A stretch of DNA of 64,000 nt from Eledone cirrhosa (Eukaryota), in the NCBI GenBank assembly GCA_964016885.1, contig OZ024743.1:163556001-163620000 (forward strand), written 5' to 3'. The notes under the pieces are model-generated. The model was not told the DNA's origin. It searched no databases and was given only the letters and a program-made list of their open reading frames with translations. The translations under genes and the position numbers were made by a program. Below are positions 1 to 64,000 of this stretch, piece by piece (position 1 is the first letter of the stretch; every line of letters starts with the position of its first letter).

Positions 1-452
1 TGCTTTCAGGAATTCCCACTGTTCCTCTATATTGTACGACTCTAAGTGCTCTTCCTTACTGTCGAAAGCATCAAGTAATATGCTTTTAAATTTATTTCTG
101 GCTGTGGGGTCCTTTAGCTTCCATATTTTTCTCCTGAGGATAGTCCTCTTCTGTTGTCGAATAATTCTCGTCCTGACTATGAGGTCGCTAATTATGAGTC
201 TATGTTGGGAGGTGCATTCTTCATGGGGGAGGGATTTAGTGTTTACAACAGACACTCTGTCACGTCTTCTGGTAAGGATATAATCTACCTGGCTGGTATG
301 TTCACCTGATCTGTAGGTGATCAAGTGATTGTCTCGTTTTTTGAAGTTAGTGTTACAGATAGTTAGGTTATTTGCGTCACAGAATTCCAGGATTCTGGAG
401 CCTTCCTCATTTCTAGTACCAAACCCATAGCCTCCGTGGATTCCACCATGGT
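1..452 (-). mobile_element. RTE-clade LINE fragment (APE endonuclease region), truncated by the window edge
   Basis: Minus strand reads GGIHGGYGFGTRNEEGSRILEFCDANNLTICNTNFKKRDNHLITYRSGEHTSQVDYILTRRRD, homologous to the 2208-2525 ORF (GVHGGHSYSSRNEEGVRLLEFCDASTLTICNTNF). Confidence 0.85.
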
Positions 453-979
453 TACTTGGTGAGGAGGGTGACTTTGGACATCCTGCAGGACTAAAAACAA
501 AACCTGTCAAAGGGCAAAGCAGCTCTTAAGAGTCAATGGCCATCCAACATCACCGGGAGAGATAACCCCTTAGCCTTTGTCAAGGCAGAATTCTAGGAGA
601 AGGAAAACTCTGATATAACACCTGCAACCCTGATGGTATCCAATGATGTTGACTTGTTCTTCTTTTTGGTAAATATCATCTTGGTTAAGAGAGTGGGACT
701 GGCTTTGTGCAGTGCCTTTGCTCACTATAAAAGCTTCACGGCACAGGCATTGCTTTATATCTGGAGATCTCTCTGCACTTGTCGTCACATGGTACCATGG
801 GCCCAGCACTATGTGTCAATAATTGTCACAAGTGTAGTGTTTGTACCAGAGTTTTCAAGTCGCTGGCTGGACTAAAATGTCACACTTGTTCAGCGCATCG
901 GTAGGGGTTCTCCTACATAGATATAAAGTAGTGGCCGTACTCGAAAACGAGTTGGCAGCCACCATATATATGCGACTAC

Positions 980-1392
980 AATAACAGCAACAGCACCATT
1001 GTCTGCAGTATCAGTGAAATGAAGAAGAAGAACAACAACAACGGCAGCAACAACAACAACAACGGCAACAACAACAACAACAGCAGCAGCAACTACAATA
1101 ACGACAGCAACAACAACTGCCACCACCATCACTGACCATCCACCACAACCACCATCACTGGCACCATCCACCATCAACGCCATTCACCACCATCCACCAC
1201 CTTCACCACCACCACTACTACCACCGCCACCATCAATAGCACCATCCACCACCATCACCATCATTGACATCATCCACCGCCTCCACCACCACCACTATCA
1301 CTGACACCATCCACCACCATCATTGGCACTATCCACTACCATCACCACCACCACTATTACCAGCGTAAAGCAAACAATTATTATTATTATTA
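980..1392. repeat. Degenerate trinucleotide tract (ACA/GCA/ACC/ATC) ending in (ATT)n
   Basis: Read directly; it explains the Val/Ala-rich ORF 890-1183. Confidence 0.9.
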
Positions 1393-1644
1393 TATAAAAA
1401 CTGAACTGGACTGGGAAAAGTCAACAGTTGACATGATTTTGATTTTGTATCAGTACTGCCGGTAATATATGTATATGTGTGTGAGTGGTGTGTGTGTTTG
1501 TATGCATGAATGAGTGTTGGTGTGTGAGTGGCCTGTGTGTTTATAGTTTGTATGCATGAGTGTTGGTGTGTGTGCGTGTGGTGTCAATAAGTTTTTTTTT
1601 TTTCTTTTTTTATGACCATGCTGTAAAATGGAGGGGTAGAGAGG

Positions 1645-4600
1645 GCTCTTGAATCTAGTAAGACATCCTCTCTAGTGCTGGTGGCACAAATAAAAGCACC
1701 CAGTCCATGCTGTAAAGTGGCGCTGGTGTTAGGAAGGGCATCCAACCAGTGTATCAATGCCAAAACGCTTATCAACACAGCAACAAATAGGAACAACAAC
1801 AAAATATGAAGACGTCGCATCTCAGAGTTGCAACACTTAATGTTGGCACTCTCAGAGGTAGTTCTGCTGAAATAGCGGAGATGCTAGAGAGAAGGCATGT
1901 GGATGTGTGCTGCGTGCAAGAGGTGAGATGGAGAGGTGCCTCTGCGAGACTAGTCGTAGGCTAACATCTTAGCTATAAGCTTTTCTGGGTAGGTAAGGAT
2001 GATGGGTTAGGGGGAGTAGGCATTTTCCTGGCTGAGAGATGGATCAATAAGACAATAGAGGTAGTTCGAGTTAGTAATCGAATAATTAAGCTTAGATTAG
2101 TTGTAGGCAGGAGACTACTGACAATCATCTCTGCCTATGCTCCCCAAGCAGGCCTAGGCAAAGATGAGAAAGACTGCTTTTACGAGCAATTTTTACAAAC
2201 AACCGCAATGACAGAGGACGGAGACATCGTTATGCTAGCAGGAGACTTCAATGGTCATGTTGGACAGCTCCAGGATGGTTACACTGGGGTACATGGTGGG
2301 CACAGTTACAGCTCAAGAAATGAAGAAGGAGTGAGACTTCTTGAATTTTGTGATGCAAGTACACTGACTATTTGTAACACAAACTTCCAGAAACCTGCCA
2401 ATCACCTAATAACCTACAAATCTGGCGAGCACATAAGCCAGATTGACTTGTTACTAGTTAGGCAGCGGGACAGGCAGATAGTGTCTAATACCAAGGCATA
2501 CCCTGGGGAAGAATGTATTCCATAGCATAGGTTAGTCGTTAGTGATATGTCTCAGTAAGCAAGAGATGGAATGAGACATACAGGAAGGTGTGGAAAATAA
2601 AGGTCTGGAAGCTAAAAGACCTTTCACTAAAATAAAAATTTAGGAAAGCCCTTCAAGATGTATATGACAAAAAAGAAGACGATTTAGAGACGTATGACAT
2701 AGATAAAACTGGAATTTCTTACGGGACAACTTGCTGCAGGCTACTGATGAAAGTTGTAGCTGGAGCAGAGCTCCAACCAGACAGAGAGTGACCTGGTGGT
2801 GGAACAGCACAGTAGATAAGGCCATTAGAGACAAAAGGCTAGCATGGAAGGCTTGGAAAAAGGGTGGGAGTAGGGAAGAATATACAGCCGCTAAGAGAGA
2901 AGCTAGACGTCAGGTGTACTTAGCACACAGGGAGGCTGAGAGTAGGAGGTTTGCCAATGTTCTGCGACGGGAAGATCAGAGGTGTGTGGTGTTCCACATT
3001 GCAAGGCAGTATGTCAATGCAACTCAGGATGATGCTGGTGTACTTAGTGGCACGAATGATCAGAAAAAGGAGGTCTGGAAATGTCATTATGAGAGACTAA
3101 TGAATGGGAGAGAGAGAAATTACCCTTAGTAGATCCGACAGAGGGACCGGCTATTGAGATTGACGAATATAGGGTCCAAGAGGCGATTAAGGAAATGAAA
3201 AATGGTAAGGCTGCTGGACCATCGGGAATAGTTGCTGAGATGCTGAAGGCATCAGGGGACGTAGGCACTAAACTGGTTGCACGCATCATTAATCAGGCTA
3301 TATATGGTGGTGTCATACCCAAAGACTGGTGCAGCAGTATTCTCATAAATTGCTACAAAGGTAAAGGGGATGCTCTGGAGAGGAGCAATTATAGGGGTAT
3401 AAAACTGATGGATCAGGTTATGAAAGTGGCAGAAAGGATATTAGCACAACTAATTAGAGAAAAGGTCAAACTAGATGAGATGCAGTTTGGTTTTGTGCCT
3501 GGGAAGAGTACAACAGATGCCCTCTTCTTAGAGGTTCTTAGAGAAAAATAAACCACTCTACCTAGCCTTTGTTGACCTAGTGAAGGCCTTTGATAGGGTA
3601 CCCCGATCTGTCATCTGGTGGTCCCTAAGGAAACTAGGTGTTGAGGAATGGCTTGTGAGGACAGTGAAAACTTTGTAGAGAGGTACTCTCAGTAAAGTCA
3701 GGGTAGGAATGGAGTTTAGTGAGGAATTCCAGATACAAGTAGGAGTACATCAAGGTTCAGTCCTCAGCCCGCTCTTGTTCATTATAGTCCTCCAAGCCAT
3801 AACAGAGGAGTTTAAGACTGGCTGTCCATAGGGACTTCTCTATGCTGACGATCTGGTTCTTATAGCAGAATCAGTAGAGGAGCTAGAGAATAAATTCTGG
3901 CTATTGAAACATCGGTTGGAAGCAAGAGGACTGAGAGTGAACCTAGCTAAGACAAAAGTGTTGATGAGTAGAAAAGAGGACAAAACTCTGATTCTGTCAG
4001 GGAAATGGCCATGTTCGATATGCAGAAAAGGAATTGGCATAAATTCTATAAAATGCACACAATGCAGATCATGGGTACACAAGAGATGTAGTGGGATAGC
4101 AGGAAAACTAACAGGTAGGGAGAAATATGTATGCAGTAGATGTACAGGGAAATTAGACAGTAGAAGTTGCATTGATAGACACATTTTTCAAATGCAGGAG
4201 GGTGCTATAGAAGTGGTGGATAGCTTCCGGTACCTAGGAGATCAGATTAGCATGGGAGGAGGGTGTTCCGAGGCCATAGTATCTAGAATAAGGACGGGTT
4301 GTAAGAAGTTTAGGGAGCTGCTTCTGCTGACTAAGAAGGGTTTCTCCCTGCGTACGAAAGGCCGGTTGTATGATGCCTGTGTGAGGAGCGCGATGCTGCA
4401 TGGTAGTGAGACATGAGCAGCAACTGCAGAGGATATGCGACGGCTGGAGAGAAATGAGGCAAGTATGCTCCGTTGGATGTGCAGTGTCAATGTGCGTGAA
4501 CGACCCAGCATGAATGTGTTGAGAGAGAAACTGTTGAGAGGGATAGAATGTAGTGTACGGGAGAGGAGACTGAGGTGGCATGGACATGTGATGCGCATGG

Positions 4601-4828
4601 AAGATGACCGATGGGTGAAGAAGTGCCAGGAAATGCCAGTTGAAGGAAGACGTGGTAGAGGTACACCACGAAAAACATGGGCGGAGGTGGTGAGAACAGA
4701 CCTCAGATCGTTGAAGCTCACGGTGGAGATGACGAAGGACCGTGACGAGTGGAGAGATGCTGTGCTGAATAAGACCCATCCCACCCTTGTGAGCAGGGAA
4801 GAGCGGACGTAAAATGATGATGATGATT
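1645..4828 (+). mobile_element. Near-full-length, inactivated RTE-clade non-LTR retrotransposon (5' UTR, APE, RT, PHD finger, thumb, (GAT)n tail)
   Basis: From about 1818 reads HLRVATLNVGTLRG..VDVCCVQEVRW (APE N-terminus), then SAYAPQ and AGDFNGH, then GKAAGPSG, KGKGDALERSNYRGIKL, QFGFVPGKSTTDA, GVHQGSVLSP, YADD at 3841-3852, RLRWHGHVMRM and GRRGRGTPRKTW. It ends CGGACGTAAAATGATGATGATGAT. Several stops and frameshifts split the single ORF. The 5' boundary is approximate. Confidence 0.93.
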
Positions 4829-5304
4829 GTATGTTTCTAAATTTAAGTAACACATTTTTCTGCAATAAATTTTATTAAATGACTTCAATTAGTTGTCATG
4901 TGTGGCCCTCAGACAACACATATGTGACCCATGTGACCCTCAGGGGACATGCCTGCCATAAAGCATTCTATCCGACAACTTAATGACTGCCAATTCGCCT
5001 TATATATATATATATATATATAGTTATGTAATAAACAACATAAGACAATTATTTTATTTACCAAAGGTTTCACGAAGACCTCCTGTATTAGTACATTTTT
5101 TTATTGATTTTGGAAGGTTGAAAAGCAAAGTTGACCATGGTGGGAGATCTGGGACGAATATTGCAAAGCATTCTATCTGTGTCCTAACAACTCTGCTAAT
5201 TCACACCTTCTTATACAAATAATATATACAGTACTTTATTACATCTAAACAACAGAAAACAAATCAAAAGTAGAATCTTTAACCTTTAGGAAAAATGTTG
5301 TTCT

Positions 5305-5452
5305 TCATCATCATCGGTATCATCATCATCACCATCGCCATTATCATTATCACGACCTTCACCATCATCATTATCACCACAGTTATTTCCATCATTACCA
5401 CAATCATCATAATCACCACTTTCATTACCAACATCATCGTCACCATCATCAT
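5305..5452. repeat. Degenerate (ATC/ACC)n microsatellite
   Basis: Read directly; source of the D-rich and I/T-rich ORFs at 5286-5519. Confidence 0.9.
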
Positions 5453-5540
5453 ATTCCCTGATAATTGTCAATTGATTGAATCTGTTATAAAGAATGATTC
5501 AGAGGAAATTCAATATTGAACATTTTTTTCTGTTCTTCAG

Positions 5541-5623
5541 AAAGACTCCGGCACCTTCCCAAGTCGCACTGAAATTAGGTGGAGCCCTGACTTCTCTTTG
5601 GTTGCAATTGGTAACATTGATGG
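5541..5623 (+). CDS. GEMIN5: GEMIN5-like WD40 protein, internal exon A (KDSGTFPSRTEIRWSPDFSLVAIGNIDG)
   Basis: Polypyrimidine acceptor ttctgttcttcAG and donor GG|gtaag; 83 nt, ends phase 2. Resembles human GEMIN5 [20 protein letters not shown] (from memory). Confidence 0.85.
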
Positions 5624-5649
5624 GTAAGATAATATCATGGTTAATTTCA

Positions 5650-5814
5650 ATATGAGTGAGAATGGCTGTGAAATTAAAGGCCTGGGGATAGTTAGAATGG
5701 CTATGAATTTAAGGGCCTGGGGATAGAATGGCTGTGAAATTAAGGGCCTAGGGTTAGTTAGAATGGCTGTGAAATTAAGGGCCTGGGGTTAATGAGTGAG
5801 AATGGCTGTGAAAT
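5650..5814. repeat. Minisatellite, 33-39 bp unit (GTGAGAATGGCTGTGAAATTAAGGGCCTGGGGTTA-like), left part
   Basis: About five degenerate copies before the CR1 insertion. Confidence 0.9.
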
Positions 5815-7060
5815 GAACAATGTACGAATCATAATATACATGTGTGCGTGTATATGGAGGGGGGACATCAGGTATAGTGTTGGCGAATCTCAGGAAGCAT
5901 GGAGGTTTTAAAGGATGCAGTGTATCGACAGCTAACAACTGATGCAGGTAGTTTGTTCCATGCTTCAGCAATTCTGAGCGTGAAAAACTGTTTCTGAAAG
6001 TCATGGGAGCTGAGCTGTTTTCTGACTTTGTAGGCATGCCCATGGATGTTAGACACATGGAAATCAAAAAGGTGCTCAGGGTTGTTGGCAAGATGGTTAA
6101 TAATTTTGTGGGTTTTTACCAAGTCAGTTGCCAGACGTCGGAGCTTCAATGCATCAATGCCCAGGGAAGCAAGGCGTTCAGAGTATGGTAGATGCCTGAT
6201 GGAGGGGTATTCGCTTGGTTGCATGTCTCTGAACAGTTTCCAGGAGGTCAATGTTCTGAGCAAGATAAGTGTTCCAGACTGGTGATGCAAATTTAAGTGT
6301 GGCCGCACCATAGCTATATACAGCTTTAAATAGATAACTGGAGAGCGGCTGACAAAGATCTTGCTGAATGATACTAAGACACCCTCGGCCTTCTTGACAA
6401 TTTTAGAGACATGCTTCGTCCAACGCAAATCGCTGTTGACATTAATGCGCAGGTCACGTTCACAAGAAAGCTTTTTGATATTAGTGTTGTGGAGGGAGTA
6501 TGTGGATGCTGGGTTTTTACTCCCAAAATGCATGGTGGTATACTTGTTCACAGCCAACTTGAGTTGCCAGTCCGTGATCCATTGTTGCATTGTGTCCAGG
6601 TCTGATTGCAGGAAAGATCTATAGTGTTCAGGATCTGTCCTTTTTATCTCAAGGTACAGCTTGATGTCATCTACATATTTCAGTACTGTGGCATTCTTTA
6701 AGTTGGTATCTATGTCATCAATATATGCCACAAACAAAAGGAGACCAAGAACAGATCCCTGTGGTACACCCGATAACATCTCACACAGTGAGGAATGCTG
6801 TCCTAGAACCGTGACTACCTCTCTCCGACTGAGAATGAAGGACTTCAACCAGTTAAAAAGATCATCCTTCACACCCATTGCAGAGAGTTTTGCCATAAGT
6901 CTTTTGTGTGGCACAGAATTGAAAGCTTTAGCAAAGTCAAGGTAAACAACATCCACCCATGAGCTGCCATCAGTGATCCGGGTGATGTCTTCAAGAAACT
7001 CGATAAGTTGATACAGCAGCTGAAGTTAGGGATAAATCCAAATTGCAAGGGCCGAATTAG
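5815..7060 (-). mobile_element. 5'-truncated CR1-like LINE (RT C-terminal half and 3' end)
   Basis: ORF 5868-6956 reads DVVYLDFAKAFNSVPHKRL, SGVPQGSVLG, YVDD, ERDLRINV, LYIAMVRPHL, YSERLASLG, FFTLRIAEAWNKLP; upstream QFGFIP at about 7030-7047. These are typical CR1-group RT motifs. Confidence 0.88.
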
Positions 7061-7305
7061 TCAGTGAGAATGGCTGTGAAATTAAGAGTCTGGGACTAAT
7101 GAGTGAGAATGCCTGTGAAATTAAGGGTCTGGGACTAGTGAGTGATAATGGCTGTGAAATTAAGGATATGGGACTAATGAGTGAGAGTGGCTGTGAAATT
7201 AAGGGTCTGGGGTTAGTGAGTGAGAATGACTGTGAAATTAAAGGTCTGGTGTTAGTGAGAATGGCTATGGAATTAAGAGTTTGAGGCTAGTGAAATTAAG
7301 GGTGT
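7061..7305. repeat. Minisatellite, 39-bp unit, right part
   Basis: GAGTGAGAATGGCTGTGAAATTAAGGGTCTGGGACTAAT about six times; same unit as 5650-5814. Confidence 0.9.
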
Positions 7306-7348
7306 TGTGTTATTGGGTAAGAAACATAGTTTATGATTACCCATGGTA

Positions 7349-7540
7349 GGGCAGTGGATTGGCAGTATTGGTAGAGGGTCGGACGCAATGCTTTGATGCA
7401 TAGAGTTACGGCCCTTGCCATTCTGAGTTCAAATCCCGCCGAGGTTAACTTTGCCTTTCATCCTTATGGGGTCGATAAAATAAAGTACCAGTAATACACT
7501 GGGTAACTGCTGGCCTTGTGCCAAAAGTAGAAACAATTAT
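7349..7540 (+). mobile_element. tRNA-derived SINE (family 1) with a 14-bp target-site duplication
   Basis: B-box-like GAGTTCAAATCC at 7425-7436, central GCCTTTCATCCTTATGGGGTCGATAAAATAAAGTACCAG and (ATT) tail. ATTACCCATGGTAG is repeated at 7336-7349 and 7539-7552. Confidence 0.85.
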
Positions 7541-7839
7541 TACCCATGGTAGTGTGGAAAATGGATGTTAAATGGTGATGATGATTGTTTAGCCACAGAT
7601 CTATGATTAACTCTTTCATGACTGTATTTCTAATGAGTTAGTTGTACATGCACACACATACTTGCACATACAATGTACACACATTTGCATGTGTGTACAT
7701 TGTATAGTATGAATAAATACTAATGCATGTGCACTCTTCTATGGTAACATTCATATACTCTCAAATAATTCATGTATGCACAATTGCTCAGACACCCACA
7801 CTTAAAGACATACATACACACACTTGCACAATCCAACAA

Positions 7840-8025
7840 GGGAACTTGTACATTGTTGTTCGAACTGCTAGACATAGCAGCCAAATATCCTACAAATAAC
7901 AACCTATGGTCTTGGAAAGGGAAGAATATATTGAATAATGTAGTCCTAGATACACTATGCCTTACAAAATACTGGATGGTCATGGTTGGAAGGCTTTGGG
8001 CATAGGTCTGCACGACAACAACAAT
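7840..8025 (+). repeat. Dispersed repeat with (AAC)n tail; related pieces at about 12045-12110, 13560-13640 and 14520-14695
   Basis: Shared motifs CTGCTAG..ATAGCAGCCAAAT..C..CAAAT and GGATGGTCATGG.TGGAA..C, ending in ACAACAACAA. Confidence 0.55.
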
Positions 8026-8134
8026 ATACACACTTGCACTCACATTCACATATTTACATCTGTACAGATACGTACACAAGCATTTGCCCAATCATACATG
8101 CTCACATACACTTGCACTCAGGAACTAACATCAT

Positions 8135-8430
8135 TATTCATCATCATCACTATCTTATGTCCATTTTCCGTGCTGGCATAGGTTGGACGTGTTGTTACTT
8201 TCTGAGACTAGACAAGTCAGAAGCCCACTTCTTGCTCATACATTTCATTTTGGCATGGTTTCTAAAGCTGGATGCCATTCCTAATGCCAACCACTTTACA
8301 AGATTGGCTGGGTGCATTTATCATGGCACCAACACTAGCACTTGGCACCATAGACTGGGTGCATTTTATCATGGCATCACTACTTTGCAGAGTGTGCCAG
8401 GTGCATTTATCGTTGTCCAAGCACTAGAGA
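8135..8430 (-). mobile_element. RTE-related non-autonomous element with (GAT)n tail
   Basis: Reverse complement has tandem AATGCACCCAG..GTAAAGTGGTTGGCATTAGGAATGGCATCCAGC modules and the CCAACCTATGCCAGCACGGAAAATGGACAT..GATGATGAT tail. Confidence 0.7.
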
Positions 8431-8535
8431 GTACATTGTTTTCTATTGAAATTGAAAAATATCTTGGGTTCTTTGTCTGTCTGTCTCATGATATTTACAA
8501 TTGTTTTATGTATACTAAATATTGTGTATTTATAG

Positions 8536-8732
8536 GTCTGTTGAGATATTTCATCCTCCACATTTACAATTGATGTGTGTGATAAACATTGTTTCTAAAA
8601 TCATCAACTGTATCAGTTGGCACCCACTGTATACTTCTAACTACAATATGATATCTAACTGTTCCAACTGGCTGGCAGTAGGATCCAATGATTCACTGGT
8701 ACACGTTGTGGATCTCACTGATGTTATTAAAG
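8536..8732 (+). CDS. GEMIN5: GEMIN5-like exon B (SVEIFHPPHLQLMCVINIVSKIINCISWHPLYTSNYNMISNCSNWLAVGSNDSLVHVVDLTDVIK)
   Basis: Acceptor tttatAG, donor G|gtatgt; 197 nt. Phase 2 in completes Gly (GG+G), phase 1 out. Resembles human [48 protein letters not shown]. Confidence 0.9.
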
Positions 8733-8837
8733 GTATGTAAACCACTTAACTTCTATTGTTTTGTACTTTCTATACTAGAAACAATACCTAAAAAGAGGTT
8801 GATAAGACTCTTCAGTTGTGTCAAAGATATAACAACC

Positions 8838-8990
8838 TGCCTAGTGTTGATATCATTATGAAATGCACCCAATACACTCTGTAAAGGGGAAGGTAATAGG
8901 ATGGGCATTTATCTGCAAAACATTACCTCAAAACATCCCATCCAACCCATGATAGCATGGAAAAATCAACATAAAAATGATAATGATATA
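8838..8990 (+). mobile_element. Short RTE-related element followed by (TA)n at 8994-9032
   Basis: AAATGCACCCAATACACTCTGTAAAG..TAGGATGGGCAT..CCAACCCATGATAGCATGGAAAAAT..ATGATAATGAT. Confidence 0.7.
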
Positions 8991-9032
<42 letters not shown>

Positions 9033-9035
<3 letters not shown>

Positions 9036-9232
9036 AAAGGTAAACAGAAATAACAACACAATCGGTACAGTATATGGGAGGTTAACGCTTGATATAGCAG
9101 GAAGAGGGTCTTAACGTTTCGGACGCTAGTCCTTCATCAGAAGAAAGAATGAGAAATAAGATAGATTGAGGGGATGGGTGGGCTGGAATTGGAAAAAATG
9201 TCTTTAGATAAAAATAACAGGTCCATACACAT
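9033..9232 (-). mobile_element. Short Penelope-like terminal-repeat copy carrying a hammerhead
   Basis: Near-identical to 25548-25748, the 3' end of the Penelope-like element; abuts (TA)n. Confidence 0.75.
9109..9144 (-). ncRNA. Minimal type I hammerhead ribozyme, copy 1
   Basis: Minus strand: TCTT CTGATGA A GGAC TAGC GTCC GAAA C GTT AAGA, i.e. core CUGAUGA/GAAA, stem II GGAC/GUCC, stem I UCUU/AAGA and palindromic AACGUU. Confidence 0.78.
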
Positions 9233-9236
9233 AAAT

Positions 9237-10315
9237 ATCATCATGATCATCGTTTAACGTTCACTTTTCCACGCTGGCATGGGTTAGACAAGTTATCCTC
9301 TTGTGAGAAATGCCAGGACAGGTGACCATGTCCTGCTCATACAGAACTGATTTTGACTTGGTTTCTACAGCTGGATGCCCTTCCTAGCGTCAACCACATT
9401 TACAGTGAGTACTGGGTGTTTTTTGTCGTGACACCTACATGTCCTCTTTACAGTGTGGCCTGGAATCTCGGTCCTGTGTCATCACCTTGGAGAAGTGCAA
9501 CTTGGCGAGGTCAGTTTTTATCATCTTGTCCCAAGTCCTCCTAGGTCTCTTTACTCCAAGGCTTCCACCTTTTTATACAGCTGTCAACCTTCATACACAA
9601 CACATGTCCATACCAACGCAATCTCTTCTCCTACACACTGCATCTGATTCCTCTTATGCCTAGTTTCTCTCTCAGTTCATTTATGCTTTGCCGGTCACCT
9701 ACATTACTATTACACATCCATTGGAGCATGCAAGCTTCATTTCTTTCCAATCTATGCAAGTCTTCTCCACACAGTGTCCAGGTCTCATTACCAAGCAACA
9801 TTGCTGTTCGTATGCATGCATCATACAATCTGCCTTTCATTTTGTGGAAAAAGCCTTTTTCAACTAGCAGTGGTATTTGCTCACTGAACTTCTTCCATCA
9901 CATTTTTACTCTGGCTACTGTACTTTCAAAACATCCACCTCCGCTGCTAATTTAGTCACCCAGGTAGCAGAAGCTGTCTACTGTTTCTACTGAGCCCTCC
10001 CAAAATTTGATAGCGCTTGTTTCTTGTGGTAGTTTGCTGCTAAGAACAGAGCCTTGGTAAATGTCAACCTGTACGCTAAATTCCTCGCTATAGACATTGT
10101 TAATCCTAACTTTGCTGACTGCTCCCCTTTACATGGCTTGTACAGCCTTCACAAGCCACTCATCTACTCCTAGTTTTCTAAGAGCTCACCAATTATAGCA
10201 CGGAGCATTATATCGAAAGCTTTTTCCAGATCGACAAATGCCTGGTAGAGCGGCTTACTTTTAGCTAGGTACTTTTCCTGTAACTGCCTCACAAGGAAGA
10301 GAGCATCAGTGGTGC
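9237..10315 (-). mobile_element. RTE LINE 3' fragment (RT and thumb, internally deleted) with tail
   Basis: KGRLYDACIRTAMLLGNETW..LERNEACMLQWMC and TTDALFLVRQLQEKYLAKSKPLYQAFVDLEKAFD; (GAT)n tail at about 9237-9252. Confidence 0.88.
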
Positions 10316-10319
10316 CTAG

Positions 10320-11500
10320 CTGAATCTGTAGGTAAGTTAGAGGCCAAATTTCAAGCATGGAAGAAAAACCTAAAGCTGAAAGGCCTAAAAGTAAATTTAG
10401 CAAAGATGAAAGTCTTAATAAGTAGGAAAAAAGACAGGAATGAGATACCATCAGGAAAGTGGCTTTGTTCGATATGTCAGAAAGGGGTGGACAGAAATTC
10501 CATAAGGTGCACACAATGTAAAGTATGGATACACAAGATATGTATTGGGATTGCAGGTAGGTTAACGGAAAAGATAGACTTTATATGCAGCAGATGCACA
10601 GGGGAAGTGATCACAAAGAGCACACATGAAATAAATTCCCTCAGAATATATTCTAGAGTTGTGGACAGCTTTTGGACAGCAAATTAGTAGTGGAATAGGA
10701 TGCGCTGAAAGTGAGATCTAGGATAAGAACAGGCTGGAAGAAGTTTAGAGATCGACTACTGCTGCTAACAACGAAATGCTTTTCTCTCAGACTGTATGAT
10801 GCCTGTGTATGAACTACAATGTACAGCAGTGAAACATGGGCCTTGACTGCAGAAGACCTGCAGAGGCTAGAAAGAAATGGATCAAGTATGCTCCATTGGA
10901 TGTGTAATGTTAGTGTGCATACACAAACTGTAGGAAAAACTTGGCATAAGAGGAATTGGATGTAGTGTGCAAAAGAGAAGACTGTGTTGGTATGGACATG
11001 TGATGTGCATGGAAGATAGCAGCTGCATAAAGAAATGCCAGTGGCTGGGACCTGTGGAAGAGGTAGATCCAAGAAGACATGGGATGAGGTTGTGAAGACT
11101 GACCTTAAAAAACTAAACTTCACAACAGAAATTACTAAAGGCTGCGAGGGCTGGCACTATGTGGTGCTGAAGAAGACTCGACATGCAGCATAGAAATATG
11201 ACCTGACCTACCCCTATGCTCCTTCCCTTCTACTTGCACTCCCTAGCAGTTATTTTCAATATCACTACTTTGACCCCACTGCACATGCCCTCCCCGTTCC
11301 TAGCAGCTGCCCACCTCTGAAGTGGTTGGTGATGGGAATGGCATCCGGCTGTAGAAAGCCTACCAGATAAAGGGTCGGGCAGACCCTTCAGTCATGTGAA
11401 GGACATGACAGCCTCACTAGTGCTTGGTGATCTACACAATAAACGTATCCTGGACATGCTCTAAAGTAATTGGTGATAGGACGGGCATCCAGCTTTAGAC
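10320..11500 (+). mobile_element. RTE LINE 3' fragment (PHD finger, thumb) and downstream modules, head-to-head with the previous fragment
   Basis: KVLISRKKDRNEIPSGKWLCSICQKGVDRNSIRCTQCKVWIHKICIG..FICSRC, then GRGRSKKTWDEVV; GGCATCC modules at about 11330-11500. Confidence 0.85.
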
Positions 11501-11539
11501 ATGGTTTCTATGGGAGGATTGCCTTCTTAATGCCACTAA

Positions 11540-11696
11540 ATGTATGTCTGTGTCTATGTTTATATCTGTTTAGGTCCTGTAACTTAGCAGTTAGGAAAAA
11601 TGAATTTTGTAAAATAAATACTAAGCTCAGTATGATCAACTAAATGAAATCAGTTCCCCAGCAAGGCCATAGTGTAATGGCTGAAACCAGTAAACG
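11540..11696 (+). mobile_element. 3' half of a tRNA-derived SINE (family 2), degenerate
   Basis: GT-rich stretch then GTCCTGTAACTTAGCAGTTAGGAAAAA..CCAGCAAGGCCATAGTGTAATGGCTGAAACCAGTAAA; resembles the 3' half of a common octopus SINE as remembered. Confidence 0.55.
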
Positions 11697-11733
11697 TGTG
11701 TCTTTTACTGTCCTAAACAACCGCCTACCTTAA

Positions 11734-11941
11734 CCCTTTAACATTTACATTACTCTATATATACTTTTGTATTTTTGCGGTAAAGGCTTTATCTCACATA
11801 ATATCAAATTTATGAGATTTTGATATTATTTATTTTGAGAAGAATACCTTAACATCAGTGTGAGTGGCGAGTTACAGCCCGTTTGAACAGAGAGGGTTGA
11901 GAGAATTCTGGCTGGATACAGCTAGTTTAATTTCTAAAGGG
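11734..11941. mobile_element. piggyBac-type MITE with TTAA target duplication
   Basis: TTAA|CCCTTTAACATT ... TTTCTAAAGGG|TTAA; homologous to 20642-20862. Confidence 0.8.
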
Positions 11942-12689
11942 TTAAAAAAAATATACATTTGACTGTCTTAAAAACTATAATTCAACCTCCTAAAAACTGT
12001 TGTTCTCAACCTTTAAAGACTGCCCATAACAGACTAGTGAGGTAAATGCTACATGGTCACTTAACTTGCTTCAAATAGCCAAATTTCTTAAAATCAAACT
12101 ATCTAAATTAAAATTTTCTTGCCATATTTGTTCTGGCTCTTTGTGTTCTGATTTCAAATCCCACTGTGGCCTTTTGGGGTGATAGACATGATCTGTTGCT
12201 TGGCTCAACACTGCCACCTGGGCCATTGGTTGTCATTAACAGAGTCCATTCTGTTGCAAGCATTCAAACCAGGTCTTTTGAAAGACTACTCTAACGACTG
12301 CTCTACTTTTCAATGTGTTATCCTGCTGGACTTAACTTTCCCAGCAACTGGCTACTGCCCTAGCTTCTCAACCTACTAAATAAACCCACTTCAATCTACT
12401 TCCCTAGCAACATCATTATCATCCCCATTTTATGTCCGCCTTCTATGATGGCATGGGTTGGATGGGCTGTCATGGTTCAAGACTAGATAGGTCAGAGACT
12501 GCATCTTGCTCATACATTCCATATTTGGCATGGTTTCTAACAGTTAATTACCCTTCCTAAAATCAACCACCTGGCTGAGTTTTATGGTGGCACCCAGCCC
12601 AATCATATATTTCATCTACCAACTTTTTACAATTGTTGTTCATAAGAACACTCTATTTACTTGAAGTGATTTATATATTGAAATTTCAG

Positions 12690-12835
12690 AGAAAGCTTTT
12701 GCTTGTCAAGAAGTCGTAACAATAACTGAGAGTGTTCGCTGCTTGGAAGGTCACAGTAAAAGAATCACAGGTCTCTGTTGGAGCAACCACAAAGAAGCTC
12801 ATCTGGTGACAATATCTTATGACAAAACTGCAGTG
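12690..12835 (+). CDS. GEMIN5: GEMIN5-like exon C (EKAFACQEVVTITESVRCLEGHSKRITGLCWSNHKEAHLVTISYDKTAV)
   Basis: Acceptor atttcAG, donor GTG|gtaagt; 146 nt, phase 1 in (G+AG=Glu), phase 0 out. Resembles human [41 protein letters not shown]. Absent from the ORF track. Confidence 0.92.
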
Positions 12836-13774
12836 GTAAGTAGGCTGGGTAGAGTGAATTGTTTTTGGTAGTTGTTTAGCCCTATCTGCAGCCAGCTGAC
12901 AGCAGCGGTAGAGTGTCACACTAAATGCTCTGTATTATTCCAGTTATTTTGTTGTGTGTTCAGAACCTGTCGTGGTTAACTTTGCCTTTCATACTTCCAG
13001 AGTTGATCAATACCAGTCTAGGGTAATGGAGTGACAGTGTTCATAGTGTTAGATATGATGTCTTGTGGTATTTCTTCTGACTCTTTGTTTTCTGGATTAA
13101 AATCCTATTGTGGCCTACTTGGCTGATAGACTTAATCTGTTGCCCAGTTTAACATCACCACTTGGCCCTTGGGTGTTCCTTTAGCAGTGTCCAATCTGTT
13201 GTAAGAATTCAGGCCAGCTCTTCAGTTTAAGGATATTTTCCTAACTTCCCACTTGTCTTGAAAGCCCCCTGCTTCTCCACACTGCTCACCAAACTTTGAA
13301 ATACTACTTGATGGATATTTACTGGTACTTGTTTTGTTGTTAACACTTTTTCTGTTAGAGTAGTGGCATAGAAAAGGATCTCAGTGATTAGGAGTAAAGA
13401 CAGTTTTAGTGACCACCCCTTAATTAACAGGCCTGATGATAGGCCAGAGATTTTGAACCCTTCCATGTACACCTAAGAACTGCCCTTTACCCCACTAACT
13501 TTGCTTCTGTGTTAAGGGTTAACTTTGGTCCATCCACCTGATATGTGTCTGAACCAACAAGGGAGCCTCTATGTGGTCATTTCACCTGCTAGGCATAACA
13601 GCAAAATCTCCCACAAATCTTATGAAATAAAAAAGGATACATTAGACCTGCCTTCCCCCATGCATGGGTTGAAACACATCTAGTATGCACCTTCACCTCC
13701 CACGTCCTAACATCACACCCCTCACCCACATCCCTAGATCTGCCTCCCCAATTCCCACCAAAGTCCCCCGCCGA

Positions 13775-14045
13775 CACTAAAGTGGTCGTGTGGTGACATG
13801 ACAAAAAGCGCCCAGTCCATACTGTAAAATGGTTGTGTTGGTGACATGACAAAAAGCACCCAGTACACACTGTCAATGTGGTTGGCATTAGGAAGGGCAT
13901 CCAGCCACAGAAACCAAGCCAGAACAAGTTCTGTGTCAGTAAGACAGTCACCTGATCTGACTTGTCTCACAACAGGACACCTTGTCTAACCCATGCTAGT
14001 GTGGAAAAATGGATGTTAAACAGTAATCATGATTATGTTGATGAT
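13775..14045 (+). mobile_element. RTE-related non-autonomous element with a tandemly duplicated module
   Basis: GGTGACATGACAAAAAGC(G/A)CCCAGT..ACTGT twice, GGCATTAGGAAGGGCATCCAGC, then TAACCCATGCTAGTGTGGAAAAATGGATGTTAAAC. Confidence 0.75.
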
Positions 14046-14314
14046 TAGAAAATTTACTTCTGCATATACAAAAAGACATGATGGTTATAGCTGCAGTATC
14101 TTTCATTATAGGTCAACTTCATCAAGAAAACTAATTGTATCACTGCCACTTCTGTGACAACCCTATAGTGGTATGGTGTTGTAGGGCACCATATTGACAT
14201 GCAGTGTTACTTGGGCATTTTAAACCTAGCAAAACCCAATCCTCTCCAGATCAGAGTACAGCAGATTTCTTCCAAAGATAGATAGAAAGTGAGAGAGATA
14301 TAGAGGAAGAATCT

Positions 14315-14460
14315 ACCCAGTACTAGACTGGTACTTTTTTTTTATCAACCTCAAAAAGATGAAAGGCAAAGTTAACCTCGGCAGGATTTGAACTGAGAGC
14401 TGGAATGACTACCATAAAGCACTCTATCCAACAATCTAATGACTGTTAATTTGCCACCTC
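14315..14460 (-). mobile_element. tRNA-derived SINE (family 1), degenerate; other remnants at about 5085-5210, 12890-13020 and 15055-15190
   Basis: CTGGTACT..TTATCAACCTCAAAAAGATGAAAGGCAAAGTTAACCTCGGCAGGATTTGAACT is the reverse complement of the family 1 core. Confidence 0.75.
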
Positions 14461-15667
14461 TGACAACCCTATGAAAAGTAATTAAAAACCATTTAACCCT
14501 TTGAAATAGGTAATTTTGTTTCATAGATCCAGATTTGGTTGGCAAATCTCAACTTACTGTCTTATAAAAATAAAAGGTAGGACACATTTGCTAATGTGGT
14601 CCTATATATACTCCCTGAAGAAAACAAATGACTGGTTGGCTAGAGATGGAATGCCATTTCTCAATTTGCTGATTCGGGGATAAACAACAATAATAATGCA
14701 AATACACATATGCATATATATGTATATAAATATTTATATATGTACTTTAGGGAGTTGCTTTCCCTTTCTCTCTCTATCACAATCTATTCTGAAGTAATAC
14801 ACTCTATCTCACCTCCCTGAGGCATTCATTTCTCTCTGCCTCTCCCACCACCCACCACTGTCATAATCTTGATTACCCTCTATATAATTTCTCCAGTCTT
14901 TCTTCTAAATGTTATAATCCCACTCGAACTCCTTCCAACCAGTCCTCTGTAACAGTTCTAAATTTGCATAAATCACTGTATTAACCCTGCGTGGTTATTT
15001 ATATCCAACAGGAAAAAGGGTTTTCAAAAAGCAATGGACCATTTTTTGCTGACAGATGAGGAATTGGCAGAGTCTTTATTGCATAAAACACCTTGCCATA
15101 TTTTGTTCCAGCTATTTGTGCTCAGTGTTCAAATCCCGCCAGGGTCAGCTTTGCTTTTCAACGTTTCAGAGTTGATAAATACCAGTCAAAGGCAGTGGTT
15201 GAAGTTGTTTGAGCATTGGACAGGATGCTTTGGTGTATCTCATCCAGTTCTGTGTGTTATTAGTTCAAATCCTGCCTCTTATCAACAGAAAAAATTGACG
15301 TGATAAAACAGGGGATCCTGTAAGTAAAACACTCAGGAACTTCCTATAAGATGTAGCCTTGTAGGAGGCTAACTAGTCCTATACTGATCTGAGCCATAAC
15401 AACATCAACAGGAAAAGTTATTCCAAAAAGGACTATCGGCTCTGACCTTTCTCTTCTTACTATTAATCTTTGACCTTCCATCATAGTTTTATGTAAGAAC
15501 TTTTATGTTTTGATCCCAAAACCAACTTAATGAAAAATTTATTATTAAATCCCTCCAAATTCTTATTTTCAAACTGAATTGAAAATCATAGACAGTGTCT
15601 TTCATTAGAAATATGGTTAACAGCAAAATAAATAAAACAACCCAAACTATGTATTTCTCATTTTCAG

Positions 15668-15836
15668 GTGTGGGATGTCAAGAAGGGTGAATCGTTAGCC
15701 TATTATCGAGGTCACTCAGGTCGTTTACTGTGTGTTAGCTGGAGTCTTACTGATGCCGACCTTATATATACTGGCTCCGATGATTGTTTCCTTCATGGTT
15801 GGAGGATCTCAGAACACCAATGTGAACCAAAGCTTA
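15668..15836 (+). CDS. GEMIN5: GEMIN5-like exon D (VWDVKKGESLAYYRGHSGRLLCVSWSLTDADLIYTGSDDCFLHGWRISEHQCEPKL)
   Basis: Acceptor ttttcAG, donor A|gtaagt; 169 nt, phase 0 in. Resembles human [45 protein letters not shown]. Absent from the ORF track. Confidence 0.93.
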
Positions 15837-16064
15837 GTAAGTGAAAGATTTTTACATTTAAGTATTTCTGTGTGTTTAATACGATTTCAGTAATTGATCC
15901 ATGTTTCTGATGTTAAAAAAAAGTGGTAATAAATTAGATTCTTATGTATAAAACGACCCCCAGGGTATAGCCATGTGTACATTTTTTTGTAAACTTGTAC
16001 CACCACTTTATCCATCAACATCTTGAACACATGTTTTTCAATACAAAATGATAAAAAGGTTAAG

Positions 16065-16320
16065 CCTTTGTAGACAATTCTGTAGATATTCTACCAAGTG
16101 CCCCGACGGAATTACCCTCTTCCCTTTTGAAGGGGGTAAATTCCTCATCTGGGACATGACATGCTGTGACAAGTTTTCCACCTCCAACTTAGTTGCCTTG
16201 ACCACAAACCCTGATATTGTGGCTCTCAATGCAGAAAACAGGAAGACAAACAAATACCGGAGCTTGTCCAGCTGCCTCCTCTTTGTACCAGTCACCGTCG
16301 AAACCTCAGACAGCTGACGT
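16065..16320 (+). mobile_element. Remnant restriction-like endonuclease domain of a CRE-type non-LTR retrotransposon
   Basis: KCPDGITLFPFEGGKFLIWDMTCCDKFSTSNL..ALNAENRKTNKYRSL..LFVPVTVET fits the RPDG..G..L.WD.T..AE..K..KY..F.P..VET pattern. Confidence 0.7.
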
Positions 16321-16744
16321 CCTCCATAAAATCGGATCGATAACAGCCCATCTGAGGAAGTAGCCTTGCAAGGTGGGGTGGCTGTTGCAGTGGGTGCCGT
16401 TAGTCATTGTCTGCAGAAATGCCTTTGCCATTTTGTTCACAAGTTGCAACCAAAACACCGCTCTGACCTAAGTGTAGAGTCTGCCACCCTCTCCCCTTCC
16501 CACATTCTTTCTTCCTTTGTCTACTAGTCCTTACTCTTCTCTTCCTTTTCTTCTAGCAAATTATCTCTTGATTACGATTTTCTCTATGCTCAAAGTAAAA
16601 TTAAATGGAAATATAAGACGTTACATCCAAGGGAGATAACTATTGAAATTATGTAACATAATTACGTCTCTTAATTTTGTAGCCAGACTCTGCTTTATTG
16701 TAATAGGAGTGTATATAAAAGCATACTCTGAGGTCCCAAATAAT

Positions 16745-16924
16745 TGTTTCTACTTTTGGCACAAGGCCAGCAATTATTCCAGTGTATTACTGGTACTTTA
16801 TTTAATCGACCCCGTAAGGATGAAAGGCAAAGTTAACCTCGGCGGGATTTGAACTTAGAATGGCAAGGGCCGAAACTCTATGCTTGGCGTCTGACCCTCT
16901 ACGGATACTGCCAATCCACTGCCC
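16745..16924 (-). mobile_element. tRNA-derived SINE (family 1) with an 11-bp TSD, inserted in a MITE remnant
   Basis: Close reverse complement of 7349-7540; TCCCAAATAAT at 16734-16744 and 16925-16935. Confidence 0.85.
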
Positions 16925-17031
16925 TCCCAAATAATGAGGGGCGGTAATATGTGGTGTGGTTTGGAAAATCGATAATTTTTCCCTTTGTTTTGTTTTTTTA
17001 AAACTCAGAACAGTGTTAGTTATATATAAGG

Positions 17032-17357
17032 TACTCTCGGGCTCCAAATAATAGGTGGGGGTAAAATCGTTAATTTAAAAAAAAAACAGAATTAGTTGTT
17101 TAGTTTACATATTGAGACCACCAACCCATCCTATTTGTTTTGTAACATATGAAATTTCTTGTAATGTTCTTTTTTTGTCAAGTATAATGTTTTTTAATGT
17201 CCAGAGAAAATTATCACTGGAATGCTACCACTTAAAATACAATTTTGCTGGAGATAAATTAGCAAAATTAATAAGCGGGATGTTGGAATAAGATCGAGTG
17301 GAAGTGGGGGAATCTGAAAAATAAATGGGAAGTGCGATTATTCAAGATCCGAGAGAA
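17032..17357. mobile_element. MITE with short terminal inverted repeats (probably Tc1/mariner-like, TA flanks)
   Basis: TACTCTCGGGCTCCAAATAAT ... ATTATTCAAGATCCGAGAGAA; an inverted second copy lies at 21698-22014. Confidence 0.7.
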
Positions 17358-17674
17358 CGTTATATTTAAACAAGAATTTTTTAAGCTGTCTTAGTAGCCA
17401 ATGAGAATGTCAGACATGCATTTCTGGAATTTTATCCATCCAACTGTCACATTTACTCACTCAGTACTGAAACAAAAAAAAAACTATAGCTTATAATTTT
17501 TTTTTTTTTTTTTTTGCATATGAAACATCAGCTGCGATTGCTGATTTGCATATAGTGCAGGCTTCACCAGCCAAGATTAATTTGCAGTAGCACTAACATA
17601 GCTTAATTCATAACAGGGGTGTATATTAAGGCATGTACAGTATGTTTATGTATAATAAGTCGTCTTCACTATAT

Positions 17675-19460
17675 TCATCATCATCATCATTTAACATACA
17701 TTCTCTGCCAGCAAGAATTGGAATGATCATCATAGACCAAGCCAGTAATCAATGGGAGCCACTAATCTTGTACTTTACAGTGTGCGTCATTTATTTTATT
17801 GAGGCACCAGCATTAGGAAGGTCATCATGTCTTTGGCACAATTAAAGAGTCCACTTTACCCTTTGTATGGGAAGTTTTCTACAGCTAAATGTTTTTCTTA
17901 GCACTAAGCATTTTACAGAGTAGACTAGGTACGATTTATGGTGTCACCAACACTAAAGAGGTTGTGCCCTTAACTGATGAGTCACTCAACCATTTTATCA
18001 GCATGGTTTCTACAACTGGAGGTCTTTCCTATCACCAACTACCTAACAGGGTGCACTAGGTGTATTTTTCTTGGCACCAGCCCTAGAGAGGTTGTCGTGT
18101 CATAAGTGAGGGATTTCCTCAACTGTTTTTGGCATGGTTTCTACAGCTGGAAGCCCTTTGTAACACTTAGTTTACAGATTGTACTGGGTGCATTTTACTA
18201 TGACACCAACATTAGGAAGGTTGTCGGCTTTTGATTTGACTAATGAGTTTTCTTTAGACTGTAGGGGCATAAGATATAGAGAGGACAGCATAATATCAAG
18301 AGGGAATGTATAAAGTCATAGATATGTAACAGGTGTAGTGGGGTTCAACGGGATGATGTGGAGTAGAGAAGGGAGGGGGTGGGGAATCACAACTTTACTC
18401 TCACTGAGATTTCTCTGCACCTCTTTATATAACCGTCATTCTCAATAAGCATTACCCGTCTATATCACATTTGATTCATCCAATACAGAGTCCTGCTCTC
18501 AGCTCGTTTATGCCACACGTCCACATTTACTTTCAGAATCTTAGTGCTTGTACTAGTGTATGGGTATTTTGTATTATAGTATATCTCCAGTCAGCTTGGG
18601 CCTGTCTCAACTCCTTCATGAGGTTCAATTTCTTGAGATCATTCTTCACAACTTCGTTCCATGTCTAGGCCTTCCTCTTCCACAGATTCCAACCACTTCA
18701 AGTGCTCAGGACTTTTTATACAACTCTTGTTCTCTTTACACTTCCAGCACAATCATCTCTCTTGCACATTACATTCAATCTTTATGTTCAACTTTTTTTC
18801 AGCTCACTTGTACTCTATAGTTCATGTGTAGTAAAGCATGCATGCTTTACTACATTACACATGTAGTAAAGCATGCATGCTTTATTTCTTTATAGTCACT
18901 GCATATCTTCTGCACGCAGAGCCCATGTCCCACTCCTATGCATCATAGCAATTCAAACTCAAGCCCTTCACTCTGAGAGAAGCCTTTTGTTGCAAGTAGA
19001 GGTAACAGCTCCTTGAACTTATTCCACTCTGTCCTCACTCTGGCTGCAACACTTCAGTACATCCACCTCCACTGCTACTCAGGTTCTCTTCTAGTCAGTC
19101 TTCTCATCATTTGGGGAAGTTGATTTTCCGAGTACTTTTATTGCTGACTACTGCTTACCTTTCATGTATGAAATCTACTTTTCCTATCAGCCTACCTGTA
19201 ATCCCACTACGTCTCTTGTGTGTCCACTGTTCACAGTAGGTACACCGTATGGAGTTTCTATCTATTCCCTTTTTGCCTATTGAGTATGGCCACTCTTTCC
19301 TAATTATTAAAACTTCAGTCTTTACTAAGTTTACCGTGAGGCCCTTTGATTCCAGATTTTGTTTGCATGCCTGGATCTTCTGCAGTTACTATGAGGGATA
19401 GATCATCAGCATATAGGAGCTCCCATGGATATCCAGTCTTGAATTCCTCTATTACAGCCT
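17675..19460 (-). mobile_element. Degenerate RTE 3' fragment with several tandem downstream modules and (GAT)n tail
   Basis: Minus strand has TGYPWELLYADD-like RT at about 19405-19440, a PHD region at about 19150-19295 and GRGRPRHGTKL (frameshifted thumb) at about 18650-18690. Repeated GGTTTCTACAGCTGG modules at 17860-18220. Confidence 0.7.
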
Positions 19461-19465
19461 ACAAA

Positions 19466-19620
19466 GAGTGTGGGCTGGGTGCTTTTCGTCCTGTCGCCAT
19501 TACGACCACTTTACAGTGTGGGCTGGGTGCTTTTCGTCATGTCGCCATCACGACCATTTTACAGTGTGGGATGGGTGCTTTTCGTCATGTCACCATCACG
19601 ACCACTTTACAGTGTGGGCT
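19466..19620. repeat. 48-bp tandem repeat (about 3.3 copies) of the RTE-associated AAAAGCACCCAG module
   Basis: GTGTGGGCTGGGTGCTTTTCGTCATGTCGCCATCACGACCACTTTACA repeated. Confidence 0.85.
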
Positions 19621-20111
19621 AGGTCTTCGGGTGGTTGGTGGGGGAGGTAGATCTAGGCGCATGTGGGGAGGGGGTGTTCAGGCATGGGTGGAGTGTTATG
19701 ACATGGGAGGTGCAAGATGGGGATGGACGTGGATGGAGGGTGTGGAGGTGAAGGGAAGGGAGTTGGGTAGGTGATGCATACAAGATGTATGCTTCAATCT
19801 ATGCGCTTGGAAAGGCAGGTCTTCTTTATTACTGCATAATGCCATTATCTTGATCCTGTGCCATCGCCTTTGAGAGGTGCAATTGTGCAAGGTCAGCTTT
19901 TATCACCTCATCCCAAGTCTTCCTATGTCTTCCTACACCATAGCTTCCATCAACTTTGAGGCCCCCAGCATCTTTTTATACAGCTGTCATCTTTCATTAG
20001 CATCACATTACAATACCAACGCATTCTCCTCTCCTGCACACTGCATCTGACTCATCTTATACCCAGTTCTCTCTCAGTTCATTTATGCTTTGCCATTCAT
20101 GTATATTACTA

Positions 20112-20470
20112 CTAGCTGAAGTACCCAGCTTCACATGGGTAAACATAATAAGAGAAGACAGGTAGAAGTGAAAACGACTGTATTTGGATGCGTTGTTTGG
20201 TTTACTATGGTGTGTGTGTGATAAAATAAAAACAGTAAAAAATCTTCCAGATACACCAGATTCTTTGTATTACCGTTTGTGCATAGTATATGAAGATTTC
20301 CAGGTGTTCCCACTTCTGAACAACCTACATTTAACTCCCCATGGGTAAAAAGCAATTCTCTTGTATTCAATTCTACAACTTGGAAACTCTGAGCCTGAGC
20401 TTTATTTATGGTCATAGCAAAACTGGCTCTAACAGGGATCTGAAATCTTGAGAATTTGAATGCCAGTTCA
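20112..20470 (-). mobile_element. Helitron 3' fragment (PIF1-like helicase C-terminus and canonical 3' end)
   Basis: FKFSRFQIPVRASFAMTINKAQAQSF..LFTHGELNVGCSEV..TKNLVY. Minus strand ends CCCATGTGAAGCTGGGTACTTCAGCTAG|T (subterminal hairpin remnant, CTAG, then T). Confidence 0.85.
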
Positions 20471-20641
20471 GTATAGCCTACTTGAGATCCTGCTACATCT
20501 CCTGTGTAGCATTTGGGGCATAGAATGGAGTTTCTACCTACTTCTTTCCTGCACACTGAGCAAGGCCATTTCCCAGAGGGAATCTGGGCCCTGTTATCCT
20601 TTCTACATACGAGGACTTTGGTCTTTGCCAGGTTGACTTAA

Positions 20642-20862
20642 CCCTTTAGCATTTACACTACTCCATATATACTATTATATTTTCATGGTAAAAGCTTTAC
20701 CTCACATGATTATTTCACATGATATCAAACCCATGAGATTTTGATATTATTTATTTTGAGAACAATACCTTAACATCAGTATGAACAGACAGTTACAGCT
20801 GGTTTGAACAGAAATAGGTGAGAGAATTCTGGCCGCATACGGCCGGTTTAAATGCTAAAGGG
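20642..20862. mobile_element. piggyBac-type MITE, intact TIRs, TTAA TSD
   Basis: TTAA|CCCTTTAGCATTTA ... TAAATGCTAAAGGG|TTAA; the flanks rejoin as RTE sequence. Confidence 0.9.
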
Positions 20863-21299
20863 TTAAGACCTTTAGATTCTAGGCTTTACTTCCAGGTTTG
20901 GAATTTCTTCTCTAGTTCTGCCATAGATTCAGCTATAAGGGTTAGATCATTGGAATACAGAAGCTCCCATGGGCAGCTAGTCATAAACTGTTATAGCCTG
21001 CAAGATGATAATAAATAGGAGAGGGCTCAGAATGGAGCCTTGATGTACTCCTGCCTGCATGCTAAATTCTTCACTATAGCCGTTAATTCTAACCTTGCTG
21101 ACTGTTCCTCTACCCTCATAAGTCACTCATCTACTAGTTTTCTAAGAGCCCACCAGATAATGGAAAGGGGGACTCTATCAAAAGCTTTCTCAAGGTCCAC
21201 AAATGCCAAGTTACTTTTAGCTTTTCTTTTGCATAGTGTCATAAACTGATAACTTTGCAAAGAAATTGGGTAAGTTTGAAAATTTGAAAATTATTTCTC

Positions 21300-21483
21300 T
21301 TTAATGTGAAAATCTGCCACAATTCATATATTCCCATAAAATAGTTGAATATGTTGATTAAATTACCATTGGAAGCAGAAAAGTGGGGACAAAGATGTTT
21401 GCAGGAATCAAATCACATGACTGTGAACTTATTCAACTATTTTATAGTTAATGTCTGAATTGTGGCAGAGTTTCACATTAAAA
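21300..21483. repeat. Foldback element with about 52-bp imperfect inverted arms
   Basis: TTTAATGTGAAAATCTGCCACAATTCA..ATAAAATAGTTGAATA versus TATTCAACTATTTTAT..TGAATTGTGGCAGAGTTTCACATTAAA. Confidence 0.8.
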
Positions 21484-21697
21484 GCAAATAAATCTGAAAA
21501 TTACATATCATTATATATTTAGTCTACACTTCCTTTAAGAAATCATCTTTATTATACTGGAAGGAGTTGGATGAGTCTCAGTATTTTGTCACTTGTCACC
21601 ATTCTTTCATCATCTGGAACAGAGCAAAAGTTTCTGTGGTTGTGTATGTTTTTAGTTTTAACAAGAACAGCAACATAAGGCCAGAAATTTTAGGATA

Positions 21698-22014
21698 TAC
21701 TCTCGGGTCTCAAATAATCGTCATTTTTCAGATCCCCCCCGCTTATTAAATTTTGCTTATCTATCTCCGCCAAAATCTGATTTTAAGTCGTAGCATTCCT
21801 GCGACAATGAATATTCTTTAGACATTAAAAAATATTATACATGACAAAAAAGAACATTTCAAGAAATCCCATATGTTATAAAATAAATAGGATGGATTGG
21901 GGTCTCAATATGTAAACTAAACAACAAATTCTGGGTTTTAAAAGAAATCAACAGAGACAACCTAGAAAAATTACCGATTTTCCACCCTCCCCCTATTATT
22001 CAGGACCCAAGTGT
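21698..22014. mobile_element. MITE, inverted copy of 17032-17357
   Basis: TACTCTCGGGTCTCAAATAAT ... ATTATTCAGGACCCAAGTGTA; internal GGTCTCAATATGTAAACTAAACAAC complements 17095-17120. Confidence 0.72.
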
Positions 22015-22144
22015 AATCGTCCAGTACTGTGATTTATTTAATAAATCTCAACCTAATGGGATAAAAAGAGAAATTGGCTTTGGTGGGAATAGAGAGATAT
22101 ATACTTAAATACTAAAAAGCATTTGGTCAATGGATTAATAATAA

Positions 22145-22415
22145 TAAAAATAATTGTTTCTACTTTTGGCACAAGGCCAGAAATTTGCAGGGAAGAGGGA
22201 AAGTCAGTTAAATTTACCCCTTTGCATTACTGGTATTATATTTTATCGACCTTGTAAGGATAAATGGCAAAGCTAAATTAGGTGTGATTTGAACTCAAAA
22301 TGTAAAGGCCCATAACTGTATACCATAAAGCATGTTGCCTGACGCTCTACCGATACTGCCAGTGCAATAATAATGGTTTCTAATTTAGGCACAAGGCCAA
22401 CAATTTTGGGAGGAA
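22145..22415 (-). mobile_element. tRNA-derived SINE (family 1) plus a second tail fragment
   Basis: TAATTGTTTCTACTTTTGGCACAAGGCCAG..TTTTATCGACCTTGTAAGGATAAATGGCAAAG..ATTTGAACTC. Confidence 0.75.
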
Positions 22416-23754
22416 GGAGAATGTCAACATTTGAAGGAATTAGATGCGTTTTTATCTACAAAACTATTTGGTAAAGCATAATGGCTGTCTCCTCATATTT
22501 GAGGAAGATCAACATGGATCCTTAAACAAATTGCGCTTTCAACAATGACTCTTTAAGCCCACAATATTCCTGTCTTTTGGCAGACTTTACAAAGCTGTAT
22601 AAGTGTTAAGCTTCCAATAGATTTGCAAACATCTCTCTCTATCTCCCTCCCCCTCTCTCTCTTCCACACTTTCCCTATCTCTCTATCTCTTCCTTCTCTC
22701 TCCCTCCATCTCTCCACCCCCACCCCCTAGTTTTTATGCTTATGAACATAAGCTGACAAAGTTCATTTGCATACAGAGCAAAAGCTGGCAGGCTCCAATT
22801 AATGAGAGGTAACGAAGCTTTGGCATAGCATGATTGACACGTGACCTGAGTTGTATATTGAATCATATACAAAATGTTCGTGTAAATTTACATTTTTGTA
22901 GCCTTGCTATGAATTTAAAAAATGGTGATTATGCCACCACAATTCTTAGCAACCAAGGGAGAGCATCCTGATAGCATCGTTTCTGCTTTAATTAACCGAC
23001 ATGTAGGCAGCAAATTAGTAGAGTCATTAGAATGTCAGATGAAATGAAAATCAATCTGTGTATTTGTTTAAATTGACAGTGTGACCCTCCCTAAGTACAA
23101 CAACTTAAGTTTAAAGACACAATATCACATCAAGAATCTTGCAAAATAAATACTAAAAAAAAACAACACAATATAGAGACAGAAATATCTAGAAAATATG
23201 AATTCACTGCAATATGTAATTGCTGATTGTGAAGGTACATAATTTGATGGTTTTTGGTGCACTGTGTCTTTAAGTAAGATACTATATTTCATATTGCTCC
23301 AGTCCAGCCCACTCAGCTTGCAAAAATGAGTTGTACCTATAATTCAAAGGACCAGCTTTGTTATATACTGTCACATTGAATCTCCCTGAGAAAGTACAAT
23401 ATCTGTTGTTATACTTTGGTAGATGACTTTCAAATTTCTAATTCCTGCTTCCCCATTGTTATTCCATTATTATTTCTGCAGGTGTATCTTTTTTTAGTTC
23501 TTTTCTGTCTTTCCTTTTTTCTTCCTGCTTTTCTTTTTTTTCTTTTTCTATCCTTTTCTTTCTTATTCTTTTCCGTCCTTTTCTTTTTTCATCTCCTCCT
23601 CTGTCAGCTCTCCCTTCCATATTCACATAACATAGTTGGAAGCAGGAAGGAAATCTAAGTATCAAGAGCAAAATAATGATAATAAAATAAAGTGTATATC
23701 TAACAAACTCTACAACTAACCATTCTCTGTTCTACTGTTCTCATTACACATTAC

Positions 23755-23972
23755 TTTACGACTACTACTACTATTAATACTACTACCACCACCACCAGAA
23801 CTATTACCACTGCCACCAGTATCACCACCAGTATCACCACCACCACCACGACCACTACTACTACTATTAATAATACTACCACTACCGCCATTGCCACCAC
23901 CAATACCACCACCACCACCATCTACTACTACTACTACTACCACCACCACCTCCAGAACTACTACCACTACCT
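23755..23972. repeat. (ACT/ACC)n low-complexity tract
   Basis: Read directly; explains the V/G/S-rich ORF. Confidence 0.9.
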
Positions 23973-24348
23973 CTAAATATATGTAGAATGGTTGTATATT
24001 AAGCATTCTACATGCAATCAGGACGTGTGTACTTATTCTACTGTTAAGGCTGTGTGTATGTTTGGATTTGGGTGTATGCCAAGTGTTACCATCTACTTGT
24101 GTGTATACATATATATATATATATATGAAGAAAAAGAAAGGTTAACAACTTCAATCTATTTTTTTATTTCTATGCATATGTAAACAATAAGTTAATCAGA
24201 AACAGTTAATTAGCATGTAGTGTGCATTGAGTGTCTCTCATCTTACCAAAAGTAATAGGGGAATACTCCATTATAATCACTTATATATCATCATCATCAC
24301 CATCACCATCATTTAGCGTCCATTTTTCCATACCTACAAAAGTATATG

Positions 24349-24952
24349 TCATCATCATCATCATCATCAACGTTTAACGTCCGTGTTCCACGCTTGCATG
24401 GGTTTGGACGGGGGTAGTCCCACTTGAGGCAAGAGTGATTGTCTTGCTCGCATAGGACTGTCTGGCAGGTTTTCTACAGTTGGATGCCCTTCCTAACACC
24501 AACCACATTTACAGTGTGGGTCTGGGAGGTTTTTACCGTGTTGCCTACACGGCCACATTACAGCGTGGACTGTGTGTTTTTTTGTCGTGACACCTACACG
24601 ATCTCATTTGTTTCGGCCTGGATGGTGTGGCACCAACATAACTTTACATAGAAACATAACTTTACATAGAAGGGGGCGGTGTGGATGGGGTGGGGGTGGT
24701 GGGACGGGGGTGTATTTTGTTAGAGATGCCTACTGACTGTAGTAGGTTTTACTTTGTATTTAGGTAAGGCGGGTCTTCTCTGTTACTGAGTACCGCCAAA
24801 GGTCTCGGTCCAGTGACATTGTCTTGGAGAGGTGTAAGTGTGTGAGGTCGGAGTTTATTTATCAGCTCGTCCCAGGTTTTTCTGGGTCTGCCTATTCCGT
24901 GGCTACCGTCTATCTTTATTGCCCTGCACTTTGTTATACAGCTATCGTCCTA
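24349..24952 (-). mobile_element. RTE 3' end (ORF end and 3' region with tail)
   Basis: Minus strand DDSCITKCRAIKIDGSHGIGRPRKTWDELI at about 24860-24950; tail CGGACGTTAAACGTTGATGATGAT. Confidence 0.85.
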
Positions 24953-24974
24953 TATGTATATATATATATATATG

Positions 24975-25224
24975 TGAGATCGTGTAGGTGTCACGACAAA
25001 AAAACACAGTCCGCGTTGTAATGTGGCCGTGTAGGCAACACGGTAAAAACCTCCCAGACCCACACTGTAAATGTGGTTGGTGTTAGGAAGGGCATCCAAC
25101 TGTAGAAAACCTGCCAGACAGTCCTATGCGAGCAAGACAATCACTCTTGCCTCAAGTGGGAATACCCCCATCCAAACCCATGCAAGCGTGGAACACGGAC
25201 GTTAAACGTTGATGATGATGATGA
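24975..25224 (+). mobile_element. Second copy of the same RTE 3' terminal 250 bp, inverted relative to 24349-24606
   Basis: Near-perfect reverse complement with only a few substitutions and one small indel. Confidence 0.92.
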
Positions 25225-25547
25225 TATGTGTATATATATATATGTATATATATATATTGACTATCCAGTGAATTTCCAACCGATAAGGTATGATTTTCAT
25301 GGGTATGTCTCTATTTATAAAACAAAGTTTGTATTTTATCTGATGAAAGCGTACCAATGTTGTCTTGGTACCCTAGAAATATATATAATAAAAGAAATAT
25401 GGTTTTATAAATATAGTTTCCATTTATTTATTTAATATCATTGAATATTTAATCCAGTCATCTGTTGAGTGCTCTAAATCAGTTATAAACATTTATATTT
25501 GTCGGACTTCCAACAAATTAAATACACCTTCTACTTATATATATATG

Positions 25548-27320
25548 TATGTAAATGGCAAACAGAAATAACAACACAATCGGTACAGTATATGGAAGGA
25601 ATATATTAGGTTAACGCTTGAAATAAAGAGGGTCTTAACGTTTCGGACACTAGTCCTTCATCAGAAGAAAGAATGAGAAATAGATAGATTGAGGGGACGG
25701 GCGGGTTGCAATTAGAAAAAATGTCTTTAGGTAAAAATAACAGGTCCATTCATGTTGACATCTCTTGGAAAACTATTGGTGCTGGTGTTTTGTGTATGAT
25801 TTATTTTTTAGAACAGTGGATGATGGAGAAATGGAAAAAAAAACGTTTTGTAAAAAGAGCTATACTTGTGCACATGTGTTAGCATGTGTGTGTGTGTGTG
25901 TTATACATCCGTACGAAGCTAAGAAGAAATGTGTGTGTGTGCATGTAAGTACGAAGCTATGAGCAAAAGTATGTTAATATAAGGGTGTGTATGTGTGTAT
26001 ACAGAGCAGTGAAGGGAAAAGTGGAGTGAGCATATATAGTCGGCATATATTAGTTGTAAGAGAAGATGTTAATGATCAAGAGAAAGTGATAGGAATCTAG
26101 GGTGTGTGATAATGGATAGGGTATTAGAGAAATTGGGGAGGTGAGTTGAGTCCAAGAGGGGAATAGGACCTAAGGCGGTGAATCAGACTTTGTTCAGTCC
26201 TGGTGCACGAAGCCTGTGATCCATGATGTAAAAGGACACCAGGACTGAAACATGTAGGGAAGAATGACGGGCGACAGGAGTATCCAAACCGAGTCGTATG
26301 TCCCTCAAATGATCAGCAAAACGGTCCGCCATACGGCGTCCCGTTTGTCCGATATATAAAAACTCGCAAAGGGAACACCGGAGGGCATAGATAACGTGGG
26401 TGGATGTGCAGGTGAAGGAATGGCGGATACGGAAAGACCCGTTAGGGCCTGTAAGAGTGGAGAGGGTGGAAATAAAGGGACAAGTGTTGCAGCGGGAACG
26501 GGAACAATGATGAGAGCCAGGTGGATTCATGGGAGAGGACGAGAAGTAACTGTGAACCAGGAGGTTGCGGGCGCGCTTAAAAGCAGTAATGGGAGGGTTT
26601 GGAAAAAAAGCGAGAAATGACGGGGTCAGAAGAGAGGATACAGAAGGAACGGAGGATATGTCGCCTGAGTGGTAGGTGATGGGGTGGTAGGTTAGAGGGA
26701 AAGGAACACAGGTGTTGGGAGGGCAGGGGTGAGGTGAGAGGGCTGTGGTGTGGTCTGTTTACTGGCGCGGGTGGGAGCAGCTTGGATCAGGGTCGGGGGA
26801 TATCCATGTTGGATGAAGCAGGAAGCCATGCGAAGAGAATGGGTTTCGAAATCGTCGTCCTGGCTACAGAGCCGACGAAGACGGAGGAATTGAGAATAGG
26901 GTACAGAGTGTTTGGTGTGGGTTGGATGGGAGGAGGTGAAGTCGAGATAAGATTGGGAGTCTGTTGATTTAATGAAGATGGAAGTAGAGAGGGTGTGGTT
27001 AGAGTGATTAATAGATAGAGATATCTAGAAAAGCGACAGAAGAATCGGAGACAGAGGCGGTGAAATTGAGAGCAGGATAGAAAGATTGGACAAAAGATAG
27101 AAAACAGTCGAGCTGTTCTCGTGATAGAGAGGTGGCGCCGATACAGTCGTCGATATAACGACCGTATAGCTCAGGAGTCGGTCCAGCGTACTGGGAGAAG
27201 ATCTGGGCTTCGACGTAGCCAACAAACAAATTGGCATATTTTGGACCCATTCTGGCTTCCATCGCTACCCCAGAGACCTGCTGATAAAATTCACCCAAAA
27301 AAGAAAATCCATTGAGGGTA
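25548..27320 (-). mobile_element. 5'-truncated, decayed Penelope-like retroelement (RT, GIY-YIG endonuclease, hammerhead-bearing 3' region)
   Basis: RT: EFYQQVSGVAMEARMGPKYANLFVGYVE..YGRYIDD..VAFLD. Cys-rich linker CSRSRCNTC. GIY-YIG: FTCTSTHVIYALRCSLCEFLYIGQTGRRMADRFADH. Confidence 0.9.
25633..25668 (-). ncRNA. Minimal type I hammerhead ribozyme, copy 2 (Penelope 3' end)
   Basis: TCTT CTGATGA A GGAC TAGT GTCC GAAA C GTT AAGA. Confidence 0.8.
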
Positions 27321-27374
27321 ACAAATGGATAAAATTAAATCAAATCCACTGTTGCAACGGGACAGTAAGTAGCA

Positions 27375-28357
27375 AACTAGCAAACTACCACAGGAAACAA
27401 GCACTATCAAATTCCGGGAAGGTTTGGTAGAAGTCGTAAACAGCTTCTGCTACCTGGCTGACCAAATTAGCAGCTGAGGTGAGTGTTCTGAAAGTACAGA
27501 ATGAGAACGGGATGGAAAAAAATTCAGGGAGCTACTACCGCTGGTAGCTACAAAAAACTTTTCCCTCAAAATGAAAGGTAGATGATGCGTGCATACGAAT
27601 AGCAATGTTGCATGGTAGTGAGACCTGGACACTGTGAAGAAGACTTGCATAGATTGGAAAGAAATGAAGCTTGCATGCTCTGATGGATGTGTAATAGTAA
27701 TATAAACTAACTGCAGGAGTAACTAAGCATAAGTGGAATCTGATGCTGTGTGCAAGAAAGGAGATTGCGTTGGTATGGAGGAGTGATGCGTATGAAGGTT
27801 GACAGCTGTATAAAAAGGTGCAGAGCACTAAAAGTTGATGGAAGCCATGGAATGGCGAGACCAAGGAAGACTTGGGATGAGGTGATAAAAGCTAACCTTG
27901 CACAATTGCACCTCTCAAAGATGATACAGGAGCGAGATCTCTGGTGTTATGCAGTAATACAGAAAACCCGCCTTCCCATGGTCACGAGCTGAAGCTGAAG
28001 AACATGTATAGTATGCACCACTCCCACCCTTCCATACATCTCCCATGAGGTCAGGCTGAAGCCTACATCTAGGGAAGCCTCCCGCTCACATGGTAAATCG
28101 GTTGTGTAGGTGTCATGCAAAAAGCACCCAGTCCACACTGTAAAATGATCGTGTAGGTGTCACAACAAAAAGCACCCAGTACTCACTGTAAATGTAGTTG
28201 GCACAAGGCAGGGCATCGAGCTGGAGAAACCAAGCCAAAACCATTTCTGTATGAGCGAGACATGGTCACCTGACCTGGCATTTCTCACAACAGAACAACT
28301 CATCTAACCCATGCTAGCATGGAAAAATGGACAGTAAACAGTGATGATGATGATGAT
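27375..28357 (+). mobile_element. RTE 3' fragment with tail; same subfamily as 9237-10035, opposite orientation
   Basis: MQERRLRWYGGVMRMKVDSCIKRCRALKVDGSHGMARPRKTWDEVI; tail TAACCCATGCTAGCATGGAAAAATGGACAGTAAACAGTGATGATGAT. Confidence 0.88.
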
Positions 28358-28456
28358 ATATATATATATGTAAAAGGTAATCATAAATAACAAAACAAAC
28401 AACACAGTACATGGAAGAAATATATTAGTTTAATGTTTGAAATAGCAGGAAGAGAG

Positions 28457-28492
28457 TCTTAACGTTTCAGACTCTAGTCCTTCATCAGAAGA
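28457..28492 (-). ncRNA. Minimal type I hammerhead ribozyme, copy 3, in a Penelope-like terminal fragment (about 28368-28600)
   Basis: TCTT CTGATGA A GGAC TAGA GTCT GAAA C GTT AAGA; stem II is kept by a G-U pair. Confidence 0.72.
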
Positions 28493-28608
28493 TGTTAGAA
28501 ATTAAAGATAAATAGAAATTAAAGAGTGATAGGAGGAAGGAACGGGGGAAATAATGGGAAAAAAGGGAAGAAAAAAACGTCTTCAGTCATCCATCTTGGA
28601 AAGAAAGA

Positions 28609-28793
28609 GGTGCAGGGATGACTGTAGTTAAGGATTTTGTTTCAAATCATGTGGTTCCAGGTTCATTCCCAATGTGTGACATGTTGGGCAAACGTCTTCT
28701 ACTACAGCATCAGTTTGACTAATGCCATGTGAGTAAAAGTTAGTACACTGAGACTGCAGACATCCATCATATATATATATGTGTGTGTGTCCC
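28609..28793 (+). mobile_element. 5' half of a tRNA-derived SINE (family 2) that runs into the first array unit
   Basis: GGTGCAGGGATGACTGTAGTTAAG (A-box region), GGTTCATTCC at 28660-28669 (B box), TTGGGCAAACGTCTTCTACTACAGC..GCCATGTGAGT, then the unit core. Confidence 0.75.
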
Positions 28794-30898
28794 AGTAAAA
28801 TCTAGAACACTGAGACTGCAGACATCCATCATATATATATATGTGTGTGTGTCCCAGTAAAAGTTAGTACACTGAGACTGCAGACATCCATCATATATAT
28901 ATATGTGTGTGTGTCCCAGTAAAAGTTAGTACACTGAGACTGCAGACATCCATCATATATATATATGTGTGTGTGTCCCAGTAAAAGTTAGAACACTGAG
29001 ACTGCAGACATCCATCATATATATATATATGTGTGTGTGTCCCAGTAAAAGTTAATACACTGAGACTGCAGACATCCATCATATATATATATGTGTGTGT
29101 CCCAGTAAAAGTTAATACACTGAGACTGCAGACATCCATCATATATATATATGTGTGTGTGTCCCAGTAAAAGTTAGAACACTGAGACTGCAGACATCCA
29201 TCATATATATATATGTGTGTGTGTCCCAGTAAAAGTTAGAACACTGAGACTGCAGACATCCATCATATATATATATGTGTGTGTGTCCCAGTAAAAGTTA
29301 GTACACTGAGACTGCAGACATCCATCATATATATATATATATGTGTGTGTCCCAGTAAAATCTAGAACACTGAGACTGCAGACATCCATCATATATATAT
29401 ATGTGTGTGTGTCCCAGTAAAAGTTAGTACACTGAGACTGCAGACATCCATCATATATATATATGTGTGTGTGTCCCAGTAAAAGTTAGAACACTGAGAC
29501 TGCAGACATCCATCATATATATATATATGTGTGTGTGTCCCAGTAAAAGTTAATACACTGAGACTGCAGACATCCATCATATATATATATGTGTGTGTCC
29601 CAGTAAAAGTTAATACACTGAGACTGCAGACATCCATCATATATATATATGTGTGTGTGTCCCAGTAAAAGTTAGAACACTGAGACTGCAGACATCCATC
29701 ATATATATATATGTGTGTGTGTCCCAGTAAAAGTTAGAACACTGAGACTGCAGACATCCATCATATATATATATGTGTGTGTGTCCCAGTAAAAGTTAGA
29801 ACACTGAGACTGCAGACATCCATCATATATATATATATGTGTGTGTGTCCCAGTAAAAGTTAATACACTGAGACTGCAGACATCCATCATATATATATAT
29901 ATGTGTGTGTCCCAGTAAAAGTTAGAACACTGAGACTGCAGACATCCATCATATATATATATATATGTGTGTGTCCCAGTAAAAGTTAGTACACTGAGAC
30001 TGCAGACATCCATCATATATATATATGTGTGGGTGTCCCAGTAAAAGTTAGTACACTGAGACTGCAGACATCCATCATATATATATATATATGTGTGTGT
30101 GTCCCAGTAAAAGTTAGAACACTGAGACTGCAGACATCCATCATATATATATATATGTGTGTGTGTCCCAGTAAAAGTTAGTAGACTGAGACTGCAGACA
30201 TCCATCATATATATATATGTGTGTGTGTCCCAGTAAAAGTTAGAACACTGAGACTGCAGACATCCATCATATATATATATGTGTGGGTGTCCCAGTAAAA
30301 GTTACAACACTGAGACTGCAGACATCCATCATATATATATATATATGTGTGTGTGTCCCAGTAAAAGTTAGAACACTGAGACTGCAGACATCCATCATAT
30401 ATATATATATGTGTGTGTGTCCCAGTAAAAGTTAGTAGACTGAGACTGCAGACATCCATCATATATATATATGTGTGTGTGTCCCAGTAAAAGTTAGAAC
30501 ACTGAGACTGCAGACATCCATCATATATATATATGTGTGGGTGTCCCAGTAAAAGTTAATACACTGAGACTGCAGACATCCATCATATATATATATATAT
30601 GTGTGTGTCCCAGTAAAATCTAGAACACTGAGACTGCAGACATCCATCATATATATATATGTGTGTGTCCCAGTAAAAGTTAGAACACTGAGACTGCAGA
30701 CATCCATCATATATATATATATATGTGTGTGTCCCAGTAAAAGTTAGTACACTGAGACTGCAGACATCCATCATATATATATATATATGTGTGTGTCCCA
30801 GTAAAAGTTACAACACTGAGACTGCAGACATCCATCATATATATATATATATGTGTGTGTGTCCCAGTAAAAGTTAGTACACTGAGACTGCAGACATT

Positions 30899-30937
<39 letters not shown>

Positions 30938-33517
30938 CCCAGTAAAAGTTAGTACACTGAGACTGCAGACACCCATCATATATATATATATATGTGTGTG
31001 TCCCAGTAAAAGTTAGTAGACTGAGACTGCAGACATCCATCATATATATATATGTGTGTGTGTCCCAGTAAAAGTTAGTACACTGAGAGTGCAGACATCC
31101 ATCATATATATAGATGTGTGTGTGTGTCCCAGTAAAAGTTAGTACACTGAGACTGCAGACATCCATCATATATATATATATATATGTGTGTGTGTCCCAG
31201 TAAAAGTTAGAACACTGAGAGTGCAGACATCCATCATATATATATATGTGTGTGTCCCCCAGTAAAAGTTAGTACACTGAGACTGCAGACATCCATCATA
31301 TATATGTATATGTGTGTGTGTCCCAGTAAAAGTTAGTACACTGAGACTGCAGACATCCATCATATATATATATATGTGTGTGTGTCCCAGTAAAAGTTAG
31401 AACACTGAGACTGCAGACATCCATCATATATATAGATGTATGTGTGTCCCCCAGTAAAAGTTAGAACACTGAGACTGCAGACATCCATCATATATATATA
31501 TGTGTGTGTGTCCCAGTAAAAGTTAGAACACTGAGACTGCAGACATCCATCATATATATATATATGTGTGTGTGTCCCAGTAAAAGTTAGTACACTGAGA
31601 CTGCAGACATCCATCATATATATATATATGTGTGTGTGTCCCAGTAAAAGTTAGAACACTGAGACTGCAGACATCCATCATATATATATATATGTGTGTG
31701 TGTCCCAGTAAAAGTTAGAACACTGAGACTGCAGACATCCATCATATATATAGATGTATGTGTGTCCCCCAGTAAAAGTTAGAACACTGAGACTGCAGAC
31801 ATCCATCATATATATATATATGTGTGTGTGTCCCAGTAAAAGTTAGTACACTGAGACTGCAGACATCCATCATATATATATATATGTGTGTGTGTCCCAG
31901 TAAAAGTTAGTACACTGAGACTGCAGACATCCATCATATATATATATATGTGTGTGTGTCCCAGTAAAAGTTAGAACACTGAGACTGCAGACATCCATCA
32001 TATATATATATATGTGTGTGTGTCCCAGTAAAAGTTAGAACACTGAGACTGCAGACATCCATCATATATATATATATGTGTGTGTGTCCCAGTAAAAGTT
32101 AGTACACTGAGACTGCAGACATCCATCATATATATATATGTGTGAGTGTCCCAGTAAAAGTTAGAACACTGAGACTGCAGACATCCATCATATATATATA
32201 TATATGTGTGTGTCTCAGTAAAAGTTACAACACTGAGACTGCAGACATCCATCATATATATATATATATGTGTGTGTGTCCCAGCAAAAGTTAGTACACT
32301 GAGACTGCAGACATCCATCATATATATATATGTGTGTGTGTCCTAGTAAAAGTTAGTACACTGGGACTGCAGACATCCATCGTATATATATATGTGTGTG
32401 TCCCAGTAAAAGTTAGTAGACTGAGACTGCAGACATCCATCATATATATATATGTGTGTGTGTCCCAGTAAAAGTTAGTACACTGAGACTGCAGACATCC
32501 ATCATATATATATATATGTGTGTGTGTCCCAGTAAAAGTTACAACACTGAGACTGCAGACATCCATCATATATATATGTGTGTGTGTGTCCCAGTAAAAG
32601 TTAGTACACTGAGACTGCAGACATCCATCATATATATATATGTGTGTGTCCCAGTAAAAGTTAGTACACTGAGACTGCAGACATCCATCATATATATATA
32701 TGTGTGTGTGTGTGTCCCAGTAAAAGTTAGTACACTGAGACTGCAGACATCCATCATATATATATATGTGTGTGTGTCCCAGTAAAAGTTAGTACACTGA
32801 GACTGCAGACATCCATCATATATATATATATATATGTGTGTGTGTCCCAGTAAAAGTTAGTACACTGAGACTGCAGACATCCATCATATATATATGTGTG
32901 TGTGTGTCCCAGTAAAAGTTAGTACACTGAGACTGCAGACATCCATCATATATATATATATGTGTGTGTGTCCCAGTAAAAGTTAGTAGACTGAGACTGC
33001 AGACATCCATCATATATATATATGTGTGTGTGTCCCAGTAAAAGTTAGAACACTGAGACTGCAGACATCCATCATATATATATATGTGTGGGTGTCCCAG
33101 TAAAAGTTAATACACTGAGACTGCAGACATCCATCATATATATATATATATGTGTGTGTCCCAGTAAAAGTTAGTACACTGAGACTGCAGACATCCATCA
33201 TATATATATATATGTGTGTGTGTGTCCCAGTAAAAGTTAGTACACTGAGACTGCAGACATCCATCATATATATATATGTGTGTGTGTCCCAGTAAAAGTT
33301 AGTACACTGGGACTGCAGACATCCATCATATATATATATATGTGTGTGTGTCCCAGTAAAAGTTAGTACACTGGGACTGCAGACATCCATCATATATATA
33401 TATGTGTGTGTGTGTCCCAGTAAAAGTTACAACACTGAGACTGCAGACATCCATCATATATATATATATATGTGTGTGTGTCCCAGTAAAAGTTAGTACA
33501 CTGAGACTGCAGACATT

Positions 33518-33556
<39 letters not shown>

Positions 33557-36424
33557 CCCAGTAAAAGTTAGTACACTGAGACTGCAGACACCCATCATAT
33601 ATATATATATATGTGTGTGTCCCAGTAAAAGTTAGTAGACTGAGACTGCAGACATCCATCATATATATATATGTGTGTGTGTCCCAGTAAAAGTTAGTAC
33701 ACTGAGAGTGCAGACATCCATCATATATATAGATGTGTGTGTGTGTCCCAGTAAAAGTTAGTAGACTGAGACTGCAGACATCCATCATATATATATATGT
33801 GTGTGTCCCAGTAAAAGTTAGTACACTGAGACTGCAGACATCCATCATATATATATATGTGTGTGTGTCCCAGTAAAAGTTAGTACACTGAGACTGCAGA
33901 CATCCATCATATATATATATATGTGTGTGTGTCCCAGTAAAAGTTAGAACACTGAGACTGCAGACATCCATCATATATATAGATGTATGTGTGTCCCCCA
34001 GTAAAAGTTAGAACACTGAGACTGCAGACATCCATCATATATATATATGTGTGTGTGTCCCAGTAAAAGTTAGAACACTGAGACTGCAGACATCCATCAT
34101 ATATATATATATGTGTGTGTGTCCCAGTAAAAGTTAGTACACTGAGACTGCAGACATCCATCATATATATATATATGTGTGTGTGTCCCAGTAAAAGTTA
34201 GAACACTGAGACTGCAGACATCCATCATATATATATATATGTGTGTGTGTCCCAGTAAAAGTTAGAACACTGAGACTGCAGACATCCATCATATATATAG
34301 ATGTATGTGTGTCCCCCAGTAAAAGTTAGAACACTGAGACTGCAGACATCCATCATATATATATATATGTGTGTGTGTCCCAGTAAAAGTTAGTACACTG
34401 AGACTGCAGACATCCATCATATATATATATATGTGTGTGTGTCCCAGTAAAAGTTAGTACACTGAGACTGCAGACATCCATCATATATATATATATGTGT
34501 GTGTGTCCCAGTAAAAGTTAGAACACTGAGACTGCAGACATCCATCATATATATATATATGTGTGTGTGTCCCAGTAAAAGTTAGAACACTGAGACTGCA
34601 GACATCCATCATATATATATATATGTGTGTGTGTCCCAGTAAAAGTTAGTACACTGAGACTGCAGACATCCATCATATATATATATGTGTGAGTGTCCCA
34701 GTAAAAGTTAGAACACTGAGACTGCAGACATCCATCATATATATATATATATGTGTGTGTCTCAGTAAAAGTTACAACACTGAGACTGCAGACATCCATC
34801 ATATATATATATATATGTGTGTGTGTCCCAGCAAAAGTTAGTACACTGAGACTGCAGACATCCATCATATATATATATGTGTGTGTCCCAGTAAAAGTTA
34901 GTACACTGAGACTGCAGACATCCATCATATATATATATGTGTGTGTGTCCTAGTAAAAGTTAGTACACTGGGACTGCAGACATCCATCGTATATATATAT
35001 GTGTGTGTCCCAGTAAAAGTTAGTAGACTGAGACTGCAGACATCCATCATATATATATATATATGTGTGTGTGTCCCAGTAAAAGTTAGTACACTGAGAC
35101 TGCAGACATCCATCATATATATATATGTGTGTGTCCCAGTAAAAGTTAGTACACTGAGAGTGCAGACATCCATCATATATATAGATGTGTGTGTGTGTCC
35201 CAGTAAAAGTTAGTAGACTGAGACTGCAGACATCCATCATATATATATATATATGTGTGTGTGTCCCAGTAAAAGTTAGAACACTGAGACTGCAGACATC
35301 CATCATATATATATATGTGTGTGTGTCCCAGTAAAAGTTAGTACACTGAGACTGCAGACATCCATCATATATATATATGTGTGTGTGTCCCAGTAAAAGT
35401 TAGTACACTGAGACTGCAGACATCCATCATATATATATATGTGTGTGTCCCAGTAAAAGTTAGTACACTGAGAGTGCAGACATCCATCATATATATAGAT
35501 GTGTGTGTGTGTCCCAGTAAAAGTTAGTACACTGAGACTGCAGACATCCATCATATATATATATATATGTGTGTGTGTCCCAGTAAAAGTTAGAACACTG
35601 AGACTGCAGACATCCATCATATATATATATGTGTGTGTGTCCCAGTAAAAGTTAGTACACTGAGACTGCAGACATCCATCATATATATATATGTGTGTGT
35701 GTCCCAGTAAAAGTTAGTACACTGAGACTGCAGACATCCATCATATATATATATGTGTGTGTGTCCCAGTAAAAGTTAGAACACTGAGACTGCAGACATC
35801 CATCATATATATATATGTGTGTGTGTCCCAGTAAAAGTTAGTACACTGAGACTGCAGACATCCATCATATATATATATGTGTGTGTGTCCCAGTAAAAGT
35901 TAGTACACTGAGACTGCAGACATCCATCATATATATATATGTGTGTGTGTCCCAGTAAAAGTTAGTACACTGAGACTGCAGACATCCATCATATATATAT
36001 ATATATATGTGTGTGTGTCCCAGTAAAAGTTAGTACACTGAGACTGCAGACATCCATCATATATATATGTGTGTGTGTGTCCCAGTAAAAGTTAGTACAC
36101 TGAGACTGCAGACATCCATCATATATATATATGTGTGTGTCCCAGTAAAAGTTAGTAGACTGAGACTGCAGACATCCATCATATATATATATGTGTGTGT
36201 CCCAGTAAAAGTTAGTACACTGAGACTGCAGACATCCATCATATATATATATGTGTGTGTCCTAGTAAAAGTTAGTACACTGAGACTGCAGACATCCATC
36301 ATATATATATATATGTGTGTGTCCCAGTAAAAGTTAGTACACTGAGACTGCAGACATCCATCATATATATATATATATATGTGTGTGTCCCAGTAAAAGT
36401 TAGTACACTGAGACTGCAGACATT

Positions 36425-36463
<39 letters not shown>

Positions 36464-38563
36464 CCCAGTAAAAGTTAGTACACTGAGACTGCAGACATCC
36501 ATCATATATATATATGTGTGTGTCCCAGTAAAAGTTAGTAGACTGAGACTGCAGACATCCATCATATATATATATGTGTGTGTCCCAGTAAAAGTTAGTA
36601 CACTGAGACTGCAGACATCCATCATATATATATATGTGTGTGTGTCCCAGTAAAAGTTAGTACACTGAGACTACAGACATCCATCATATATATATATGTG
36701 TGTGTGTCCCAGTAAAAGTTAGTAGACTGAGACTGCAGACATCCATCATATATATATATGTGTGTGTGTCCCAGTAAAAGTTAGTACACTGAGACTGCAG
36801 ACATCCATCATATATATATATATATGTGTGTGTGTCCCAGTAAAAGTTAGAACACTGAGACTGCAGACATCCATCATATATATATATATGTGTGTGTCCC
36901 AGTAAAAGTTAGAACACTGAGACTGCAGACATCCATCATATATATATATATGTGTGTGTCCCAGTAAAAGTTAGAACACTGAGACTGCAGACATCCATCA
37001 TATATATATGTGTGTGTGTGTCCCAGTAAAAGTTAATACACTGAGACTGCAGACATCCATCATATATATATATGTGTGTGTCCCAGTAAAAGTTAATACA
37101 CTGAGACTGCAGACATCCATCATATATATATATGTGTGTGTGTCCCAGTAAAAGTTAGAACACTGAGACTGCAGACATCCATCATATATATATATGTGTG
37201 TGTGTCCCAGTAAAAGTTAGAACACTGAGACTGCAGACATCCATCATATATATATATGTGTGTGTGTCCCAGTAAAAGTTAGTACACTGAGACTGCAGAC
37301 ATCCATCATATATATATATATATGTGTGTGTCCCAGTAAAATCTAGAACACTGAGACTGCAGACATCCATCATATATATATATGTGTGTGTCCCAGTAAA
37401 AGTTAGAACACTGAGACTGCAGACATCCATCATATATATATATATATGTGTGTGTCCCAGTAAAAGTTAGTACACTGAGACTGCAGACATCCATCATATA
37501 TATATATGTGTGGGTGTCCCAGTAAAAGTTAGTACACTGAGACTGCAGACATCCATCATATATATATATATATGTGTGTGTCCCAGTAAAAGTTAGTACA
37601 CTGAGACTGCAGACATCCATCATATATATATATGTGTGGGTGTCCCAGTAAAAGTTAGTACACTGAGACTGCAGACATCCATCATATATATATATGTGTG
37701 TGTGTCCCAGTAAAAGTTAGAACACTGAGACTGCAGACATCCATCATATATATATATATGTGTGTGTGTCCCAGTAAAAGTTAGTAGACTGAGACTGCAG
37801 ACATCCATCATATATATATATGTGTGTGTGTCCCAGTAAAAGTTAGAACACTGAGACTGCAGACATCCATCATATATATATATGTGTGGGTGTCCCAGTA
37901 AAAGTTACAACACTGAGACTGCAGACATCCATCATATATATATATATATGTGTGTGTGTCCCAGTAAAAGTTAGAACACTGAGACTGCAGACATCCATCA
38001 TATATATATATATGTGTGTGTGTCCCAGTAAAAGTTAGTAGACTGAGACTGCAGACATCCATCATATATATATATGTGTGTGTGTCCCAGTAAAAGTTAG
38101 AACACTGAGACTGCAGACATCCATCATATATATATATGTGTGGGTGTCCCAGTAAAAGTTAATACACTGAGACTGCAGACATCCATCATATATATATATA
38201 TATGTGTGTGTCCCAGTAAAATCTAGAACACTGAGACTGCAGACATCCATCATATATATATATGTGTGTGTCCCAGTAAAAGTTAGAACACTGAGACTGC
38301 AGACATCCATCATATATATATATATATGTGTGTGTGTCCCAGTAAAAGTTAGAACACTGAGACTGCAGACATCCATCATATATATATATGTGTGTGTCCC
38401 AGTAAAAGTTAGTACACTGAGACTGCAGACATCCATCATATATATATATATATGTGTGTGTCCCAGTAAAAGTTACAACACTGAGACTGCAGACATCCAT
38501 CATATATATATATATATGTGTGTGTGTCCCAGTAAAAGTTAGTACACTGAGACTGCAGACATT

Positions 38564-38602
<39 letters not shown>

Positions 38603-41600
38603 CCCAGTAAAAGTTAGTACACTGAGACTGCAGACACCCATCATATATATATATATATGTGTGTGTCCCAGTAAAAGTTAGTAGACTGAGACTGCAGACA
38701 TCCATCATATATATATATGTGTGTGTGTCCCAGTAAAAGTTAGTACACTGAGAGTGCAGACATCCATCATATATATAGATGTGTGTGTGTGTCCCAGTAA
38801 AAGTTAGTACACTGAGACTGCAGACATCCATCATATATATATATATATATGTGTGTGTGTCCCAGTAAAAGTTAGAACACTGAGAGTGCAGACATCCATC
38901 ATATATATATATGTGTGTGTCCCCCAGTAAAAGTTAGTACACTGAGACTGCAGACATCCATCATATATATGTATATGTGTGTGTGTCCCAGTAAAAGTTA
39001 GTACACTGAGACTGCAGACATCCATCATATATATATATATGTGTGTGTGTCCCAGTAAAAGTTAGAACACTGAGACTGCAGACATCCATCATATATATAG
39101 ATGTATGTGTGTCCCCCAGTAAAAGTTAGAACACTGAGACTGCAGACATCCATCATATATATATATGTGTGTGTGTCCCAGTAAAAGTTAGAACACTGAG
39201 ACTGCAGACATCCATCATATATATATATATGTGTGTGTGTCCCAGTAAAAGTTAGTACACTGAGACTGCAGACATCCATCATATATATATATATGTGTGT
39301 GTGTCCCAGTAAAAGTTAGAACACTGAGACTGCAGACATCCATCATATATATATATATGTGTGTGTGTCCCAGTAAAAGTTAGAACACTGAGACTGCAGA
39401 CATCCATCATATATATAGATGTATGTGTGTCCCCCAGTAAAAGTTAGAACACTGAGACTGCAGACATCCATCATATATATATATATGTGTGTGTGTCCCA
39501 GTAAAAGTTAGTACACTGAGACTGCAGACATCCATCATATATATATATATGTGTGTGTGTCCCAGTAAAAGTTAGTACACTGAGACTGCAGACATCCATC
39601 ATATATATATATATGTGTGTGTGTCCCAGTAAAAGTTAGAACACTGAGACTGCAGAGATCCATCATATATATATATATGTGTGTGTGTCCCAGTAAAAGT
39701 TAGAACACTGAGACTGCAGACATCCATCATATATATATATATGTGTGTGTGTCCCAGTAAAAGTTAGTACACTGAGACTGCAGACATCCATCATATATAT
39801 ATATGTGTGAGTGTCCCAGTAAAAGTTAGAACACTGAGACTGCAGACATCCATCATATATATATATATATGTGTGTGTCTCAGTAAAAGTTACAACACTG
39901 AGACTGCAGACATCCATCATATATATATATATATGTGTGTGTGTCCCAGCAAAAGTTAGTACACTGAGACTGCAGACATCCATCATATATATATATATGT
40001 GTGTGTCCCAGTAAAAGTTAGTACACTGAGACTGCAGACATCCATCATATATATATATGTGTGTGTGTCCTAGTAAAAGTTAGTACACTGGGACTGCAGA
40101 CATCCATCGTATATATATATATGTGTGTCCCAGTAAAAGTTAGTACACTGAGACTGCAGACATCCATCATATATATATATATGTGTGTCCCCCAGTAAAA
40201 GTTAGAACACTGAGACTGCAGACATCCATCATATATATATATATGTGTGTGTGTCCCAGTAAAAGTTAGTAGACTGAGACTGCAGACATCCATCATATAT
40301 ATATATATATGTGTGTGTGTCCCAGTAAAAGTTAGTACACTGAGACTGCAGACATCCATCATATATATATATATGTGTGTGTGTCCCAGTAAAAGTTACA
40401 ACACTGAGACTGCAGACATCCATCATATATATATATATGTGTGTGTGTCCCAGTAAAAGTTAGTACACTGAGACTGCAGACATCCATCATATATATATAT
40501 ATGTGTGTGTGTCCCAGTAAAAGTTACAACACTGAGACTGCAGACATCCATCATATATATATATATATATGTGTGTGTGTCCCAGTAAAAGTTAGTACAC
40601 TGAGACTGCAGACATCCATCATATATATATATGTGTGTGTGTCCCAGTAAAAGTTAGTACACTGAGACTGCAGACATCCATCATATATATATATATGTGT
40701 GTGTGTCCCAGTAAAAGTTACAACACTGAGACTGCAGACATCCATCATATATATATGTGTGTGTGTGTCCCAGTAAAAGTTAGTACACTGAGACTGCAGA
40801 CATCCATCATATATATATATGTGTGTGTGTCCCAGTAAAAGTTAGTACACTGAGACTGCAGACATCCATCATATATATATATGTGTGTGTCCCAGTAAAA
40901 GTTAGTACACTGAGACTGCAGACATCCATCATATATATATATATATGTGTGTGTGTGTCCTAGTAAAAGTTAGTACACTGAGACTGCAGACATCCATCAT
41001 ATATATATATATGTGTGTGTCCCAGTAAAAGTTAGTACACTGAGACTGCAGACATCCATCATATATATATATATATATGTGTGTGTGTCCCAGTAAAAGT
41101 TAGTACACTGAGACTGCAGACATCCATCATATATATATATGTGTGTGTCCCAGTAAAAGTTAGTAGACTGAGACTGCAGACATCCATCATATATATATAT
41201 GTGTGTGTCCCAGTAAAAGTTAGTACACTGAGACTGCAGACATCCATCATATATATATATGTGTGTGTGTCCCAGTAAAAGTTAGTACACTGAGACTACA
41301 GACATCCATCATATATATATATGTGTGTGTGTCCCAGTAAAAGTTAGTAGACTGAGACTGCAGACATCCATCATATATATATATGTGTGTGTGTCCCAGT
41401 AAAAGTTAGTACACTGAGACTGCAGACATCCATCGTATATATATATATGTGTGTGTGTCCCAGTAAAAGTTAGTACACTGAGACTGCAGACATCCATCAT
41501 ATATATATATGTGTGTGTGTCCCAGTAAAAGTTAGAACACTGAGACTGCAGACATCCATCATATATATATATATGTGTGTGTGTCCCAGTAAAAGTTAGT

Positions 41601-44600
41601 ACACTGAGACTGCAGACATCCATCATGTATATATATGTGTGTGTGTCCCAGTAAAAGTTAGTACACTGAGACTGCAGACATCCATCATATATATATGTGT
41701 GTGTGTGTCCCAGTAAAAGTTAGTACACTGAGAGTGCAGACATCCATCATATATATATATATATATATGTGTGTGTGTCCTAGTAAAATTTAGTACACTG
41801 AGACTGCAGACATCCATCATATATATATGTGTGTGTGTGTCCCAGTAAAAGTTAGTACACTGAGAGTGCAGACATCCATCATATATATATATGTGTGTGT
41901 GTCCCCCAGTAAAAGTTAGAACACTGAGACTGCAGACATCCATCATATATATATAATGTGTGTGTGTGTCCCAGTAAAAGTTAGTACACTGAGACTGCAG
42001 ACATCCATCATATATATATATGTGTGTGTGTCCCAGTAAAAGTTAGTACACTGAGACTGCAGACATCCATCATATATATATATGTGTGTGTGTCCCAGTA
42101 AAAGTTAGTACACTGAGACTGCAGACATCCATCATATATATATATATATGTGTGTGTCCCAGTAAAAGTTAGAATACTGAGACTGCAGACATCCATCATA
42201 TATATATATGTGTGTGTGTCCCAGTAAAAGTTAGAACACTGAGACTGCAGACATCCATCATATATATATATGTGTGTGTCCCAGTAAAAGTTAGTAGACT
42301 GAGACTGCAGACATCCATCATATATATATATATGTGTGTGTGTCCCAGTAAAAGTTAGTACACTGAGACTGCAGACATCCATCATATATATATATATATG
42401 TGTGTGTGTCCCAGTAAAAGTTAGTACACTGAGACTGCAGACATCCATCATATATATATATGTGTGTGTGTCCCAGTAAAAGTTAGTACACTGAGACTGC
42501 AGACATCCATCATATATATATATGTGTGTGTCCCCCAGTAAAAGTTAGTACACTGAGACTGCAGACATCCATCATATATATATATATATGTGTGTCCCAG
42601 TAAAAGTTAGAACACTGAGACTGCAGACATCCATCATATATATATATGTGTGTGTGTCCCAGTAAAAGTTAGTACACTGAGACTGCAGACATCCATCATA
42701 TATATATATATGTGTGTGTGTCCCAGTAAAAGTTAGTACACTGAGACTGCAGACACCCATCATATATATATATGTGTGTGTCCCAGTAAAAGTTAGTACA
42801 CTGAGACTGCAGACATCCATCATATATATATATGTGTGTGTCCCAGTAAAAGTTAGTACACTGAGACTGCAGACATCCATCATATATATATATGTGTGTG
42901 TCCCAGTAAAAATTAGTAGACTGACACTGCAGACATCCATCATATATATATATGTGTGTGTGTCCCAGTAAAAGTTAGTACACTGAGACTGCAGACATCC
43001 ATCATATATATATATATATGTGTGTGTGTCCCAGTAAAAGTTAGAACACTGAGACTGCAGACATCCATCATATATATATATGTGTGTGTGTGTCCCAGTA
43101 AAAGTTAGTACACTGAGACTGCAGACATCCATCATATATATATATGTGTGTGTGTCCCAGTAAAAGTTAGTACACTGAGACTGCAGACATCCATCATATA
43201 TATATATATGTGTGTGTGTCCCAGTAAAAGTTAGTACACTGAGACTGCAGACATCCATCATATATATATATATGTGTGTGTGTCCCAGTAAAAGTTAGTA
43301 CACTGAGACTGCAGACATCCATCATATATATATATATGTGTGTGTCCCAGTAAAAGTTAGAACACTGAGACTGCAGACATCCATCATATATATATATGTG
43401 TGTGTGTCCCAGTAAAAGTTAGAACACTGAGACTGCAGACATCCATCATATATATATGTGTGTGTGTGTCCCAGTAAAAGTTAGTACACTGAGACTGCAG
43501 ACATCCATCATATATATATATGTGTGTGTGTCCCAGTAAAAGTTAGAACACTGAGACTGCAGACATCCATCATATATATATATATGTGTGTGTCCCAGTA
43601 AAAGTTAGAACACTGAGACTGCAGACATCCATCATATATATATATGTGTGTGTGTCCCAGTAAAAGTTAGAACACTGAGACTGCAGACATCCATCATATA
43701 TATATATATGTGTGTGTCCCAGTAAAAGTTAGTACACTGAGACTGCAGACATCCATCATATATATATATATGTGTGTGTCCCAGTAAAAGTTAGTACACT
43801 GAGACTGCAGACATCCATCATATATATATATGTGTGTGTGTCCCAGTAAAAGTTAGTACACTGAGACTGCAGACATCCATCATATATATATATGTGTGTG
43901 TGTCCCAGTAAAAGTTAGTACACTGAGACTACAGACATCCATCATATATATATATGTGTGTGTGTCCCAGTAAAAGTTAGAACACTGAGACTGCAGACAT
44001 CCATCATATATATATATGTGTGTGTGTCCCAGTAAAAGTTAGTACACTGAGACTGCAGACATCCATCATATATATATATGTGTGTGTGTCCCAGTAAAAG
44101 TTAGTACACTGAGACTACAGACATCCATCATATATATATATGTGTGTGTGTCCCAGTAAAAGTTAGAACACTGAGACTGCAGACATCCATCATATATATA
44201 TATATGTGTGTGTGTCCCAGTAAAAGTTAGTACACTGAGACTATAGACATCCATCATATATATATATATATATGTGTGTGTCCCAGTAAAAGTTACAACA
44301 CTGAGACTGCAGACATCCATCATATATATATATATGTGTGTGTGTCCCAGTAAAAGTTAGTACACTGAGACTGCAGACATCCATCATATATATATATGTG
44401 TGTGTCCCAGTAAAAGTTAGTAGACTGAGACTGCAGACATCCATCATATATATATATGTGTGTGTGTCCCAGTAAAAGTTAGTACACTGAGACTGCAGAC
44501 ATCCATCATATATATATATGTGTGTGTGTCCCAGTAAAAGTTAGTACACTGAGACTGCAGACATCCATCATATATATATATGTGTGTGTGTGTCCCAGTA

Positions 44601-47600
44601 AAAGTTAGTACACTGAGACTGCAGACATCCATCATATATATATATATATATGTGTGTGTGTCCCAGTAAAAGTTAGTACACTGAGACTACAGACATCCAT
44701 CATATATATATATGTGTGTGTGTCCCAGTAAAAGTTAGTAGACTGAGACTGCAGACATCCATCATATATATATATGTGTGTGTGTCCCAGTAAAAGTTAG
44801 TACACTGAGACTGCAGACATCCATCATATATATATATATGTGTGTGTGTCCCAGTAAAAGTTAGTACACTGAGACTGCAGACATCCATCATGTATATATA
44901 TGTGTGTGTGTCCCAGTAAAAGTTAGTACACTGAGACTGCAGACATCCATCATATATATATATATGTGTGTCCCAGTAAAAGTTAGTACACTGAGACTGC
45001 AGACATCCATCATATATATATGTGTGTGTGTGTCCCAGTAAAAGTTAGTACACTGAGAGTGCAGACATCCATCATATATATATATATATATATGTGTGTG
45101 TGTCCTAGTAAAATTTAGTACACTGAGACTGCAGACATCCATCATATATATATGTGTGTGTGTGTCCCAGTAAAAGTTAGTACACTGAGAGTGCAGACAT
45201 CCATCATATATATATATATGTGTGTGTGTCCCCCAGTAAAAGTTAGAACACTGAGACTGCAGACATCCATCATATATATATATATGTGTGTGTCCCAGTA
45301 AAAGTTAGTAGACTGAGACTGCAGACATCCATCATATATATATATATGTGTGTGTGTCCCAGTAAAAGTTAGTACACTGAGACTGCAGACATCCATCATA
45401 TATATATATATGTGTGTGTGTCCCAGTAAAAGTTAGTACACTGAGACTGCAGACATCCATCATATATATATATGTGTGTGTGTCCCAGTAAAAGTTAGTA
45501 CACTGAGACTGCAGACATCCATCATATATATATATGTGTGTGTGTCCCAGTAAAAGTTAGTACACTGAGACTGCAGACATCCATCATATATATATATATA
45601 TGTGTGTGTCCCAGTAAAAGTTAGAATACTGAGACTGCAGACATCCATCATATATATATATGTGTGTGTCCCAGTAAAAGTTAGTAGACTGAGACTGCAG
45701 ACATCCATCATATATATATATATGTGTGTGTGTCCCAGTAAAAGTTAGAACACTGAGACTGCAGACATCCATCATATATATATATGTGTGTGTCCCAGTA
45801 AAAGTTAGTACACTGAGACTGCAGACATCCATCATATATATATATGTGTGTGTGTCCCAGTAAAAGTTAGAACACTGAGACTGCAGACATCCATCATATA
45901 TATATATGTGTGTGTGTCCCAGTAAAAGTTAGTAGACTGAGACTGCAGACATCCATCATATATATATATATATGTGTGTGTGTCCCAGTAAAAGTTAGAA
46001 CACTGAGACTGCAGACATCCATCATATATATATATATGTGTGTGTCCCAGTAAAAGTTAGTACACTGAGACTGCAGACATCCATCATATATATATATGTG
46101 TGTGTGTCCCAGTAAAAGTTAGTACACTGAGACTGCAGACATCCATCATATATATATATATATGTGTGTGTGTCCCAGTAAAAGTTAGTACACTGAGACT
46201 GCAGACATCCATCATATATATATATGTGTGTGTGTCCCAGTAAAAGTTAGTACACTGAGACTGCAGACATCCATCATATATATATATGTGTGTGTCCCAG
46301 TAAAAGTTAGTACACTGAGACTGCAGACATCCATCATATATATATATGTGTGTGTCCCAGTAAAAGTTAGTAGACTGAGACTGCAGACATCCATCATATA
46401 TATATATGTGTGTGTGTCCCAGTAAAAGTTAGTACACTGAGACTGCAGACATCCATCATATATATATATATGTGTGTGTGTCCCAGTAAAAGTTAGTACA
46501 CTGAGACTGCAGACACCCATCATATATATATATGTGTGTGTCCCAGTAAAAGTTAGTACACTGAGACTGCAGACATCCATCATATATATATATGTGTGTG
46601 TCCCAGTAAAAGTTAGTACACTGAGACTGCAGACATCCATCATATATATATATGTGTGTGTCCCAGTAAAAATTAGTAGACTGACACTGCAGACATCCAT
46701 CATATATATATATGTGTGTGTGTCCCAGTAAAAGTTAGTACACTGAGACTGCAGACATCCATCATATATATATATATATGTGTGTGTGTCCCAGTAAAAG
46801 TTAGAACACTGAGACTGCAGACATCCATCATATATATATATGTGTGTGTGTGTCCCAGTAAAAGTGAGTACACTGAGACTGCAGACATCCATCATATATA
46901 TATATGTGTGTGTGTCCCAGTAAAAGTTAGTACACTGAGACTGCAGACATCCATCATATATATATATATGTGTGTGTGTCCCAGTAAAAGTTAGTACACT
47001 GAGACTGCAGACATCCATCATATATATATATATGTGTGTGTGTCCCAGTAAAAGTGAGTACACTGAGACTGCAGACATCCATCATATATATATATATGTG
47101 TGTGTCCCAGTAAAAGTTAGAACACTGAGACTGCAGACATCCATCATATATATATATATGTGTGTGTCCCAGTAAAAGTTAGAACACTGAGACTGCAGAC
47201 ATCCATCATATATATATATGTGTGTGTGTCCCAGTAAAAGTTAGAACACTGAGACTGCAGACATCCATCATATATATATATATGTGTGTGTCCCAGTAAA
47301 AGTTAGTACACTGAGACTGCAGACATCCATCATATATATATATATGTGTGTGTCCCAGTAAAAGTTAGTACACTGAGACTGCAGACATCCATCATATATA
47401 TATATGTGTGTGTGTCCCAGTAAAAGTTAGTACACTGAGACTGCAGACATCCATCATATATATATATGTGTGTGTGTCCCAGTAAAAGTTAGTACACTGA
47501 GACTACAGACATCCATCATATATATATATGTGTGTGTGTCCCAGTAAAAGTTAGAACACTGAGACTGCAGACATCCATCATATATATATATGTGTGTGTG

Positions 47601-48222
47601 TCCCAGTAAAAGTTAGTACACTGAGACTGCAGACATCCATCATATATATATATGTGTGTGTGTCCCAGTAAAAGTTAGTACACTGAGACTACAGACATCC
47701 ATCATATATATATATGTGTGTGTGTCCCAGTAAAAGTTAGAACACTGAGACTGCAGACATCCATCATATATATATATATGTGTGTGTGTCCCAGTAAAAG
47801 TTAGTACACTGAGACTATAGACATCCATCATATATATATATATATATGTGTGTGTCCCAGTAAAAGTTACAACACTGAGACTGCAGACATCCATCATATA
47901 TATATATATGTGTGTGTGTCCCAGTAAAAGTTAGTACACTGAGACTATAGACATCCATCATATATATATATATATATATGTGTGTGTGTCCCAGTAAAAG
48001 TTAGTACACTGAGACTGCAGACATCCATCATATATATATATGTGTGTGTGTCCCAGTAAAAGTTAGTACACTGAGACTGCAGACATCCATCATATATATA
48101 TATATGTGTGTGTGTCCCAGTAAAAGTTAGTACACTGAGACTGCAGACATCCATCATATATATATATATATATGTGTGTGTCCCAGTAAAAGTTAGTACA
48201 CTGAGACTGCAGACATTCCATC

Positions 48223-48254
<32 letters not shown>

Positions 48255-50972
48255 CCCAGTAAAAGTTAGTAGACTGAGACTGCAGACATCCATCATATAT
48301 ATATATGTGTGTGTGTCCCAGTAAAAGTTAGTACACTGAGACTGCAGACATCCATCATATATATATATATGTGTGTGTGTCCCAGTAAAAGTTACAACAC
48401 TGAGACTGCAGACATCCATCATATATATATGTGTGTGTGTGTCCCAGTAAAAGTTAGTACACTGAGACTGCAGACATCCATCATATATATATATATGTGT
48501 GTGTGTCCCAGTAAAAGTTAGTACACTGAGACTGCAGACATCCATCATATATATATATGTGTGTGTGTCCCAGTAAAAGTTAGTACACTGAGACTGCAGA
48601 CATCCATCATATATATATATGTGTGTGTCCCAGTAAAAGTTAGTACACTGAGACTGCAGACATCCATCATATATATATATGTGTGTGTCCCAGTAAAAGT
48701 TAGTAGACTGAGACTGCAGACATCCATCATATATATAGATGTGTGTGTCCCAGTAAAAGTTAGAACACTGAGACTGCAGACATCCATCATATATATATAT
48801 GTGTGTGTGTCCCAGTAAAAGTTAGAACACTGAGACTGCAGACATCCATCATATATATATATGTGTGTGTGTCCCAGTAAAAGTTAGAACACTGAGACTG
48901 CAGACATCCATCATATATATATATGTGTGTGTCCCAGTAAAAGTTAGTAGACTGAGACTGCAGACATCCATCATATATATATATATGTGTGTGTGTCCCA
49001 GTAAAAGTTAGTACACTGAGACTGCAGACATCCATCATATATATATATATATGTGTGTGTGTCCCAGTAAAAGTTAGTACACTGAGACTGCAGACATCCA
49101 TCATATATATATATGTGTGTGTCCCAGTAAAAGTTAGTACACTGAGACTGCAGACATCCATCATATATATATATGTGTGTGTCCCAGTAAAAGTTAGTAG
49201 ACTGAGACTGCAGACATCCATCATATATATATATGTGTGTGTGTCCCAGTAAAAGTTAGTACACTGAGACTGCAGACATCCATCATATATATATATATGT
49301 GTGTGTGTCCCAGTAAAAGTTAGTACACTGAGACTGCAGACACCCATCATATATATATATGTGTGTGTCCCAGTAAAAGTTAGTACACTGAGACTGCAGA
49401 CATCCATCATATATATATATGTGTGTGTCCCAGTAAAAGTTAGTACACTGAGACTGCAGACATCCATCATATATATATATGTGTGTGTCCCAGTAAAAAT
49501 TAGTAGACTGACACTGCAGACATCCATCATATATATATATGTGTGTGTGTCCCAGTAAAAGTTAGTACACTGAGACTGCAGACATCCATCATATATATAT
49601 ATATATGTGTGTGTGTCCCAGTAAAAGTTAGAACACTGAGACTGCAGACATCCATCATATATATATATGTGTGTGTGTGTCCCAGTAAAAGTTAGTACAC
49701 TGAGACTGCAGACATCCATCATATATATATATGTGTGTGTGTCCCAGTAAAAGTTAGTACACTGAGACTGCAGACATCCATCATATATATATATATGTGT
49801 GTGTGTCCCAGTAAAAGTTAGTACACTGAGACTGCAGACATCCATCATATATATATATATGTGTGTGTGTCCCAGTAAAAGTTAGTACACTGAGACTGCA
49901 GACATCCATCATATATATATATATGTGTGTGTCCCAGTAAAAGTTAGAACACTGAGACTGCAGACATCCATCATATATATATATGTGTGTGTGTCCCAGT
50001 AAAAGTTAGAACACTGAGACTGCAGACATCCATCATATATATATGTGTGTGTGTGTCCCAGTAAAAGTTAGTACACTGAGACTGCAGACATCCATCATAT
50101 ATATATATGTGTGTGTGTCCCAGTAAAAGTTAGAACACTGAGACTGCAGACATCCATCATATATATATATATGTGTGTGTCCCAGTAAAAGTTAGAACAC
50201 TGAGACTGCAGACATCCATCATATATATATATGTGTGTGTGTCCCAGTAAAAGTTAGAACACTGAGACTGCAGACATCCATCATATATATATATATGTGT
50301 GTGTCCCAGTAAAAGTTAGTACACTGAGACTGCAGACATCCATCATATATATATATATGTGTGTGTCCCAGTAAAAGTTAGTACACTGAGACTGCAGACA
50401 TCCATCATATATATATATGTGTGTGTGTCCCAGTAAAAGTTAGTACACTGAGACTGCAGACATCCATCATATATATATATGTGTGTGTGTCCCAGTAAAA
50501 GTTAGTACACTGACACTACAGACATCCATCATATATATATATGTGTGTGTGTCCCAGTAAAAGTTAGAACACTGAGACTGCAGACATCCATCATATATAT
50601 ATATGTGTGTGTGTCCCAGTAAAAGTTAGTACACTGAGACTGCAGACATCCATCATATATATATATGTGTGTGTGTCCCAGTAAAAGTTAGTACACTGAG
50701 ACTACAGACATCCATCATATATATATATGTGTGTGTGTCCCAGTAAAAGTTAGAGCACTGAGACTGCAGACATCCATCATATATATATATATGTGTGTGT
50801 GTCCCAGTAAAAGTTAGTACACTGAGACTATAGACATCCATCATATATATATATATATATGTGTGTGTCCCAGTAAAAGTTACAACACTGAGACTGCAGA
50901 CATCCATCATATATATATATATGTGTGTGTGTCCCAGTAAAAGTTAGTACACTGAGACTATAGACATCCATC

Positions 50973-51004
<32 letters not shown>

Positions 51005-54000
51005 CCCAGTAAAAGTTAGTACACTGAGACTGCAGACATCCATCATATATATATATGTGTGTGTGTCCCAGTAAAAGTTAGTACACTGAGACTGCAGACA
51101 TCCATCATATATATATATATGTGTGTGTCCCAGTCAAAGTTAGTACACTGAGACTGCAGACATCCATCATATATATATATGTGTGTGTGTCCCAGTAAAA
51201 GTTAGAACACTGAGACTGCAGACATCCATCATATATATATATATGTGTGTGTGTCCCAGTAAAATTTAGTACACTGAGACTGCAGACATCCATCATATAT
51301 ATATGTGTGTGTGTGTCCCAGTAAAAGTTAGTACACTGAGAGTGCAGACATCCATCATATATATATATGTGTGTGTGTCCCCCAGTAAAAGTTAGAACAC
51401 TGAGACTGCAGACATCCATCATATATATATATGTGTGTGTGTGTCCCAGTAAAAGTTACTACACTGAGACTGCAGACATCCATCATATATATATATGTGT
51501 GTGTGTCCCAGTAAAAGTTAGTACACTGAGACTGCAGACATCCATCATATATATATATGTGTGTGTGTCCCAGTAAAAGTTAGTACACTGAGACTGCAGA
51601 CATCCATCATATATATATATGTGTGTGTGTCCCAGTAAAAGTTAGTACACTGAGACTGCAGACATCCATCATATATATATATGTGTGTGTCCCAGTAAAA
51701 GTTAGTAGACTGAGACTGCAGACATCCATCATATATATATATGTGTGTGTGTCCCAGTAAAAGTTAGTACACTGAGACTGCAGACATCCATCATATATAT
51801 ATATATGTGTGTGTGTCCCAGTAAAAGTTACAACACTGAGACTGCAGACATCCATCATATATATATGTGTGTGTGTGTCCCAGTAAAAGTTAGTACACTG
51901 AGACTGCAGACATCCATCATATATATATATGTGTGTGTCCCAGTAAAAGTTAGTAGACTGAGACTGCAGACATCCATCATATATATATATGTGTGTGTGT
52001 CCCAGTAAAAGTTAGTACACTGAGACTGCAGACATCCATCATATATATATATGTGTGTGTGTCCCAGTAAAAGTTAGTACACTGAGACTGCAGACATCCA
52101 TCATATATATATATGTGTGTGTCCCAGTAAAAGTTAGTACACTGAGACTGCAGACATCCATCATATATATATATATGTGTGTGTCCTAGTAAAGGTTAGT
52201 ACACTGAGACTGCAGACATCCATCATATATATATATATATATGTGTGTGTGTCCCAGTAAAAGTTAGTACACTGAGACTGCAGACATCCATCATATATAT
52301 ATATGTGTGTGTCCCAGTAAAAGTTAGTACACTGAGACTGCAGACATCCATCATATATATATATGTGTGTGTCCCAGTAAAAGTTAGTACACTGAGACTG
52401 CAGACATCCATCATATATATATATGTGTGTGTCCCAGTAAAAGTTAGTAGACTGAGACTGCAGACATCCATCATATATATATATGTGTGTGTGTCCCAGT
52501 AAAAGTTAGTACACTGAGACTGCAGACATCCATCATATATATATATATATATGTGTGTGTGTCCCAGTAAAAGTTAGTACACTGAGACTGCAGACATCCA
52601 TCATATATATATGTGTGTGTGTGTCCCAGTAAAAGTTAGTACACTGAGACTGCAGACATCCATCATATATATATATGTGTGTGTCCCAGTAAAAGTTAGT
52701 ACACTGAGACTGCAGACATCCATCATATATATATATATATGTGTGTGTGTCCCAGTAAAAGTTAGTACACTGAGACTGCAGACATCCATCATATATATAT
52801 ATATATGTGTGTGTGTCCCAGTAAAAGTTAGTACACTGAGACTGCAGACATCCATCATATATATATATGTGTGTGTCCCAGTAAAAGTTAGTACACTGAG
52901 ACTGCAGACATCCATCATATATATATATATATGTGTGTGTGTCCTAGTAAAAGTTAGTACACTGAGACTGCAGACATCCATCATATATATATATATGTGT
53001 GTGTCCCAGTAAAAGTTAGTACACTGAGACTGCAGACATCCATCATATATATATATATATATGTGTGTGTGTCCCAGTAAAAGTTAGTACACTGAGACTG
53101 CAGACATCCATCATATATATATATGTGTGTGTGTCCCAGTAAAAGTTAGTACACTGAGACTGCAGACATCCATCATATATATATATATGTGTGTGTGTCC
53201 CAGTAAAAGTTAGTACACTGAGACTGCAGACATCCATCATGTATATATATGTGTGTGTGTCCCAGTAAAAGTTAGTACACTGAGACTGCAGACATCCATC
53301 ATATATATATATATGTGTGTCCCAGTAAAAGTTAGTACACTGAGACTGCAGACATCCATCATATATATATGTGTGTGTGTGTCCCAGTAAAAGTTAGTAC
53401 ACTGAGAGTGCAGACATCCATCATATATATATATATATATATGTGTGTGTGTCCTAGTAAAATTTAGTACACTGAGACTGCAGACATCCATCATATATAT
53501 ATGTGTGTGTGTGTCCCAGTAAAAGTTAGTACACTGAGAGTGCAGACATCCATCATATATATATATGTGTGTGTGTCCCCCAGTAAAAGTTAGAACACTG
53601 AGACTGCAGACATCCATCATATATATATAATGTGTGTGTGTGTCCCAGTAAAAGTTAGTACACTGAGACTGCAGACATCCATCATATATATATATGTGTG
53701 TGTGTCCCAGTAAAAGTTAGTACACTGAGACTGCAGACATCCATCATATATATATATGTGTGTGTGTCCCAGTAAAAGTTAGTACACTGAGACTGCAGAC
53801 ATCCATCATATATATATATATATGTGTGTGTCCCAGTAAAAGTTAGAATACTGAGACTGCAGACATCCATCATATATATATATGTGTGTGTGTCCCAGTA
53901 AAAGTTAGTACACTGAGACTGCAGACATCCATCATATATATATATGTGTGTGTGTCCCAGTAAAAGTTAGTACACTGAGACTGCAGACATCCATCATATA

Positions 54001-57000
54001 TATATATGTGTGTGTCCCAGTAAAAGTTAGTACACTGAGACTGCAGACATCCATCATATATATATATGTGTGTGTCCCAGTAAAAGTTAGTAGACTGAGA
54101 CTGCAGACATCCATCATATATATATATGTGTGTGTGTCCCAGTAAAAGTTAGTACACTGAGACTGCAGACATCCATCATATATATATATATGTGTGTGTG
54201 TCCCAGTAAAAGTTAGTACACTGAGACTGCAGACACCCATCATATATATATATGTGTGTGTCCCAGTAAAAGTTAGTACACTGAGACTGCAGACATCCAT
54301 CATATATATATATGTGTGTGTCCCAGTAAAAGTTAGTACACTGAGACTGCAGACATCCATCATATATATATATGTGTGTGTCCCAGTAAAAATTAGTAGA
54401 CTGACACTGCAGACATCCATCATATATATATATGTGTGTGTGTCCCAGTAAAAGTTAGTACACTGAGACTGCAGACATCCATCATATATATATATATATG
54501 TGTGTGTGTCCCAGTAAAAGTTAGAACACTGAGACTGCAGACATCCATCATATATATATATGTGTGTGTGTGTCCCAGTAAAAGTTAGTACACTGAGACT
54601 GCAGACATCCATCATATATATATATGTGTGTGTGTCCCAGTAAAAGTTAGTACACTGAGACTATAGACATCCATCATATATATATATATATATGTGTGTG
54701 TGTCCCAGTAAAAGTTAGTACACTGAGACTGCAGACATCCATCATATATATATATGTGTGTGTGTGTCCCAGTAAAAGTTAGTACACTGAGACTGCAGAC
54801 ATCCATCATATATATATATATGTGTGTGTGTCCCAGTAAAAGTTAGTACACTGAGACTGCAGACATCCATCATATATATATATATGTGTGTGTGTCCCAG
54901 TAAAAGTTAGTACACTGAGACTGCAGACATCCATCATATATATATATATGTGTGTGTGTCCCAGTAAAAGTTAGTAGACTGAGACTGCAGACATCCATCA
55001 TATATATATATATGTGTGTGTCCCAGTAAAAGTTAGAACACTGAGACTGCAGACATCCATCATATATATATATGTGTGTGTGTCCCAGTAAAAGTTAGTA
55101 GACTGAGACTGCAGACATCCATCATATATATATATGTGTGTGTGTCCCAGTAAAAGTTAGTACACTGAGACTGCAGACATCCATCATATATATATATGTG
55201 TGTGTCCCAGTAAAAGTTAGTACACTGAGACTGCAGACATCCATCATATATATATATGTGTGTGTGTCCCAGTAAAAGTTAGTACACTGAGACTGCAGAC
55301 ATCCATCATATATATATATATGTGTGTGTGTCCCAGTAAAAGTTAGTACACTGAGACTGCAGACATCCATCATATATATATATGTGTGTGTGTCCCAGTA
55401 AAAGTTACAACACTGAGACTGCAGACATCCATCATATATATATGTGTGTGTGTGTCCCAGTAAAAGTTAGTACACTGAGACTGCAGACATCCATCATATA
55501 TATATATGTGTGTGTCCCAGTAAAAATTAGTAGACTGAGACTGCAGACATCCATCATATATATATATGTGTGTGTGTCCCAGTAAAAGTTAGTACACTGA
55601 GACTGCAGACATCCATCATATATATATATGTGTGTGTGTCCCAGTAAAAGTTAGTACACTGAGACTGCAGACATCCATCATATATATATATATGTGTGTG
55701 TGTCCCAGTAAAAGTTAGTACACTGAGACTGCAGACATCCATCATATATATATATGTGTGTGTGTCCCAGTAAAAGTTAGTACACTGAGACTGCAGACAT
55801 CCATCATATATATATATGTGTGTGTGTCCCAGTAAAAGTTAGTACACTGAGACTGCAGACATCCATCATATATATATATATGTGTGTGTGTCCCAGTAAA
55901 AGTTAGTACACTGAGACTGCAGACATCCATCATATATATATATGTGTGTGTGTCCCAGTAAAAGTTAGTACACTGAGACTGCAGACATCCATCATATATA
56001 TATATGTGTGTGTGTCCCAGTAAAAGTTAGTACACTGAGACTGCAGACATCCATCATATATATATATATGTGTGTGTGTCCCAGTAAAAGTTAGTACACT
56101 GAGACTGCAGACATCCATCATATATATATATGTGTGTGTGTGTCCCAGTAAAAGTTAGTACACTGAGACTGCAGACATCCATCATACATATATATGTGTG
56201 TGTGTCCCAGTAAAAGTTAGTACACTGAGACTGCAGACATCCATCATATATATATATATGTGTGTGTGTCCCAGTAAAAGTTAGAACACTGAGACTGCAG
56301 ACATCCATCATATATATATATATATGTGTGTGTGTCCCAGTAAAAGTTAGTACACTGAGACTGCAGACATCCATCATATATATATATGTGTGAGTGTCCC
56401 AGTAAAAGTTAGTACACTGAGACTGCAGACATCCATCATATATATATATATGTGTGTGTCCCAGTAAAAGTTAGAACACTGAGACTGCAGACATCCATCA
56501 TATATATATATATGTGTGTGTCCCAGTAAAAGTTAGAACACTGAGACTGCAGACATCCATCATATATATATATATGTGTGTGTCCCAGTAAAAGTTACAA
56601 CACTGAGACTGCAGACATCCATCATATATATATATGTGTGTGTGTCCCAGTAAAAGTTAGTACACTGAGACTGCAGACATCCATCATATATATATATGTG
56701 TGTGTGTCCCAGTAAAAGTTAGAACACTGAGACTGCAGACATCCATCATATATATATATATGTGTGTGTGTCCCAGTAAAAGTTAGTACACTGAGACTGC
56801 AGACATCCATCATATATATATATGTGTGTGTGTCCCAGTAAAAGTTAGAACACTGAGACTGCAGACATCCATCATATATATATATATGTGTGTGTGTCCC
56901 AGTAAAAGTTAGTACACTGAGACTGCAGACATCCATCATATATATATATATATGTGTGTGTGTCCCAGTAAAAGTTAGTACACTGAGACTGCAGACATCC

Positions 57001-57377
57001 ATCATATATATATATGTGTGTGTGTCCCAGTAAAAGTTAGTACACTGAGACTGCAGACATCCATCATATATATATATGTGTGTGTGTCCCAGTAAAAGTT
57101 AGTACACTGAGACTACAGACATCCATCATATATATATATGTGTGTGTGTCCCAGTAAAAGTTAGAACACTGAGACTGCAGACATCCATCATATATATATA
57201 TGTGTGTGTGTCCCAGTAAAAGTTACAACACTGAGACTGCAGACATCCATCATATATATATATATGTGTGTGTCCCAGTAAAAGTTACAACACTGAGACT
57301 GCAGACATCCATCATATATATATATATGTGTGTGTGTCCCAGTAAAAGTTAGTACACTGAGACTATAGACATCCATC

Positions 57378-57409
<32 letters not shown>

Positions 57410-60400
57410 CCCAGTAAAAGTTAGTACACTGAGACTGCAGACATCCATCATATATATATATGTGTGTGTGTCCCAGTAAAAGTTAGTACACTGAGACTGC
57501 AGACATCCATCATATATATATATATGTGTGTGTCCCAGTAAAAGTTAGTACACTGAGACTGCAGACATCCATCATATATATATATGTGTGTGTGTCCCAG
57601 TAAAAGTTAGAACACTGAGACTGCAGACATCCATCATATATATATATATGTGTGTGTGTCCCAGTAAAATTTAGTACACTGAGACTGCAGACATCCATCA
57701 TATATATATGTGTGTGTGTGTCCCAGTAAAAGTTAGTACACTGAGAGTGCAGACATCCATCATATATATATATGTGTGTGTGTCCCAGTAAAAGTTAGTA
57801 CACTGAGACTGCAGACATCCATCATATATATATATGTGTGTGTCCCAGTAAAAGTTAGTACACTGAGACTGCAGACATCCATCATATATATATATATGTG
57901 TGTGTCCCAGTAAAAGTTAGAACACTGAGACTGCAGACATCCATCATATATATATATGTGTGTGTCCCCCAGTAAAAGTTAGAACACTGAGACCGCAGAC
58001 ATCCATCATATATATATATGTGTGTGTGTGTCCCAGTAAAAGTTAGTACACTGAGACTGCAGACATCCATCATATATATATATGTGTGTGTGTCCCAGTA
58101 AAAGTTAGTACACTGAGACTGCAGACATCCATCATATATATATATGTGTGTGTGTGTCCCAGTAAAAGTTAGTACACTGAGACTGCAGACATCCATCATG
58201 TATATATATGTGTGTGTGTGTCCCAGTAAAAGTTAGTACACTGAGACTGCAGACATCCATCATATATATATATATATGTGTGTGTCCCAGTAAAAGTTAG
58301 TACACTGAGACTGCAGACATCCATCATATATATATATATATGTGTGTGTCCCAGTAAAAGTTAGAACACTGAGACTGCAGACATCCATCATATATATATA
58401 TGTGTGTGTGTCCCAGTAAAAGTTAGTACACTGAGACTGCAGACATCCATCATATATATATATATGTGTGTGTCCCAGTAAAAGTTAGTACACTGAGACT
58501 GCAGACATCCATCATATATATATATATGTGTGTGTCCCAGTAAAAGTTAGAATACTGAGACTGCAGACATCCATCATATATATATATGTGTGTGTGTCCC
58601 AGTAAAAGTTAGTACACTGAGACTGCAGACATCCATCATATATATATATGTGTGTGTCCCAGTAAAAGTTAGTACACTGAGACTGCAGACATCCATCATA
58701 TATATATATGTGTGTGTCCCAGTAAAAGTTAGTAGACTGAGACTGCAGACATCCATCATATATATATATGTGTGTGTGTCCCAGTAAAAGTTAGTACACT
58801 GAGACTGCAGACATCCATCATATATATATATGTGTGTGTGTGTCCCAGTAAAAGTTAGTACACTGAGACTGCAGACATCCATCATATATATATATATATG
58901 TGTGTGTGTCCCAGTAAAAGTTAGTACACTGAGACTGCAGACATCCATCATATATATATATGTGTGTGTGTCCCAGTAAAAGTTAGAACACTGAGACTGC
59001 AGACATCCATCATATATATATGTGTGTGTGTGTCCCAGTAAAAGTTAGTACACTGAGACTGCAGACATCCATCATATATATATATGTGTGTGTCCCAGTA
59101 AAAGTTAGTACACTGAGACTGCAGACATCCATCATATATATATATGTGTGTGTCCCAGTAAAAATTAGTAGACTGAGACTGCAGACATCCATCATATATA
59201 TATATGTGTGTGTGTCCCAGTAAAAGTTAGTACACTGAGACTGCAGACATCCATCATATATATATATATGTGTGTGTGTGTCCCAGTAAAAGTTAGAACA
59301 CTGAGACTGCAGACATCCATCATATATATATATGTGTGTGTGTCCCAGTAAAAGTTAGTACACTGAGACTGCAGACATCCATCATATATATATATATGTG
59401 TGTGTCCCAGTAAAAGTTAGAACACTGAGACTGCAGACATCCATCATATATATATATGTGTGTGTGTCCCAGTAAAAGTTAGAACACTGAGACTGCAGAC
59501 ATCCATCATATATATATATGTGTGTGTGTGTCCCAGTAAAAGTTAGAACACTGAGACTGCAGACATCCATCATATATATATATATGTGTGTGTCCCAGTA
59601 AAAGTTAGTAGACTGAGACTGCAGACATCCATCATATATATATATATGTGTGTGTGTGTCCCAGTAAAAGTTAGTACACTGAGACTGCAGACATCCATCA
59701 TATATATATATGTGTGTGTGTCCCAGTAAAAGTTAGTACACTGAGACTGCAGACATCCATCATATATATATATATGTGTGTGTGTCCCAGTAAAAGTTAG
59801 TACACTGAGACTGCAGACATCCATCATATATATATATATGTGTGTGTCCCAGTAAAAGTTAGTACACTGAGACTGCAGACATCCATCATATATATATATA
59901 TGTGTGTGTCCCAGTAAAAGTTAGAACACTGAGACTGCAGACATCCATCATATATATATATGTGTGTGTGTCCCAGTAAAAGTTAGAACACTGAGACTGC
60001 AGACATCCATCATATATATATGTGTGTGTGTGTCCCAGTAAAAGTTAGTACACTGAGACTGCAGACATCCATCATATATATATATGTGTGTGTGTCCCAG
60101 TAAAAGTTAGAACACTGAGACTGCAGACATCCATCATATATATATATATGTGTGTGTGTCCCAGTAAAAGTTAGAACACTGAGACTGCAGACATCCATCA
60201 TATATATATATGTGTGTGTGTCCCAGTAAAAGTTAGAACACTGAGACTGCAGACATCCATCATATATATATATATATGTATGTGTGTCCCCCAGTAAAAG
60301 TTAGAACACTGAGACTGCAGACATCCATCATATATATATATGTGTGTGTGTCCCAGTAAAAGTTAGAACACTGAGACTGCAGACATCCATCATATATATA

Positions 60401-63400
60401 TATGTGTGTGTGTCCCAGTAAAAGTTAGTACACTGAGACTGCAGACATCCATCATATATATGTATATGTGTGTGTGTGCCAGTAAAAGTTAGAACACTGA
60501 GACTGCAGACATCCATCATATATATATATGTGTGTGTGTGTCCCAGTAAAAGTTAGTACACTGAGACTGCAGACATCCATCATATATATATATGTGTGTG
60601 TGTCCCAGTAAAAGTTAGAACACTGAGAGTGCAGACATCCATCATATATATATATATGTGTGTGTGTCCCAGTAAAAGTTAGTACACTGAGACTGCAGAC
60701 ATCCATCATATATATATATGTGTGTGTGTCCCAGTAAAAGTTAGTACACTGAGACTGCAGACATCCATCATATATATATATATGTGTGTGTGTCCCAGTA
60801 AAAGTTAGTACACTGAGACTGCAGACATCCATCATATATATATATGTGTGTGTGTCCCAGTAAAAGTTAGTACACTGAGACTGCAGACATCCATCATATA
60901 TATATATATGTGTGTGTGTCCCAGTAAAAGTTAGTACACTGAGACTGCAGACACCCATCATATATATATATATGTGTGTGTCCCAGTAAAAGTTAGTAGA
61001 CTGAGACTGCAGACATCCATCATATATATATATATATGTATGTGTGTCCCCCAGTAAAAGTTAGAACACTGAGACTGCAGACATCCATCATATATATATA
61101 TATGTGTGTGTGTCCCAGTAAAAGTTAGAACACTGAGACTGCAGACATCCATCATATATATATATATGTGTGTGTGTCCCAGTAAAAGTTAGAACACTGA
61201 GACTGCAGACATCCATCATATATATATATATGTGTGTGTCCCAGTAAAAGTTAGAACACTGAGACTGCAGACATCCATCATATATATATATATGTGTGTG
61301 TGTCCCAGTAAAAGTTAGTACACTGAGACTGCAGACATCCATCATATATATATATGTGTGTGTGTCCCAGTAAAAGTTAGTACACTGAGACTGCAGACAT
61401 CCATCATATATATATATATGTGTGTGTCCCAGTAAAAGTTAGTACACTGAGACTGCAGACATCCATCATATATATATATGTGTGTGTGTCCCAGTAAAAG
61501 TTAGAACACTGAGACTGCAGACATCCATCATATATATATATATGTGTGTGTGTCCCAGTAAAATTTAGTACACTGAGACTGCAGACATCCATCATATATA
61601 TATGTGTGTGTGTGTCCCAGTAAAAGTTAGTACACTGAGAGTGCAGACATCCATCATATATATATATGTGTGTGTGTCCCCCAGTAAAAGTTAGAACACT
61701 GAGACCGCAGACATCCATCATATATATATATGTGTGTGTGTGTCCCAGTAAAAGTTAGTACACTGAGACTGCAGACATCCATCATATATATATATGTGTG
61801 TGTGTCCCAGTAAAAGTTAGTACACTGAGACTGCAGACATCCATCATATATATATATGTGTGTGTGTCCCAGTAAAAGTTAGTACACTGAGACTGCAGAC
61901 ATCCATCATATATATATATATATGTGTGTGTCCCAGTAAAAGTTAGTACACTGAGACTGCAGACATCCATCATATATATATATGTGTGTGTGTGTCCCAG
62001 TAAAAGTTAGTACACTGAGACTGCAGACATCCATCATATATATATATGTGTGTGTCCCAGTAAAAGTTAGTACACTGAGACTGCAGACATCCATCATATA
62101 TATATATATATGTGTGTGTCCCAGTAAAAGTTAGAATACTGAGACTGCAGACATCCATCATATATATATATGTGTGTGTGTCCCAGTAAAAGTTAGAACA
62201 CTGAGACTGCAGACATCCTTCATATATATATATGTGTGTGTCCCAGTAAAAGTTAGTAGACTGAGACTGCAGACATCCATCATATATATATATATGTGTG
62301 TGTGTCCCAGTAAAAGTTAGTACACTGAGACTGCAGACATCCATCATATATATATATGTGTGTGTCCCAGTAAAAGTTAGTACACTGAGACTGCAGACAT
62401 CCATCATATATATATATATGTGTGTGTCCCAGTAAAAGTTAGAACACTGAGACTGCAGACATCCATCATATATATATATGTGTGTGTGTGTCCCAGTAAA
62501 AGTTAGTACACTGAGACTGCAGACATCCATCATATATATATATATGTGTGTGTCCCAGTAAAAGTTAGTACACTGAGACTGCAGACATCCATCATATATA
62601 TATATATGTGTGTGTCCCAGTAAAAGTTAGAACACTGAGACTGCAGACATCCATCATATATATATATGTGTGTGTGTCCCAGTAAAAGTTAGAACACTGA
62701 GACTGCAGACATCCATCATATATATATATATGTGTGTGTGTCCCAGTATAAGTTAGTACACTGAGACTACAGACATCCATCATATATATATATGTGTGTG
62801 TGTCCCAGTAAAAGTTAGTACACTGAGACTGCAGACATCCATCATATATATATATGTGTGTGTCCCAGTAAAGTTAGTACACTGAGACTGCAGACATCCA
62901 TCATATATATATATATATGTGTGTGTGTCCCAGTAAAAGTTAGTACACTGAGACTACAGACATCCATCATATATATATATATATGTGTGTGTGTCCCAGT
63001 AAAAGTTAGTACACTGAGACTGCAGACATCCATCATATATATATATATGTGTGTGTGTCCCAGTAAAAGTTAGTACACTGAGACTGCAGACATCCATCAT
63101 ATATATATGTGTGTGTGTCCCAGTAAAAGTTAGAACACTGAGACTGCAGACATCCATCATATATATATATGTGTGTGTCCCAGTAAAAGTTAGTACACTG
63201 AGACTGCAGAAATCCATCATATATATATATGTGTGTGTGTCCCAGTAAAATTTACAACACTGAGACTGCAGACATCCATCATATATATATATATGTGTGT
63301 GTCCCAGTAAAAGTTAGTACACTGAGACTGCAGACATCCATCATATATATATATGTGTGTGTGTCCCAGTAAAAGTTAGTACACTGAGACTGCAGACATC

Positions 63401-63463
63401 CATCATATATATATATATATGTGTGTGTCCCAGTAAAAGTTAGTAGACTGAGACTGCAGACAT

Positions 63464-63504
<41 letters not shown>

Positions 63505-64000
63505 CCCAGTAAAATTTACAACACTGAGACTGCAGACATCCATCATATATATATATATGTGTGTGTCCCAGTAAAAGTTAGTACACTGAGACTGCAGACA
63601 TCCATCATATATATATATGTGTGTGTGTCCCAGTAAAAGTTAGTACACTGAGACTGCAGACATCCATCATATATATATATATATGTGTGTGTCCCAGTAA
63701 AAGTTAGTAGACTGAGACTGCAGACATCCATCATATATATATATATATGTGTGTGTGTGTCCCAGTAAAAGTTAGTACACTGAGACTGCAGACATCCATC
63801 ATATATATATATGTGTGTCTCCCAGTAAAAGTTAGTAGACTGAGACTGCAGACATCCATCATATATATATATATGTGTGTGTGTCCCAGTAAAAGTTAGT
63901 ACACTGAGACTGCAGACATCCATCATATATATACATGTGTGTCTCCCAGTAAAAGTTAGTAGACTGAGACTGCAGACATCCATCATATATATATATATGT
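28732..64000. repeat. Tandem satellite over 35 kb, about 570 units of 60-66 bp: CCCAGTAAAAGTTAGTACACTGAGACTGCAGACATCCATC(AT)n(GT)m; open at the window end
   Basis: Uninterrupted head-to-tail units; count estimated as 35.27 kb divided by 62 bp. Recurrent core variants TAGAACAC, TAGTAGAC, TACAACAC, TAATACAC, TCTAGAACAC. Confidence 0.98.

Follow-up and report, generated by a model that had tools for sequence, protein, structure and literature searches.

A single-locus 612-unit satellite in a GEMIN5 intron of Eledone cirrhosa, likely grown in place from the interior of one old SINE

Satellite births are usually inferred from old, homogenised arrays. One locus in the octopus Eledone cirrhosa raises the question more directly: from what element did a satellite begin, where did that element break, and how did the copies then accumulate? 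Here the seed element, both breakpoints, an LTR element that acts as a time marker and a gradient of age can all be read together, so that population long reads could test growth by unequal exchange and polarisation by a flanking insertion, and the array is useful as a record of satellite birth. The window referred to below is the whole stretch of 64,000 nucleotides that was analysed (assembly GCA_964016885.1, contig OZ024743.1, positions 163,556,001 to 163,620,000, forward strand). The reading favoured here, with a probability of about 0.8, is that a single-locus satellite of 612 units, each corresponding to the interior of the old SINE that heads it, grew in place, first by a single small tandem duplication and then by repeated unequal exchange.

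The array and the SINE copy at its head

The features within the window, together with the GEMIN5 exon that follows it, are:

5538-5624, 8528-8731 and 12668-12838: earlier GEMIN5 exons, by tblastn
15668..15838, + strand: final GEMIN5 exon ahead of the array (aa 693-749 of the reference protein)
28603..28731, + strand: 5' part of the seed SINE (head and body), profile positions about 13-144, matching the family majority at 97 of 128 columns
28619..28638, + strand: decayed A-box region, with a 2-bp deletion and substitutions relative to the family, then TTTT at 28635-28638
28660..28669, + strand: B-box-like motif GGTTCATTCC, without the A of the canonical box
28732..28793, + strand: leading unit, a 37-bp core followed by (AT)6(GT)5 and CCC, the core having the family-majority base at 26 of 37 positions; profile 145-203
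28732..64000, + strand: part of the tandem array that falls within the window, some 560 of 612 units
63940..64000, + strand: window end with the array still running, the last ~52 units lying beyond (1-3275 of the next stretch)
contig 163683143-163683382, beyond the window: next GEMIN5 exon, aa 746-826, which closes an intron of ~111 kb

The GEMIN5 exons were located by tblastn at 74-90% identity, with a query named gem-associated protein 5 by its source, and their position on either side of the array upholds the earlier assignment to a GEMIN5 intron. The array lies in the sense orientation of this octopod intron and is interstitial, at 163.6 of 378.8 Mb. Any transcription of it would be as part of the GEMIN5 intron alone, and the array is probably neutral.

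With the neighbouring stretch included, 612 units were counted over 38,542 bp, from 28732 to ~3.3 kb beyond the window, consistent with the amplification of about 570-fold or more that was first proposed. From 28732 to the window end TRF returns a period of 62 with 559.9 copies and 93% matches, and the units are homogeneous (core pi 2.9%), with AT and GT tract counts that vary from one to the next. The proposal that later units all begin after CCC holds for most of them, the exceptions being 14 of the 611 inter-unit junctions, which end in CCT, CTC or GCC. Genome-wide pattern searches placed every match to the junction (610/610) and to the core (607/607) within the array, and because these totals equal the counts in the array itself it is single-locus in the assembly, with no dispersed copies of the unit found there. 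The outcome that had been named as fatal to a local origin, arrays of the same unit at many loci with no SINE head, was therefore not encountered; nor does the array have the many loci of a classical satellite.

Short reads also recover the locus. A 298-bp contig, from a run that possibly derives from the assembly's own sample, covers 28464-28760 with 0 differences, and contigs contain both the head and unit junctions as well as variants, with unit contigs of that run reaching depths of 323-1692 as against 4.7 for the junction contig. Two RAD-seq runs of unrecorded enzyme gave 0 and 1 partial read of the array, in which 570 units hold a PstI site. A short-read run of another organism gave 0 contigs, which is no proof of absence, and for the array flank three other short-read runs gave repeat paralogs only, among the pieces shown.

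What, then, is the unit? A first look for copies of the SINE yielded 4601 candidates, and all 40 of those scored matched a dispersed family, 30 copies of which align across ~360 bp as short, dispersed, multi-copy elements with common ends. A profile of 411 nodes was made from these 30 copies, gathered with another copy as the query. Against it the head and first unit give one continuous alignment of 121.8 bits, in which the leading unit runs on to the SINE 5' end (profile about 14-203) and the junction at 28732 is crossed with no gap in sequence or profile. The unit alone matches profile positions 145-203 with 27 bits (E 3.8e-10, in a small search), and the 37-bp core by itself scores 2.0 bits. 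The sequence-only reading had a head running unbroken into the first unit and a unit that is an internal segment of one SINE copy, compound microsatellite included; both statements stand, and the unit aligns to the SINE interior, where a failure to do so would have counted against them.

The seed copy is 24-30% diverged from its family, and its private changes are carried by the units (core 26/37 to the family majority, with a mean of 1.7% from the commonest unit). Because the units share these changes, the amplification looks far younger than the SINE insertion. The recurrent TAGTAGAC variant was rightly said to be closer to the family, having the family-majority state at that position in 55 units. 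As an ancestral state it is no more than a candidate: the base at that place is C in each of the two terminal units, and among 27 variant alleles 5 agree with the family majority where ~2.7 would be expected (p about 0.12, worked by hand). Among other family copies, one exact 29-place pattern for arrays with identical breakpoints gave 0 matches, and TRF on 47 family loci gave no multi-copy tandem of this SINE segment (unit list judged by eye).

The motif previously read as a B box at 28660 is present in a B-box-like form when set against the canonical one. The promoter remnant does point into the array, as was claimed, but it is unlikely to work, given a broken A box, a TTTT between the boxes at 28635 and a B box of non-canonical form; by its sequence the Pol III promoter of the seed SINE looks dead. 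Across the 30 family copies a canonical B pattern occurs in 3, a relaxed B in 16 and an A-like pattern in 8. The family has box-like motifs at tRNA spacing with weak tRNA likeness (z 1.7-2.7 against 6 tRNA-like genes), and Rfam on 6 family loci gave no tRNA match, only matches below threshold, mostly to microsatellites.

The far end of the array

The array ends in the next stretch (contig 163620001-163630000, positions of that stretch given here):

1-3275: last ~52 units, the final one cut inside its AT tract
3276-8972: Ty3/gypsy-type LTR element, coding region broken across several frames
3276-3724 and 8200-8972: LTRs of this element, with TATG (4 bp) on both sides
8973-9004: remainder of the AT/GT tract of the trailing unit, closed by GTCCC, with a weak alignment starting at profile position 208
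9000-9140 and on: unrelated dispersed repeat of tRNA-like type, cut at its own GTCCC, where the SINE 3' half was expected

The element is placed with the Ty3/gypsy type by its pair of LTRs, its reverse transcriptase, RNase H and integrase order and its 4-bp target-site duplication. Pfam domains run in the order DUF7041, RVT_1, RT_RNaseH and Integrase_H2C2, found in 6 of 12 ORF pieces, with rve below cut-off. A 4-bp duplication inside a microsatellite is in itself weak evidence. The differences between the LTRs are uneven (9/151 and 0/94), and for this reason their 3.7% divergence is a poor clock. The order of events is suggested by the terminal GTCCC of the unit, which reappears beyond the element, so that the first duplication likely preceded the LTR insertion.

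The sequence-only reading had looked to this end for the SINE 3' half and a target-site duplication of the SINE, and both are absent, their place being taken by the LTR element and the unrelated repeat. The remnant beyond the LTR element scores 5.8 bits against the profile and is low-complexity, and over the 26.7 kb to the right of the array the profile gives three low-complexity matches only. With the 3' half missing, the target-site duplication of the seed copy is unreadable. The 3' half at 11541-11694 is part of another copy, 17 kb upstream.

Growth of the array

The units are not arranged at random. Identical units follow one another in runs of up to 20, as against at most 3-4 in 10 shuffles, and rare alleles are clustered (mean span 267 units versus 391 +/- 20 at random, with 0 of 2000 draws as small). 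Duplicated blocks number 13 and lie at lags of 40 to 186 units, the recent ones, of 8-27 units, lying near the head and mostly in the head-proximal two thirds. By sixths from the head, 65, 42, 65, 43, 8 and 5% of units fall in duplicated 5-unit blocks, and of the 17 unique mutations the last sixth contains 12 (p about 1e-6). The array is polar, with an age gradient along it. A fixed higher-order period was sought and rejected, the best lag identity being 0.095 against a background of 0.042.

These observations are consistent with the following course. A SINE copy lay in sense orientation within the GEMIN5 intron, where its 5' part is still found, and the segment from AGTAAAAG to the GTCCC closing the AT/GT tract would have been duplicated, with replication slippage or end joining at the tract edge as the probable mechanism. 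Microhomology was considered for this step, and the only match is a TAA, present immediately beyond the right breakpoint and again 2 nt inside the unit, which is too short. The gypsy-type element would then have inserted into the last unit, its place being visible and its order suggested by the complete units, whose tail is present in the last unit only on the far side of the element. The SINE 3' half, now absent, was probably lost through a deletion that joined GTCCC to the same motif in the neighbouring repeat. Finally, blocks of 8-27 units would have been recopied at many distances, as the block pattern indicates, presumably by unequal crossing-over or conversion, with slippage varying the AT/GT counts. 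The block duplications do not separate unequal crossing-over from conversion or break-induced replication. Hairpin potential as the cause of this copy's expansion is a weak hint only, from a post hoc test in which, with a common tail, the unit dimer folds better than 27 of the 30 family cores on the + strand and better than all 30 on the - strand, and the monomer better than only 21 of 30.

Could the array have arrived, or been enlarged, in some other way? In the short reads each assembled copy has a depth of 2.7-3.5, compared with 4.7 for one single-copy contig, and this gives roughly 350-460 units, with the caveat that contig depth is not equal to copy number. The assembly may therefore overstate the array length, or haplotypes may differ. 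A ratio of 0.58-0.75 is below 1, and a duplication-rich part is where assembler error is expected, so a real array might be much shorter than assembled, with the duplicated blocks in its left two thirds partly produced by joined haplotypes or misplaced reads. This is unlikely: the depth still points to hundreds of units, the blocks are short (0.5-1.7 kb), at many lags and 85-100% identical in unit type with no single long doubled stretch, and the window is without any N. Were it true, the claims on size and polarity would change and the origin would be unaffected. It is very unlikely that a pre-existing satellite, or an extrachromosomal circle amplified by rolling circle, inserted into the SINE by homology. 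A circle excised from the same SINE would also be perfectly colinear with it, and the high unit identity fits a burst, but a donor array is largely refuted by the want of a second locus in the assembly, one rolling-circle burst should leave a fixed period in place of the scattered lags observed, and the two array ends differ in apparent age.

Amplification through RNA, by Pol III from the SINE head or by reiteration of the unit during SINE insertion, is barely credible; the head is directed into the array, whose + strand is free of TTTT terminators over 38.5 kb, but the state of the promoter boxes, the changes at 11 of 37 core positions that units share with the seed copy and the lack of dispersed copies in the assembly all argue against this route. 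That amplification occurred in place from one SINE copy, as first proposed, is supported by the continuous alignment, the shared private changes and the single locus. UG-binding proteins and the heavy RNA editing of coleoids raise a further issue, namely whether the array is kept for an action on GEMIN5 pre-mRNA, its (UG)4-6 tracts, in the hundreds, and unit-unit hairpins binding UG-binding splicing factors or being edited by ADAR. The sense-strand position allows this and four units are predicted to fold at -82.5 kcal/mol (z -6.2), but such a z is inflated for any repeat of this sort since shuffles destroy AT runs, and the array is young with AT/GT counts that vary freely, which leaves only a very slight chance of such retention. 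Distinctly unlikely, too, is a satellite still growing in one direction, its far end frozen by the LTR element and its head end expanding and hypervariable in populations, with many UG tracts and hairpins that alter splicing or A-to-I editing in the pre-mRNA of GEMIN5, a core gene of snRNP assembly.

Relation to known satellites

The array belongs with the SINE-derived satellites (sSats) of squamates, a known kind, and is not a new kind of system. As described for sSat1-3, the units correspond to part of a SINE and measure 70-290 nt (67 nt in snakes), and one terminal unit reaches the end of the SINE. Loci are homogeneous when long (320 units at 94%), with up to ~950 units and more than 1200 at a distinct Sceloporus locus (PMC10702118). 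The octopus array likewise has a unit shorter than the SINE and matching part of it, a terminal unit extending to the 5' end (the 3' terminus being absent) and at least four homogeneous middle monomers in a long array. The differences are a mollusc host, and a unit that excludes both promoter boxes and includes a compound microsatellite, where the account of sSat3 describes no dinucleotide variation within it (PMC10702118). Furthermore, sSats occupy up to thousands of loci with a subtelomeric trend that is not part of their definition (PMC10702118), in contrast to the one interstitial and intronic locus here. The defining paper leaves the existence of sSats outside squamates open (PMC10702118). 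No report of a SINE-derived satellite from a cephalopod was found in the literature, and the present array extends long SINE-derived satellites beyond squamates.

The seed family resembles, by description only, the octopus tRNA-derived SINEs of Ohshima and Okada 1994, as a dispersed octopod element of ~360 bp with an A- and B-box-like head and an internal AT/GT tract. OR2 is named among those SINEs (PMC4758252), and OR1 is named as a CORE-type octopus SINE (PMC4824008). Human minisatellites derived from transposable elements, including Alu, and a mouse B1-derived VNTR family likewise consist of a SINE segment that was tandemly duplicated and expanded at its own locus; the Alu-derived examples are given as averaging about 2.3-2.4 units (PMC3389668) and the B1 family as having a hexamer unit (PMC9659126), compared with 612 units of 62 bp here. 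Among molluscs, oyster satellites are similarly derived from transposable elements, described as mainly Helitron/Helentron central repeats inside DNA transposons and scattered genome-wide (PMC11136912), whereas the octopus array derives from a single retroposed copy and has stayed where it arose.

The unit and its seed SINE

The array has a period of 62 bp. TRF resolves its part inside the window as a single tract that starts at 28732, reaches the window's right edge and counts 559.9 copies at 93% matches; together with the adjoining stretch the array amounts to 612 units over 38,542 bp. The window itself, G000:C4:163556001-163620000, contains no N. Each unit is made up of a 37-bp core and a tail of (AT)n and (GT)m that mostly closes in CCC; this tail is pure in 538 of the 612 units (n = 5 to 13, m = 3 to 7). 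Mean divergence of the cores from the most frequent type is 1.7% (pi 2.9%), and 130 distinct full-unit types are present. The sequence-only reading had described a B-box-like motif, located at 28660-28669, in an element that continues into the first unit at 28732, and this description holds.

Searching with the first unit and the head, which is the 5' part of the seed SINE copy (28603-28731), returned dispersed matches of 70-83% identity on many contigs (17 loci inspected). As a guard against circularity, the family profile was gathered with a dispersed SINE copy as the query rather than with head and unit; the first 30 of its 40 matches, the query copy among them, were aligned and the profile was built from these. 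Head plus first unit match profile positions 14-202 with 121.8 bits and an ungapped junction, and the unit alone matches positions 145-203 with 27 bits. The 37-bp core alone scores just 2.0 bits, yet none of 500 shuffles gave any reported match. The array unit is the interior of the SINE at the array's head. Agreement with the family majority is 97 of 128 columns for the head and 26 of 37 for the core, from which the seed copy was probably already old when amplification began; the array units carry its private changes. A tRNA ancestry of the head is weakly suggested. Window 11541-11694 contains a lone 3' half of this SINE family (profile 199-376, 81.8 bits), distinct from the seed copy.

The array is confined to one locus of the assembly, a statement that rests on equal counts, the individual places being known for the first 100 matches. 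The junction pattern, allowing up to 2 mismatches, has 610 matches in the 3.0-Gb assembly, on one strand only, and 610 in the array, while the core pattern has 607 in each. The feature proposed from sequence is real, and the interpretation given to it is correct.

Short reads (run X1, which may come from the same sample as the assembly) gave a 298-bp contig over 28464-28760 with 0 differences and a depth of 4.7. Where contigs cover the unit junction and core, depth runs from 323 to 1692, and one rare variant reaches 14.8 (8 of 12 pieces). For five contigs the ratio of depth to assembled word count is 2.7-3.5 per copy. Relative to the single-copy figure this is 58-75%, which corresponds to roughly 350-460 units, where the baseline is one contig and depth is not strictly copy number. 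Hundreds of units are therefore supported; the exact figure of 612 and the left-hand duplications are less secure.

Growth of the array and its right-hand end

Two places in the array share up to 20 consecutive units without a difference, where 10 shuffles gave maxima of 3-4, and 13 duplicated blocks of 8-27 units occur at lags of 40-186 units, with no fixed higher-order period in the array. Alleles seen 2-30 times cluster, with a mean span of 267 units against 391 +/- 20 at random (0 of 2000 draws as small). The array is polar: by sixth from the head, 65, 42, 65, 43, 8 and 5% of units fall in duplicated 5-unit blocks, and the last sixth contains 12 of the 17 singleton alleles (p about 1e-6). 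Such a pattern fits recurrent unequal exchange or conversion close to the head, with an older and quieter end next to the LTR element; block, allele and polarity data do not tell one recombination pathway from another.

The last unit ends within an AT tract at the point where an LTR begins, in the next stretch (L031, G000:C4:163620001-163630000).

Right-hand LTR element
L031:3276, start of the first LTR
L031:8200-8972, second LTR; TATG on either flank of the whole element

Among 12 scanned ORF pieces, six have matches to gag-like, reverse transcriptase, RNase H and integrase families; these follow the Ty3/gypsy order and lie in several frames. Between the two LTRs there are 9 differences over 151 comparable positions and none over another 94. 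Past the element are 32 bases of AT/GT tract closing in GTCCC, with a weak profile match from position 208 (5.8 bits). All complete units have a GT tail closing in CCC or a variant, and the last unit has such an ending solely beyond the element, so that the first duplication is likely to have preceded the insertion. Another SINE-like repeat has also inserted into both LTRs at an identical AT-rich site (L031:3427-3630 and 8351-8878), the two insertions being different, and close copies of this repeat lie at window 7432-7542 and 16738-16849, which suggests a strong target preference.

The sequence after GTCCC is a different dispersed tRNA-like repeat (44 matches, itself included; z 3.1-4.6 against 6 tRNA-like genes), whose other copies continue upstream of their own GTCCC, whereas the copy beside the array does not. 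No SINE 3' half was found within 26.7 kb past the array. In the simplest reading a deletion joining two GTCCC motifs would have removed it, and would thereby have left no TSD to read. The abutting repeat occurs in inverted pairs at 2 of 5 loci checked (L054:1466-2082, L062:1261-1676). The best tRNA-model matches returned (L093-L105) fall into two groups of almost identical sequences, which occur on many contigs and differ in anticodon; they are probably tRNA-like repeats and not tRNA genes.

The GEMIN5 intron and known satellites

An ORF of the window is 79-82% identical to two octopod proteins, of which P0001 bears the source name gem-associated protein 5, and the ORF's PDB matches include GEMIN5 chains. 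The window holds four exons on the + strand.

Exons flanking the array
C4:163571665-163571847, + strand, residues 692-752, before the array
C4:163683143-163683382, residues 746-826, after the array

These positions place the array in sense orientation within an intron of about 111 kb, compared with 0.7-13 kb for the 13 preceding introns. The intron (G000:C4:163571847-163683143) is still about 67 kb after subtraction of the array and LTR element. P0001 is repeat-like past about residue 820 and the second homolog, P0002, is partial (825 aa), so the homolog gene models seem to break near this intron.

Pol III driving of the array seems unlikely, since the A-box region has lost 2 bp and carries substitutions, a TTTT stands between the A and B boxes at 28635, and the B box is non-canonical. 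The array + strand contains no TTTT. As intron RNA its units are predicted to fold on one another (z -6.2, a value that shuffling inflates for AT runs). Neutrality is the default reading.

SINE-derived satellites were defined in squamates in PMC10702118, where they have the same anatomy as the array, reach about 950-1200 units at a locus and tend to be subtelomeric, whereas the Eledone cirrhosa array is interstitial (163.6 of 378.8 Mb). The same paper calls restriction to squamates uncertain. Short tandem repeats derived from Alu and B1 are described in parts of PMC3389668 and PMC9659126, and TE-related satellites of oyster, chiefly from Helitrons, in part of PMC11136912. Among the largely open-access papers searched, genome-paper supplements aside, none was found to describe a SINE-derived satellite from a cephalopod. 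The array belongs to a known kind, from whose other members it differs in phylum, in the compound microsatellite that its unit includes, in being limited to one intronic locus and in an order of events that can be read.

Other tandem repeats

At several loci a second dispersed repeat contains internal tandems with a 46-48-bp unit and 2 to 10.8 copies.

Second dispersed repeat with tandems
window 13778-13873
window 19467-19624
window 28095-28200
loci L046, L072, L077 and L088:2037-2545

This repeat provides a pool of short seeds similar in kind to the array's. Short-read contigs contain many joints going back 35-75 over 28117-28199. At 28095 an RT-like C-terminal ORF, recognised by eye, precedes the repeat, which is therefore probably the 3' end of a LINE. 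Elsewhere in the window a 35/39-bp minisatellite at 5655-5814 and 7058-7293 flanks a 385-aa RT-like ORF (5868-7025, minus strand), and looks as though a LINE insertion had split it.
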